Virus record (IMG/VR): IMGVR_UViG_2513237200_000006
Reading direction: 5' to 3' (one strand)
Length of the DNA stretch: 33,016 nt
Source: a virus
Lineage: Duplodnaviria > Heunggongvirae > Uroviricota > Caudoviricetes
Shown here: positions 1 through 33,016 of the stretch, piece by piece
Position numbering within the stretch: position 1 is the first letter of the stretch
Layout: each line of letters starts with the position of its first letter
The notes under the pieces: generated by a model
Seen by the model: only the letters and a program-made list of their open reading frames with translations
The model's database searches: none
Told to the model about the DNA's origin: nothing
Translations under genes and position numbers: made by a program

Positions 1-318
1 ATGAAAAAGATAGCTGCTATATCATTAATTAGTATTTTTATTGTGTCTGGTTGTGCTGTGCATAATGATGAGACAAGTATCGGTAAATTTGGTCTTGCAT
101 ATAAAAGTAATATTCAGCGTAAACTCGATAACCAATACTACACCGAAGCCGAAGCTTCTTTAGCCAGGGGCAGAATATCTGGTGCAGAAAATATAGTAAA
201 AAATGATGCAGCCCATTTCTGTGTTACTCAGGGCAAAAAAATGCAGATAGTTGACCTGAAGACAGAAGGTGCAGGATTACATGGCGTCGCTCGTCTGACA
301 TTCAAATGTGGAGAGTGA
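1..318 (+). CDS. yegR: Host small protein (105 aa) with N-terminal signal/lipoprotein-like segment (…IFIVSGC…); yegR-like
   Basis: Complete 105-aa ORF outside the prophage boundary. Length and position relative to cyaR/yegQ match my recollection of the E. coli yegR-cyaR-yegQ neighbourhood. Not phage-like. Confidence 0.6.
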   Translation: MKKIAAISLISIFIVSGCAVHNDETSIGKFGLAYKSNIQRKLDNQYYTEAEASLARGRISGAENIVKNDAAHFCVTQGKKMQIVDLKTEGAGLHGVARLTFKCGE

Positions 319-475
319 GAATATTTTTTGGTAAGCGTCAAACATGCGCGTTCTGGTTGTGCTTAGCCGGAACCTGTGCGAGCACGATGCCGTTACGTGA
401 AAGGCATCGTGCTATGAAGGGAGATTCTATCGATGTGGTCAATGGAAGACGGTGACCAGGGATAGGGCTTATGCA

Positions 476-503
476 TAAAAAATAAGCCCGTGTAAGGGAG
501 ATT
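476..503. repeat. attL: attL core: 28-bp direct repeat TAAAAAATAAGCCCGTGTAAGGGAGATT
   Basis: Identical 28-mer recurs at 31483-31510. Matches the P2 27-bp att core as I recall it. Lies immediately downstream of int, as in P2 prophages. Confidence 0.85.
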
Positions 504-582
504 TAGGGTGTCACCTGTAGGGGCTTTCAACGGTACAATGCGGGTTTGAGCGGCATAAATTACCACTGAAAGCCCTTAAACG

Positions 583-1596
583 TTACTCTACTGTGGACAC
601 TGTGTGGACACTCTCGGCCTCAGTACCACCTCTTAGCGGATTAAGAGAAATGGCGTCCTGAAGGTACTCTGGCGCAAAATGAGCGTAAACCATAGTTTGC
701 TCAATCCGCGTGTGACCTAGTATCCGTTGTAGCGTGATAATACTTCCTCCATTAATCATGAAATGAGTGGCAAAGCTGTGCCTTAGTGCATGTGTGGCTT
801 GCCCCATTGGCAAATCTGGTTTTATTGCTTTCATTGTTCGTCTGAAGCGAGGGTAATCAGCATCAGGGAATAAAAAACCTCGTTTGTTATCCGCGATCAT
901 TTTGGCAACAGCCTCTGAGATCGGGACGGTGCGTGGTTTGTTTGTTTTCGTTTTAACAAACGTGACGCGGTTATGGATGATATTTTCTGCTTTCAAACGA
1001 GCTGCTTCTCCCCAACGTGCTCCTGTACTCAGGCAAAGAATCGCAATCTTTTTATTGTCGCCGTCAAGTGCTGCAAGCAGTAAGGCAATTTCTTCCTGTG
1101 TGAGATAGCCTGTTTCTGGTTTTTCCTCCTTAAGCCTCTTTGTCCCTCTGATAGGGTGCTCACCAAAGAATAACTCCGCTTCAATCAGGGCTGTAAACAT
1201 GCCGCTAATACATGTTAAATCACGATTGATACTCGAAGGTTTAATACCCTGACTTCTTCGGGTGGCGCAGTACTGGCTGATAAGGGATTTCGTGATTTGA
1301 AATGCGCATGGGTCATTCGTTATTTTTGTGAAGATTTCAATTTTTCCAAGATTAGATTTCCCATGCTCTTCGTGTTTACCCTTTAAATCCCACCAGATCT
1401 GTGTCAGTTCCGACAGACGTCGTTTGTCTGTTGGTTTTGATAGCCATTCTTTATTGTGGTGGTTGTACAACGTGTATTTTTCGAAAGCGACAGCTTCGCT
1501 TTTCTTATCAAACTTCCTACGGATGCGTTTTCCGTTACGTCCAGTAGGGCGGATGTCCACTTCATATCGACCATCATCGAGTTTTTTGATTGCCAT
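583..1596 (-). CDS. int: Tyrosine integrase (P2 Int-like, 337 aa)
   Basis: 337-aa ORF adjacent to attL. C-terminal catalytic region with …HALRHSFATH…LGH…VYAH… (R, H-x-x-R, Y motifs of tyrosine recombinases). Same length as P2 Int. GGAGGG RBS upstream of the ATG. Confidence 0.93.
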   Translation of the reverse strand: MAIKKLDDGRYEVDIRPTGRNGKRIRRKFDKKSEAVAFEKYTLYNHHNKEWLSKPTDKRRLSELTQIWWDLKGKHEEHGKSNLGKIEIFTKITNDPCAFQITKSLISQYCATRRSQGIKPSSINRDLTCISGMFTALIEAELFFGEHPIRGTKRLKEEKPETGYLTQEEIALLLAALDGDNKKIAILCLSTGARWGEAARLKAENIIHNRVTFVKTKTNKPRTVPISEAVAKMIADNKRGFLFPDADYPRFRRTMKAIKPDLPMGQATHALRHSFATHFMINGGSIITLQRILGHTRIEQTMVYAHFAPEYLQDAISLNPLRGGTEAESVHTVSTVE

Positions 1597-1711
1597 CAGA
1601 AAACCCTCCGAGTGGTACTTTTTTTTGCTACTACTAATCGCTTTTTTCGTGGTGGCTGAAATTTAGCCACCAATAGTAGGCACTTGTGATGAATATATTC
1701 ACGATAAATTG

Positions 1712-2011
1712 TTAACCAGTCTTTTGACCGGAGTGGGGCGACGTTGTTTCGTTTTGCCCAAAGTGTGCGAGAGCGGGCGCAATTTGCCCGGCTTCTGGAG
1801 CTACCTGATCAGTCATGAACCACAAAGTATATTTAGTAAATCTAGGATGTTGTAAGACCTTCATTATGGCTTCAACTCCAGCGTTTTTTGACCGGCTCTC
1901 ATAGCTCGAAAGTGAGCTGTAGGCTACACCAGTTAATTCACTGAATTCTTTACGGTTTAACCTTTCAGATTCACGGATTAGCTTCAACTTCTCCGAAACG
2001 TCTATTGACAT
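1712..2011 (-). CDS. C: Immunity repressor C (P2 C-like, 99 aa from the internal ATG at 2011)
   Basis: C-terminus …FTKYTLWFMTDQVAPEAGQIAPALAHFGQNETTSPHSGQKTG matches P2 C from memory. The ORF track's 123-aa form has a 24-aa N-terminal extension. The ATG at 2009-2011 has a GGAG RBS 6 nt upstream and gives the expected 99 aa. Transcribed divergently from cox. Confidence 0.85.
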   Translation of the reverse strand: MSIDVSEKLKLIRESERLNRKEFSELTGVAYSSLSSYESRSKNAGVEAIMKVLQHPRFTKYTLWFMTDQVAPEAGQIAPALAHFGQNETTSPHSGQKTG

Positions 2012-2132
2012 AATTACTCCGATTGCGTAATTTCTTGCTGATGGTGTGAAGCGTTGTACTTCTGGAGTTATCCTTTTAGGCAATAATTAGCCATTAGGAG
2101 CCATTAGAAGCACTAAGGGAGAATCGTAGCAG
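2012..2132. promoter_or_regulatory. Immunity switch region between C and cox: expected Pc/Pe promoters and C operator; contains tandem direct repeat AGCCATTAG (2089-2097, 2099-2107)
   Basis: Intergenic region between the divergently transcribed C and cox. Two 9-bp direct repeats spaced one helical turn apart lie just upstream of cox. By analogy with P2, C operators are direct repeats flanking Pe. Exact promoter hexamers not confidently assigned. Confidence 0.45.
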
Positions 2133-2408
2133 ATGAATAGACAGCTTGTAAGCGTGACTGATGCCGTGCCTTATCAGGAGTTTGCAAAACTCATTGGTAA
2201 AACTCCAAGAGCTGTAAGGGGCATGATTGAGAAAGGGAAATTACCAGTTATTGAGATTACTGACCCTCAGTCAGTATCGGGGCGTGCTGGTGAATATTGG
2301 GTATACCTTCCGGCATGGAATAACGGACTAAAACTGGCTTATGAAAGCCGTCCTAAAGAGATTCGTGACGGCTGGTTGATGTGGTTAGGTCTCGGTGAAC
2401 CTCGTTAA
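2133..2408 (+). CDS. cox: Cox (excisionase / early-operon repressor of Pc), 91 aa
   Basis: 91-aa ORF. Segment …GRAGEYWVYLPAWNNGLKLAYESRPKEIRDGWLMWLGLGEPR resembles P2 Cox from memory. First gene of the rightward early operon opposite C. Confidence 0.88.
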   Translation: MNRQLVSVTDAVPYQEFAKLIGKTPRAVRGMIEKGKLPVIEITDPQSVSGRAGEYWVYLPAWNNGLKLAYESRPKEIRDGWLMWLGLGEPR

Positions 2409-2418
2409 GGAGAACCGT

Positions 2419-2589
2419 ATGAATGAGCCTCGTTGTATTGCTCAGTTATTGCGTAACGAAAGCCCCAGGGCGATTGACTTCACCATCACCCACGGTAAGG
2501 GGCGTAAGGGAATCATTATCCGCACCAAAAAACAGAGTCCGTTAAAAAAGGCTCTGACCTTTCTGAAAAGCCGGAGGGTCTGGAAATGA
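2419..2589 (+). CDS. Small early-operon protein (P2 orf78-like), 56 aa from ATG 2419
   Basis: GGAG RBS at 2409-2412 precedes the internal ATG at 2419. The ORF track's start at 2395 would overlap cox. Position between cox and B as in P2. Confidence 0.5.
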   Translation: MNEPRCIAQLLRNESPRAIDFTITHGKGRKGIIIRTKKQSPLKKALTFLKSRRVWK

Positions 2590-3086
2590 CAGTGATGACG
2601 CTCAATCTCGTTGAAAAACAGCCTGCAGCTATGCGCCGGATAATTGGTAAGCATCTGGCCGTCCCTCGCTGGCAGGAGACATGCGATTATTATAATCAGA
2701 TGATGGAACGCGAACGGCTAACGGTTTGCTTCCATGCGCAGTTAAAACAGCGTCACGCAACGATGCGTTTTGAAGAAATGAACGACGTCGAACGTGAACG
2801 GCTGGTTTGTGCAATTGATGAATTGCGTGGGGCATTCTCAAAACGCCGTCGGGTTGGCGCAAGTGAGTATGCATATATTAGTTTTTTAACAGTCAGTCAG
2901 CGTCGTACTTTATTTATGCATGCCGGATTGACTGAAAAAGAATTCAACCAGCCATACTGGCGAATTAATGAAGAATCATGTTACTGGCGTGATGCTTTAT
3001 TCCGTGCATTACGTGAATTATTCAGCCTGTTTGAGTATGCACCGACAATTCTGACGTCGGTAAAACCAGAGCAATATCTGCATTAA
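2586..3086 (+). CDS. B: Replication protein B (helicase-loader-like), 166 aa
   Basis: 166 aa, the same length and position as P2 gpB. Start overlaps the stop of the preceding ORF (ATGA). Confidence 0.8.
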   Translation: MTVMTLNLVEKQPAAMRRIIGKHLAVPRWQETCDYYNQMMERERLTVCFHAQLKQRHATMRFEEMNDVERERLVCAIDELRGAFSKRRRVGASEYAYISFLTVSQRRTLFMHAGLTEKEFNQPYWRINEESCYWRDALFRALRELFSLFEYAPTILTSVKPEQYLH

Positions 3087-3149
3087 ATAATTAACCAGAG
3101 TTTTTAACGTACTTAATCGTGCGGGGCTTCTTTTTGCCTGGAGAAAGTC

Positions 3150-3374
3150 ATGCATACAGTTTCTGAAAATCAGTGCGGTAAATACGCATTACTGCTGCAA
3201 CAGGCCAGAACCGAAGCACAGGCCGACGCTGCAACGCGCTTTTCTTCTCATCTTGACGCCATGATTCGCCACATCACAAAGGCGGAGTTATCCCGCGTGG
3301 AGATAGTCGAGCTGCTCAGTCAGGAGTCGGAAAAATTTCACAATATCGGATTGTCTCGCGGGGAGGTGCTTTGA
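3150..3374 (+). CDS. Hypothetical early protein (P2 orf80-like), 74 aa
   Basis: ORF with GGAG RBS 5 nt upstream. Stop overlaps the next start (translational coupling). Confidence 0.55.
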
Positions 3375-3673
3375 TGTCCTGTTCTTATTCAGTTGTATTA
3401 CTGAATAACGCCTTAAAAATCGCCGTTATGGAAAATGGCGATTTGTCTCTTATTCAACTTTGTCTTGATAAAGAAAAACGCGACATAACTGAATCTGTAA
3501 TCGCGATTTATCAGAATGAATTAAACCTCCTGTCTGATGTGGTCAATTTACTTGTTAAACGCGCTGTATTCCACAAGCAAATTTCCTCAGTGGATGAACT
3601 GACAAAATTAACGACAGAACTTGCCAGTTATTGCGCTGATGTATCCAGGAAACTTAACGATAAAAGGAGCTGA
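3371..3673 (+). CDS. Hypothetical early protein (P2 orf81-like), 100 aa
   Basis: ORF coupled to its upstream and downstream neighbours. Noticeably more AT-rich than flanking genes. Confidence 0.5.
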
Positions 3674-3675
3674 TA

Positions 3676-3900
3676 ATGCCGGACAACGTAGATTTTATTC
3701 AGGAACAACAGGCTGAATTACTGGAGCGTCAGATTAACGCGGCAAGGGTAAAACATTGCGGTGTTTCTGCGCTGGTTTGCGAAGAGTGTGACGCACCAAT
3801 ACCTGCTGCCCGTCGTGCGGCTTATCCGTCAGCCACGCGTTGTGTTTCCTGTCAGTCAGTCTTTGAAGCAAAAAACAAACATTACCGGAGAACGGCATGA
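3676..3900 (+). CDS. TraR/DksA-family C4 zinc-finger protein (P2 orf82-like), 74 aa
   Basis: Two CxxC pairs (C-GVSALV-C-EE-C … C-VS-C) with spacing typical of the TraR/DksA zinc finger. AGGAG RBS upstream. Confidence 0.7.
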   Translation: MPDNVDFIQEQQAELLERQINAARVKHCGVSALVCEECDAPIPAARRAAYPSATRCVSCQSVFEAKNKHYRRTA

Positions 3901-4172
3901 GTATTCGTATTGAAATTGGCGAACGTTATGTCGTTACCAGTGACAGCTTTCAGTTTATTCTCCACGAGAAAAAGAGAGCGGAAAGCGGTAAAAACGCCGG
4001 TCAGGAATGGCTGGCGGTGGTTGGTTATTACCCGAAATTAAGCCAGCTCGTTTCCGGCCTGATGCATCACGATATTCTGACCGGAAGCGCAAAGTCTTTT
4101 GCTGATTTAAACGCGCAGGTTGAGCAACTCAGCAAGCGTTGTTCAGAGGCTTTTGGCTCATATGGCCGTTAA
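3897..4172 (+). CDS. Hypothetical early protein (P2 orf83-like), 91 aa
   Basis: ORF whose start overlaps the orf82 stop. Its 3' end overlaps the start of gene A. Confidence 0.5.
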   Translation: MSIRIEIGERYVVTSDSFQFILHEKKRAESGKNAGQEWLAVVGYYPKLSQLVSGLMHHDILTGSAKSFADLNAQVEQLSKRCSEAFGSYGR

Positions 4173-6438
4173 AGCCTCCGGGCGTTTTGTCCCTCCGTCA
4201 GCATTTGCCGCAGGCACCGGTAAGGCGTTTACCGGTGCTTATGCATGGAACGCGCCACGCGAGGCTGTCGGGCGCGAAAGACCCCTTACACGTGACGAGA
4301 TGCGTCAGGTGCAAGGTGTTTTATCCACGATTAACCGCCTGCCTTACTTTTTGCGCTCGCTGTTTACTTCACGCTATGACTACATCCGGCGCAATAAAAG
4401 CCCGGTACACGGGTTTTATTTCCTCACATCCACTTTTCAGCGTCGTTTATGGCCGCGCATTGAGCGTGTGAATCAGCGCCATGAAATGAACACCGACGCG
4501 TCGTTGCTGTTTCTGGCAGAGCGTGACCAGTATGCGCGTCTGCCGGGGATGAATGACAAGGAGCTGAAAAAGTTTGCCGCCCGTATCTCATCGCAGCTTT
4601 TCATGATGTATGAGGAACTCTGCGATGCCTGGGTGGATGCGCATGGCGAAAAAGAATCGCTGTTTACGGATGAGGCGCAGGCGCATCTGTATGGTCATGT
4701 TGCTGGCGCTGCACGTGCTTTCAATATTTCCCCGCTTTACTGGAAAAAATACCGTAAAGGACAGATGACCACGAGGCAGGCATATTCTGCCATTGCCCGT
4801 CTGTTTAACGATGAGTGGTGGACTCATCAGCTTAAAGGCCAGCGTATGCGCTGGCATGAAGCGTTACTGATAGCTGTCGGGGAGGTCAATAAAGACCGTT
4901 CTCCTTATGCCAGTAAACACGCCATTCGTGATGTGCGTGCGCGCCGCCAGGCAAATCTGGAATTTCTTAAATCGTGTGACCTTGAAAATAGGGAAACCGG
5001 CGAGCGCATCGACCTTATCAGTAAGGTGATGGGCAGTATTTCTAATCCTGAAATTCGCCGGATGGAGCTGATGAACACCATTGCCGGTATTGAGCGTTAC
5101 GCCGCTGCAGAGGGTGATGTGGGGATGTTTATCACGCTGACCGCGCCGTCAAAGTATCATCCGACACGTCAGGTAGGAAAAGGCGAAAGTAAAACCGTGC
5201 AGCTTAATCACGGCTGGAACGATGAGGCATTTAATCCAAAGGATGCGCAGCGTTATCTCTGCCGTATCTGGAGCCTGATGCGCACGGCATTCAAGGATAA
5301 TGATTTACAGGTCTACGGTTTGCGTGTCGTCGAGCCACACCACGACGGAACGCCGCACTGGCATATGATGCTTTTTTGTAATCCACGCCAGCGTAACCAG
5401 ATTATCGAAATCATGCGTCGCTATGCGCTCAAAGAGGATGGCGATGAAAGAGGAGCCGCGCGAAACCGTTTTCAGGCAAAACACCTTAACCGGGGCGGTG
5501 CTGCGGGATATATCGCGAAATACATTTCAAAAAACATCGACGGCTATGCACTGGATGGTCAGCTCGATAACGACACCGGCAGGCCGCTGAAAGACACTGC
5601 AGCGGCTGTTACCGCATGGGCGTCAACGTGGCGCATCCCGCAATTTAAAACGGTTGGCCTGCCGACAATGGGGGCTTACCGTGAACTACGCAAATTGCCT
5701 CGCGGCGTCAGCATTGCTGATGAGTTTGACGAGCGCGTCGAGGCTGCACGCGCCGCCGCAGACAGTGGTGATTTTGCGTTGTATATCAGCGCGCAGGGTG
5801 GGGCAAATGTCCCGCGCGATTGTCAGACTGTCAGGGTCGCCCGTAGCCCGTCGGATGACGTTAACGAGTACGAGGAAGAGGTCGAGAGAGTGGTCGGCAT
5901 TTACGCGCCGCATCTCGGCGCGCGTCATATTCATATCACCAGAACGACGAACTGGCGCATTGTGCCGAAAGTTCCGGTCGTCGAGCCTTTGACTTTAAAA
6001 AGCGGCATCGCCGCGCCTCGGAGTCCTGTCAATAACTGTGGAAAGCTCACCGGTGGTGATACTTCGTTACCGGCTCCCACACCTTCTGAGCACGCCGCAG
6101 CAGTGCTTAATCTGGTAGATGACGGTGTTATCGAATGGAGTGACCCGGAGGTCGTGATGGTGCTCAGGGGCGCATTAAAACACGGACTGAGAACACCAAA
6201 TCGTCAGCAAAGAAACGGAATCCCGTTAAAACCGCATGAAATTGCACCATCTGCCAGACTGACCAGGTCTGAACGATTGCAAATTACCCGTATCCGCGTT
6301 GACCTCGCTCAGAACGGTATCAGGCCGCAACGATGGGAGCTTGAGGCGCTGGCGCGTGGCGCGACCGTAAATTATGACGGGAAAAAATTCACGTATCCGG
6401 TTGCTGATGAGTGGCCGGGGTTCTCGTTACCCATTTGA
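4162..6438 (+). CDS. A: Replication initiation protein A (rolling-circle nicking endonuclease), about 758 aa from ATG 4162
   Basis: Large ORF. From the internal Met the N-terminus reads MAVKASGRFVPPSAFAAGTGK…, which matches P2 gpA as I recall it. Contains …EPHHDGTPHWHMMLF… (HUH-type metal-binding motif) and …AAGYIAKYISKNIDGY… (catalytic tyrosine region). Confidence 0.9.
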   Translation: MAVKASGRFVPPSAFAAGTGKAFTGAYAWNAPREAVGRERPLTRDEMRQVQGVLSTINRLPYFLRSLFTSRYDYIRRNKSPVHGFYFLTSTFQRRLWPRIERVNQRHEMNTDASLLFLAERDQYARLPGMNDKELKKFAARISSQLFMMYEELCDAWVDAHGEKESLFTDEAQAHLYGHVAGAARAFNISPLYWKKYRKGQMTTRQAYSAIARLFNDEWWTHQLKGQRMRWHEALLIAVGEVNKDRSPYASKHAIRDVRARRQANLEFLKSCDLENRETGERIDLISKVMGSISNPEIRRMELMNTIAGIERYAAAEGDVGMFITLTAPSKYHPTRQVGKGESKTVQLNHGWNDEAFNPKDAQRYLCRIWSLMRTAFKDNDLQVYGLRVVEPHHDGTPHWHMMLFCNPRQRNQIIEIMRRYALKEDGDERGAARNRFQAKHLNRGGAAGYIAKYISKNIDGYALDGQLDNDTGRPLKDTAAAVTAWASTWRIPQFKTVGLPTMGAYRELRKLPRGVSIADEFDERVEAARAAADSGDFALYISAQGGANVPRDCQTVRVARSPSDDVNEYEEEVERVVGIYAPHLGARHIHITRTTNWRIVPKVPVVEPLTLKSGIAAPRSPVNNCGKLTGGDTSLPAPTPSEHAAAVLNLVDDGVIEWSDPEVVMVLRGALKHGLRTPNRQQRNGIPLKPHEIAPSARLTRSERLQITRIRVDLAQNGIRPQRWELEALARGATVNYDGKKFTYPVADEWPGFSLPI

Positions 6439-6653
6439 GTAAAAACACAACGTGATTTGATATGGCATTGAATGGCTTATGCGGAGCAGTTATGGGGCAG
6501 CAGAAGGTCAATAGCATGCTGAATTAGAAGGCTAAATGCTATTGAGTGACTAGCATGTCGGTAAGGACAGCCGTTTGATCCGGGTCATAAAAGGCCATCC
6601 ATTTAGTCTAATAAAATCATTGCGGGTAACCTTATGTCGACGCATAATTCGTC

Positions 6654-6668
6654 TTGAGCGAAGTCTTG
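6654..6668. repeat. 15-bp direct repeat TTGAGCGAAGTCTTG (copy 1; copy 2 at 6918-6932)
   Basis: Exact 15-mer seen twice, about 264 bp apart, bracketing the terminator and the small ORF. Confidence 0.6.
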
Positions 6669-6698
6669 TCAGTCTTTCATCGTATTGATGATGGGCGC

Positions 6699-6728
6699 AA
6701 AAAAACCACCCTGGCAGGTGGTTTTTTT
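6699..6728. terminator. Bidirectional rho-independent terminator (A7-CCACC-CTGGCA-GGTGG-T7)
   Basis: Perfect hairpin flanked by a 7-A run on one side and a 7-T run on the other. Lies downstream of gene A and of the minus-strand small ORF. Confidence 0.7.
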
Positions 6729-6740
6729 GTTTGAAGCATA

Positions 6741-6854
6741 TTAAAGCATAATGCTGACATTGATATTACTGACGTTTACTGACAAACCACTTGGACTACC
6801 GTTTGGATAGCCAAAGAGGGCCAGAACGAGAATGCAGTAATAGCATTTCTTCAT
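6741..6854 (-). CDS. Possible small hydrophobic peptide (37 aa, MKKCYYCILVLALFGYPNG…)
   Basis: ATG at 6852-6854 (minus strand) preceded by a perfect AGGAGG with 5-nt spacing. Hydrophobic N-terminal segment. Followed by the bidirectional terminator. No homology asserted. Confidence 0.3.
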   Translation of the reverse strand: MKKCYYCILVLALFGYPNGSPSGLSVNVSNINVSIML

Positions 6855-6917
6855 ATTGCCTCCTGTAAGTAGAGGGCAACTTCCACCGGTATATGCGCTT
6901 CTTAGGTGGAATGACTT

Positions 6918-6932
6918 TTGAGCGAAGTCTTG
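6918..6932. repeat. 15-bp direct repeat TTGAGCGAAGTCTTG (copy 2)
   Basis: Exact match to 6654-6668. Confidence 0.6.
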
Positions 6933-7332
6933 CCCTGAAATAATGCTCTGTTTAAACGCAAAGTGATTTGGCATATCACCGAACAGAGAGCCGGAAAAAC
7001 ACAACATATAGTATGTCGTTGTTTCTAGACATACATTCTATGTTGTGTAACAAGGGCTTTGCATTAAACATGTTTGAGATTTTATTGATGTAGCTCAAAG
7101 TAAAAAACAGAGACTACGGATGATAAGGTCTTGAAAGCAATGTAAATTTTTTAAAGTTGCCAATTGCTTAAAAATGTACAGTTGCGGTATGGCGTACTTA
7201 AAAAGCTATGCATGCAACAAGTGAATGTTTTTGCATGCGCTGGGGATGTCCGTTCAGGCTGCGTGCGGTCAGGACTGGTGCGGATCCATAGTATCTATGC
7301 AACTGCATTAAAACCGCCCCGTGAAGCGGGCG

Positions 7333-7351
7333 GGCGAGGCGGGGAAAGCAC
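7333..7351 (+). other. cos: cos: 19-nt cohesive-end sequence GGCGAGGCGGGGAAAGCAC
   Basis: Exact match to the P2 cohesive-end 19-mer as I recall it. Lies between gene A and the portal gene Q, as expected for a P2 prophage. Confidence 0.75.
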
Positions 7352-7602
7352 CGCGCTCATGCAATGTGAAAATGTAATACCGATAGACTTACCGTTTCAG
7401 AGTTAGGATGTTCATCATATTGAAGTAACATACGAGAGATTCAGCAGAGCGCAACAAGTTTGAGAAAACAGTCCATATATCTTAACCTATTAGGACTGAC
7501 GGAAAATGAAGCACTATTCTTCGTGGTTATTTAGTATAGTATTGACTTTTCAACACGATCAATGGTTTGATCAGTTCGTATGTAATTGATTAAGGAAACT
7601 CA

Positions 7603-9036
7603 ATGAAAAAGCAAAGTGAAATTAACGTAAAAAAATTAGCATCATGGAGATTTTCATTTAAAAACATTGGGTGTATCTCTACAGGAGAAATTAATGCAAA
7701 ACCTTTAACGCTTTTATGCGGAAAAAATAATACTGGTAAAACATGGGTTATGTATGGGTTATATGGCTTCCTAAATATGCCATCACCATCTTTAAAATTG
7801 CCTCAAGTTGCAAATTTTGCCAAAACTCTTCGTGAAAATGGTAAGTTTGAATTAGATGTAATTGAGTGGATAAAAGATAATTTTACGTTAATCAAAAGAG
7901 AATTTAATAAAGATTCATCTTTAATGCTTAAAGATGTATTCAACACTAATGATAAGGAAATTTTTTCTAATTCAACATTTGACTGGGTTATAGATGAAGA
8001 ATCATTAGTATCAAGTGTTTATGAAAAAAAATTGGATGTTAGCCTCGTCATAGGAACCGGCAAAAAAGAAGTAATGCTATTATCCAAAGATAAAAATAGC
8101 AATATCATACAAATGACGCTGCTAGATTCTGCTTTTCCCAGAATTGATGGGTTTATAAACTTAACTCTAAGTCAGTTATTAAAGATAGAGTATGATGAAA
8201 GCCCAGCATTTTTAATTCCCGCAGAAAGAAATGGCTTGCACCTTTTTTTCAATGAATTAAGTTCCAGAAGAACTGCGTTATTGCACCACGCCTCAAAAGA
8301 ACAGTTCGATCTGAACTCACTATTAATGGATGTAATGAAGTCTAAGTATTCTGCTCCTATAGCAAATTACATAGACTGGCTTAATGAAATTAAGGTTAAT
8401 AGGAAAAATAAAAATGGCCAATTTCATAAATTAGCAGAAGAAGTAAAAAAAATAATTTCAGGAAAATATTCAGTTGATCCTGAAGGGCAGATTTATTTTT
8501 CAACGTATAAGAAAGGTAAGACACCTGCAAGTAAAATTGAACTTCATTTATCGTCATCCACTGTTAAAAGTTTGTTTGGCCTGTGGTTTTATTTAGAGCA
8601 CCAAGCAAAAACTGGTGATATTTTAATGATTGACGAACCCGAGTTAAATTTACACCCGTCAAATCAGCGAGTAATTGCAAGATTTTTAGCAAAGCTAGTT
8701 AACTCTGGTATTCGGGTTATTGTTAGTACTCACAGTGATTATTTTGTGAAAGAAATCAATAGCTTGATTATGTTGCATGGCGTTTCTGAAAATATGATTG
8801 AAAAACGAAACGCTATCATGCAGAAGCAAGGGATTAGCATCGACTCAATTTTAGACTCTAACCTAGTCGCTGCGTATTTATTTGATAATGGCTCAGTCAA
8901 TGAAATGCAGAAGTCAAATGAAGGGATTAATGCTGTAACTTTTGATGAAGTAATTAATGCCATTAATGACGATAATGATGAAATATATTACTCCTTGGTG
9001 GAGAATGCCTCTGATAGTGAGGATGTAGATGAGTAA
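7603..9036 (+). CDS. Cargo protein 1: ABC/OLD-family (AAA_21-like) ATPase without a nuclease domain, 477 aa
   Basis: Walker A LLCGKNNTGKT near the N-terminus; signature-like HLSSST; Walker B/D-loop ILMIDEPELNLHP; H-loop VSTHSDYF; long insert between Walker A and B; acidic C-terminal tail. Codon usage is strongly AT-rich compared with the phage backbone. Confidence 0.8.
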   Translation: MKKQSEINVKKLASWRFSFKNIGCISTGEINAKPLTLLCGKNNTGKTWVMYGLYGFLNMPSPSLKLPQVANFAKTLRENGKFELDVIEWIKDNFTLIKREFNKDSSLMLKDVFNTNDKEIFSNSTFDWVIDEESLVSSVYEKKLDVSLVIGTGKKEVMLLSKDKNSNIIQMTLLDSAFPRIDGFINLTLSQLLKIEYDESPAFLIPAERNGLHLFFNELSSRRTALLHHASKEQFDLNSLLMDVMKSKYSAPIANYIDWLNEIKVNRKNKNGQFHKLAEEVKKIISGKYSVDPEGQIYFSTYKKGKTPASKIELHLSSSTVKSLFGLWFYLEHQAKTGDILMIDEPELNLHPSNQRVIARFLAKLVNSGIRVIVSTHSDYFVKEINSLIMLHGVSENMIEKRNAIMQKQGISIDSILDSNLVAAYLFDNGSVNEMQKSNEGINAVTFDEVINAINDDNDEIYYSLVENASDSEDVDE

Positions 9037-9601
9037 TATTATCAATGTAATACAAAGTTGCATCGATCCTACATTTCAATTAATGCGAGAGCAGGAATGC
9101 TGGGTTGTATGCGAAGAGAACCCAGGTGCTACAAATAAAAAATTACTGGTAAACGGAAATGGTATCTATGGATTTTCGCTAGATTCTAATAGTATTTCTA
9201 AACCAGTCTGGAAATTTTTAAAATCTTCTGCTTTACCAGGAGTATGCTCTGTTTGTGATGGAATTTTTGTTACGTCGCACAAAGACGTAGATTATTTTAT
9301 CGTAATAGATCTCAAATCTTATAACTCAAATGGTGCGGCTAAACAGGTAGTTACTGGCATTCATTTTTGTAAGTGGCTATATTCTGTATTGAATTTACAT
9401 GGGCATTTGTCAAGAAAAGTGGATTACATTGGTGTAATAAGTAAATTATCGAGGAGGCAGCAATCAGCTAAAAAAACAACTGTTCGCTCGCAATTGCCTC
9501 CTCCTGAAATTTGCTATAATTATCCTGTGTTTACATTGGAAAACTATAACAGATTATCACTGGCGCATATTTGTGACTTTATATACAATATGAAAAAATA
9601 A
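9029..9601 (+). CDS. Cargo protein 2: 190-aa protein of unknown function, possible PD-(D/E)xK-like or TOPRIM-like nuclease
   Basis: Start ATG overlaps the stop of the ATPase gene (ATGAGTAA), indicating translational coupling. Contains E-rich N-terminal strand (WVVCEEN), D in …VCDGIFV… followed 17 residues later by IVIDLK (a (D/E)xK-like motif), and a DVD triplet. The fold assignment is inference only. Confidence 0.6.
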   Translation: MSNIINVIQSCIDPTFQLMREQECWVVCEENPGATNKKLLVNGNGIYGFSLDSNSISKPVWKFLKSSALPGVCSVCDGIFVTSHKDVDYFIVIDLKSYNSNGAAKQVVTGIHFCKWLYSVLNLHGHLSRKVDYIGVISKLSRRQQSAKKTTVRSQLPPPEICYNYPVFTLENYNRLSLAHICDFIYNMKK

Positions 9602-9659
9602 AATCCTGCAATTATTAGCCCCGGCAAATGCTAGGGCTAATTATCATCTAAATATTGGG

Positions 9660-10688
9660 TTAATTATCGTCTAAAGAGTAATTTTTGAATTGAATAACTT
9701 CGGCGCTGAGCCAGCCGTTTATCTCGCGGATCCTGTCCTGTAGCGGGATAAGCTCATTGCGGACAAAGACCTTTGCCACTTTCTCAATATCACCCAGTGA
9801 CCCGACGTTCTCCGGCTTGCCGCCCATCAACTGAAAGGGGATGCGGTGCGCGTCCAGCAGGTCAGCGGCGCTGGCTTTTTTGATATTAAAAAAATCGTCC
9901 TTCGTCGCCACTTCACTGAGGGGGATAATTTTAATGCCGTCGGCTTTCCCCTGTGGGGCATAGAGAAACAGGTTTTTAAAGTTGTTGCGGCCTTTCGACT
10001 TGACCATGTTTTCGCGAAGCATTTCGATATCGTTGCGATCCTGCACGGCATCAGTGACGTACATGATGTATCCGGCATGAGCGCCGTTTTCGTAATACTT
10101 GCGGCGGAACAGCGTGGCTGACTCATTCAGCCAGGCAGAGTTAAGGGCGCTGAGATATTCCGGCAGGCCGTACAGCTCCTGATTGATATCCGGCTCCAGC
10201 AGGTGAAACACGGAGCCGGGCGCGAAGGCTGTCGGCTCGTTGAAGGACGGCACCCACCAGTAAACATCCTCCTCCACGCCACGGCGGGTATATTTTGCCG
10301 GCGAGGTTTCCAGCCTGATAACCTTACCGGTGGTGCTGTAACGCTTTTCCAGAAACGCATTACCGAACACCAGAAAATCCAGCACAAAACGGCTGAAATC
10401 CTGCTGGGAAAGCCACGGGTGCGGGATAAACGTTGAAGCCAGAATATTACGTTTGACGTAAATCGGTGAGCTGTGATGCACGGCAGCACGCAGGCTTTTC
10501 GCCAGACCGGTAAAGCTGACCGGTGGCTCATACCATCTGCCGTTACTGATGCACTCGACGTAATCCAGAATGTCACGCCGGTCGAGTACCGGCACCGGCT
10601 CACCAAAGGTGAATGCCTCCATTTTCGGGGCGCTGGCGGTCATTTTTTTTGCCGCAGGTTGCGGTGTTTTCCCTTTTTTCTTGCTCAT
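9660..10688 (-). CDS. Q: Portal protein Q, 342 aa
   Basis: Leftward gene paired with P, as in P2. Length close to P2 gpQ. Start overlaps the P stop by 1 nt. Confidence 0.88.
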   Translation of the reverse strand: MSKKKGKTPQPAAKKMTASAPKMEAFTFGEPVPVLDRRDILDYVECISNGRWYEPPVSFTGLAKSLRAAVHHSSPIYVKRNILASTFIPHPWLSQQDFSRFVLDFLVFGNAFLEKRYSTTGKVIRLETSPAKYTRRGVEEDVYWWVPSFNEPTAFAPGSVFHLLEPDINQELYGLPEYLSALNSAWLNESATLFRRKYYENGAHAGYIMYVTDAVQDRNDIEMLRENMVKSKGRNNFKNLFLYAPQGKADGIKIIPLSEVATKDDFFNIKKASAADLLDAHRIPFQLMGGKPENVGSLGDIEKVAKVFVRNELIPLQDRIREINGWLSAEVIQFKNYSLDDN

Positions 10689-12460
10689 CAGTAAAACTCC
10701 AGAATGGTGGATGTCAGCGGGGTGCTGATACCGGCGGTGAGTGGCTCATTTAACAGGGCGTGCATGGTCGCCCAGGCGAGGTCGGCGTGGCTGGCTTCCT
10801 CGCTGCGGCTGGCCTCATAGGTGGCACTGCGTCCGCTGCTGGTCATGGTCTTGCGGATAGCCATAAACGAGCTGGTGATGTCGGTGGCGCTGACGTCATA
10901 TTCCAGACAGCCACGGCGGATAACGTCTTTTGCCTTGAGCACCATTGCGGTTTTCATTTCCGGCGTGTAGCGGATATCGCGCGCGGCGGGATAGAACGAG
11001 CGCACGAGCTGGAACACGCCGACACCGAGGCCGGTGGCATCAATTCCGATGTATTCGACGTTGTATTTTTCGGTGAGTTTGCGGATGGATTCCGCCTGGG
11101 TGGCAAAGTCCATGCCTTTCCACTGGTGACGCTCAAGTATTCTGAATTTGCCACCGGCCACCACCGGCGGTGCCAGTACCACGCATCCGGCGCTGTCGCC
11201 ACGGTGTGACGGGTCGTAACCAATCCATACCGGACGTGAGCCGAACGGATTTGCGGCAAACGGCGCATAGTCTTCCCATTCTTCCAGCGTGTCGACCATG
11301 CAGCGTTGCAGCTCCTCGAACGGGAACACCGATGCCTTGTCGTCAACAAATTCACACATGAACAGGTTTTTAAAATCGTCGGCGCTGTTTTCGCGTTTGA
11401 GCTGCTCAATGTCGAACAGAGTGCAGCCACCTTTCAGGGCGTCCTCAATGGTGACAATCTGCCGCCACTGGCCGTCCGCACAGAGAAGACCTCCGGCAAG
11501 GGCGTTATGACTGACGTCGATTTCCACGCGTTCGGCGGCGCTGGCGCGTCCCCGGTTAAACAGTTCACCGGACCAGAACGGGTAGGCGTCGTGCGCCAGC
11601 GTGGATGGGGTGGAGAAATAGGTCGAGCGCAGGTGACTCTGTGAGGCCATACCTGATGCCACCTTACGGAGCACCTGAAAATTCGGGATCCAGAAAATCT
11701 CGTCGACGTACAGGTCGCCGTTATGGCTCTGCGCGGTGTTGGAGTTGGTGCCGAGAAAAATCAGTTTTGCGCCGTTATTGCCCAGGACAATTGGGTCACC
11801 GGTCAGGTCAACGTCAACCAGCCGGGCAAAGGCGATGATGTATTCGCGGAACACATACGCCTGCGTTTTACTGGCCGACAGAAAAATCTGGTTATGACCG
11901 GTTTTCAGGGCGCGCAGCAGCGCCTCGCGGGAAAAATAAAACGTCGCGCCAATCTGGCGGGATTTCAGGATATCGCGGATGCGGTGCTCAAGCCCGGCGC
12001 GATACCAGTGCAACTGATATTCGAAAGACTGCTCAAAGAAAATCTGCTCCAGCTTTTCGATGGCCTCGTCACTGAAAAAATTCTTTTTCGGTTTGCGACG
12101 CCCGCCTTTGTTGCGGTTAGCGACGTTCGGATTAAGGTCTGCCTCGTTGCCGGTCTGACTGTAACGGTTGACCCGTGCCAGTCGTTCAATCTGGCGTCCG
12201 AGCAGGTCAATTTCCTTGAAGTCACCGCCGGTTTTCTGCGGTTTGATGATGAGCTGGGTCAGCCGCGCTTCCAGACTCATTTCGACACGGCTGATGGGGG
12301 CAACGCTGTCCCAGCCGTCGCGCTGTTTCCAGCTCTGCACCGTCGGGCGTTTCATCTGCAACATGGCGGCAATCTGCGGCACGGAAAATCCCTGCCAGTA
12401 CAGCAGCGCCGCCTGACGACGCGGGTCGTGTAAAAGAGTGGTGTCTGTGGTGATGGTCAT
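10688..12460 (-). CDS. P: Terminase large subunit P (ATPase/nuclease), 590 aa from ATG 12460
   Basis: Large leftward ORF. Internal Met start (MTITTDTTLLHD…) has a GAGGT RBS. The ORF track's upstream extension is rejected. Position and length match P2 gpP. Confidence 0.88.
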   Translation of the reverse strand: MTITTDTTLLHDPRRQAALLYWQGFSVPQIAAMLQMKRPTVQSWKQRDGWDSVAPISRVEMSLEARLTQLIIKPQKTGGDFKEIDLLGRQIERLARVNRYSQTGNEADLNPNVANRNKGGRRKPKKNFFSDEAIEKLEQIFFEQSFEYQLHWYRAGLEHRIRDILKSRQIGATFYFSREALLRALKTGHNQIFLSASKTQAYVFREYIIAFARLVDVDLTGDPIVLGNNGAKLIFLGTNSNTAQSHNGDLYVDEIFWIPNFQVLRKVASGMASQSHLRSTYFSTPSTLAHDAYPFWSGELFNRGRASAAERVEIDVSHNALAGGLLCADGQWRQIVTIEDALKGGCTLFDIEQLKRENSADDFKNLFMCEFVDDKASVFPFEELQRCMVDTLEEWEDYAPFAANPFGSRPVWIGYDPSHRGDSAGCVVLAPPVVAGGKFRILERHQWKGMDFATQAESIRKLTEKYNVEYIGIDATGLGVGVFQLVRSFYPAARDIRYTPEMKTAMVLKAKDVIRRGCLEYDVSATDITSSFMAIRKTMTSSGRSATYEASRSEEASHADLAWATMHALLNEPLTAGISTPLTSTILEFY

Positions 12461-12633
12461 GAATACCTCGCCGTGATGAATACACGGCAAGGCTACTGAG
12501 TCGCGCCCCGCGATTCGCTAAGGTGCTGTTGTGCCAGTGATAAGCCATCCGGGACTGATGGCGGAGGATGCGCATCGTCGGGAAACTGATGCCGACATGT
12601 GACTCCTCTAATCACTATTCAGGACTCCTGACA

Positions 12634-13488
12634 ATGGCAAAAAAAGTCTCAAAATTCTTTCGTATCGGCGTTGAGGGTGACACCTGTGACGGGCGTGTCA
12701 TCAGTGCGCAGGATATTCAGGAAATGGCCGAAACCTTTGACCCGCGAGTCTATGGTTGCCGCATTAACCTGGAACATCTGCGCGGCATCCTGCCTGACGG
12801 TATTTTTAAGCGTTATGGCGATGTGGCCGAACTGAAGGCCGAAAAGATTGACGATGATTCGGCGCTGAAAGGCAAATGGGCGCTGTTTGCGAAAATCACC
12901 CCGACCGATGACCTTATCGCGATGAACAAGGCCGCGCAGAAGGTCTATACCTCAATGGAAATTCAGCCGAACTTTGCCAATACCGGCAAATGTTATCTGG
13001 TGGGTCTGGCCGTCACCGATGACCCGGCAAGCCTCGGCACGGAATACCTGGAATTCTGCCGCACGGCAAAACACAACCCCCTGAACCGCTTCAAATTAAG
13101 CCCTGAAAACCTGATTTCAGTGGCAACGCCCGTTGAGCTGGAATTTGAAGACCTGCCTGAAACCGTGTTCACCGCCCTGACCGAAAAGGTGAAGTCCATT
13201 TTTGGCCGCAAACAGGCCAGCGATGACGCCCGTCTGAATGACGTGCATGAAGCGGTGACCGCTGTTGCTGAACATGTGCAGGAAAAACTGAGCGCCACTG
13301 AGCAGCGCCTCGCTGAGATGGAAACCGCTTTTTCCGCACTTAAGCAGGATGTGACTGACAGGGCGGATGAAACCAGCCAGGCATTCACCCGCCTGAAAAA
13401 CAGTCTCGACCACACCGAAAGTCTGACCCAGCAGCGCCGCAGCAAGGCCACCGGCGGTGGCGGTGACGCCCTGATGACGAACTGCTGA
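12634..13488 (+). CDS. O: Capsid scaffolding protein O, 284 aa from ATG 12634
   Basis: From the internal Met (MAKKVSKFFRIGVEGD…) the length equals P2 gpO (284 aa). First gene of the rightward late operon O-N-M-L. Confidence 0.88.
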   Translation: MAKKVSKFFRIGVEGDTCDGRVISAQDIQEMAETFDPRVYGCRINLEHLRGILPDGIFKRYGDVAELKAEKIDDDSALKGKWALFAKITPTDDLIAMNKAAQKVYTSMEIQPNFANTGKCYLVGLAVTDDPASLGTEYLEFCRTAKHNPLNRFKLSPENLISVATPVELEFEDLPETVFTALTEKVKSIFGRKQASDDARLNDVHEAVTAVAEHVQEKLSATEQRLAEMETAFSALKQDVTDRADETSQAFTRLKNSLDHTESLTQQRRSKATGGGGDALMTNC

Positions 13489-13546
13489 CCGGCGTCAGTC
13501 AGTCCGGGAAAACCTTCACGATTAACCCTTAATTTCAGGAAAAACT

Positions 13547-14620
13547 ATGCGCCAGGAAACCCGCTTTAAATTTAATGCTTACCTGTCCCGTGTTGCCGAG
13601 CTGAACGGCATCGACGCCGGTGATGTGTCGAAAAAATTCACCGTTGAACCGTCGGTCACCCAGACCCTGATGAACACCATGCAGGAGTCCTCTGACTTTC
13701 TGACCCGCATCAACATTGTGCCGGTCAGCGAAATGAAAGGGGAAAAAATTGGTATCGGTGTCACCGGCTCCATCGCCAGCACCACCGACACCGCCGGTGG
13801 CACCGAGCGTCAGCCGAAGGACTTCTCGAAGCTGGCGTCAAACAAGTACGAATGCGACCAGATTAACTTCGATTTTTATATCCGCTACAAAACGCTTGAC
13901 CTGTGGGCGCGTTATCAGGATTTCCAGCTCCGTGTCCGTAACGCCATTATCAAACGCCAGTCCCTTGATTTAATCATGGCCGGTTTTAACGGCGTGAGGC
14001 GTGCCGAAACCTCTGACCGCAGCAGCAATCCGATGCTGCAGGATGTGGCGGTCGGCTGGCTGCAGAAATACCGCAATGAAGCCCCGGCGCGCGTGATGAG
14101 CAAGGTCACTGACGAGGAAGGCCGCACCACCTCTGAGGTTATCCGCGTGGGTAAGGGCGGTGATTATGCCAGCCTTGACGCACTGGTGATGGATGCGACC
14201 AACAACCTGATTGAGCCGTGGTATCAGGAAGACCCTGACCTTGTGGTGATTGTGGGACGTCAGCTACTGGCGGACAAGTATTTTCCCATCGTCAACAAGG
14301 AGCAGGACAACAGCGAAATGCTGGCCGCTGACGTCATCATCAGCCAGAAACGCATCGGTAACCTGCCGGCGGTACGCGTCCCGTACTTCCCGGCGGATGC
14401 GATGCTCATCACAAAGCTGGAAAACCTGTCCATCTACTACATGGATGACAGCCATCGCCGCGTGATTGAGGAAAACCCGAAACTCGACCGCGTGGAGAAC
14501 TACGAGTCAATGAACATTGATTACGTGGTGGAAGACTACGCCGCCGGTTGTCTGGTGGAAAAAATTAAGGTCGGTGATTTCTCCACACTGGCTAAAGCGA
14601 CCGCAGAGCCGGGAGCGTAA
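13547..14620 (+). CDS. N: Major capsid protein N, 357 aa
   Basis: 357 aa, identical in length to P2 gpN, in canonical position. Confidence 0.9.
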   Translation: MRQETRFKFNAYLSRVAELNGIDAGDVSKKFTVEPSVTQTLMNTMQESSDFLTRINIVPVSEMKGEKIGIGVTGSIASTTDTAGGTERQPKDFSKLASNKYECDQINFDFYIRYKTLDLWARYQDFQLRVRNAIIKRQSLDLIMAGFNGVRRAETSDRSSNPMLQDVAVGWLQKYRNEAPARVMSKVTDEEGRTTSEVIRVGKGGDYASLDALVMDATNNLIEPWYQEDPDLVVIVGRQLLADKYFPIVNKEQDNSEMLAADVIISQKRIGNLPAVRVPYFPADAMLITKLENLSIYYMDDSHRRVIEENPKLDRVENYESMNIDYVVEDYAAGCLVEKIKVGDFSTLAKATAEPGA

Positions 14621-14623
14621 CCG

Positions 14624-15367
14624 ATGACGAGTCCCGCACAGCGCCACATGATGCGGGTCTCGGCAGCGATGACCGCGCAGCGTGAAGCCGCCCCGCTGCG
14701 ACATGCAACTGTCTATGAGCAGATGCTGGTTAAGCTCGCCGCAGACCAGCGCACACTGAAAGCGATTTATTCAAAAGAGCTGAAGGCCGCGAAAAAACGC
14801 GAACTGCTGCCGTTCTGGTTGCCGTGGGTGAACGGCGTGCTGGAGCAGGGCAAAGGTGCACAGGATGACATTCTGATGACGGTCATGCTGTGGCGTCTGG
14901 ATACCGGCGATATTGCCGGTGCGCTGGAGATTGCCCGTTATGCCCTGAAGTACGGTCTGACCATGCCGGGTAAACACCGCCGCACCCCGCCGTACATGTT
15001 CACCGAGGAGGTGGCGCTTGCGGCCATGCGCGCTCACGCTGCCGGTGAGTCTGTGGATCCCCGCCTGCTGACGGACACCCTTGCACTGACCGCCACGGCA
15101 GACATGCCTGATGAAGTGCGCGCAAAGCTGCACAAAATCACCGGTCTGTTTCTGCGTGACGCTGGTGATGCCGCCGGTGCGCTGGCTCACCTGCAACGTG
15201 CGACACAGCTCGACTGTCAGGCAGGCGTCAAAAAAGAGATTGAACGACTGGAGCGGGAGCTGAAACCGAAGCCGGAGCCGCAGCCCAAAGCGGCCACCCG
15301 CACTCCGCGTAAGACCCGGAGCGTGACACCGGCAAAACGTGGACGCCCGAAAAAGAAAGCCAGTTAA
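14624..15367 (+). CDS. M: Terminase small subunit M, 247 aa
   Basis: 247 aa as P2 gpM. Basic C-terminal tail (…KRGRPKKKAS). Canonical position. Confidence 0.88.
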   Translation: MTSPAQRHMMRVSAAMTAQREAAPLRHATVYEQMLVKLAADQRTLKAIYSKELKAAKKRELLPFWLPWVNGVLEQGKGAQDDILMTVMLWRLDTGDIAGALEIARYALKYGLTMPGKHRRTPPYMFTEEVALAAMRAHAAGESVDPRLLTDTLALTATADMPDEVRAKLHKITGLFLRDAGDAAGALAHLQRATQLDCQAGVKKEIERLERELKPKPEPQPKAATRTPRKTRSVTPAKRGRPKKKAS

Positions 15368-15466
15368 CAACCGAATGCGCCCCGCGCCAGGGCGGCACGC
15401 CGGTCAGTGACGGTGAATCACCTGACACTGCACCGGCGTCCACCGCCCGACTTTTCAGAGGTAGTC

Positions 15467-15976
15467 ATGATGACGCTGATTATTCCGCGAAAGGAGGCTC
15501 CCGTGTCCGGTGAGGGTACGGTGGTCATCCCGCAACCGGCAGGCGACGAGCCGGTGATTAAAAACACGTTCTTTTTTCCCGATATTGACCCGAAGCGCGT
15601 CCGGGAACGTATGCGCCTTGAGCAGACCGTCGCCCCCGCCCGTCTGCGTGAGGCCATCAAGTCAGGCATGGCGGAGACGAATGCGGAGCTGTACGAGTAC
15701 CGCGAACAGAAAATTGCTGCCGGTTTTTCGCGTCTGGCTGACGTCCCGGCGGACGGCATCGACGGTGAAAGCATCAAAGTTTTTTACTACGAGCGCGCTG
15801 TGTGTGCGATGGCGACCGCGTCGCTTTATGAGCGTTACCGCGGCGTGGATGCCAGTGCCAAGGGCGACAAGAAGGCCGACAGCATTGACAGCACCATTGA
15901 TGAGCTGTGGCGGGATATGCGCTGGGCGGTGGCGCGTATCCAGGACAAGCCGCGCTGTATCGTGAGTCAAATCTGA
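15467..15976 (+). CDS. L: Head completion/stabilization protein L, 169 aa from ATG 15467
   Basis: Internal Met start with GAGGT RBS gives 169 aa, as P2 gpL. Stop overlaps the X start. Confidence 0.85.
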   Translation: MMTLIIPRKEAPVSGEGTVVIPQPAGDEPVIKNTFFFPDIDPKRVRERMRLEQTVAPARLREAIKSGMAETNAELYEYREQKIAAGFSRLADVPADGIDGESIKVFYYERAVCAMATASLYERYRGVDASAKGDKKADSIDSTIDELWRDMRWAVARIQDKPRCIVSQI

Positions 15977-16179
15977 TGAAGACCTTTGCGCTACAGGGCG
16001 ACACGCTCGACGCCATTTGTGTCCGGTATTACGGGCGCACTGAGGGCGTGGTCGAGGCCGTGCTCGCCGCAAATCCGGGACTGGCTGAACTGGGGGCGGT
16101 GCTGCCACACGGCACCGCCGTCGAACTGCCCGACGTTCAGACCGCGCCCGTGGCTGAAACTGTCAATCTGTGGGAGTAA
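15976..16179 (+). CDS. X: Tail protein X, 67 aa
   Basis: 67 aa from the ATG overlapping the L stop. Length and position as P2 gpX. Confidence 0.8.
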   Translation: MKTFALQGDTLDAICVRYYGRTEGVVEAVLAANPGLAELGAVLPHGTAVELPDVQTAPVAETVNLWE

Positions 16180-16182
16180 CGC

Positions 16183-16464
16183 ATGACAGCAGAAGAAAAA
16201 AGCGTCCTGTCGCTTTTCATGATTGGGGTGCTGATTGTTGTCGGCAAGGTGCTTGCCGGTGGTGAACCCATCACTCCGCGTCTGTTTATCGGGCGCATGT
16301 TGCTCGGTGGTTTTGTCTCGATGGTTGCCGGTGTTGTTCTGGTGCAGTTTCCTGACCTGTCACTGCCTGCGGTGTGCGGCATCGGCTCCATGCTGGGTAT
16401 CGCCGGTTATCAGGTGATTGAGATTGCCATTCAGCGCCGCTTTAAGGGCAGGGGGAAACCGTAA
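16183..16464 (+). CDS. Y: Holin Y, 93 aa
   Basis: 93-aa protein with hydrophobic transmembrane segments and a charged C-terminus. First gene of the lysis cassette. Confidence 0.85.
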   Translation: MTAEEKSVLSLFMIGVLIVVGKVLAGGEPITPRLFIGRMLLGGFVSMVAGVVLVQFPDLSLPAVCGIGSMLGIAGYQVIEIAIQRRFKGRGKP

Positions 16465-16961
16465 TGCCGGTAATTAGCACACATCAGAATATCGCCGCCT
16501 TTCTCGACATGCTGGCCGTGTCCGAAGGGACGGCGAATCATCCGCTGACGAAAAACCGGGGCTATGACGTGATAGTCACCGGACTGGACGGGAAGCCGGA
16601 AATTTTCACCGACTACAGTGACCACCCGTTCGCACATGGCCGACCGGCGAAGGTGTTTAACCGTCGCGGTGAAAAATCCACGGCCTCCGGTCGCTATCAG
16701 CAGCTTTACCTGTTCTGGCCGCATTACCGCAAACAGCTTGCCCTGCCGGATTTCAGTCCGTTGTCACAGGACAGACTTGCCATTCAGTTGATCCGCGAAC
16801 GCGGTGCACTGGATGACATCCGGGCGGGACGCATTGAGCGAGCCATTTCACGCTGTCGCAATATCTGGGCGTCCCTGCCGGGTGCCGGTTACGGTCAGCG
16901 TGAGCATTCACTGGAAAAACTGGTCACCGTCTGGCGTACCGCTGGCGGCGTACCGGTTTAA
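16464..16961 (+). CDS. K: Endolysin K (lambda R-like lytic transglycosylase/lysozyme), 165 aa
   Basis: Motifs AFLDMLAVSEGT…GYDVIV…FTDYSDHP…SGRYQ…NIWASLPGAGYGQ resemble lambda R as recalled. 165 aa as P2 gpK. Confidence 0.9.
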   Translation: MPVISTHQNIAAFLDMLAVSEGTANHPLTKNRGYDVIVTGLDGKPEIFTDYSDHPFAHGRPAKVFNRRGEKSTASGRYQQLYLFWPHYRKQLALPDFSPLSQDRLAIQLIRERGALDDIRAGRIERAISRCRNIWASLPGAGYGQREHSLEKLVTVWRTAGGVPV

Positions 16962-16975
16962 ACGGAGTAAACACC

Positions 16976-17401
16976 ATGAAGAAATTATCCCTTTCACTGA
17001 TGCTGAACGTGTCGCTGGCGCTGATGCTGGCACTGTCCCTGATTTACCCGCAGAGCGTGGCCGTCAATTTTGTCGCCGCCTGGGCGATTCTGGCGACGGT
17101 TATCTGTGTGGTTGCCGGTGGTGTCGGCGTGTATGCCACTGAGTATGTGCTGGAACGCTACGGGCGGGAGCTTCCGCCGGAATCGCTGGCCGTGAAGATT
17201 GTCACGTCGCTGTTTTTGCAGCCGGTGCCGTGGCGCAGACGGGCGGTGGCTCTGGTGGTGATGGTGGCGACGTTTATCTCGCTGGTCGCTGCCGGGTGGA
17301 TTTTTACCGCGCTGATTTATCTCGTGGCGTCGGTGTTCTTCCGGCTGATACGTACGGCCTGCCGTCAGCGTTTTGAGGGGCGGGAACCATGTCAAAGCTG
17401 A
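16976..17401 (+). CDS. lysA: LysA (lysis timing/membrane protein), 141 aa
   Basis: Multi-pass hydrophobic protein. Same length and position as P2 LysA. Confidence 0.8.
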   Translation: MKKLSLSLMLNVSLALMLALSLIYPQSVAVNFVAAWAILATVICVVAGGVGVYATEYVLERYGRELPPESLAVKIVTSLFLQPVPWRRRAVALVVMVATFISLVAAGWIFTALIYLVASVFFRLIRTACRQRFEGREPCQS

Positions 17402-17814
17402 TGATTGTGATGGTTGTGCTGTTATCGCTGGCGGTGGCGGGGCTGTTTCTGGTGAAGCATGAAAACGCCAGCCTGCGCGCCTCGCTGGACAGGGCGAACA
17501 GCGTCGCCAGCGGGCAGCAGACGACCATCACCATGCTGCAAAATCAGCTTCATGTTGCCATCACCAGGGCAGACAAAAACGAGCTGGCGCAGGTGGCACT
17601 GCGTCAGGAACTGGAGAACGCCGCGAAGCGTGAAGCACAGCGCGAGAAAACCATCACGAGGTTACTTAATGAAAACGAAGATTTTCGCCGCTGGTACGGT
17701 GCTGACCTGCCTGATGCTGTGCGCCGGTTGCACCAGCGCCCCGCCTGCACTGACGCCAGTGATTGTCCCCAACGCCTGCCCGAAAGTGAGCCTTTGCCCG
17801 ATGCCGGGCAGTGA
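17389..17814 (+). CDS. lysB: LysB (Rz-like inner-membrane spanin), 141 aa
   Basis: N-terminal transmembrane segment followed by a coiled-coil-like region. Length and position as P2 LysB. Confidence 0.8.
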   Translation: MSKLMIVMVVLLSLAVAGLFLVKHENASLRASLDRANSVASGQQTTITMLQNQLHVAITRADKNELAQVALRQELENAAKREAQREKTITRLLNENEDFRRWYGADLPDAVRRLHQRPACTDASDCPQRLPESEPLPDAGQ

Positions 17815-17959
17815 CCCGGAGACGAACGGCGATTTAAGTGCCGATATCCGGCAGCTTGAGAACGCGCTGGCACGCTGTGCCAGCCAGGTAAAAATGATTA
17901 AACACTGTCAGGACGAAAACGATGCTCAAACCCGACAGCCTGCGCAGGGCACTGACTGA
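17669..17959 (+). CDS. lysC: LysC (Rz1-like outer-membrane lipoprotein spanin), 96 aa, embedded out of frame in lysB
   Basis: Alternate-frame ORF starting at ATG 17669 with a lipoprotein signal and lipobox (…LMLCAGC). Pro-rich mature region. Overlaps the lysB 3' half and extends past it. Confidence 0.75.
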   Translation: MKTKIFAAGTVLTCLMLCAGCTSAPPALTPVIVPNACPKVSLCPMPGSDPETNGDLSADIRQLENALARCASQVKMIKHCQDENDAQTRQPAQGTD

Positions 17960-18389
17960 TGCCGTCACGGTGCTGAAAACTAACCCCGAGATGCTGCGGA
18001 TATTCGTGGATAACGGGAGTATTGCCTCCACACTGGCGACGTCGCTGTCATTCGAAAAGCGTTACACGCTCAATGTGATTGTGACCGACTTTACCGGTGA
18101 TTTTGACCTGCTCATTGTGCCGGTGCTGGCGTGGCTGCGGGAGAATCAGCCCGACATCATGACCACCGACGCAGGCCAGAAAAAGGGCTTCACGTTTTAT
18201 GCAGACATCAACAATGACAGCAGCTTTGATATCAGCATCAGCCTGATGCTGACCGAGCGCACGCTGGTCAGTGAGGTGGACGGCGCACTGCATGTGAAGA
18301 ATATCCCGGAACCCACGCCGCCGGAGCCGGTCACCCGCCCGGTGGAGCTTTATATCAATGGCGAACTGGTGAGCAAGTGGGATGAATGA
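17922..18389 (+). CDS. R: Tail completion protein R, 155 aa
   Basis: 155 aa as P2 gpR. Canonical position. Confidence 0.85.
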   Translation: MLKPDSLRRALTDAVTVLKTNPEMLRIFVDNGSIASTLATSLSFEKRYTLNVIVTDFTGDFDLLIVPVLAWLRENQPDIMTTDAGQKKGFTFYADINNDSSFDISISLMLTERTLVSEVDGALHVKNIPEPTPPEPVTRPVELYINGELVSKWDE

Positions 18390-18834
18390 GTTTAAGCGTT
18401 TTGAAGACCGGCTGACCGGACTGATTGAATCGCTGTCACCGTCAGGGCGTCGGCGACTGAGCGCCGAACTGGCGAAACGTCTGCGGCAGAGTCAGCAGCG
18501 TCGGGTGATGGCTCAGAAAGCCCCGGACGGCACACCCTACGCGCCACGCCAGCAGCAGAGCGCCAGAAAAAAGACTGGTCGTGTTAAGCGAAAAATGTTT
18601 GCGAAACTTATCACCAGTCGTTTTTTGCATATCCGCGCCAGCCCGGAACAGGCATCAATGGAGTTTTACGGCGGGAAGTCACCGAAAATCGCCAGCGTGC
18701 ATCAGTTCGGTCTGTCGGAAGAAAACCGGAAAGACGGTAAGAAAATTGATTATCCGGCGCGTCCTCTGCTCGGCTTTACCAGTGAGGATGTGCAGATGAT
18801 TGAAGAGATTATTCTGGCTCACCTCGACCGTTAG
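18382..18834 (+). CDS. S: Tail completion protein S, 150 aa
   Basis: 150 aa as P2 gpS. Overlaps the R stop. Confidence 0.85.
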   Translation: MNEFKRFEDRLTGLIESLSPSGRRRLSAELAKRLRQSQQRRVMAQKAPDGTPYAPRQQQSARKKTGRVKRKMFAKLITSRFLHIRASPEQASMEFYGGKSPKIASVHQFGLSEENRKDGKKIDYPARPLLGFTSEDVQMIEEIILAHLDR

Positions 18835-18900
18835 TTGTGCCATTCCCGACACCTCATCGTCACATTGCCGCCGGTATGACCCGGCGGCATCCTTCCCGTT

Positions 18901-19536
18901 ATGAACACTCTCGCAAATATTCAGGAACTCGCGCGCGCACTGCGCAACATGATTCGCACCGGCATTATCGTCGAAACCGACCTTAACGCCGGTCGCTGCC
19001 GTGTGCAGACCGGCGGCATGTGCACCGACTGGCTTCAGTGGCTGACCCATCGCGCAGGACGTTCGCGCACATGGTGGGCACCTTCCGTGGGGGAACAGGT
19101 GCTGATTCTGGCCGTGGGCGGTGAACTCGACACGGCGTTCGTTCTGCCGGGGATTTATTCCGGCGATAACCCCGCGCCGTCTGCGTCGGCGGATGCCCTG
19201 CATATCCGTTTCCCTGACGGGGCGGTGATTGAGTATGAACCCGAAACCAGTGCACTCACGGTAAGCGGAATTAAAACGGCCAGCGTGACGGCTTCTGATT
19301 CTGTTACTGCCACGGTACCGGTGGTCACGGTGAAAGCGTCAACCCGTGTCACCCTGGACACACCGGAAGTGGTCTGCACTAACAAACTGACTACCGGCAC
19401 GCTGGAAGTGCAGAAGGGCGGGACGATGCGCGGCAACATTGAACACACCGGCGGTGAACTCTCATCAAACGGTAAGGTACTGCATACCCACAAACACCCC
19501 GGCGACAGCGGCGGCACAACCGGGAGTCCTTTATGA
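18901..19536 (+). CDS. V: Baseplate spike protein V, 211 aa
   Basis: 211 aa as P2 gpV. Start of the V-W-J-I-H operon. Confidence 0.88.
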   Translation: MNTLANIQELARALRNMIRTGIIVETDLNAGRCRVQTGGMCTDWLQWLTHRAGRSRTWWAPSVGEQVLILAVGGELDTAFVLPGIYSGDNPAPSASADALHIRFPDGAVIEYEPETSALTVSGIKTASVTASDSVTATVPVVTVKASTRVTLDTPEVVCTNKLTTGTLEVQKGGTMRGNIEHTGGELSSNGKVLHTHKHPGDSGGTTGSPL

Positions 19537-19880
19537 CAGCGCGTTATCTCGGAATGAATCGCAGTGATGGCCTGACGGTCACTGACCTTGAGCATATCAG
19601 CCAGAGTATCGGCGATATCCTGCGCACACCGGTCGGCTCACGGGTGATGCGTCGTGATTACGGCTCGTTGCTGGCATCAATGATTGACCAGCCGCAGACC
19701 CCGGCGCTTGAGTTGCAGATTAAGGTCGCCTGTTACATGGCGGTGCTGAAATGGGAACCCCGCGTCACCCTGTCATCCGTCACCACGGCGCGCAGTTTTG
19801 ACGGGCGAATGACGGTCACGTTAACCGGTCAGCACAACGACACCGGCCAGCCACTTTCGTTAACCATCCCTGTGAGTTGA
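19533..19880 (+). CDS. W: Baseplate wedge protein W (gp25-like), 115 aa
   Basis: 115 aa as P2 gpW. Overlaps the V stop. Confidence 0.88.
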   Translation: MTARYLGMNRSDGLTVTDLEHISQSIGDILRTPVGSRVMRRDYGSLLASMIDQPQTPALELQIKVACYMAVLKWEPRVTLSSVTTARSFDGRMTVTLTGQHNDTGQPLSLTIPVS

Positions 19881-19884
19881 AACC

Positions 19885-20793
19885 ATGCCGATTATCGACC
19901 TGAACCAGCTACCCGCACCGGATGTGGTCGAGGAGCTGGACTTTGAAACCATTCTTGCCGAACGCAAGGCGACACTGATTTCCCTTTACCCGGAAGACCA
20001 GCAGGAAGCGGTCGCCCGTACCCTGACGCTGGAATCTGAGCCTCTCGTCAAACTGCTGGAGGAAAATGCTTATCGTGAGCTTATCTGGCGTCAGCGTGTG
20101 AATGAGGCTGCGCGGGCGGTGATGCTGGCCTGTGCCGCCGGTAATGACCTTGATGTGATTGGTGCCAATTACAACACCACGCGCCTGACTATCACCCCGG
20201 CAGATGATTCGACCATCCCGCCGACACCGGCCGTGATGGAATCTGACACCGATTATCGTCTGCGTATTCAGCAGGCGTTTGAAGGTTTAAGCGTCGCCGG
20301 GTCGGTGGGAGCCTATCAGTATCATGGTCGCAGTGCCGACGGGCGCGTCGCAGATATCTCTGTCACCAGTCCGTCTCCGGCCTGCGTCACCATCTCTGTG
20401 CTGTCACGTGAAAATAACGGTGTTGCATCCGAAGACCTGCTGGCCGTGGTGCGTAACGCCCTTAATGGCGAGGACGTCAGGCCGGTGGCCGACCGCGTGA
20501 CCGTGCAGTCTGCCGCCATCGTTGAATATCAGATAAACGCCACGCTTTACCTTTACCCTGGTCCCGAAAGCGAACCCATTCGCGCTGCCGCTGTGAAAAA
20601 GCTGGAAGCGTATATCACGGCACAGCACCGGCTGGGGCGCGACATCCGTCTGTCTGCCATTTATGCCGCTTTGCATGTTGAAGGCGTGCAGCGTGTCGAA
20701 CTGGCTGCACCACTGGCCGACATCGTGCTCAACAATACGCAGGCGTCTTTCTGTACCGAATACAGCGTCGTGACCGGAGGCTCGGATGAGTGA
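19885..20793 (+). CDS. J: Baseplate protein J, 302 aa
   Basis: 302 aa as P2 gpJ. Confidence 0.88.
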   Translation: MPIIDLNQLPAPDVVEELDFETILAERKATLISLYPEDQQEAVARTLTLESEPLVKLLEENAYRELIWRQRVNEAARAVMLACAAGNDLDVIGANYNTTRLTITPADDSTIPPTPAVMESDTDYRLRIQQAFEGLSVAGSVGAYQYHGRSADGRVADISVTSPSPACVTISVLSRENNGVASEDLLAVVRNALNGEDVRPVADRVTVQSAAIVEYQINATLYLYPGPESEPIRAAAVKKLEAYITAQHRLGRDIRLSAIYAALHVEGVQRVELAAPLADIVLNNTQASFCTEYSVVTGGSDE

Positions 20794-21397
20794 TTCGCGA
20801 CTGCTGCCGACCGGCTCATCACCGCTTGAAGTTGCCGCCGCAAAAGCCTGTGCGGAAATTGAAAAAACGCCGGTCAGGATTCGTGAACTGTGGAACCCGG
20901 ACACCTGCCCGGCAAATCTGCTGCCGTGGCTGGCGTGGTCATTTTCGGTTGACCGCTGGGATGATAAGTGGCCGGAAGCGACAAAACGCGCTGTTATCCG
21001 CGATGCGTATTTCATTCACTGCCATAAGGGCACCATAGGCGCAATCCGGCGTGTGGTGGAGCCGCTTGGCTATCTGATTGAGGTGAGGGAGTGGTGGCAG
21101 CTCAACGAGGAGCCGGGGACGTTCCGCATCGTTGTTGGCGTGCTTGAGCAGGGTATTACCGAGAAAATGTATCAGGAGCTGGAGCGCCTCGTTGCTGATG
21201 CAAAACCGGCGAGCCGCCATCTGACGGGACTGGCTATCAGTTTAAGTACAACCGGCAACATTTTTGCCGGTGCGGGATGCTATCACGGTGACGCCCTGAC
21301 GGTTTATCCCTACACCCCGGAGGCCATTATTGTCGGAGGGGATTATTTCCCGGCCTCGGCCATTCATTTAATTGATAACCTGAGAGTAAACGCATGA
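20786..21397 (+). CDS. I: Baseplate/tail fibre attachment protein I, 203 aa
   Basis: Canonical position between J and H. Overlaps both neighbours. Confidence 0.8.
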   Translation: MSDSRLLPTGSSPLEVAAAKACAEIEKTPVRIRELWNPDTCPANLLPWLAWSFSVDRWDDKWPEATKRAVIRDAYFIHCHKGTIGAIRRVVEPLGYLIEVREWWQLNEEPGTFRIVVGVLEQGITEKMYQELERLVADAKPASRHLTGLAISLSTTGNIFAGAGCYHGDALTVYPYTPEAIIVGGDYFPASAIHLIDNLRVNA

Positions 21398-22677
21398 CAG
21401 TGAAATACTACGCCATTCTGACTAATCAGGGCGCAGCACGGCTGGCTAACGCGACGATGCTCGGCAGTAAGCTGAATCTGACGCAAATGGCCGTTGGTGA
21501 TGCGAATGGTGTCTTGCCGACACCAGACCCGGCACAGACAAAACTGATTAATCAGAAACGCATTGCACCGCTGAATCTTCTGAGTGTTGACCCGAACAAC
21601 CAGAGCCAGATTATTGCGGAGCAAATCATCCCTGAGAACGAGGGCGGATTCTGGATCCGTGAGATTGGGCTTTATGATGATGAAGGCGTACTCATTGCGG
21701 TGGCGAACTGCCCGGAAACGTACAAACCGCAGTTACAGGAAGGCAGCGGTCGTACCCAGACTATCCGCATGATTCTGGTTGTCACGAATACCGAAGCTAT
21801 CACGCTGAAAATCGACCCGTCGGTGGTACTGGCGACCCGTAAATACGTGGATGATGAAGTCCTGGAATTAAGGCTGTATGTGGATGACCAGATGAGAAAC
21901 CACATTGCCGCACAGGACCCTCATACCCAGTATGCCCAGAAACATAATCCGACATTTACCGGAGAACCAAAAGCGCCGACGCCTGCCGCAGGAAATAACA
22001 CCACGCGGATTGCGACTACTGCGTTTGTTCAGGCCGCTATTACCGCTCTGATTAACGGTGCGCCTGCCACGCTGGATACACTGAAAGAAATTGCCGCAGC
22101 CATTAACAATGACCCGAAATTCAGCACCACCATTAACAATGCGCTGTCAGGTAAGCAACCACTGGATGAGACGCTGACTCATTTGAGTGGAAAAGATGTG
22201 GCTGGTCTTCTCGCATACCTTGGTTTGGGAGAAGGTGCTCCAGCTATTGGCGTTCCGTTCTTCTGGCCCTCCGCGGCAATGCCAAATACTGTAATCGACA
22301 GCTGGTCCAGTATGGTGTTTTTGAAGTTTAACGGGGCGAAATTTTCTGCCTCTGATTACCCTGTGCTGGCGAAAGTGTTTCCTTCGCTGGTATTACCTGA
22401 AGCCCGCGGTGATTTCATTCGTGTCTGGGATGACGGGCGAGGTGCAGATGGTGGTCGCGAATTATTAAGCTGGCAGGAAGCTACAAACTTTTCTCAGTTT
22501 GCCGGGAATATAGGCGGAGGTGCTGGACACGCAATTAACTTTCATGATGGCATCGCCGGAAATCAGCCAGGATTTTCACGATTTAATTTCAACAGTAACT
22601 CTGTGGGTGATGGTGTGAATTTTGTTGCTGTCAGACCGCGAAATATTGCATTTAACTTTCTGGTGAGGGCTAAATAA
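21394..22677 (+). CDS. H: Tail fibre protein H (P2-like N-terminus fused to an invertible, Mu S/lambdoid-Stf-like C-terminal receptor-binding part), 427 aa in current orientation
   Basis: N-terminus (…REIGLYDDEGVLIAVAN…GSGRTQTIRMILV…) resembles the P2 H anchor. C-terminal part (…DYPVLAKVFPSLVLPEARGDFIRVWDDGRGADGGR…) resembles side tail fibre C-termini. The crossover repeat lies inside the gene at 22220-22234. Confidence 0.85.
   Translation: MTVKYYAILTNQGAARLANATMLGSKLNLTQMAVGDANGVLPTPDPAQTKLINQKRIAPLNLLSVDPNNQSQIIAEQIIPENEGGFWIREIGLYDDEGVLIAVANCPETYKPQLQEGSGRTQTIRMILVVTNTEAITLKIDPSVVLATRKYVDDEVLELRLYVDDQMRNHIAAQDPHTQYAQKHNPTFTGEPKAPTPAAGNNTTRIATTAFVQAAITALINGAPATLDTLKEIAAAINNDPKFSTTINNALSGKQPLDETLTHLSGKDVAGLLAYLGLGEGAPAIGVPFFWPSAAMPNTVIDSWSSMVFLKFNGAKFSASDYPVLAKVFPSLVLPEARGDFIRVWDDGRGADGGRELLSWQEATNFSQFAGNIGGGAGHAINFHDGIAGNQPGFSRFNFNSNSVGDGVNFVAVRPRNIAFNFLVRAK
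22220..22234. repeat. Left inversion crossover site (gix/hix-like): TTGGTTTGGGAGAAG; perfect 15-bp inverted repeat with 24046-24060
   Basis: Exact reverse complement present at 24046-24060. Encodes GLGE in both H and the alternative fibre segment, in frame. Resembles the GGTTTTGGATAA half of Gin/Hin recombination sites as recalled. Confidence 0.75.
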
Positions 22678-23270
22678 TGAAACCTGTTTTTGATGAAAAT
22701 GGGCTGGCTACAGTGCCGGGTGATATGCGTTGTTTTTATTATGATGCAGTAACGTCTGAATATACGGGCTGGTCTGATGAATATATTAATACTGGCGTAA
22801 GTATGCCCGCCTGTTCCACTGGTATTGACCCGGACGAAAACATTCCGGGAAGAGTGGCAGTATTTACAGGTAAGGGATGGAGCCATGAGGAAGACCATCG
22901 CAATGAGACTGTTTACTCAATCGAAAATGGCGCAGCTGTTACAGTGGATTATATCGGTGCCATCAAAAACGGTTATGTCACGCTTTCACCGTTAACGCCA
23001 TATGATAAATGGGATGGTGAGAAATGGGTGACAGATACTGAGGCACAACACGGTGCCGCAGTAGAAGCGGCAGAAGCACAGCGCCAGTCACTGATTGATG
23101 CAGCAATGGCTTCCATTAGTCTGATTCAGCTGAAATTACAGGCCGGGCGGAAACTGACGCAGGCAGAAACAACCCGGCTTAACGCTGTGCTGGATTACAT
23201 TGACGCGGTGACGGCAACAGATACCAGCACCGCGCCGGATATCATCTGGCCTGAACAGCCGGAGGCGTAG
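22677..23270 (+). CDS. G: Tail fibre assembly chaperone (G/Tfa, U-type), 197 aa
   Basis: C-terminal …LDYIDAVTATDTSTAPDIIWPEQPEA is a typical Tfa signature. Immediately follows H inside the invertible segment. Confidence 0.85.
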   Translation: MKPVFDENGLATVPGDMRCFYYDAVTSEYTGWSDEYINTGVSMPACSTGIDPDENIPGRVAVFTGKGWSHEEDHRNETVYSIENGAAVTVDYIGAIKNGYVTLSPLTPYDKWDGEKWVTDTEAQHGAAVEAAEAQRQSLIDAAMASISLIQLKLQAGRKLTQAETTRLNAVLDYIDAVTATDTSTAPDIIWPEQPEA

Positions 23271-23682
23271 GCCATTCAATATCTGGAGCACTGGAAATAT
23301 CAACCATTTCCAGTGCGTCCAGATAATCAAGCCATGAATTATATTGCGCCAGTTCCTCACCTTTCAGACGACCAATAGCAGCCTTTCCTAGCCACTGCTT
23401 ACTGTTAATATATTCATTAACTCGATTTATGAGTGCCTGTTTTTTTCGTTCCGCTTCTGACAGTTGTTCTTCATGAGTTAGCGGCGGTACGTCATCCCAT
23501 GCAGGATAGCCATCATCACCCGCAACTCTCACCTTCCCAGGAGGTGGGGACAGGTACTTAATAAATATATCCTCATCAACTTCAACTCCATTATGAGGCC
23601 ATAACCCAGACTCCTTATACTGACTTTCCAGAGTAAATGGGTAAAACATATTAGTTTTTGCATCGTAAAGATATTTACTCAT
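23242..23682 (-). CDS. Alternative tail fibre assembly chaperone (U'-type), 146 aa from ATG 23682
   Basis: Opposite-strand Tfa with C-terminal …LDYLDALEMVDISSAPDIEWPTPP. Internal Met start has an AGGA RBS. Convergent with G inside the invertible segment. Confidence 0.8.
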   Translation of the reverse strand: MSKYLYDAKTNMFYPFTLESQYKESGLWPHNGVEVDEDIFIKYLSPPPGKVRVAGDDGYPAWDDVPPLTHEEQLSEAERKKQALINRVNEYINSKQWLGKAAIGRLKGEELAQYNSWLDYLDALEMVDISSAPDIEWPTPPAVQAR

Positions 23683-23683
23683 T

Positions 23684-24046
23684 TTATCTTCCTGTAGCAA
23701 ACCAGCGGCAACCAGCGACAGTTGGAACATTGAAGGATGGATTTCCTTTATCAAGAGATCCCAGGTTCTCTGCTATGACATTTGAGTTAGTCAATTTATA
23801 GAATTGCCATACTGACATTTTCCCTGCCACAGGAGCCTGGTCATGTTCATTAATAGAAATGACGGCTGTCGGAAATGGGATAGGAAAATTAATCAAAACT
23901 TCATTTGTTGTGGCCTCAGTTAGCCCCCATTGTTCAATATAACCATCCGGGCTTCGCCTCCATCCCGTCGTTGTATCTCCCCCACACTCCCACGCTGACA
24001 TATCAGGAATTTGGTTTTGCCCGTTACCCACATCCCGTTTTGCCGC
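23684..24046 (-). CDS. Alternative tail fibre C-terminal segment (Sv'-like), promoterless and start-less in this orientation
   Basis: Minus-strand reading frame runs from the right crossover repeat (encoding …VGLGE…) to a stop at 23684, directly upstream of the U'-type tfa. Inversion would fuse it in frame to the H N-terminus. Confidence 0.7.
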   Translation of the reverse strand, partial: AAKRDVGNGQNQIPDMSAWECGGDTTTGWRRSPDGYIEQWGLTEATTNEVLINFPIPFPTAVISINEHDQAPVAGKMSVWQFYKLTNSNVIAENLGSLDKGNPSFNVPTVAGCRWFATGR

Positions 24047-24060
24047 TTCTCCCAAACCAA
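24046..24060. repeat. Right inversion crossover site (inverted copy of 22220-22234)
   Basis: CTTCTCCCAAACCAA is the exact reverse complement of the left site. Lies about 70 bp upstream of the invertase start. Confidence 0.75.
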
Positions 24061-24127
24061 CGTTTATGAAAATGCAGAGATAACGGGCAACTGGCATCAT
24101 CTCCGGTTTTTATTCAGGGGGATGCTC

Positions 24128-24721
24128 ATGCTTATTGGCTATGTACGCGTGTCAACAAATGACCAGAATACGGAATTGCAGCGTAACGCGCTGGAGTGCG
24201 CAGGATGTGAGCTGATTTTTGAGGACAAAATCAGCGGCACGAAGTCCGACAGGCCGGGACTGAAAAAACTGCTCAGGACATTATCGGAGGGGGATACACT
24301 GGTAGTCTGGAAGCTGGACCGGCTGGGGCGTAGTATGCGGCATCTGGTCATTCTGGTTGAGGAGCTGCGCGAACGCGGCGTTAATTTTCGCAGCCTGACG
24401 GATGCTATTGATACCAGCACGCCGATGGGGCGTTTTTTCTTTCATGTGATGGGTGCCCTGGCCGAAATGGAACGAGAACTCATTGTCGAGCGGACACGCG
24501 CCGGACTGGAAGCGGCCAGAGCCAAAGGTCGTATTGGTGGCAGACGACCGAAACTCACCGCGAGTGAGTGGGAGCAGGCCGGGCGTTTGCTGGCTGCAGG
24601 GGAGTCACGTCAACGCGTGGCACTGATTTTTGATATTGGTCTGTCCACGCTCTATAAAAAATTTCCCTCATCAGCGACAAAGAATAAATTGTGTCATCCC
24701 TTAGCCAACCGGGACAAATAG
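24128..24721 (+). CDS. Serine DNA invertase (Gin/Pin/Hin family), about 197 aa from ATG 24128
   Basis: N-terminus MLIGYVRVSTNDQNTELQRNAL… contains the catalytic Ser of the resolvase/invertase family and closely resembles Gin/Pin as recalled. C-terminal HTH (…GLSTLYKK…). The ORF track's upstream extension is rejected. Confidence 0.9.
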   Translation: MLIGYVRVSTNDQNTELQRNALECAGCELIFEDKISGTKSDRPGLKKLLRTLSEGDTLVVWKLDRLGRSMRHLVILVEELRERGVNFRSLTDAIDTSTPMGRFFFHVMGALAEMERELIVERTRAGLEAARAKGRIGGRRPKLTASEWEQAGRLLAAGESRQRVALIFDIGLSTLYKKFPSSATKNKLCHPLANRDK

Positions 24722-24780
24722 CCTGACATCTCCGGCACAACTGAAAATACCACTCACCCATTAACCACGGAGTTAAACGG

Positions 24781-25971
24781 ATGAGCGACTATCATCATGG
24801 CGTGCAGGTGCTGGAGATTAACGACGGCACCCGCGTCATTTCCACTGTATCCACCGCCATTGTCGGCATGGTCTGCACGGCCAGCGATGCGGATGCGGAA
24901 AGCTTCCCCCTCAATAAACCGGTGCTGATTACCAATGTGCAGAGCGCAATTGCAAAGGCCGGTAAAAAAGGTACGCTGGCGGCGTCGTTGCAGGCCATCG
25001 CTGACCAGTCAAAACCGGTCACCGTTGTCGTGCGCGTGGAAGACGGAACCGGCGACGACGAAGAAACGAAGCTCGCGCAGACCGTTTCCAATATCATCGG
25101 CACCACCGACGAAAATGGTCAGTATACCGGACTGAAAGCTCTGCTGGCGGCAGAGTCGGTAACCGGTGTTAAACCGCGTATTCTTGGTGTGCCGGGGCTG
25201 GATACCAAAGAGGTGGCTGTTGCACTGGCATCAGTCTGTCAGAAGCTGCGCGCTTTCGGATATATCAGCGCATGGGGCTGTAAGACCATTTCCGAGGTGA
25301 AAGCCTACCGCCAGAATTTCAGCCAGCGTGAGCTGATGGTCATCTGGCCGGATTTCCTCGCATGGGATACGGTCAGCAGCACCACCGCCACCGCGTATGC
25401 CACCGCCCGTGCGCTGGGTCTGCGCGCTAAAATCGACCAGGAGCAGGGCTGGCATAAAACGCTGTCCAATGTCGGGGTAAACGGTGTTACCGGCATCAGT
25501 GCCTCTGTATTCTGGGATTTGCAGGAGTCCGGCACCGATGCTGACCTGCTTAACGAGTCAGGCGTCACAACGCTGATTCGCCGTGACGGTTTCCGCTTCT
25601 GGGGTAACCGTACCTGCTCTGATGACCCGCTGTTCCTCTTTGAAAACTACACCCGCACCGCGCAGGTGCTGGCCGACACGATGGCTGAGGCGCACATGTG
25701 GGCGGTGGACAAGCCCATCACCGCAACGCTGATTCGCGACATCGTTGACGGCATTAATGCCAAATTCCGTGAGCTGAAAACAAACGGCTATATCGTGGAT
25801 GCGACCTGCTGGTTCAGCGAAGAATCCAACGATGCGGAAACCCTCAAGGCCGGAAAACTGTATATCGACTACGACTATACCCCGGTGCCTCCTCTCGAAA
25901 ACCTGACCCTGCGCCAGCGTATCACCGATAAATATCTGGCAAATCTGGTCACCTCGGTTAACAGCAATTAA
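24781..25971 (+). CDS. FI: Tail sheath protein FI, 396 aa
   Basis: 396 aa as P2 gpFI. Followed by FII. Confidence 0.9.
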   Translation: MSDYHHGVQVLEINDGTRVISTVSTAIVGMVCTASDADAESFPLNKPVLITNVQSAIAKAGKKGTLAASLQAIADQSKPVTVVVRVEDGTGDDEETKLAQTVSNIIGTTDENGQYTGLKALLAAESVTGVKPRILGVPGLDTKEVAVALASVCQKLRAFGYISAWGCKTISEVKAYRQNFSQRELMVIWPDFLAWDTVSSTTATAYATARALGLRAKIDQEQGWHKTLSNVGVNGVTGISASVFWDLQESGTDADLLNESGVTTLIRRDGFRFWGNRTCSDDPLFLFENYTRTAQVLADTMAEAHMWAVDKPITATLIRDIVDGINAKFRELKTNGYIVDATCWFSEESNDAETLKAGKLYIDYDYTPVPPLENLTLRQRITDKYLANLVTSVNSN

Positions 25972-25983
25972 GGAGCCTGACCG

Positions 25984-26502
25984 ATGGCAATGCCGCGCAA
26001 ACTCAAGTTAATGAACGTCTTTCTGAACGGCTACAGCTATCAGGGCGTTGCAAAGTCCGTCACGCTGCCAAAACTGACCCGTAAGCTCGAAAACTATCGC
26101 GGTGCGGGGATGAACGGCAGCGCACCGGTAGACCTCGGCCTTGATGACGATGCGCTGTCAATGGAGTGGTCGCTCGGTGGCTTCCCGGATTCGGTTATCT
26201 GGGAGCTTTACGCCGCAACCGGTGTGGATGCTGTGCCGATTCGTTTTGCAGGCTCTTACCAGCGTGACGATACCGGCGAAACGGTGGCCGTCGAAGTGGT
26301 CATGCGTGGACGTCAGAAAGAAATCGACACCGGCGAGGGCAAACAGGGAGAAGACACCGAGTCGAAAATCTCCGTGGTCTGCACCTATTTCCGGCTGACG
26401 ATGGACGGTAAGGAGCTGGTCGAAATCGACACCATCAACATGATTGAGAAGGTGAACGGCGTCGACCGGCTGGAGCAACACCGCCGCAATATCGGCCTGT
26501 GA
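25984..26502 (+). CDS. FII: Tail tube protein FII, 172 aa
   Basis: 172 aa as P2 gpFII. Confidence 0.9.
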   Translation: MAMPRKLKLMNVFLNGYSYQGVAKSVTLPKLTRKLENYRGAGMNGSAPVDLGLDDDALSMEWSLGGFPDSVIWELYAATGVDAVPIRFAGSYQRDDTGETVAVEVVMRGRQKEIDTGEGKQGEDTESKISVVCTYFRLTMDGKELVEIDTINMIEKVNGVDRLEQHRRNIGL

Positions 26503-26558
26503 TTTTCATCCGGTCAGCCTGGCTGACCGGTTAACCCCGATTCAGAAGTGAGAAAACC

Positions 26559-26834
26559 ATGAACAAAGAAAATGTGATTACCCTGGACAATCCGGTCAAG
26601 CGTGGTGAGCAGGTTATCGAACAGGTCACGCTGATGAAACCCAATGCCGGGACGCTGCGCGGTGTCAGTCTGGCTGCGGTCGCAAACTCCGAAGTCGATG
26701 CACTGATTAAGGTGCTGCCGCGCATGACGGCACCGATGCTGACCGAGCAGGAGGTCGCCGCACTGGAACTGCCTGACCTTGTGGCGCTGGCCGGTAAGGT
26801 GGTCGGTTTTTTGTCGCCGAACTCGGTGCAGTGA
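26559..26834 (+). CDS. E: Tail assembly chaperone E, 91 aa
   Basis: 91 aa as P2 gpE. Contains the slippery heptamer near its 3' end. Confidence 0.85.
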   Translation: MNKENVITLDNPVKRGEQVIEQVTLMKPNAGTLRGVSLAAVANSEVDALIKVLPRMTAPMLTEQEVAALELPDLVALAGKVVGFLSPNSVQ

Positions 26835-26986
26835 CGTTCCCGAAAAATCTCTCGGTCGATGACCTGATGGCGGATGTGGCAGTGATATTTCACTGGCCGC
26901 CATCAGAACTGTATCCCATGAGCCTGACCGAACTCATCACATGGCGCGAAAAGGCGCTCCGGCGAAGCGGAAACACGAATGAGTAA
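26559..26986 (+). CDS. E': Tail assembly chaperone E+E' produced by programmed -1 frameshift at T_TTT_TTG (26807-26813), about 142 aa
   Basis: Slippery heptamer in X_XXY_YYZ register in the E frame. The -1 frame is open from the slip site to TAA at 26984-26986, which overlaps the T start codon. Predicted product length equals P2 E+E'. Confidence 0.75.
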
Positions 26987-29426
26987 CAATGTAAAATTAC
27001 AGGTATTGCTCAGGGCTGTTGACCAGGCATCCCGCCCGTTTAAATCCATCCGCACAGCGAGTAAGTCGCTGTCGGGGGATATCCGGGAAACACAAAAATC
27101 ACTGCGCGAGCTGAACGGTCAGGCATCCCGTATTGAGGGGTTTCGCAAGACCAGTGCACAGCTCGCCGTGACTGGTCATGCACTTGAAAAGGCACGGCAG
27201 GAGGCCGAAGCACTTGCCACACAGTTTAAAAACACTGAACGTCCGACCCGTGCTCAGGCGAAAGTGCTGGAATCCGCAAAGCGTGCGGCGGAGGACTTAC
27301 AGGCGAAATATAACCGCCTGACGGATTCCGTTAAACGCCAGCAGCGGGAACTGGCCGCTGTGGGAATTAATACCCGCAATCTTGCACATGATGAGCAGGG
27401 GCTGAAAAACCGTATCAGTGAAACCACCGCACAGCTTAACCGGCAGCGTGACGCGCTGGCGCGTGTCAGTGCACAACAGGCAAAACTTAACGCAGTCAAA
27501 CAGCGTTATCAGGCAGGAAAAGAACTTGCCGGAAATATGGCCTCAGTGGGCGCTGCCGGTGTGGGGATTGCGGCGGCGGGAACGATGGCCGGAGTTAAGC
27601 TGCTGATGCCCGGTTATGAGTTTGCGCAGAAAAACTCAGAATTGCAGGCCGTGCTCGGTGTGGCAAAAGATTCCGCCGAAATGGCCGCGCTCCGCAAACA
27701 GGCGCGCCAGCTCGGCGACAATACTGCCGCCTCGGCGGATGATGCTGCCGGTGCGCAGATTATCATTGCGAAAGCCGGTGGGGATGTTGATGCCATTCAG
27801 GCGGCAACGCCGGTCACGCTGAATATGGCGCTGGCGAACCGCCGCACGATGGAAGAAAACGCCGCCCTGCTGATGGGGATGAAATCCGCCTTTCAGCTTT
27901 CAAACGATAAGGTCGCTCATATCGGGGATGTTCTCTCCATGACGATGAACAAAACCGCCGCCGATTTTGACGGTATGAGCGATGCGCTGACCTATGCCGC
28001 ACCAGTGGCAAAAAATGCCGGTGTCAGCATTGAAGAAACCGCCGCAATGGTCGGGGCGCTGCATGACGCAAAAATTACCGGTTCAATGGCGGGGACGGGA
28101 AGCCGTGCCGTGTTAAGCCGCCTGCAGGCACCGACGGGAAAAGCATGGGATGCACTGAAAGAGCTTGGTGTGAAAACCTCAGACAGCAAGGGAAACACCC
28201 GACCAGTATTTACCATTCTGAAAGAAATGCAGGCCAGTTTTGAGAAAAACCGGCTCGGTACTGCCCAGCAGGCTGAATACATGAAAACCATTTTCGGGGA
28301 GGAGGCCAGCTCAGCCGCCGCTGTGCTGATGACTGCCGCCTCAACCGGAAAGCTGGACAAACTGACCGCTGCGTTTAAAGCCTCAGACGGGAAGACCGCA
28401 GAGCTGGTAAATATCATGCAGGACAACCTCGGCGGTGACTTTAAGGAGTTTCAGTCCGCTTATGAGGCGGTGGGGACTGACCTGTTTGACCAGCAGGAAG
28501 GCGCGCTGCGTAAGCTCACGCAGACGGCCACAAAGTATGTGTTAAAACTCGACGGCTGGATCCAGAAAAACAAATCACTGGCGTCAACCATTGGCCTCAT
28601 TGCCGGTGGCGCGCTGGCACTTACTGGCATCATCGGTGCCATTGGTCTTGTAGCCTGGCCGGTTATCACCGGCATCAATGCCATCATCGCGGCAGCAGGC
28701 GCAATGGGGGCAATCTTCACGACGGTTGGCAGTGCTGTTATAACCGCCATCGGGGCGATTAGCTGGCCGGTTGTGGCCGTGGTGGCCGCCATTGTCGCCG
28801 GGGCGTTGCTTATCCGTAAATACTGGGAGCCTGTCAGCGCATTCTTTGGCGGTGTGGTGGAAGGGCTGAAAGCGGCATTTGCGCCGGTGGGGGAACTGTT
28901 CACGCCACTTAAACCGGTGTTTGACTGGCTGGGTGAAAAGTTACAGGCCGCGTGGCAGTGGTTTAAAAACCTGATTGCCCCGGTCAAAGCCACCCAGGAC
29001 ACCCTGAATCGTTGCCGTGACACGGGCGTCATGTTCGGGCAGGCACTGGCTGACGCGTTGATGCTGCCGCTTAGTGCGTTCAACAAACTGCGCAGTGGTA
29101 TTGACTGGGTACTGGAAAAACTCGGTGTTATCAACAAAGAGTCTGACGCACTTGACCAGACTGCCGCCAGAACTCATGCCGCCACGTATGGCACCGGTGG
29201 TTATATTCCGGCGACCAGCTCTTATGCAGGCTATCAGGCTTATCAGCCGGTTACGGCACCGGCTGGCCGCTCTTATGTGGACCAGAGTAAAAACGAATAT
29301 CACATCAGTCTGACGGGCGGTACTGCGCCGGGGACTCAGCTCGACCGCCAGTTACAGGATGCGCTCGAAAAATACGAGCGGGATAAACGTGCGCGCGCCC
29401 GTGCCAGCATGATGCATGACGGTTAA
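26979..29426 (+). CDS. T: Tail tape measure protein T, 815 aa
   Basis: 815 aa as P2 gpT. Coiled-coil-rich N-terminus and a Gly/Ala-rich hydrophobic segment. Confidence 0.9.
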   Translation: MSNNVKLQVLLRAVDQASRPFKSIRTASKSLSGDIRETQKSLRELNGQASRIEGFRKTSAQLAVTGHALEKARQEAEALATQFKNTERPTRAQAKVLESAKRAAEDLQAKYNRLTDSVKRQQRELAAVGINTRNLAHDEQGLKNRISETTAQLNRQRDALARVSAQQAKLNAVKQRYQAGKELAGNMASVGAAGVGIAAAGTMAGVKLLMPGYEFAQKNSELQAVLGVAKDSAEMAALRKQARQLGDNTAASADDAAGAQIIIAKAGGDVDAIQAATPVTLNMALANRRTMEENAALLMGMKSAFQLSNDKVAHIGDVLSMTMNKTAADFDGMSDALTYAAPVAKNAGVSIEETAAMVGALHDAKITGSMAGTGSRAVLSRLQAPTGKAWDALKELGVKTSDSKGNTRPVFTILKEMQASFEKNRLGTAQQAEYMKTIFGEEASSAAAVLMTAASTGKLDKLTAAFKASDGKTAELVNIMQDNLGGDFKEFQSAYEAVGTDLFDQQEGALRKLTQTATKYVLKLDGWIQKNKSLASTIGLIAGGALALTGIIGAIGLVAWPVITGINAIIAAAGAMGAIFTTVGSAVITAIGAISWPVVAVVAAIVAGALLIRKYWEPVSAFFGGVVEGLKAAFAPVGELFTPLKPVFDWLGEKLQAAWQWFKNLIAPVKATQDTLNRCRDTGVMFGQALADALMLPLSAFNKLRSGIDWVLEKLGVINKESDALDQTAARTHAATYGTGGYIPATSSYAGYQAYQPVTAPAGRSYVDQSKNEYHISLTGGTAPGTQLDRQLQDALEKYERDKRARARASMMHDG

Positions 29427-29440
29427 GGAGGTGACGAAAA

Positions 29441-29920
29441 ATGATGCTCGCGTTAGGTATGTTTGTTTTTATGCGCCAGACGCTGCCACACCAGACCATG
29501 CAGCGTGAATCAGATTATCGCTGGCCGTCAAATTCCCGTATCGGCAAACGGGATGCCTTTCAGTTTCTCGGTGTGGGTGAGGAAAACATTACGCTTGCCG
29601 GTGTGCTTTATCCCGAACTGACCGGCGGAAAGCTGACGATGACCACGCTCAGACTGATGGCAGAGGAAGGCCGGGCGTGGCCGTTGCTGGATGGCACCGG
29701 AATGATTTACGGCATGTATGTCATCAGCAAGGTGAGTGAAACAGGGAGTATTTTCTTTGCAGATGGCACACCCCGAAAAATTGATTTTACGCTGTCGCTC
29801 ACCCGCGTTGATGAATCACTGGCCGCGCTTTATGGCGATATCGGTAAACAGGCGGAATCGCTCATCGGTAAGGCTGGCAGTATGGCGACTAAATTCACGG
29901 GTATGACGGGGGCGGGATAA
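29441..29920 (+). CDS. U: Tail protein U, 159 aa
   Basis: 159 aa as P2 gpU. Confidence 0.88.
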   Translation: MMLALGMFVFMRQTLPHQTMQRESDYRWPSNSRIGKRDAFQFLGVGEENITLAGVLYPELTGGKLTMTTLRLMAEEGRAWPLLDGTGMIYGMYVISKVSETGSIFFADGTPRKIDFTLSLTRVDESLAALYGDIGKQAESLIGKAGSMATKFTGMTGAG

Positions 29921-31083
29921 TGCTGGATGCGCTGACATTTGATGCAGGCAGTACGCTGACGCCGGATTACATGCTGATGCTCGACAGCAGGGATATTACC
30001 GGCAATATCAGCGACCGTCTGATGAGCATGACCCTGACGGATAACCGGGGCTTTGAGGCTGACCAGCTTGATATTGAACTGAACGATGCCGACGGGCAGG
30101 TCGGACTACCGATTCGTGGCGCTGTCCTGACGGTGTATATCGGCTGGAAAGGTTTTGCCCTGGTATGCAAAGGGAAATTTACCGTTGATGAGGTTGAACA
30201 CCGGGGCGCACCGGATGTGGTCACCATCCGCGCCCGGAGTGCAGATTTTCGCGGGACGCTCAATTCCCGCCGTGAAGGCTCATGGCATGACACCACGCTC
30301 GGTGCGATTGTTGAGGCGATAGCCTCCCGTAACAGGCTGGAAGCCAGTGTCGCTCCGTCACTGGCCGGAATTAAAATCCCGCACATCGACCAGTCGCAGG
30401 AGTCTGATGCGAAATTTCTGACCCGTCTTGCAGAACGCAACGGCGGTGAGGTGTCGGTAAAAATGGGAAAACTGCTGTTTCTCAAAGCGGGGCAGGGGGT
30501 GACTGCCAGCGGTAAAAAAATCCCGCAGATTACCCTCACCCGCAGCGACGGTGACCGTCATCATTTTGCGATTGCTGACCGTGGAGCCTATACCGGCGTA
30601 ACGGCAAAGTGGTTACACACCAAAGACCCGAAGCCGCAAAAGCAGAAGGTAAAACTGAAACGCAAAAAGAAAGAGAAACACCTGCGCGCACTGGAGCACC
30701 CGAAAGCGAAACCAGTCACGCAGAAGAAAGCGCCAAAAGTACCGGAAGCGCGTGAAGGTGAATACATGGCCGGTGAGGCTGATAACGTTTTTGCCCTGAC
30801 CACGGTATATGCCACGAAAGCACAGGCCATGCGCGCCGCTCAGGCGAAGTGGGATAAACTGCAACGGGGTGTAGCGGAGTTCTCCATCAGTCTGGCTACT
30901 GGTCGGGCAGATATTTACACGGAAACGCCGGTCAAAGTGTCAGGCTTTAAGCGCGTCATAGACGAGCAGGACTGGACAATCACTAAGGTGACACATTTTC
31001 TGAATAATAGCGGCTTCACGACGTCCTTGGAGCTTGAGGTCAGGCTTTCTGATGTGGAGTACGAAACCGAAGATGATGAGTGA
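29920..31083 (+). CDS. D: Tail protein D, 387 aa
   Basis: 387 aa as P2 gpD. Last structural gene before ogr. Confidence 0.88.
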   Translation: MLDALTFDAGSTLTPDYMLMLDSRDITGNISDRLMSMTLTDNRGFEADQLDIELNDADGQVGLPIRGAVLTVYIGWKGFALVCKGKFTVDEVEHRGAPDVVTIRARSADFRGTLNSRREGSWHDTTLGAIVEAIASRNRLEASVAPSLAGIKIPHIDQSQESDAKFLTRLAERNGGEVSVKMGKLLFLKAGQGVTASGKKIPQITLTRSDGDRHHFAIADRGAYTGVTAKWLHTKDPKPQKQKVKLKRKKKEKHLRALEHPKAKPVTQKKAPKVPEAREGEYMAGEADNVFALTTVYATKAQAMRAAQAKWDKLQRGVAEFSISLATGRADIYTETPVKVSGFKRVIDEQDWTITKVTHFLNNSGFTTSLELEVRLSDVEYETEDDE

Positions 31084-31100
31084 TGTTTTGTTTTATCTGT

Positions 31101-31129
31101 TTGTTTTATAAGGATAAATTAACTAAAAT
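31101..31129 (+). promoter_or_regulatory. Putative sigma70 promoter of ogr (-35 TTGTTT, 17-bp spacer, -10 TAAAAT)
   Basis: Hexamers read directly from the sequence, about 35 bp upstream of the ogr ATG. Not experimentally supported here. Confidence 0.4.
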
Positions 31130-31163
31130 GGCACCATCAACAAAACCGGAAGAGGTGCTCGCG

Positions 31164-31382
31164 ATGTTTCATTGTCCTTTATGCCAGCATGCCGCACATG
31201 CGCGTACAAGTCGCTATATCACTGACACGACAAAAGAGCGTTATCACCAGTGCCAGAACGTGAATTGCAGCGCCACGTTCATCACTTATGAGTCGGTACA
31301 GCGATACATCGTGAAGCCGGGAGAAGTCCACGCCGTAAGACCGCACCCGTTGCCGTCAGGGCAGCAAATTATGTGGATGTAA
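31164..31382 (+). CDS. ogr: Late-gene transcriptional activator Ogr (C4 zinc finger), 72 aa from ATG 31164
   Basis: MFHCPLCQHAAHARTSRYITDTTKERYHQCQNVNCSATF… matches P2 Ogr as recalled (CxxC…CxxxxC zinc finger). GAGGTG RBS. The ORF track's 100-aa form has a spurious N-terminal extension. Confidence 0.9.
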   Translation: MFHCPLCQHAAHARTSRYITDTTKERYHQCQNVNCSATFITYESVQRYIVKPGEVHAVRPHPLPSGQQIMWM

Positions 31383-31393
31383 TTACAAACAGG

Positions 31394-31419
31394 AAGCCCC
31401 TCAGTCGAGGGGCTTTTTT
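31394..31419 (+). terminator. Rho-independent terminator after ogr (GCCCCTC-AGTC-GAGGGGC + T6)
   Basis: Perfect 7-bp GC-rich stem with a 4-nt loop followed by TTTTTT. Confidence 0.8.
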
Positions 31420-31482
31420 GTCGATGTGGTCAATGTGTGGACGTGACCAGAAATAAATCCTTTTATTTCATTGTATTACGCG

Positions 31483-31510
31483 TAAAAAATAAGCCCGTGT
31501 AAGGGAGATT
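31483..31510. repeat. attR: attR core: 28-bp direct repeat identical to 476-503; doubles as the cyaR 3' end
   Basis: Exact repeat. Overlaps the 3' terminator portion of cyaR. Confidence 0.85.
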
Positions 31511-31570
31511 ACACAGGCTAAGGAGGTGGTTCCTGGTACAGCTAGCATTTTATGGGTTATGTTTTTCAGC
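31484..31570 (-). ncRNA. cyaR: Hfq-dependent sRNA CyaR (RyeE)
   Basis: The reverse complement reads GCTGAAAAACATAACCCATAAAATGCTAGCTGTACCAGGAACCACCTCCTTAGCCTGTGTAATCTCCCTTACACGGGCTTATTTTTT, matching CyaR as I recall it, including the CCACCTCCTTA seed and the terminator. Located next to yegQ as in E. coli. Confidence 0.85.
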
Positions 31571-31625
31571 GAAACGGATGATAACCTTAATAAATACAGC
31601 TGTATGTGATCGGTTTCTAAGAATT
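31571..31625 (-). promoter_or_regulatory. cyaR promoter with a probable class II CRP site (TTAGA-N6-TCACA on the minus strand, centred about -42) and -10 TATCAT
   Basis: Read from the sequence upstream of the cyaR 5' end. CRP dependence of cyaR is established knowledge. Exact site boundaries are approximate. Confidence 0.45.
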
Positions 31626-31654
31626 TTCCATCCGGGAAAAATAATCGAAATTAA

Positions 31655-33016
31655 TCACTTACCGTGGGGATTACGCGTGGTTTCCCCGGAGAAATTACGC
31701 ATCAGCAGCGCGTAATTGAGCTCAAGATCCTGCGGGACCGGGAGCCACACAGTATAACCATCGCCTGGTGCTATCGGCATAGCTTCGCCTTTGGCGTTTT
31801 CCATGTGCTCAAGGGTAAAATTAATGTTGCCTTGCGGCGTCATCAGCTCAAGGCTGTCGCCAACGGAGAATTTATTTTTCACCGCTACCGCCGCGAGGTC
31901 CCCCTTGCGCTCACCGGTAAACTCACCAACAAACTGCTGGCGGTCAGAAACTGAATAACCGTATTCGTAGTTCTGATAATCGTCGTGAGTATGACGACGC
32001 AGGAAACCTTCGGTATAGCCACGATGCGCCAGACCTTCCAGAGTTTCCAGCAGGCTGGTATCGAACGGTTTTCCCGCAGCGGCGTCATCGATAGCTTTGC
32101 GGTAAACCTGTGCGGTGCGTGCACAATAGTAGAAAGATTTGGTACGACCTTCGATTTTCAGCGAATGCACGCCCATTTTGGTCAGGCGTTCTACATGGGC
32201 GATGGCGCGCAGATCTTTCGAGTTCATGATGTAAGTGCCGTGCTCATCTTCAAACGCGGTCATATACTCGCCCGGACGCTGGGCCTCTTCGATCATAAAC
32301 ACTTTGTCGGTTGGTGCGCCGATACCCAGCGTCGGCTCAACATTTTGCACCGGAATCGGCTCGTACTTGTGTACGATGTTGCCAACATCATCTTCTTTCC
32401 CTTCCTGGACGTTGTACTCCCAGCGGCAGGCGTTGGTGCAGGTGCCCTGGTTCGGGTCGCGCTTGTTGATATAGCCAGAGAGCAGGCAGCGACCGGAGTA
32501 GGCCATGCACAGCGCGCCGTGAACGAAGATCTCGATCTCCATATCCGGCACCTGATTGCGGATCTCTTCAATCTCTTCCAGCGACAGCTCGCGAGAGAGG
32601 ATCACGCGGGTCAGGCCCATTTGCTGCCAGAATTTCACCGTCGCCCAGTTCACGGCGTTAGCCTGCACCGAAAGGTGGATCGGCATTTCAGGGAAGTGCT
32701 CACGCACCAGCATAATCAGCCCTGGATCGGACATAATCAGCGCATCCGGCCCCATTTCCACCACCGGTTTCAGGTCACGGATAAAGGTTTTCAGCTTGGC
32801 GTTGTGCGGTGCAATGTTGACCACGACATAAAACTTTTTCCCCAGCGCGTGGGCTTCATTGATGCCGAGCTGAAGATTTTCGTGGTTGAATTCGTTGTTG
32901 CGCACACGCAGGGAATAACGCGGCTGGCCCGCATAAACAGCATCTGCGCCATAAGCGAAAGCGTAACGCATATTTTTCAGCGTTCCCGCCGGGGAAAGGA
33001 GTTCCGGTTTAAACAT
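31655..33016 (-). CDS. yegQ: Host U32-family peptidase-like protein YegQ (tRNA hydroxylation-associated), 453 aa; start codon at the window edge
   Basis: Full 453-aa ORF ending exactly at the window boundary. Cys-rich motifs (…CMAYSGRCLLSGY…GTCTNACRW…) typical of the U32 family. Synteny with cyaR. Confidence 0.75.
   Translation of the reverse strand: MFKPELLSPAGTLKNMRYAFAYGADAVYAGQPRYSLRVRNNEFNHENLQLGINEAHALGKKFYVVVNIAPHNAKLKTFIRDLKPVVEMGPDALIMSDPGLIMLVREHFPEMPIHLSVQANAVNWATVKFWQQMGLTRVILSRELSLEEIEEIRNQVPDMEIEIFVHGALCMAYSGRCLLSGYINKRDPNQGTCTNACRWEYNVQEGKEDDVGNIVHKYEPIPVQNVEPTLGIGAPTDKVFMIEEAQRPGEYMTAFEDEHGTYIMNSKDLRAIAHVERLTKMGVHSLKIEGRTKSFYYCARTAQVYRKAIDDAAAGKPFDTSLLETLEGLAHRGYTEGFLRRHTHDDYQNYEYGYSVSDRQQFVGEFTGERKGDLAAVAVKNKFSVGDSLELMTPQGNINFTLEHMENAKGEAMPIAPGDGYTVWLPVPQDLELNYALLMRNFSGETTRNPHGK

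What the first reader, a model, noticed from the sequence alone, without database searches (positions are those of the whole stretch)
476..31510. Integration into the 3' end of the sRNA gene cyaR, with the att core regenerating the cyaR terminator and a second copy sitting downstream of int
The 28-bp att repeat is the last 27-28 nt of cyaR (terminator hairpin plus U-tract). Integration therefore leaves cyaR intact at attR (31484-31570, minus strand). At attL the same sequence sits on the minus strand directly downstream of int, where it would be expected to act as a terminator for the C-int transcript. The site is an sRNA gene rather than a tRNA gene.
Basis: partly seen in the sequence, partly recalled or inferred. 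Interest (0 to 1): 0.5.

Follow-up and report, generated by a model that had tools for sequence, protein, structure and literature searches.

The report
P2 prophage at cyaR attachment site
A complete P2-type prophage sits at phage P2's long-known attachment site at the 3' end of the cyaR small-RNA gene; the 28-bp repeat keeps cyaR intact, but the copy next to int holds only half of the terminator hairpin and is not predicted to terminate transcription.

Summary
An exact 28-bp direct repeat (476-503 and 31483-31510) brackets a 31-kb prophage, and the right copy is the 3' end of a full-length cyaR (Rfam 100.7 bits). Joining the two host flanks with one core gives a sequence 100% identical to the unoccupied yegR-cyaR-yegQ locus of E. 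coli A31. Joining the two prophage ends gives phage P2's own annotated attP (98.6% over 928 nt). Int is 337/337 identical to P2 Int. About 15% of complete E. coli genomes (811/5426) carry the same attL junction.

This is P2's classical preferred site. The literature already lists cyaR/ryeE as a P2 prophage target, and the K-12 ogrK-D' remnant lies there.

The second claim fails. The repeat holds only the loop, the 3' stem arm and the U-tract. Nine of the 11 bases of the 5' arm lie outside it. At attL the in-register hairpin is +9.3 kcal/mol, against -15.5 at attR, and no terminator is detected.

In passing: the "empty" site already carries a degenerate relic of an older P2-like P arm. The prophage also carries a PD-T4-4 defence pair and an invertible tail-fibre segment.

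Verdict: already known, low interest.

The parts
1..318 (+). yegR, the host gene on the left flank
   Evidence: ORF of 105 aa. Annotated yegR under the match in E. coli genomes.
385..475 (.). Degenerate relic of an older P2-like P arm. It forms part of the 'empty' attB flank in nearly all E. coli.
   Evidence: 416-464 is 71% identical to 31407-31455, at the equivalent offset from the core, and includes an exact 15-mer TCGATGTGGTCAATG (D1). It is present in unoccupied strains and in K-12, to the left of the truncated attL core. 5405 of 5426 genomes match this query, which begins with the flank and core.
476..503 (+). attL core: the 28-bp identity block, a non-functional 3' fragment of cyaR
   Evidence: Exact repeat. 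No hairpin and no terminator call. No CyaR match.
504..617 (.). P' arm of attP. It holds the Cox-binding region (about 520-593) and the Int arm-type repeats TGTGGACAC x2 (about 591-617).
   Evidence: One mismatch to P2 over this stretch. Site coordinates transferred from the P2 record, window = P2 - 23879.
583..1596 (-). int, the tyrosine integrase
   Evidence: 337/337 aa identical to P2 Int. Pfam Int_N 1.3e-24 and Phage_integrase 8.7e-22.
1715..2011 (-). C, the immunity repressor; its N-terminal HTH half has diverged from P2
   Evidence: 65% identical to P2 C over 99 aa, with the C-terminal 39 residues nearly identical. Pfam HTH_3.
2133..2408 (+). cox, the excisionase and repressor of Pc
   Evidence: Pfam Phage_Cox 1.7e-42. 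84% identical to P2 Cox.
476..31510 (.). Complete P2-type (Peduovirus) prophage, including both cores
   Evidence: Collinear with P2 at 95-98% DNA identity, apart from three replaced segments. All P2 replication, head, lysis and tail genes are full length except H, which matches P2 only over its first 256 of 669 aa; G is replaced by a tail-fibre assembly gene unlike P2's. The cos site is at 7333-7351.
31164..31382 (+). ogr, the late-gene activator and last prophage gene
   Evidence: 72/72 aa identical to P2 Ogr. Pfam Ogr_Delta 1.1e-21.
31393..31416 (+). Terminator of ogr and the F operon
   Evidence: Coordinates transferred from the P2 annotation, window = P2 + 7128. The hairpin was detected at 31394-31415.
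31421..31485 (.). P arm: Int arm-type sites (31421-31448) and the IHF site (31452-31485)
   Evidence: Coordinates transferred from the P2 annotation. Five mismatches to P2, all in the IHF-site-to-core interval.
31483..31510 (+). attR core; it supplies the loop, the 3' stem arm and the U-tract of cyaR
31484..31572 (-). cyaR (ryeE), an intact sRNA gene. Its terminator hairpin is at 31519-31492.
   Evidence: Rfam RF00112, 100.7 bits, full length at 31487-31572. Hairpin energy -15.5 kcal/mol, z = -6.1.
31655..33016 (-). yegQ/trhP, the host gene on the right flank
   Evidence: ORF of 453 aa. Annotation in matching genomes.

Best explanation
Bases 476-31510 are an intact prophage of a very close relative of coliphage P2. 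It was inserted by P2 Int-mediated site-specific recombination at P2's classical chromosomal attachment site, which overlaps the 3' end of the CRP-dependent sRNA gene cyaR.

The phage attP and the host attB share a 28-bp identity block. After crossover within that block, the prophage is flanked by two copies. At attR the block is joined to the rest of cyaR. The block carries the loop, the descending arm of the terminator stem and the U-tract, so the sRNA gene is rebuilt base for base. At attL the block is joined to the phage P' arm, 79 nt beyond the int stop codon. There it is only a 3' fragment of cyaR. It lacks the ascending stem arm and is not expected to act as an intrinsic terminator.

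Shown here: the repeat, the intact cyaR, the empty site, the attP, and the identity of Int.

Inferred from established knowledge of P2: the requirement for IHF in integration and for Cox in excision, and crossover inside the core.
For: - The 28-bp repeat is exact and no shuffle reproduced it.
- cyaR is full length at attR.
- The predicted empty site is 100% identical to E. coli A31 in one piece. At least 80% of it is present in one place in 4565 of 5426 genomes.
- Similarity of unoccupied genomes to the attL junction ends exactly at the core edge. 811 of 5426 genomes have the occupied junction.
- The predicted attP matches P2 (AF063097) at 98.6% over 928 nt in one piece. The central 250 bp have 7 mismatches and span all the annotated Int, IHF and Cox sites.
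- Int is 100% identical to P2 Int. Cox is present.
- The P2 gene set is present. DNA similarity to P2 begins at 476, which aligns with P2 24355, and ends at 31510, which aligns with P2 24382.
- K-12 has the ogrK-D' remnant at the same place, with a truncated attL core fused directly to D'.
- Archer et al. 2011 list 'cyaR RNA' as the insertion site of P2-type prophages in strains W, K-12 and B (PMC3032704).
- Bobay et al. 2013 state that ryeE was already known to be targeted by phages (PMC3603311).
- Nilsson et al. 2011 place the P2 site at MG1655 coordinate 2165238 (PMC3448106). From memory, that is at the cyaR/ogrK junction.
Against: Nothing found contradicts it. The exact crossover position within the 28 bp cannot be read from the sequence. 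Whether the prophage can excise and grow was not tested. The immunity region (C N-terminus, operators, cox 5' end; 1841-2155) differs from P2, so this is not P2 itself.
Confidence: 0.96

Rival explanations
1. One reading: the attL copy of the core acts as the intrinsic terminator of the C-int transcript.
For: A U-tract (UUAUUUUUU) does lie 79-100 nt after the int stop codon on the int strand. A weak alternative pairing, AGCCCC...GGGCUU (6 bp closing a ~29-nt interior), can form with P' arm sequence at -10 kcal/mol. No other canonical terminator was seen between int and yegR.
Against: - Nine of the 11 bases of the 5' stem arm lie outside the repeat. The in-register helix at attL has 5 non-contiguous pairs and +9.3 kcal/mol, against -15.5 at attR.
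- The 37-nt fold has z = +0.5 and the 47-nt fold z = -1.26, neither distinguishable from shuffles.
- In a 131-nt context the AGCCCC segment is taken up by a much stronger upstream hairpin, total -36.5 kcal/mol.
- The terminator scan finds nothing on the - strand.
- The P2 record annotates no terminator there.
- The sequence 5' of the U-tract is the same in attP and attL. Any such activity would be a property of P2 attP, not a result of integration into cyaR.
Confidence: 0.1
2. The phage did not enter a pristine host site. It entered the attR-like end of a much older, almost fully deleted P2-like prophage, so the attL 'host' arm is itself of phage origin. This refines the main explanation rather than excluding it.
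For: - 416-464 resembles the phage P arm (31407-31455) at the same offset from the core. It has an exact 15-mer and an 8-mer, and a 16-bp gap where the IHF site would be (D1).
- The chance expectation for a 15-mer shared between two ~150-bp stretches is about 2e-5 (my estimate).
- The same relic lies to the left of the truncated attL core in K-12, so it predates that prophage too.
- It is present in a divergent E. coli-labelled genome (L004) and in 5405 of 5426 E. coli genomes.
Against: No sequenced phage in the phage collection carries this variant arm, so the source is unidentified. Identity is only 71% overall. The exact 28-mer was found only in Escherichia among the species representatives, and the relic was not examined outside that genus.
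Confidence: 0.7
3. The repeat is a chance match, a transposition target-site duplication, or a product of homologous recombination unrelated to Int.
For: None found.
Against: Zero of 100 shuffles gave two matches. The reciprocal joins reproduce a real attB and the annotated P2 attP exactly. Int is identical to P2 Int.
Confidence: 0.01

Closest known systems
Coliphage P2 attP / Int / IHF / Cox recombination module and its preferred E. coli site (called locI in the P2 literature: Barreiro & Haggard-Ljungquist 1992, cited; content recalled from memory)
   Same: Int is 100% identical. attP is 97-99% identical, with all annotated binding sites. The core is the same. The chromosomal position between yegR and yegQ at the cyaR 3' end is the same.
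   Different: The identity block here is 28 bp, against the 27 annotated in P2; the extra T is also present in P2 at position 24355. The C repressor N-terminus and operator region differ from P2. The cargo genes and the tail-fibre module differ.
E. coli K-12 ogrK-D' cryptic P2 remnant next to cyaR
   Same: Same site and same attR (ogr, P arm, core, cyaR). Its left end keeps the same flank and the left part of the attL core.
   Different: In K-12 everything from inside the attL core to the middle of gene D is deleted. Here the prophage is complete.
Integration into the 3' ends of tRNA and tmRNA genes (phage 186 in tRNA-Ile; Fels-2 and SopE-phi in ssrA) and into the Salmonella sdsR/ryeB sRNA locus
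   Same: The same logic applies. The phage carries a copy of the 3' end of a small structured-RNA gene, so integration rebuilds the gene (PMC3448106; PMC3333887; PMC3603311).
   Different: The target is the Rho-independent terminator of an Hfq-dependent sRNA, not a tRNA-like stem.
Phage lambda sib retroregulation of int
   Different: sib lies across attP from int and is separated from it by integration. Here the sequence 5' of the core on the int mRNA is unchanged by integration, and no comparable hairpin abuts the U-tract.

Membership tests
CyaR/RyeE sRNA (Rfam RF00112) | Covariance-model score above the curated gathering threshold over the full model | tested here: met
   100.7 bits against 47, model positions 1-85 of 85, at 31487-31572 (-).
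CyaR/RyeE sRNA (Rfam RF00112) | Intact Rho-independent terminator (stem-loop plus U-tract) at the 3' end | tested here: met
   11-bp stem, 6-nt loop, tail TATTTTTT. Energy -15.5 kcal/mol, z = -6.1.
CyaR/RyeE sRNA (Rfam RF00112) | Expression, CRP dependence and Hfq binding | not testable with these tools
   No expression data available.
P2-type site-specific recombination module | Heterobivalent tyrosine integrase of the P2 type | tested here: met
   337/337 identical to P2 Int. Pfam Int_N and Phage_integrase.
P2-type site-specific recombination module | attP with Int arm sites on the P and P' arms, an IHF site and Cox boxes around the core | tested here: met
   The reconstructed attP differs from the annotated P2 attP at 7 of 250 positions.
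P2-type site-specific recombination module | Core identical at attL and attR and present once at an unoccupied attB | tested here: met
P2-type site-specific recombination module | Cox recombination directionality factor | tested here: met
   Pfam Phage_Cox 1.7e-42. 84% identical to P2 Cox.
P2-type site-specific recombination module | Strand exchange within the core; integration and excision activity | not testable with these tools
   Needs excision PCR or in vitro recombination.
Peduovirus (P2-like phage) | Collinear P2 gene set (Q P O N M L X Y K R S V W J I H FI FII E T U D ogr int C cox B A) and a cos site | tested here: met
   All are found full length at 82-100% aa identity, apart from C (65%) and H, of which only the N-terminal 256 of 669 aa match, at 42%. 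DNA collinearity. cos at 7333-7351.
Intrinsic (Rho-independent) terminator at attL | A stable G+C-rich hairpin immediately followed by a U-tract | tested here: not met
   The U-tract is present but the hairpin is absent: 5 of 11 non-contiguous pairs, +9.3 kcal/mol; z = +0.5; no hit in the terminator scan.

The most novel reading that the evidence does not exclude
The nearly universal E. coli 'empty' site is a fossil attR. It keeps about 90 bp of an older P2-like P arm, including one surviving Int arm-type repeat (TGTGGTCAA), immediately beside the core. If that relic still binds the N-terminal domain of Int, it could help make this site the strongly preferred P2 target. It would also make attL here an attP-like (P-relic / core / P') site with altered excision behaviour.
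Probability: 0.08. Interest if true: 0.3.

Novelty: already known. Interest (0 to 1): 0.08.

Why it matters
It matters little as a discovery. P2's attachment site, its overlap with the cyaR/ryeE 3' end, and the K-12 remnant there have been in the literature for decades, and about 15% of complete E. coli genomes carry the same junction. The practical value is annotation: exact prophage boundaries, an intact cyaR, and a correction. The attL copy should not be annotated as a terminator or as a second cyaR.

Tried and rejected
- I searched attL (300-700) against all Rfam families at E <= 10, looking for a partial CyaR. None was found.
- I looked for a terminator on the int strand at attL by consensus scan, by local folds of 37, 47, 91 and 131 nt and by an in-register energy evaluation. 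None was convincing.
- I looked for the source phage of the left-flank relic in the phage collection. Only records that include host flank matched: vB_EcoM-720R8, and 'Phage TP', which is a K-12-like ogr remnant next to yegQ.
- I tried to read the primary papers. The following are not held in the library, so their content is cited from memory or through secondary sources:
  - Wassarman 2001 (PMC312727)
  - De Lay & Gottesman 2009 (PMC2620814)
  - Karlsson 2006 (PMC1482927)
  - Barreiro & Haggard-Ljungquist 1992 (PMC206120)
  - Yu et al. 1994 on P2 int regulation (PMC236345)
- Literature searches for 'P2 prophage' with cyaR, and for the split-operon model, gave nothing usable.
- I considered locating the crossover by treating the two terminator arms as inverted core-type Int sites flanking the 6-nt loop. 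The attP half-site does not match the attB 5' arm (5 of 11), so the position cannot be placed from sequence. I left it as inference.
Full report
**1. The observation**

The sequence TAAAAAATAAGCCCGTGTAAGGGAGATT occurs exactly twice in the window, at 476-503 and 31483-31510, on the same strand. None of 100 dinucleotide-preserving shuffles gave two matches (family D5).

Rfam finds a single family in the 33 kb: CyaR_RyeE at 31487-31572 on the minus strand. It scores 100.7 bits against a gathering score of 47 and matches the full model without truncation. The right copy of the repeat is therefore the 3' end of cyaR.

The left copy lies 79 nt beyond the stop codon of a 337-aa ORF (583-1596, minus strand), on the same strand as that ORF.

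**2. What it is**

I built the two reciprocal joins that a site-specific integration predicts.

(a) The empty site. The host flanks joined through one core (1-503 plus 31511-32300, 1293 nt) match E. coli strain A31 at 100% identity in one uninterrupted piece. At least 80% of this join is found in one place in 4565 of 5426 complete E. coli genomes. The features under the match are annotated yegR and yegQ/trhP. When the attL junction (330-720) is used as the query, genomes without the prophage align only up to query position 174. That is window 503, the last base of the core. 811 of 5426 genomes (15%) carry the whole junction.

(b) The attP. The prophage ends joined through one core (31080-31510 plus 504-1000, 928 nt) match bacteriophage P2 itself (AF063097/NC_001895) at 98.6% in a single piece. 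The central 250 bp differ from P2 at 7 positions. They span the features annotated in the P2 record:
- the ogr terminator
- the Int P-arm sites
- the IHF site
- the 27-bp core
- the Cox-binding region
- the Int P'-arm sites

The integrase is 337/337 identical to P2 Int. Cox is 84% identical and Ogr is 72/72 identical.

The element is collinear with P2 at 95-98% DNA identity. Similarity starts exactly at 476, which aligns with P2 24355, and ends exactly at 31510, which aligns with P2 24382. All P2 replication, head, lysis and tail genes are full length, except that H matches P2 only over its first 256 of 669 aa and G is replaced by a tail-fibre assembly gene unlike P2's. The cos site is at 7333-7351.

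So 476-31510 is an apparently intact prophage of a very close P2 relative, sitting at P2's own attachment site.

**3. How it works**

Shown here: attP and attB share a 28-bp block, and the prophage is bounded by two copies of it.

The cyaR terminator hairpin spans 31519-31492. It has an 11-bp stem (AGCCUGUGUAA / UUACACGGGCU), a 6-nt loop (UCUCCC) and the tail UAUUUUUU. The identity block (31483-31510) covers the last 2 bases of the ascending arm, the loop, the whole descending arm and the U-tract. Joined to the host side at attR, it rebuilds cyaR base for base. The hairpin energy is -15.5 kcal/mol with z = -6.1.

Inferred from established P2 biology: Int plus IHF carries out integration, Cox is needed for excision, and strand exchange occurs within the core.

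My own inference, not tested: in attB the two terminator arms form a perfect inverted repeat around a 6-bp spacer. That is the usual geometry of core-type tyrosine-recombinase sites. It parallels the use of tRNA stem-loops, where the identity block runs from the crossover to the 3' end of the gene.

**4. The terminator claim at attL**

Nine of the 11 bases of the ascending stem arm lie outside the repeat. At attL they are replaced by P' arm sequence (GACACCCUA).

- In register, only 5 of 11 positions can pair, none of them in a run longer than two. The structure costs +9.3 kcal/mol.
- Folding the 37 nt that end at the U-tract gives -4.4 kcal/mol (z = +0.5). The best hairpin adjacent to the U-tract is a 3-bp CCC/GGG stem.
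- With 47 nt, a 6-bp pairing AGCCCC/GGGCUU closes a ~29-nt interior at -10 kcal/mol (z = -1.26).
- In a 131-nt context that AGCCCC segment is captured by a much stronger upstream hairpin in the Cox-binding region.
- The consensus terminator scan detects the cyaR terminator at attR but nothing on the minus strand at attL.
- Rfam reports no CyaR fragment there even at E <= 10.
- The RNA 5' of the core is P' arm in both the free phage and the prophage. Integration into cyaR therefore cannot create a terminator that attP lacks.
- The P2 record annotates none.

I put about 10% on measurable termination at that U-tract. Only 3' end mapping can settle it.

**5. Comparison with what is known**

This is already known.
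- Archer et al. 2011 (PMC3032704, Table 2) list 'cyaR RNA' as the insertion site of P2-type prophages in E. coli W (Wphi2) and B (P2*B), and of the ogr-D' remnant in K-12.
- Bobay et al. 2013 (PMC3603311) state that ryeE in E. coli was previously known to be targeted by phages, citing Wassarman et al. 2001.
- Nilsson et al. 2011 (PMC3448106) give the P2 integration site as MG1655 coordinate 2165238. From memory, that is the cyaR/ogrK junction.
- The site and the K-12 remnant were described by Barreiro & Haggard-Ljungquist 1992. The reference was seen, but the paper is not held, so its content is from memory.

Targeting of structured-RNA 3' ends (tRNA, tmRNA, sdsR/ryeB) is the general class to which this belongs.

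**6. Things seen on the way**

(a) The relic. The host arm of attL is itself phage-like. 416-464 is 71% identical to the phage P arm (31407-31455) at the same offset from the core. It includes an exact 15-mer containing one Int arm-type repeat, and it has a 16-bp gap where the IHF site would be. This relic is present in unoccupied strains, in a divergent E. coli-labelled genome (L004) and in K-12. The query that begins with this flank and the core matches 5405 of 5426 E. coli genomes. The species' 'empty' site therefore looks like the last trace of a still older P2-like prophage. No phage in the collection carries that arm variant.

(b) The K-12 junction. In K-12 the same flank and the left part of the attL core (…ATAAAAAAATAAGCCCGTGTA) are fused directly to the middle of gene D. 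This is what an internal deletion of a prophage like this one would leave.

(c) Divergence from P2. The C repressor is only 65% identical to P2 C, with the differences in the N-terminal HTH half, and the operator region is unalignable. The phage is probably heteroimmune to P2.

(d) Cargo. A PD-T4-4 defence pair lies at 7603-9036 and 9029-9601, between cos and gene Q. P2's tin, old, orf30 and Z/fun are absent. The tail-fibre region carries a Gin/Cin/Pin-type serine invertase (24011-24721), oppositely oriented fibre-tip and assembly genes, and a 27-nt inverted repeat at 22208-22234 / 24046-24072. Together these indicate an invertible host-range segment.

**7. Verdict**

The integration-into-cyaR interpretation is confirmed, but it describes a textbook system. 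The attL-terminator interpretation is not supported. Novelty: already known. Interest: low.

Noticed in passing
window 385-475: The 'host' flank to the left of attL is a degenerate relic of a P2-like P arm. It is 71% identical to 31407-31455 and includes an exact 15-mer containing one Int arm-type repeat. It has a 16-bp gap at the IHF-site position. It also has a different hairpin (about 385-416) where the ogr terminator would sit. The relic is present in unoccupied E. coli genomes and in K-12, so it predates the current prophage.
   Followed up: partly
L001 1801-2100 (E. coli K-12), compared with window 319-503: The K-12 ogrK-D' remnant starts with the same flank and the left part of the attL core (…AAAAAAATAAGCCCGTGTA), fused directly to the middle of gene D. 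This fits an internal deletion (attL core to D) of a full prophage at this site, possibly through GTGTA microhomology.
   Followed up: partly
window 7603-9601: A two-gene PD-T4-4 anti-phage defence system. Gene A is 7603-9036 (PADLOC 2e-112, AAA_15 ATPase) and gene B is 9029-9601 (1e-15). It is inserted between cos (7333-7351) and gene Q, where P2 has only about 190 bp.
   Followed up: partly
window 6426-7330: The P2 orf91-tin-old region is replaced by about 0.9 kb. It holds only an 88-aa ORF (6741-7007, minus strand) with no Pfam, PHROGs or PADLOC match.
   Followed up: partly
window 21394-24721: The tail-fibre module is unlike P2's. It comprises a shorter H (427 aa), two oppositely oriented tail-fibre assembly genes (22677-23270 + and 23242-23754 -), an inverted fibre C-terminal ORF (23684-24100 -) and a serine DNA invertase (24011-24721; PHROG DNA invertase 5e-102). 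A 27-nt inverted repeat lies at 22208-22234 / 24046-24072. This looks like a Mu G / P1 C-type invertible host-range segment in place of P2 Z/fun.
   Followed up: partly
window 1715-2155: The immunity region is mosaic. The C repressor is 65% identical to P2 C (N-terminal HTH diverged, C-terminal 39 residues nearly identical). The Pe/Pc operator region does not align with P2. Int is 100% identical. The phage is probably heteroimmune to P2.
   Followed up: partly
window 510-575 (minus strand): A long imperfect inverted repeat lies in the P' arm and Cox-binding region, directly after the int stop codon. The 131-nt fold has -36.5 kcal/mol and z = -2.8. It would form a strong hairpin in the 3' UTR of the int mRNA. 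It is not followed by a U-tract.
   Followed up: no
H76, NZ_CP026085.1 (labelled E. coli DH5alpha): A genome labelled DH5alpha carries the occupied attL junction at 100% identity. The K-12 genome examined here (GM4792) has only the ogrK-D' remnant at this site. The label or strain history may be wrong.
   Followed up: no
L004 (CP178302.1), about 480 bp upstream of the core: The yegR region of this 4.44-Mb E. coli-labelled genome shows several single-base indels relative to the window. These could be assembly errors or pseudogenisation.
   Followed up: no

Follow-up and report, generated by a model that had tools for sequence, protein, structure and literature searches.

The window analysed here, a stretch of 33,016 nucleotides (IMG/VR record IMGVR_UViG_2513237200_000006), is a P2-like prophage of E. 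coli W, a second one besides the classical phage of this strain, Wphi, which is a separate prophage and carries its cargo on the A side of the cohesive-end site, cos. In the window, the cargo lies between cos and the portal gene Q, which raises the question of whether this placement is a noteworthy departure from the P2 arrangement, as a preliminary description of the same DNA had implied, or an ordinary use of a known site. In P2 itself, tin and old are located between A and cosR and all cargo is on the A side, unlike in the window, such that the preliminary description was right to place the two cargos on opposite sides of cos. The tin/old variable region was reportedly described by Odegrip et al. 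in 2006 as lying at the same P2-like locus. The features of the window considered in our analysis are as follows:

4162 to 6438, plus strand: replication endonuclease gene A, left boundary of the hotspot (Pfam Phage_GPA, 3e-124; RefSeq WP_000268602, E. coli W)
6439 to 7298: interval between A and cos without an annotated gene (RefSeq shows no CDS)
7299 to 7358, plus strand: conserved cos core, comprising 34 bp, the 19-nt cohesive-end sequence and 7 bp (conserved across 76 cos junctions, among the matches listed)
7333 to 7351, plus strand: 19-nt cohesive-end sequence (an exact match to cosL, positions 1 to 19 of P2; 0 chance matches expected)
7359 to 7541, plus strand: AT-rich leader, seen only in the cassette as found in E. 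coli (E. coli UTAK-5 has a version of about 87% identity)
7542 to 7571, plus strand: putative cassette promoter (-35 TTGACT at 7542-7547, 18-nt spacer, -10-like TTTGAT at 7566-7571)
7603 to 9036, plus strand: PD-T4-4 A, a 477-aa ABC-type P-loop ATPase (PADLOC PD-T4-4_A, 2.1e-112 over residues 16-465)
9029 to 9601, plus strand: PD-T4-4 B, its 190-aa partner, a predicted PD-(D/E)XK nuclease (PADLOC PD-T4-4_B, 1.2e-15 over residues 2-155)
9615 to 9640: hairpin between the convergent stops of PD-T4-4 B and Q (-17.3 kcal/mol on the plus strand and -16.4 kcal/mol on the minus strand, z about -2)
9660 to 9707, minus strand: AT-rich sequence that takes the place of the final 16 codons of Q (DNA similarity to P2 returns only at 9708)
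9660 to 10688, minus strand: portal gene Q, right boundary of the hotspot (Pfam Phage_portal, 342 aa; RefSeq WP_000038162)

The cohesive-end sequence, GGCGAGGCGGGGAAAGCAC, occurs once in the window, with 0 mismatches and exactly where the preliminary description had located it, and in a chance control 0 of 100 shuffles matched it, even with 2 mismatches allowed. In a comparison of cos junctions from 76 P2-like loci that represent different enterobacterial species (among the matches listed), conservation around this sequence stops after TGCGCGC, and the same block is also present in P4. The core is asymmetric, extending about 34 bp towards A but just 7 bp towards Q, and on sequence grounds it is the counterpart of the 55-bp core published for P2 and P4 (Ziermann and Calendar 1990, cited in PMC5694545 and PMC2231350). 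On the polarity of packaging in P2 and on how far a functional cos extends, the literature we searched gave only the size of this core. The preliminary description proposed that the cargo is the first DNA to enter or leave the capsid at one genome end, which may be so; what the sequence itself indicates is a position at the left end of the chromosome as packaged. An 80-aa open reading frame spanning cos (7164-7406) was considered as a gene and dropped, having no family match and being unannotated in E. coli W.

The 19-mer might in principle be a relic in a defective prophage, in which case where the cargo lies with respect to cos would have no meaning for packaging. What lends this some weight is the right flank, where the window reads CGCGCTC and P2 reads TGCGCGC, matching at 5 of 7 positions with two substitutions; however, P4 has one of these substitutions too, and the other affects a site that is variable in other species, in which positions +6 and +7 both vary. 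An indel in this flank (loss of TG) was also considered, and was rejected for the ungapped match because P4 shares the C at +1 and an 87%-identical allele of the cassette reads TGCGCGC followed by ATGCAA. The rest of the core is intact, with a 19-mer identical to that of P2 and P4 and a 34-bp left flank near-identical to both, while the 26-kb RefSeq stretch from int to tail protein I has one flagged pseudogene, the tail protein CDS where the stretch is cut off, and near-identical copies are found in 15 genomes. Taking these observations into account, we consider a relic cos to be improbable.

Between cos and Q, the window has 2,308 bp (7352-9659) compared to 167 bp in the P2 reference (cosL at 1-19, terminator tQ at 160-181, Q stop at 187), in good agreement with the preliminary description, which gave about 2.3 kb of AT-rich leader and two-gene operon for the window and about 150 bp for P2. 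It had also noted that similarity to P2 stops a few bases after the 19-mer; we find that it ends 7 bp past it and, from the alignment to P2, that it returns at 9708, 16 codons inside a Q gene whose product is 98% identical to that of P2 (tblastn). Despite the replacement of this DNA, the end of the Q protein stays similar (...INGWLSAEVIQFKNYSLDDN in the window and ...INGWLGQEVIRFKNYSLDTDND in P2). The GC content of the cos-to-Q interval is 0.30-0.35, against about 0.55, and over 7450-9700 it is 0.29-0.36, in comparison to 0.51-0.61 in the flanking phage genes, which supports the earlier view of the cargo as foreign. The AT-rich Q end travels with the cassette, as the 87%-identical allele, located in the equivalent slot of a P2-like prophage of E. 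coli UTAK-5, has the same end.

On the other side of the core, the A-to-cos interval is about 894-897 bp long, and a module within it (6439-7209) is about 86% identical to DNA beside gene A in four P2-like contigs (L044, L052, L056 and L068; blastn). An 88-aa open reading frame in this interval (6741-7007, minus strand) has no Pfam or PADLOC match, and an Rfam scan of 6400-9700 returned no family near its gathering score.

The two cargo genes, which overlap by 8 bp (9029 and 9036), resemble the PD-T4-4 system of Vassallo et al. 2022 in pairing a P-loop/ABC-type ATPase with a small predicted PD-(D/E)XK nuclease, the combination under which PD-T4-4 is classed (10.1101/2025.07.10.664194; PMC10952713). 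PD-T4-4 A matches Pfam AAA_15 (6e-26) and AAA_21 (8e-17), and has a Walker A motif, GKNNTGKT, at 7720-7743 and a Walker B motif, ILMIDE, at 8620-8637. PD-T4-4 B aligns to its profile over 154 residues and carries IDLK at residues 93-96; as it has no Pfam match, the predicted nuclease fold is based on the PADLOC profile and this short motif. The original PD-T4-4 comes from an ICE-like element and not from a P2 prophage (PMC9519451), making a source outside P2 possible for the first acquisition.

The operon may bring its own expression signals. An AAGGA ribosome-binding site precedes the ATG at 7603, and the TTGACT/TTTGAT pair of the putative promoter is kept in all divergent PD-T4-4 cassettes (L091-L096), where it directly follows TGCGCGCT with no leader between. 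The leader of the window is missing from these homologous cassettes and unmatched in the other surveyed loci. A consensus promoter scan, which demands an A at the second position of the -10 element, did not report 7542-7571. Downstream, the hairpin at 9615-9640 is probably a bidirectional terminator that replaces the tQ of P2, and analogous hairpins are found at the equivalent place in L091-L096 and L178. A consensus terminator scan did not report it, its sole match in the cos region being a GC hairpin inside the cos core.

The cassette recurs beyond E. coli W. Homologues in 5 divergent P2-like contigs, whose Q is 78-81% identical, share 79-82% (PD-T4-4 A) and 67-71% (PD-T4-4 B) amino acid identity, keep the order cos, A, B, Q, and have the cassette starting directly after TGCGCGCT. 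A sensitive-mode search of 50,697 phage records with the cargo gave zero matches, such that no sequenced phage isolate in that set has the cassette.

The preliminary description had asked whether 2 kb or more between cos and Q might be ancestral. We compared 160 related loci, taken from the best 80 hits of each scan, the samples being 79 close relatives and 76 prophages that represent different enterobacterial species; the E. coli counts are per record and not per prophage. A spacer of at most 250 bp was found in 75/79 close relatives and 45/76 species representatives (among the matches listed), and this short form is the modal and probably the ancestral state. More than 700 bp separates cos and Q in 4/79 and 28/76 (37%), respectively, among the matches listed, and the short spacer is missing in 98 of 1,637 matching E. 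coli records (about 6%), where all 3 of the records inspected have cargo in the slot. Other occupants of the slot, sharing the left junction of the window, are retron Ec48, an NsnA-like protein with a nucleotidyltransferase, a PDC-S02-like protein and, in other species, Lamassu, AbiL, Avs5, PDC-S49, PDC-M18 and Olokun (PADLOC). Among 109 phage records, the only case is pro147, with retron Ec48 in this slot.

All cargo junctions in these loci start 7-8 bp past the 19-mer, at the edge of the cos core, while the right junctions vary, falling within the spacer, at tQ or inside Q; in one contig, a 90-bp deletion begins at the shared left junction point. Since all junctions lie within a base or two of one position near the cut site, and unrelated cargos use it in common, this constant +7/+8 junction could be the mechanistic scar of illegitimate joining at terminase-cut cohesive ends. 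Such a scar would, however, be displaced from the nick positions, as 7-8 bp separate the junction from the 19-nt overhang; conservation ends at the identical boundary in cargo-free prophages, as selection alone predicts; and both the diverged piece of Q and the presence of the same cassette in the same slot of distant P2-like phages fit homologous exchange. An origin by end joining thus seems rather unlikely, a shade more so than a relic cos.

The interval from gpA to gpQ, with cos inside it, is a published P2 defence hotspot (PMC9122126, Rousset et al. 2022; PMC9519451, Vassallo et al. 2022), named "P2 defence hotspot #1" in the latter (PMC9519451). The window has the same flanking genes, with cos within and variable low-GC defence content: its cargo lies between A and Q, adjoins the cos core from 7359 on, and occupies a position whose content varies and includes defence systems. 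The exact E. coli W pair is listed in Table S5A of Rousset et al., a table of 18,150 gpA-gpQ loci (NC_017635, WP_000744812 and WP_001350078; PMC9122126), with the labels AAA_15/AAA_15/AAA_21 and hypothetical. In the portions of both papers relevant here, the locus is defined by its flanking genes and cargo on the A side is not split from cargo on the Q side (PMC9122126; PMC9519451).

The Q-side position has itself been described. A 2017 paper (Askora et al., PMC5694545) describes the site flanked by cosL and the Q homologue as a hotspot at which foreign genes are found, with reference to Dodd and Egan 1996 and Nakayama et al. 1999. In phiCTX (NC_003278), cosL is annotated at 1-21, ctx at 362-1222, terminators at 1267-1329 and Q at 1417-2469, and in the Ralstonia phage phiRSY1, ORF1-4 occupy the slot between cosL and the portal gene (PMC5694545). 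As in the window, the foreign genes of these phages come right after the left cohesive end, point away from cos and converge with Q, and have a terminator behind them, which in the window is a probable one, although their product is a toxin or a Vgr-like protein and not a defence system, and these phages belong to other genera and have other cos sequences.

A further parallel is provided by P4, whose gop/beta/cII hotspot begins 7 bp past the same 19-mer and on the same side as the window cargo (junctions GCAC CGCGCGC / aaaccg... in P4 and GCAC CGCGCTC / atgcaa... in the window). The P4 hotspot, which extends from cos to int, likewise carries diverse defence systems, but it belongs to a satellite without a portal gene, and its far boundary is int or cII and not Q. 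The preliminary description had stressed that the cargo lies beside the terminase recognition region. It does abut the conserved cos core, but the concern attached to this is weakened because the core extends only 7 bp on the Q side and because P4 cargo also lies on the Q side.

An exceptional, lineage-specific move that put the cargo on the "wrong" side of cos and had special effects on packaging or injection would be in line with its minority status among close E. coli-type relatives (4/79, among the matches listed), with pro147 as the lone similar case among 109 phage records and with an A-to-cos interval (897 bp) that is the shortest among the close relatives listed, but it is very unlikely, the least probable of the readings we weighed, given that the slot is filled in 37% of the different-species prophages (among the matches listed) and in phiCTX and the phiRSY1 group, that the position is named as a hotspot (PMC5694545) and the locus already catalogued (PMC9122126), and that in P4, which is packaged by the same terminase, the cargo is always on the Q-equivalent side.

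The arrangement in the window is, therefore, an ordinary and already described use of a known P2-family cargo slot, and the implication of a noteworthy departure does not hold, with the hotspot published, the gene pair listed, and ctx of phiCTX, Ec48 of pro147 and 28/76 prophages (among the matches listed) as precedents. Very probably, 7359-9707 is a mobile defence cassette, housed in the Q-side half of the already known gpA-gpQ hotspot near cos and composed of the leader, a promoter that would be its own, the PD-T4-4 NTPase and nuclease genes, a likely terminator hairpin and the co-transferred AT-rich 3' end of Q. The cos core of about 60 bp, needed for packaging, would split the hotspot in two, leaving as dispensable and exchangeable the stretch from 7-8 bp past the 19-mer to slightly inside the end of Q. 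The cassette would most likely have arrived by homologous recombination with a P2-like genome already holding it in the same slot, through crossovers inside Q and in the cos core. As part of the lysogen, it would presumably act as an expressed moron (lysogenic conversion), guarding host and prophage against other phages, and in the virion it would be just the leftmost 2.3 kb of the chromosome.

The locus thus adds one more documented prophage-borne defence system to a hotspot already mined by several groups. Defining this hotspot by gpA and gpQ alone merges two physically separate slots, of which the Q-side one is filled in about 5-6% of E. coli-type relatives and in about one-third of the species representatives sampled (among the matches listed). 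The sharp 7-8 bp boundary could serve in automatic delimiting of cargo, in the design of minimal cos cassettes and in questions of P2-P4 exchange. More tentatively, and as a possibility we would not favor at present, the cos-proximal hotspot may really be two slots split by the cos core, with the Q-side slot as the positional homologue of the P4 hotspot, since both begin 7 bp past the 19-mer, and with helper and satellite swapping cassettes via the shared core. If so, the invariant +7 boundary would mark the minimal right-hand limit of cos in vivo, and the side of cos on which a cassette lies might affect the timing of its expression after injection, if that end enters first.

The 19-nt P2 cohesive-end sequence, GGCGAGGCGGGGAAAGCAC, has a single exact match in the whole window, at 7333-7351 (0 mismatches, with none expected by chance), and lies 2,308 bp from the stop codon of the portal gene Q, compared with 167 bp in P2. 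In the P2 reference, cosL occupies 1-19, the terminator tQ 160-181, and the Q stop falls at 187, with tin and old across cos from Q, between the replication endonuclease gene A and cosR. The A-to-cos interval of the window comprises only 894 bp without a gene annotated in RefSeq, and GC content over 7450-9700 is 0.29-0.36 vs ~0.55 in the phage genes. The features discussed here are as follows.

Ends at 6438, upstream of cos: gene A, replication endonuclease (Phage_GPA, 3e-124)
7333-7351: cohesive-end sequence
7542-7571: putative promoter, -35 TTGACT and -10-like TTTGAT
7603-9036: PD-T4-4 A open reading frame, 477 aa (PADLOC PD-T4-4_A, 2.1e-112, nearly full length)
9029-9601: PD-T4-4 B open reading frame, 190 aa (PADLOC PD-T4-4_B, 1.2e-15)
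9615-9640: putative terminator hairpin, 3' of the operon
9660-10688, minus strand, downstream of cos: portal gene Q

The preliminary description had placed ~2.3 kb of foreign DNA (an AT-rich leader and a two-gene operon) between cos and Q, on the opposite side of cos from the P2 accessory genes, with only short elements on the A side and with similarity to P2 ending a few bases after the 19-mer. All of these observations that the sequence allows one to check are confirmed. The interpretation attached to them finds partial support, being correct as to the position of the cargo and not as to its implied novelty; cargo between cos and Q is an arrangement that is already known. We note that the 770 bp directly 3' of gene A (6439-7209), which lack a RefSeq gene, are ~86% identical to DNA beside gene A in four other P2-like contigs (L044, L052, L056, and L068). 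Within this region, an 88-aa open reading frame (6741-7007, minus strand) matches nothing in Pfam or PADLOC, and Rfam matches, at 6644-6762, all fell below threshold; the region may represent a conserved module, either non-coding or holding a small gene.

To define the breakpoints, we aligned cos junctions from P2, Wphi, pro147, the best 80 IMG/VR contigs, and the best 80 prophages of different species. Conservation spans the 19-mer together with ~34 bp toward gene A and the heptamer TGCGCGC toward Q, where it ends whether or not cargo is present. This block matches the 55-bp P2/P4 core of Ziermann and Calendar 1990, as cited in PMC5694545 and PMC2231350. The 7 bp after the 19-mer read CGCGCTC in the window and CGCGCGC in P4. 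Because TGCGCGC in the homologous cassette of E. coli strain UTAK-5 (87% identical) leads into the ATGCAA... also seen in the window, we place the cassette start at +8. Insertion at a point generated by cos cleavage is considered less likely, since the junction is not within the overhang and also marks where conservation ends in cargo-free prophages.

The right boundary is variable, falling in the spacer in one contig and at tQ in another, while in the window and one further locus the last 10-16 codons of Q are replaced. In the window, similarity to P2 restarts at 9708, and the replaced Q end (9660-9707) uses AT-rich codons for near-identical residues, giving a protein of 342 aa vs 344 in P2. 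As this AT-rich end recurs in the UTAK-5 allele, the cassette appears to travel with a piece of diverged Q. The exchangeable region includes the last 10-16 portal-gene codons (window 9660-9707; L073/L179). Separately, one contig (L076, IMGVR_UViG_3300045988_101337) has a ~90-bp spacer deletion running from exactly after TGCGCGCT to before tQ, which suggests that the P2 cos-to-Q spacer is mostly dispensable.

We therefore favor homologous exchange between the cos core and Q, which would yield a sharp left boundary, a ragged right boundary, and a co-transferred Q end. Selection for packaging would hold the cos core, while the ~130-bp spacer, tQ, and even the last Q codons would be replaceable, such that cassettes could pass between P2-like genomes by homologous recombination, with one crossover within or beside the cos core and the other in Q.

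The two cassette reading frames overlap. Protein A matches Pfam AAA_15 and AAA_21, and both of its Walker motifs are clear (A, GKNNTGKT; B, ILMIDE); protein B contains an IDLK motif and matches no Pfam family. PD-T4-4 is described as pairing a P-loop NTPase with a PD-(D/E)XK nuclease (10.1101/2025.07.10.664194; PMC10952713). Since generic promoter and terminator scans call neither the 7542-7571 pair nor the 9615-9640 hairpin, both are considered putative; the TTGACT/TTTGAT pair and an analogous hairpin recur at the same position in divergent cassette copies. The cassette's own promoter would presumably drive it in the lysogen, where it presumably defends against other phages. The ~185-bp leader between the cos core and this promoter (7359-7541) is found only in E. 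coli PD-T4-4 cassettes (87% identical in UTAK-5), and is missing from the homologous cassettes of P2-like contigs that are more distant, in which TGCGCGCT leads directly into the promoter.

The prophage adjoins yegR. E. coli W and its derivatives share its cargo at 100% identity; altogether, 15 complete genomes carry this cargo at ≥99.8% identity and 3 more at 87%. Two ~4.83-Mb genomes labeled 'DH5alpha' (NZ_CP026085.1 and NZ_CM135829.1) carry it at 100% identity, the same match as in E. coli W derivatives such as LY180; the two strains may be mislabeled. The classical P2-like phage known from E. coli W, Wphi, is ruled out as the source, as its spacer from cos to Q is of the canonical short type and its cargo lies on the side of gene A. 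A sensitive search of 50,697 phage records found the cassette in none. PD-T4-4 homologues (A 79-82% identical) are present in 5 further, more distant P2-like contigs, all in the order cos-[A,B]-Q. In another contig (L095, IMGVR_UViG_2574179906_000003), a homologue at 910-2884 (A 81% identical) has no cos, Q, or A detectable within 8.3 kb, and the cassette may therefore sit in a different context also.

Among the best 80 IMG/VR matches, 75 of the 79 contigs with Q at least 97% identical have a short spacer (median 169 bp), and the other 4 carry 1.4-2.3 kb of cargo. In 76 P2-like prophages from the best 80 matches of different species, the cos-to-Q distance is ≤250 bp in 45, 250-700 bp in 3, and >700 bp in 28 (37%). 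When 5,426 complete E. coli genomes were queried with the P2 cos-spacer-Q junction, 98 of the 1,637 matching records (6%, counted per record) lacked any canonical-spacer copy, and all 3 of those inspected have cargo after TGCGCGC(T). The Q-side cargos of relatives, which share this left junction, are varied and defence-like: retron Ec48 (phage pro147 and E. coli E189), an NsnA-like GmrSD_N protein with a nucleotidyltransferase, a PDC-S02-like pair, and, in other genera, Lamassu, AbiL, Avs5, PDC-S49, PDC-M18, and Olokun. In pro147 and E189, reverse-transcriptase systems flank cos, the A side encoding an RNA-directed DNA polymerase of 515 aa and the Q side carrying the retron. A degraded P2-like prophage at ogrK/yegQ in E. 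coli GF4 (1-6300) keeps A, cos, a truncated portal gene, and ~940 bp of cargo on the Q side, showing that cargo in the hotspot can persist beyond the phage itself.

Rousset et al. 2022 described a defence hotspot in the cos-proximal interval between gpA and gpQ, with exactly this E. coli W protein pair in a supplementary table (PMC9122126); the locus is termed 'P2 defence hotspot #1' by Vassallo et al. 2022 (PMC9519451), and Askora et al., citing work from 1996 and 1999, describe the position between cosL and the Q homologue as a foreign-gene hotspot (PMC5694545). The cargo of phiCTX, ctx, likewise lies between cosL and Q, where it has a promoter and terminators of its own. P4 shares its packaging terminase with P2, and its gop/beta/cII defence hotspot starts 7 bp after the 19-mer on the same side. 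The layout of the window thus uses a known slot in the manner of P4 or phiCTX and is no departure from the family. We found no usable statement in the literature examined on which P2 DNA end enters the capsid or cell first. In the portions of the gpA-gpQ hotspot literature available to us, no text separating A-side from Q-side cargo was found, and treating the hotspot as two slots, with the boundary constant at +7, is thus an addition, albeit a small descriptive one rather than a discovery.

Follow-up and report, generated by a model that had tools for sequence, protein, structure and literature searches.

The window analysed here, a 33,016-nucleotide stretch of DNA, contains two overlapping plus-strand open reading frames (ORFs), both opening with ATG, which encode proteins of 477 amino acids (gene 1, 7603..9036) and 190 amino acids (gene 2, 9029..9601) and together span 1999 bp. 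The two frames overlap by 8 nt (ATGAGTAA), with an AAGGA sequence located 8 nt 5' of the gene 1 ATG and a GAGGA sequence 7 nt 5' of that of gene 2. An earlier note on this DNA had described a gene pair at these positions and with this overlap, and both ORFs were recovered exactly there. The GC content of the module encompassing the pair (7352-9659) is 33.4%, versus 53.1% in the remaining window, making it the lowest-GC 2.3 kb stretch of the window (mean 0.520, sd 0.062) and confirming the AT-rich composition previously remarked upon. Relative to a copy in E. coli UTAK-5 that is 86.6% identical, gene 1 has a dN/dS ratio of 0.057 and gene 2 one of 0.277; purifying selection acts on each of the two ORFs, which are real genes.

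The module is delimited on its left by a cos-type 19-mer (GGCGAGGCGGGGAAAGCAC; 7333..7351, plus strand), followed by a non-coding operon leader (7352..7602, plus strand) that contains no regulator gene and is approximately 80% conserved with respect to the UTAK-5 variant. Since a simple sigma-70 scan of the leader upstream of gene 1 identified no strong plus-strand promoter, the assignment of a promoter region to this interval is presumptive. On the right, folding analysis outlined a hairpin (9614..9641) between the convergent stops of gene 2 (9601) and of the portal gene Q (9660), with energies of -15.6 kcal/mol on the plus strand and -16.4 kcal/mol on the minus strand, values that are not exceptional (z only about -1.7). 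Its stem is kept in the UTAK-5 variant, and the hairpin could possibly constitute a bidirectional terminator and the right boundary of the module, a role put forward only tentatively because a terminator scan made no call at this position.

The window is 100% identical to the chromosome of E. coli W, of which it represents a P2-like prophage, and the chromosomes of LY180 and KO11FL contain the module with its flanks at that same 100% identity. P2-like genes in the window include those encoding a gpA-type replication endonuclease (4120-6438) and, on the minus strand, the portal protein Q (9660-10688) and the terminase P (10688-12490), and the late genes present 96-97% identity with those of P2-like phages. 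The gene for the CyaR sRNA is found at 31487-31572, close to the right end of the window. The 19-mer at 7333-7351, which we take to be the P2 cohesive end (cos), has a single exact match in the window, with 0 expected by chance. The linear record of Yersinia phage VB-YPM-4 terminates exactly at window position 7332, and homology with other P2-like phages ends at approximately 7356. Together with the position of cos, these two boundaries place the cargo between cos and the stop codon of Q, an interval that in P2_2H1 amounts to only about 210 nt from the record start to the Q stop. The C-terminus of the portal is preserved at the protein level. The UTAK-5 variant presents an identical layout of cos, module and Q, with other genes in its A-to-cos segment, indicating that the two sides of cos vary independently.

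The P2 map has old and tin on the stretch from gene A to cos. The earlier note had positioned the module where P2 carries these two genes; judged against this map, the slot is a different one, with the module on the Q side of cos, and the placement holds for the broader gpA to gpQ interval. This interval corresponds to the hotspot of Rousset et al., already established as a site of defence genes (PMC9122126). The proposal that horizontal transfer brought the pair into the cos-proximal P2 hotspot as cargo is supported, with the added feature that cargo of the A-to-Q hotspot can occupy the Q side of cos, besides the A side. The module is carried by 19 of 5426 complete E. coli genomes, at an identity of at least 99% in 16 and of 86.6% in three, and all these copies are chromosomal. 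A tblastn search of phage records with gene 2 returned no match in the collection, and the corresponding search with the ATPase returned only 30%-identical genes, in Vibrio phages. Both window proteins are already included in PHROGs (phrog_13167 and phrog_14491), with the annotation "unknown function".

All the motifs that had been quoted for the two genes are present in their translations. In gene 1 these comprise GKNNTGKT (40-47), ILMIDEPELNLHP (340-352) and STHS (375-378). Comparison of 56 homologues revealed invariant residues in the Walker A (K46) and Walker B (D344-E345) motifs, the PAERNG segment (R209) and the H-loop (H377), as well as an invariant D-loop (LNLHP) and signature-like sequence (LHLSSSTVKS, 314-323). 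A C-terminal extension (approximately 395-466) is also conserved, with several residues from M435 to I461 invariant among the same homologues. Pfam searches identified AAA_15 (6e-26) and AAA_21 (8e-17) and no other domain. The best PADLOC match was PD-T4-4_A (PDLC04033, E 2.1e-112), aligning residues 16-465 with positions 2-458 of the 460 in the profile, followed by PDC-M47A (E 1.5e-81) and by weaker matches to AriA (1.8e-29), Old (2e-15), PtuA (4e-11) and GajA (3e-10). The AF2 model (pLDDT 79.5, pTM 0.81) presents the C-terminal 80 residues as a short alpha/beta extension, and its top Foldseek matches were the retron Eco8 complex, PtuA, AriA, GajA and Rad50. Pfam, PADLOC and Foldseek hence agree with the earlier assignment: gene 1 encodes an OLD-family ABC ATPase without a TOPRIM or other nuclease domain.

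The motifs present in gene 2 are SVCDG (74-78) and IVIDLKS (91-97). Pfam scans assigned gene 2 to no family and returned only noise for 67 members of the gene 2 family, and a profile of this family yielded no match among PDB sequences even at an E-value of 10. PADLOC matched gene 2 to PD-T4-4_B (PDLC04037, E 1.2e-15, 55.8 bits), aligning residues 2-155 with profile positions 3-160 of 190. A word-index protein search, performed both with the gene 2 sequence by itself and with a profile, retrieved 11 close clusters, all of them unnamed and from the Enterobacterales, and it was the exhaustive nature of a HMMER search that made the wider family visible, as 134 clusters of gene 2 relatives of about 180-200 amino acids. 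The PDLC04037 profile was matched by 66 of 67 diverse relatives (best E-value 2.8e-46).

Conservation across the 67 representatives is complete for D77 and Q106 and reaches at least 90% for D52, K96 and R143; at position 94 the window protein has D, versus E in the family consensus (IELKS). The signature D77...(D/E)94-x-K96...Q106 follows the classical D...(D/E)xK pattern with a hairpin spacing of 17 residues, and its conservation across the family upholds the reading of "D…17 aa…IVIDLK" as a PD-(D/E)xK motif. The DVD motif (residues 86-88) highlighted alongside it is conserved only among close enterobacterial relatives and not family-wide, and the TOPRIM-like alternative that had been contemplated for gene 2 found no support. 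The structure model of gene 2 is weak because it was built on an alignment of only 10 close sequences, and it resembles PD-(D/E)xK nucleases. These results suggest that gene 2 encodes a minimal PD-(D/E)xK-type putative nuclease effector, PD-T4-4_B, featuring D52, D77, D94-L-K96, K105-Q106 and R143.

The association between the two genes extends well beyond the window. ATPase homologues from Aeromonas, Acinetobacter and Vibrio, presenting 47-51% identity to gene 1, are each directly followed by an ORF of 183-186 amino acids that is 30-38% identical to gene 2 and also matches PD-T4-4_B. Eighty related loci, located with the ATPase alignment, were taken from species-representative genomes spanning the Proteobacteria, Campylobacterota, Firmicutes, Cyanobacteria, Bacteroidota, Latescibacterota and others. 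At 70 of these 80 loci the ATPase gene is followed at once, on the same strand, by a B-family ORF (approximately 185 amino acids), whose stop is located a median of 565 nt beyond that of the ATPase gene. Three of the remaining ten loci (L073, L080 and L088) present instead a short ORF with a D...ExK motif, which matches PDC-M47B in the two cases scanned (L073 and L088), and others are truncated or interrupted. In addition, a 4.8 kb Col-type plasmid of E. coli was confirmed to harbor a second subtype of PD-T4-4 (A, PDLC04032; B, PDLC04035), and similar ATPases were detected on further plasmids of 4.3-4.8 kb, three from E. coli and three from Klebsiella. The B protein of this subtype aligned motif for motif with the gene 2 family (hhalign probability 98%).

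The window encodes a full-length PD-T4-4_A match without a fused nuclease, adjoined on the same strand and in the order A then B by a 190-amino acid protein matching the PD-T4-4_B profile, with intact ATPase motifs and a PD-(D/E)xK signature. The earlier note had presented the pair as an undescribed system that could not be placed in a named family, and had proposed a PADLOC run as a check; the PADLOC profile search returned PD-T4-4_A and PD-T4-4_B, and by these profile assignments both proteins belong to a named and experimentally validated family. The kind of system is already known: a PADLOC-type scan would label the locus PD-T4-4, and defence by the family has been published. PD-T4-4 ("ATPase, nuclease") was obtained from ECOR58 in a functional screen with T4 as the selecting phage, and its validation relied on the native promoter (Vassallo et al. 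2022, PMC9519451; protein accessions RCO57999.1 and RCO57988.1). Protection against T4 by EcPD-T4-4 was confirmed by Ragucci et al., who classed the nuclease as PD-(D/E)xK, observed higher-order complexes by mass photometry and reported that the purified system cleaved 0 of 11 DNA substrates (10.1101/2025.07.10.664194). Further insight is provided by WonAB, a characterised relative from the WASA-1 prophage of Vibrio cholerae, whose activity depends on the two genes together, on the motifs of the ATPase and on the lysine of the nuclease. Inactivation of the WonAB ATPase results in loss of WonB levels, a predicted interaction joins WonB to the dimerised C-terminal extensions of WonA, and the system operates through lysis-independent abortive infection, after the start of phage DNA replication and without bulk DNA degradation (PMC12137116).

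We consider it highly probable that the pair is a PD-T4-4-family defence operon carried as cargo by a P2-like prophage, in which an ATPase licenses a nuclease in an abortive-type defence, and the previous proposal of a defence system is very probably correct. The gene structure, family membership, conserved catalytic residues, two-gene architecture, purifying selection and prophage location were observed at this locus, and the literature on its relatives provides the defence activity, the need for both proteins and their active sites, the formation of complexes and the abortive phenotype. The ATPase, as the putative sensor/regulator subunit, would probably dimerise head-to-tail around two ATP sites, or assemble into a higher oligomer, and hold the small partner through its own conserved C-terminal extension, with gene 2 presumably translated by coupling to gene 1. 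The complex would be inactive in an uninfected lysogen. Upon infection by a heterologous phage, the ATPase would sense a cue, and ATP binding or hydrolysis could then license the nuclease, which would halt development of the phage and, in an abortive infection, most likely sacrifice the infected cell, thereby protecting the lysogen population and, with it, the prophage. The substrate of the nuclease may be something other than bulk double-stranded DNA, since the negative DNA-cleavage results in the family leave room for an RNA or structure-specific target.

A bolder version of this proposal, which we deem unlikely, is that the E. coli W module represents a divergent, Enterobacterales-restricted PD-T4-4 subclade occupying an atypical cos-portal slot, with an effector acting perhaps on RNA, tRNA or a replication or packaging intermediate. 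The B protein is only 30-38% identical to its nearest non-enterobacterial partners, versus 47-51% for the ATPase. A target other than bulk double-stranded DNA would also explain both the lack of cleavage by EcPD-T4-4 and the arrest without DNA degradation described for WonAB. If this reading were true, E. coli W, a laboratory strain that is tractable and carries the prophage natively, could help identify the trigger and substrate of the family.

A different function altogether, with no phage defence in E. coli W, seems rather improbable to us. The pair could be a selfish toxin-antitoxin or addiction module, an inactive or silenced remnant, or a system that helps the prophage in some other conflict, such as one with P4-like satellites or plasmids. 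The Pfam annotation of AAA_21 as a "putative AbiEii toxin" type and the lack of a clear promoter would be in line with such a role, and so would the 4-5 kb Col-type plasmids of E. coli and Klebsiella on which a related subtype is the only cargo, an arrangement that fits a stabilisation function as well; furthermore, the defence role of the E. coli W allele is proposed by analogy with its relatives. Against this stand the strong purifying selection on both genes and their intact catalytic motifs, together with the demonstrated defence by family members (PMC9519451; 10.1101/2025.07.10.664194) and the location of the module in an established defence hotspot (PMC9122126).

Assignment to the sister family PDC-M47, a computational candidate combining the same ATPase clade with another small nuclease, is very improbable. 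Gene 1 does match PDC-M47A, some ATPase homologues (those of L073 and L088) have a PDC-M47B-type partner, and 10 of 67 B-family members weakly cross-match PDC-M47B. Gene 1 scores higher on PD-T4-4_A, however, and gene 2, unlike the L073 and L088 partners, matches PD-T4-4_B profiles only and no PDC-M47B profile.

Still less probable is that the pair represents another named OLD-ATPase system, such as PARIS (AriAB), Septu (PtuAB), Gabija or a class 1/2 OLD system, as hinted at by the weaker similarity of gene 1 to the AriA, Old, PtuA and GajA profiles and by the presence of PtuA, AriA and GajA among its structural neighbours. The PD-T4-4_A match is better by more than 80 orders of magnitude and covers the full length of the protein (2e-112, versus 1.8e-29 for AriA), whereas the Old, GajA and PtuA matches are confined to the Walker B region, the Old profile being matched only at positions 281-333 of 578. 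Pfam detects no fused TOPRIM domain in gene 1, and gene 2 matches no Pfam family and no AriB (DUF4435/TOPRIM), PtuB (HNH) or GajB profile, so that the PARIS-like or Septu-like architecture suggested earlier does not apply. Profile searches already refute this alternative. They likewise dispose of the notion, which we regard as negligible, that gene 1 is an ABC transporter ATPase and gene 2 an unrelated small protein, the outcome that had been set against a defence role: the NCBIfam transporter-ATPase matches are weak (E 1e-6 to 0.1), cover about 50 residues of the Walker B region and score at most 27 bits, far below the curated cut-offs of 130-520 bits, there is no adjoining permease or other membrane partner, and the full-length match is to OLD-type defence ATPases.

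The module can therefore be described as a natural P2-borne PD-T4-4 allele, and E. coli W, a widely used industrial strain, and its derivatives LY180 and KO11FL harbor a prophage-borne PD-T4-4, with possible consequences for their sensitivity to phages. As in the ECOR58 system, an ABC/OLD-type ATPase of about 460-475 amino acids is encoded first and a PD-(D/E)xK-type protein of about 185-200 amino acids second, and the ORF spans are similar (1999 bp here, 1973 bp in ECOR58). The carriers differ, with a P2-like prophage harboring the module between cos and Q in E. coli W and an ICE-like element doing so in ECOR58 (PMC9519451). In addition, the window B protein is of a divergent subtype (55.8 bits on PDLC04037), with close relatives only in the Enterobacterales. 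WonAB is likewise prophage-borne and combines an OLD-type ABC ATPase with a small PD-(D/E)xK nuclease, and its organisation has been likened to that of PD-T4-4, but it is distinguished, according to its description, by differences in Insert 1/2 and in the C-terminal extension of its ATPase (PMC12137116), and by an upstream regulator gene that has no counterpart in the window module. PDC-M47 shares the ATPase clade, the two-gene layout and a D...ExK partner of about 180 amino acids, which comes from another small-nuclease family, unmatched by gene 2. More broadly, P2 Old, GajA, AriAB and PtuAB also couple an OLD-family ABC ATPase acting as infection sensor to a nuclease, and Old and PARIS are found as well in cos-proximal P2/P4 hotspots (PMC9122126). 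Their effectors, fused or separate, are TOPRIM (Old, GajA and AriB) or HNH (PtuB) domains, whereas the effector encoded by the E. coli W module would be a separate, minimal PD-(D/E)xK protein.

The ATPase of the PD-T4-4 module belongs to a clade whose members do not all share the same type of partner. Beside some ATPases of this clade (loci L073, L088 and L080), a different short D...ExK protein, with the motif ECKRADFVII...YIEIKR, is encoded. The proteins of L073 (5395-5940, 181 aa) and L088 (5391-5951, 186 aa) match PDC-M47B, the PADLOC partner profile of a sister candidate family, and the 119-aa ORF of L080 (5355-5714) has the motif in common with both, the PDC-M47B scan having covered L073 and L088 only. 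Such pairings point to effector swapping or deep divergence inside a single ATPase lineage.

A second PD-T4-4 subtype (PDLC04032 for the ATPase and PDLC04035 for its partner) was located on a 4.8-kb E. coli Col-type plasmid (L090, NZ_CP051743.1, 1352-3350), where the annotation of the stretch examined adds just Rop, a protein with an HTH domain and one small hypothetical ORF. A comparison that covered the ATPases found similar ones on an E. coli plasmid of identical size (H68) and on further plasmids (H71-H74), namely one of 4.5 kb from E. coli and three of 4.26 kb from Klebsiella. The module of the window itself also occurs in two assemblies labelled 'DH5alpha' (NZ_CP026085.1 and NZ_CM135829.1), where it is 100% identical to the E. 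coli W copy; we would not expect this module in K-12 derivatives, and the strain labels of both records may be wrong.

Two further regions of the window present features of their own. A Resolvase+HTH_7-type serine recombinase (24011-24718, plus strand) shares the interval that separates the tail-fibre assembly gene from the sheath gene with two features of the opposite strand, a second tail-fibre C-terminal fragment (23687-24100) and a second tail-fibre assembly gene (23245-23754). This segment (23245-24718), in the position of the second P2 variable locus (Z/fun), resembles an invertible host-range switch of the Gin/Cin type. Towards the window's right end, the CyaR/RyeE sRNA gene (31487-31572, minus strand; Rfam RF00112, 100.7 bits) probably marks the prophage attachment site or chromosomal flank.

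Within the hotspot, the segment between gene A and cos is independently variable: in the UTAK-5 variant it is different. It contains an unannotated 37-aa hydrophobic ORF, MKKCYYCILVLALFGYPNGSPSGLSVNVSNINVSIML (6744-6854, minus strand), with an AGGAGG ribosome-binding site and followed by a strong bidirectional terminator hairpin (6700-6731; -19.1 kcal/mol, z -4.7). The ORF returned no PHROG match. The 500-bp segment encompassing it recurs in 150 of the 5426 E. coli genomes and carries no annotated feature in the records listed. The ORF might encode a toxin or a small membrane peptide.

In the packaged DNA the cargo sits at the left end, with cos on one side and the portal gene Q on the other. 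The cohesive-end 19-mer maps to 7333-7351, the cargo genes to 7603-9601 and the Q stop to 9660, and the homology break of the cargo falls about 4 nt past the 19-mer. In a RefSeq phage record (L091, NC_049386.1), the opening ~31 bases, GTCGGCAGCGTCAGATGTGTATAAGAGACAG (1-31), abut a partial cos sequence and look like a Nextera transposase adapter remaining in the assembly. In P2-like phages such as P2_2H1, just ~200 nt separate the record start from the Q stop.

Follow-up and report, generated by a model that had tools for sequence, protein, structure and literature searches.

The interval between the tail-fibre gene H and the tail sheath gene FI of a P2-like prophage raises the question of whether the phage can exchange the receptor-binding end of its fibre by inverting a DNA segment, and how such a device relates to those already described. 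The locus was analysed within a stretch of 33,016 nucleotides (IMG/VR record IMGVR_UViG_2513237200_000006; hereafter, the window). We consider it highly probable that the tail fibre of this prophage is under the control of a site-specific inversion switch of the Pin type.

P2-like Backbone and Position of the Module

The window corresponds to a P2-like (Peduovirus) prophage, and its locus is identical to prophage Wphi2 of E. coli W. The genes encoding Tail_P2_I, H, FI, and FII are arranged in the P2 order, and the early region exhibits 96-97% nucleotide identity to P2. The inversion module fills the G-FI interval, the place of Z/fun in P2. The sequence-only reading had placed it in this slot and had stated that P2 lacks an invertase, and the P2 annotation agrees, since its G-FI interval holds fun(Z) and no invertase gene. 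On the right-hand side, the backbone flank is the tail sheath gene FI (24781-25971, plus strand), which encodes the Phage_sheath_1 and Phage_sheath_1C domains and is syntenic with P2 FI. It is preceded by the P2-homologous pF late-promoter region (24690-24780, plus strand), within which the final codons of the invertase gene and its stop codon lie. Near-identity to P2 resumes at approximately 24690-24701 and continues into FI, and the P2 record annotates an activator-binding site and the start of the F operon in this stretch. The right-hand graft point lies at the extreme end of the invertase gene, and the locus illustrates how a Pin-type inversion cassette was grafted into a P2 backbone at the G-FI (Z/fun) hotspot.

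Fibre Gene H and Its Two Alternative C-Termini

As assembled, H (21394-22677, plus strand) is an intact ORF of 427 aa composed of a constant part and one of two tips, here called tip A. Residues 1-150 match PF12571 (Phage_tail_fib, E 2.5e-62), and H matches the tail protein family phrog_327 (E 2e-193). The constant N-terminal part, assigned by homology to baseplate attachment and the shaft, is encoded outside the invertible segment (21394-22219, plus strand). Its residues 1-259 share 97% identity with H of Peduovirus magyaro, while the constant part is 42% identical to P2 H and the shaft repeats are 62-74% identical to P1 S. The currently expressed C-terminus, tip A (22235-22677, plus strand), is predicted by homology to bind the receptor and is StfE-like, with 41% identity to StfE of the e14 element (E 3e-28); its similarity to the Collar domain of Pfam is weak (E 0.008, under the curated cut-off). 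It is followed by tfaA (22677-23270, plus strand), a TfaE-like tail-fibre assembly chaperone gene paired with tip A, whose product contains PF02413 (Caudo_TAP, E 4e-28), is 62% identical to e14 TfaE, and matches phrog_105.

The opposite strand carries the second cassette, which is silent in the current orientation. It is composed of tip B (23684-24045, minus strand), an alternative C-terminus of H with a PF21882 domain (Gp53-like_C, E 2.6e-12), and its paired TfaP-like chaperone gene tfaB (23242-23682, minus strand; PF02413, E 3e-34), the C-terminal half of whose product is 67% identical to e14 TfaP. In assemblies with the flipped segment, tfaB is annotated as a tail fiber assembly protein directly 3' of a 400-aa H. 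These ORFs and domains bear out the earlier description of a segment of roughly 1.8 kb holding two opposed pairs of fibre tip and tfa. The further claim that both junctions encode GLGE in frame also held when the segment was inverted in silico: H as found reads ...LAYLGLGE-GAPAIG... (427 aa), and after inversion it stays open as ...LAYLGLGE-AAKRDV... (400 aa), so that LGLGE is the in-frame junction common to both fusions. In two flipped genomes, the annotation shows H intact, as a "phage tail protein" of 400 aa (WP_096147429.1). Since tips A and B belong to unrelated families (StfE-like and gp53-like_C, respectively), they are likely to recognize different receptors.

A short leader that begins with ATG stands before the silent tip in every case; in the window, it yields an ORF of 138 aa (23684-24100) that RefSeq annotates as a separate gp53-like protein. 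In one orientation, RefSeq marks H as two partial pseudogenes.

Crossover Sites

A perfect 15-nt inverted repeat, TTGGTTTGGGAGAAG, is present at 22220-22234 (plus strand) and 24046-24060 (minus strand) with 0 mismatches, and these are its only two matches in the 33-kb window even when up to 2 mismatches are allowed. The left arm lies inside the H ORF, and the right arm ends 67 nt 5' of the invertase ATG (24128), which confirms the coordinates given previously and the spacing of about 70 bp. By itself, a repeat of this length is statistically unremarkable. In first-order Markov simulations of a 33-kb sequence, perfect non-overlapping 15-nt inverted repeats arose by chance at a mean of 0.7 pairs (P of at least one, 0.41), and the probability of one with arms at most 3 kb apart was 0.11. 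Because such repeats are common by chance, the significance of this one rests on its match to known crossover sites and on its context rather than on its length. The window also contains a second, unrelated perfect 15-nt inverted pair at 12178/15237.

Two 26-bp sites of pix/cix/gix type contain the repeat, which makes up their inner half-site, central dinucleotide, and one extra base. The left, pixL-like site (22208-22233, plus strand) reads TTCTCGCATACC TT GGTTTGGGAGAA, with the central dinucleotide at 22220-22221, and is identical to the left e14 site at 23 of 26 positions. The right, pixR-like site (24047-24072, plus strand) reads TTCTCCCAAACC AA CGTTTATGAAAA, with the central dinucleotide at 24059-24060, and matches the right-hand site of the e14 P region at all 26 positions. 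The inner half-sites of both are identical, and the right dinucleotide AA is the reverse complement of the left TT, as required for inversion. The left and right sites show 2 and 3 mismatches to the half-site consensus, respectively, whereas the best unrelated site elsewhere in the sequence has 8, and the consensus scan revealed no third crossover site in the window. Together with the adjoining invertase and enhancer homologue described below, these matches identify the two as real Pin-type crossover sites.

Invertase and Enhancer Homologue

Immediately to the right of the segment lies a gene encoding a 197-aa serine DNA invertase of the Pin/Gin/Cin/Hin subfamily (24128-24721, plus strand). 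The protein is composed of a Resolvase catalytic domain (PF00239, E 2e-52) and an HTH_7 DNA-binding domain (PF02796, aa 138-181, E 1e-12), matches the Gin crystal structures 3uj3/4m6f (E 1.6e-94), and is 86%, 77%, and 78% identical to PinE, Gin, and Cin, respectively. When the protein is aligned with these three, Y5, R7, S9, D64, R65, and R68 do not vary, so the identification as a Gin-like serine invertase with its catalytic residues in place stands. The residues H106 and M114 are wild type at positions where activated mutants are known, the comparators being Hin-H107Y and the V114 of the crystallised Gin. When considering the features tested for membership of the subfamily, we found the catalytic domain, the HTH domain and a size of about 190 aa, high mutual identity, paired sites, and a homologue of the enhancer in cis.

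Between the right site and the start of the invertase gene lies a leader (24073-24127, plus strand) that presumably contains the promoter and ribosome-binding site of this gene. An alignment of 24030-24135 from the window with e14 and Mu has a mean column identity of 78%, with e14 closer than Mu, and no sigma-70 consensus hit for an invertase promoter passed a simple scan of the leader. The sequence-only reading had suggested looking for a Fis-dependent enhancer in the 5' part of the invertase gene, and a homologue of the recombinational (Fis) enhancer is located there (24146-24217, plus strand). It was recognized by homology to cin nt 19-90, labelled "enhancer of Cin-mediated C-segment inversion" in the P1 record, and shows 76-83% nucleotide identity to gin, cin, and pinE. 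The four genes have two conserved blocks in common, GT(R)TCAACAAATGA and G(Y)GCAGGATG(Y)GA, and the homologue contains two 15-mers of the form G-N13-C, 49 bp apart (24149-24163 and 24198-24212). This conservation points to probable Fis binding and enhancer function, and inversion would probably depend on Fis.

Orientation of the Segment in Public Genomes

Of the 33 complete E. coli genomes that cover 80% or more of the 3.4 kb locus, 16 carry the segment in the window orientation and 17 in the flipped one, the two orientations being seen in different assemblies and not within one culture. The window locus is 100% identical to that of E. coli W and its derivatives, while the exact flipped locus, likewise 100% identical, is found in NZ_CM135829.1 and B-766. 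The 1,841-nt segment shows 0 mismatches between the window and a flipped assembly, and the breakpoints fall inside the 15-nt repeat. In NZ_CM135829.1, the prophage is situated at the E. coli W chromosomal site, with a 22,779-nt flank that has 0 mismatches to E. coli W. Both orientations thus exist in nature, inversion occurs between the two sites, and the repeats are recombination sites, as had been proposed.

We also considered that the repeat could be a chance match or a fossil in a fixed segment, the differences between assemblies reflecting assembly errors or RecA-dependent recombination. The chance expectation of about 0.7 perfect 15-nt repeats in 33 kb and the unrelated second pair fit such a reading, and the two P2-like prophages of E. 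coli W were hard to assemble. However, the repeat is embedded in 26-bp sites that match those of e14, the breakpoints lie exactly within it, and 15 nt would be too short to mislead assemblers or to support efficient RecA recombination. The nearly 1:1 ratio of orientations among 33 independent complete genomes also argues against it. This explanation is already largely refuted, and we regard it as very improbable.

Regarding the enzyme responsible, the observed inversions cannot be assigned with certainty to the local invertase, because the invertases of Mu and of the second P2-like prophage in E. coli W could act in trans. The segment might therefore be inverted mainly or only by another Gin-family enzyme (the Gin of WMu or that of the second P2-like prophage), with the local enzyme inactive or irrelevant. 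Besides a Mu prophage, E. coli W has two P2-like prophages that closely resemble each other, and Gin, Cin, Pin, and Hin are interchangeable. In addition, PinQ of the Qin prophage has been reported to invert the e14 P segment in trans. Against this stand the local gene, which is intact, closely similar to PinE, and conserved in all its catalytic and DNA-binding elements, the conservation of its leader and enhancer homologue, and the occurrence of both orientations in many unrelated strains with the same module. Inversion mainly or only in trans consequently appears improbable, although less so than a fixed segment, and the local invertase is probably the enzyme that flips the segment in a given strain.

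Comparison with Related Inversion Systems

The earlier likening of the layout to Mu G, P1 C, and e14 P was confirmed by side-by-side annotation and by the homology of the cassettes to e14. The closest relative of the module is the P region with PinE of e14, a defective prophage of E. coli K-12. Both have the order fibre constant part, tip and Tfa, opposed Tfa and tip, and pin, and they share the GLGE junction common to both fusions, the leader, and the spacing between site and gene. In contrast to e14, which is a defective lambdoid element, the window has the backbone of a complete P2-like myovirus and a fibre constant part with a P2 H-type N-terminus. No similarity was detectable between tip B and e14 StfP, and the window invertase differs from PinE by a C-terminal extension of 13 residues that runs into the P2 pF promoter region.

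The kinship with e14 also raises the alternative that, in the lysogen, the switch benefits the bacterial host instead of, or as well as, the phage. Inversion of the e14 segment by PinQ reportedly gives rise to StfE2, and this protein prevents T2 from adsorbing. By analogy, one orientation, or the 138-aa ORF, could produce the fibre tip as a free protein that covers surface receptors and thereby keeps other phages out. The StfE-like character of tip A, the pix-type sites, the StfE2 precedent after inversion of the e14 P region, and the constant presence of an ATG-led ORF before the silent tip, annotated as a protein of its own, are in line with this possibility. On the other hand, the prophage looks complete and P2-like, with H within the late operon, and the P2 late operon is not expressed in the lysogen. 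No promoter for the short ORF was found in a simple consensus scan, and the outer half-site together with the control region of the invertase accounts for the conservation of this leader. We therefore consider this reading improbable, somewhat more so than inversion in trans; if it were true, the module would be defence or lysogenic-conversion cargo at the Z/fun hotspot, beyond a host-range device.

As in the window, the Mu G/Gin and P1 C/Cin systems are composed of 26-bp inverted sites, an invertase gene just outside the segment with the enhancer in its 5' end, and alternative C-terminal ends of the fibre, each paired with a separate chaperone, and they use the same mechanism. The window segment is shorter (1.84 kb, compared to approximately 3 kb in Mu and 4.2 kb in P1), its tips are much smaller (about 120-147 aa), and its perfect repeat comprises 15 nt rather than the at least 34 nt of Mu. 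The tips are unrelated to Mu S/S', and the phage family differs from those of Mu and P1.

P2 itself shares with the window the gene order I-H-G...FI-FII and, with near identity, the pF promoter region. Its H, however, is a single gene of 669 aa, accompanied by one G, a terminator, and the lysogenic-conversion gene fun(Z), which is read from the opposite strand, and P2 lacks both an invertase and a second cassette. Among P2-like phages, the EPEC E2348/69 prophages, Fels-2 with fin, Peduovirus magyaro, pro483, S164, and MET_P1_103_31 share the backbone, the position between fibre and FI, and the logic of the module, differing from the window only in the particular tip and chaperone cassettes. 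In the EPEC E2348/69 prophages, inversion was demonstrated by sequencing and PCR, and one of them has three sites and four variants, unlike the two sites of the window; in Salmonella Fels-2, inversion of the fibre gene adjoining fin was reported as an inference. P2-like phage records annotate a DNA invertase (hin, or "recombinase family protein" in S164) beside paired tail fiber assembly genes; coverage of the 3.4 kb locus by a phage record reached at most 62%. That P2-like phages carry invertases in the Z/fun hotspot has already been published. The novelty attributed to the locus was therefore overrated, the same module being present at the same P2 hotspot in phage records and in the literature; it is an ordinary, already known arrangement at a known position.

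Proposed Mechanism and Implications

In the mechanism that we favor, the constant N-terminal 280 residues of H are supplied from outside the approximately 1.84-kb segment, and the two opposed cassettes of tip and Caudo_TAP chaperone would be exchanged within it. Following the Hin/Gin paradigm, invertase dimers would bind the inverted 26-bp sites (22208-22233 and 24047-24072) and synapse with the Fis-bound enhancer, approximately 97 bp from the right site; Ser9 would cut both sites with 2-nt staggers at the central TT/AA, and half of the tetramer would rotate 180 degrees before religation, leaving the segment inverted. As each inner half-site specifies GLGE when read in the frame of H, the fusion is in frame with either tip, and the chaperone of the chosen tip is placed directly 3' in the late V-operon transcript. 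With either tip fused in frame and accompanied by its own chaperone, a lysogen population would therefore release two kinds of virions with different receptor specificity, a form of host-range bet-hedging.

The importance of the locus beyond correct annotation is small. Fibre genes at such inversion loci are easily mis-annotated, and the orientation of the segment may legitimately differ between assemblies of one strain. For the prediction of host range in P2-like phages, both tips need to be counted.

Crossover Sites and Segment Boundaries

The perfect 15-nt inverted repeat TTGGTTTGGGAGAAG, which the sequence-only reading had placed inside the tail-fibre gene H and upstream of an invertase gene, was found at 22220-22234 (+) and 24046-24060 (−), with no other match in the window when up to two mismatches were allowed. 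The left copy corresponds to codons 276-281 of the 427-aa H ORF (21394-22677), and 67 nt separate the end of the right copy from the invertase ATG (24128). The length of the repeat was rejected as evidence: in first-order Markov simulations of the window (33 kb), perfect 15-nt inverted repeats that do not overlap arose 0.7 times on average, with a probability of 0.41 for at least one and of 0.11 when the arms were at most 3 kb apart, and the window holds a second, unrelated pair. This second pair (CCAGTCGTTCAATCT at 12178-12192 and AGATTGAACGACTGG at 15237-15251), whose arms lie 3 kb apart in the capsid/terminase region, has no obvious meaning and is probably due to chance, given the expectation of about 0.7 pairs of this kind per window. 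A 14/15 inverted match between 22235-22249 and 23277-23291, directly adjoining the left repeat, reflects similar peptides (GAPAIG in tip A, the present C-terminal part of H, and SAPDIE at the C-terminus of the chaperone encoded by tfaB); our own estimate puts it at chance level, and it was set aside.

Since length alone is not above chance, the case for the repeat rests on its identity, that is, on its match to known crossover sites, which we took from the annotated Mu, P1, and e14 records. The left site (22208-22233; TTCTCGCATACC TT GGTTTGGGAGAA) and the right site (24047-24072; TTCTCCCAAACC AA CGTTTATGAAAA) are each 26 bp long and match the left and right sites of the e14 P region at 23/26 and 26/26 positions, respectively. 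The perfect repeat spans the inner half-site and the central dinucleotide plus one additional base, while the outer half-sites of the two sites are unlike each other, as they are in e14 and P1. Inversion requires reverse-complementary central dinucleotides, and TT and AA, read on the plus strand, are reverse complements. The two sites deviate from the half-site consensus at two (left) and three (right) positions; the best of the other 26-mers in the window has eight mismatches, which is the chance level, and no third crossover site was found. A shufflon-like arrangement, as in one P2-like prophage of enteropathogenic E. coli (EPEC), was therefore rejected. A repeat arising by chance, as the simulations would allow from length, or an assembly artefact has a next to negligible probability in view of the match to the e14 sites and of a strand switch, observed in other genomes, that falls within the repeat itself.

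Tail-Fibre Cassettes

The first 150 residues of H form a Phage_tail_fib N-terminal domain, and the constant shaft contains repeats 62-74% identical to P1 S. Two opposed cassettes lie between the repeat copies, in agreement with the earlier description. On the plus strand, tip A, part of the 21394-22677 ORF, is followed by tfaA (22677-23270), which encodes a Caudo_TAP chaperone; on the minus strand are tfaB (23242-23682), also encoding a Caudo_TAP chaperone, and tip B (23684-24045), a gp53-like_C fibre tip. When 22220-24060 was inverted in silico, H stayed open, the junction changing from LAYLGLGE-GAPAIG (427 aa) to LAYLGLGE-AAKRDV (400 aa), so that GLGE is in frame at both junctions, as had been proposed; the motif is common to H and the e14 proteins. 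Tip A is 41% identical to StfE of e14, the tfaA product 62% identical to TfaE, and the C-terminal half of the tfaB product 67% identical to TfaP, while tip B had no detectable similarity to StfP. Neither the chaperones compared with P2 G nor the tips compared with Mu S/S' showed homology at E < 1e-3. The G+C content of the inner segment (40-48%, versus 51-59% in the backbone) fits imported cassettes.

The RefSeq annotation of the E. coli W records (L001, 3445-4728; L011, 35482-36765) splits H into two partial pseudogenes ("missing C-terminus" and "missing N-terminus"), in contrast to the intact 427-aa ORF seen here, and H is annotated as an intact 400-aa protein in genomes with the flipped segment. 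The pseudogene call seems to be an artefact of annotating the rarer tip fusion. Just beyond the right site, an ATG on the minus strand starts a 138-aa ORF (23684-24100; MMPVARYLCIFINVGLGE...) that reads into whichever tip is silent and is a gp53-like domain protein in RefSeq. The start of e14 stfE resembles that of this ORF, and the Mu Sv' CDS also runs beyond the G-segment boundary.

Invertase and Putative Enhancer

The plus-strand ORF starting at 24128 encodes a 197-aa serine invertase with Resolvase and HTH_7 domains, 86% identical to PinE, 77% to Gin of Mu, and 78% to Cin of P1, which upholds its assignment as a Gin-like enzyme. Residues Y5, R7, S9, D64, R65, and R68, together with the HTH region, are invariant in the alignment with these three proteins, and comparison with Gin crystal structures gave E = 1.6e-94. 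H106 and M114 are wild-type residues at positions with known activated variants (Hin-H107Y; V114 in crystallised Gin), so the enzyme would be expected to depend normally on an enhancer. The P1 record annotates nucleotides 19-90 of cin as the inversion enhancer. The counterpart at 24146-24217, in the 5' part of the gene where an enhancer had been proposed, shares 76-83% identity with gin, cin, and pinE and may have the same function; within it are two blocks that all four genes have in common, as well as a pair of G-N13-C 15-mers separated by 49 bp. By hand count, about 97 bp separate the centre of the right site from the nearer 15-mer, a spacing that is the same in e14 and within 1 bp in Mu. 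By homology, inversion would depend on Fis. The leader that runs from the right site to the invertase gene shows conservation with e14, and a simple sigma-70 consensus scan found no promoter for the invertase in it.

Both Orientations in Sequenced Genomes

The 3.4 kb locus is 100% identical, in the orientation of the window, in E. coli W and its derivatives LY180, AQ15, SL112, HBUT-L, and hubt-sl, and the exact in silico flipped sequence occurs at 100% identity in B-766 and NZ_CM135829.1, the strand switch of the alignments falling inside the 15-nt repeat. B-766 is not E. coli W itself: over 8.5 kb of prophage flank, it has 40 differences from W. The 1,841-nt segment of the window and the flipped one of NZ_CM135829.1 have no mismatches; there, the prophage is at the same site, adjoining trhP/yegQ, and a 22,779-nt chromosomal flank differs from E. 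coli W by one indel and no mismatches. The flip has left the chromosomal site unchanged and seems to have happened within the E. coli W lineage. Among 5,426 complete genomes, counting those with at least 80% of the 3.4 kb locus, 16 had the window orientation and 17 the flipped one, so both orientations exist in nature, and the refuting condition named in the sequence-only reading, that one orientation alone is ever detected, does not apply. Thus, the earlier observation is confirmed and its interpretation as an inversion system is supported.

NZ_CM135829.1 is labelled DH5alpha (4.83 Mb); considering the prophage beside trhP/yegQ and the 22.8 kb flank without mismatches to W, mislabelling is probable. 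NZ_CP026085.1, a second 4.83 Mb assembly under the DH5alpha name, looks similar. Where the window differs from the E. coli W assemblies by substitution, the differences cluster at 20232-20887 and 25896-25953, a pattern suggestive of gene conversion between the two closely similar P2-like prophages of W or of cross-talk between them during assembly; according to the genome paper, both were difficult to assemble.

Besides this second P2-like prophage, E. coli W carries a Mu prophage, and invertases of the Gin/Cin/Pin/Hin family act in trans (PinQ report; established knowledge), so the orientation data do not assign the acting enzyme. Inversion solely in trans by another invertase is nevertheless quite unlikely, and we infer that the local invertase acts.

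Position in the P2 Backbone

The module occupies the slot of Z/fun, as previously noted. In P2, the interval from G (14747-15274) to FI (17652) is occupied by a terminator and by fun(Z), which lies on the opposite strand, and has no invertase; its counterpart in the window comprises the invertase and, ahead of it, tfaB, tip B, and the right site. From about 24690-24701, within the final invertase codons, the sequence is again nearly identical to P2; hence the 13-residue C-terminal extension and the stop of the invertase are encoded by the P2 pF promoter region, and the overlapping pF stretch includes the activator-binding site annotated in P2. The graft point of module and backbone (24680-24721) is thus the 3' end of the invertase gene, where the ORF and the late F-operon promoter overlap.

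The early region shares 96-97% identity with P2. A two-gene module at 7603-9601, in the old/tin hotspot of P2, encodes a 477-aa AAA_15 ATPase and a second protein of 190 aa, with PADLOC matches to PD-T4-4_A (E 2e-112) and PD-T4-4_B (E 1e-15), and is a candidate prophage-borne anti-phage defence system. The last ORF (31655-33016, −; 453 aa) is the host trhP/yegQ, just before which lie ogr and the attachment site, so the window extends beyond the right end of the prophage.

Relation to Known Systems and Proposed Mechanism

Tail-fibre inversion systems of this kind are already known. The records of Peduovirus magyaro ("Escherichia phage P2" from O157:H43 T22), pro483, S164, and Salmonella MET_P1_103_31 have a DNA invertase beside paired tail fiber assembly genes, annotated as hin in all except S164 ("recombinase family protein") and situated directly before FI in magyaro. 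By sequencing, Goldberg et al. (2014) detected coexisting orientations in EPEC E2348/69, in a P2-like prophage with two variants and in another with four, and read them as fibre switching; Egorov et al. are cited among the earlier descriptions, and Zaworski et al. (2021), announcing the LT7 genome, reported that the fibre gene beside fin inverts in Fels-2. In the E. coli W genome paper, the prophage is listed as Wphi2, at the cyaR site, with no mention of the switch.

In the proposed mechanism, invertase dimers on both sites would synapse with the Fis-bound enhancer, Ser9 would cleave at the central dinucleotides, and half of the tetramer would turn 180 degrees before the ends are rejoined. 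The late V-operon transcript would then carry the constant part of H with either tip A and tfaA or tip B and tfaB, and lysogens would release a mix of two virion types on induction, presumably differing in host range. P2 late genes are silent in lysogens, and the sigma-70 consensus scan found no promoter in the relevant interval for the 138-aa ORF capping the silent tip; both points argue against a benefit to the host through receptor masking. Such a role, like that of e14 StfE2 in the PinQ report, is very improbable; if true, it would be the only reading to make the locus out of the ordinary.
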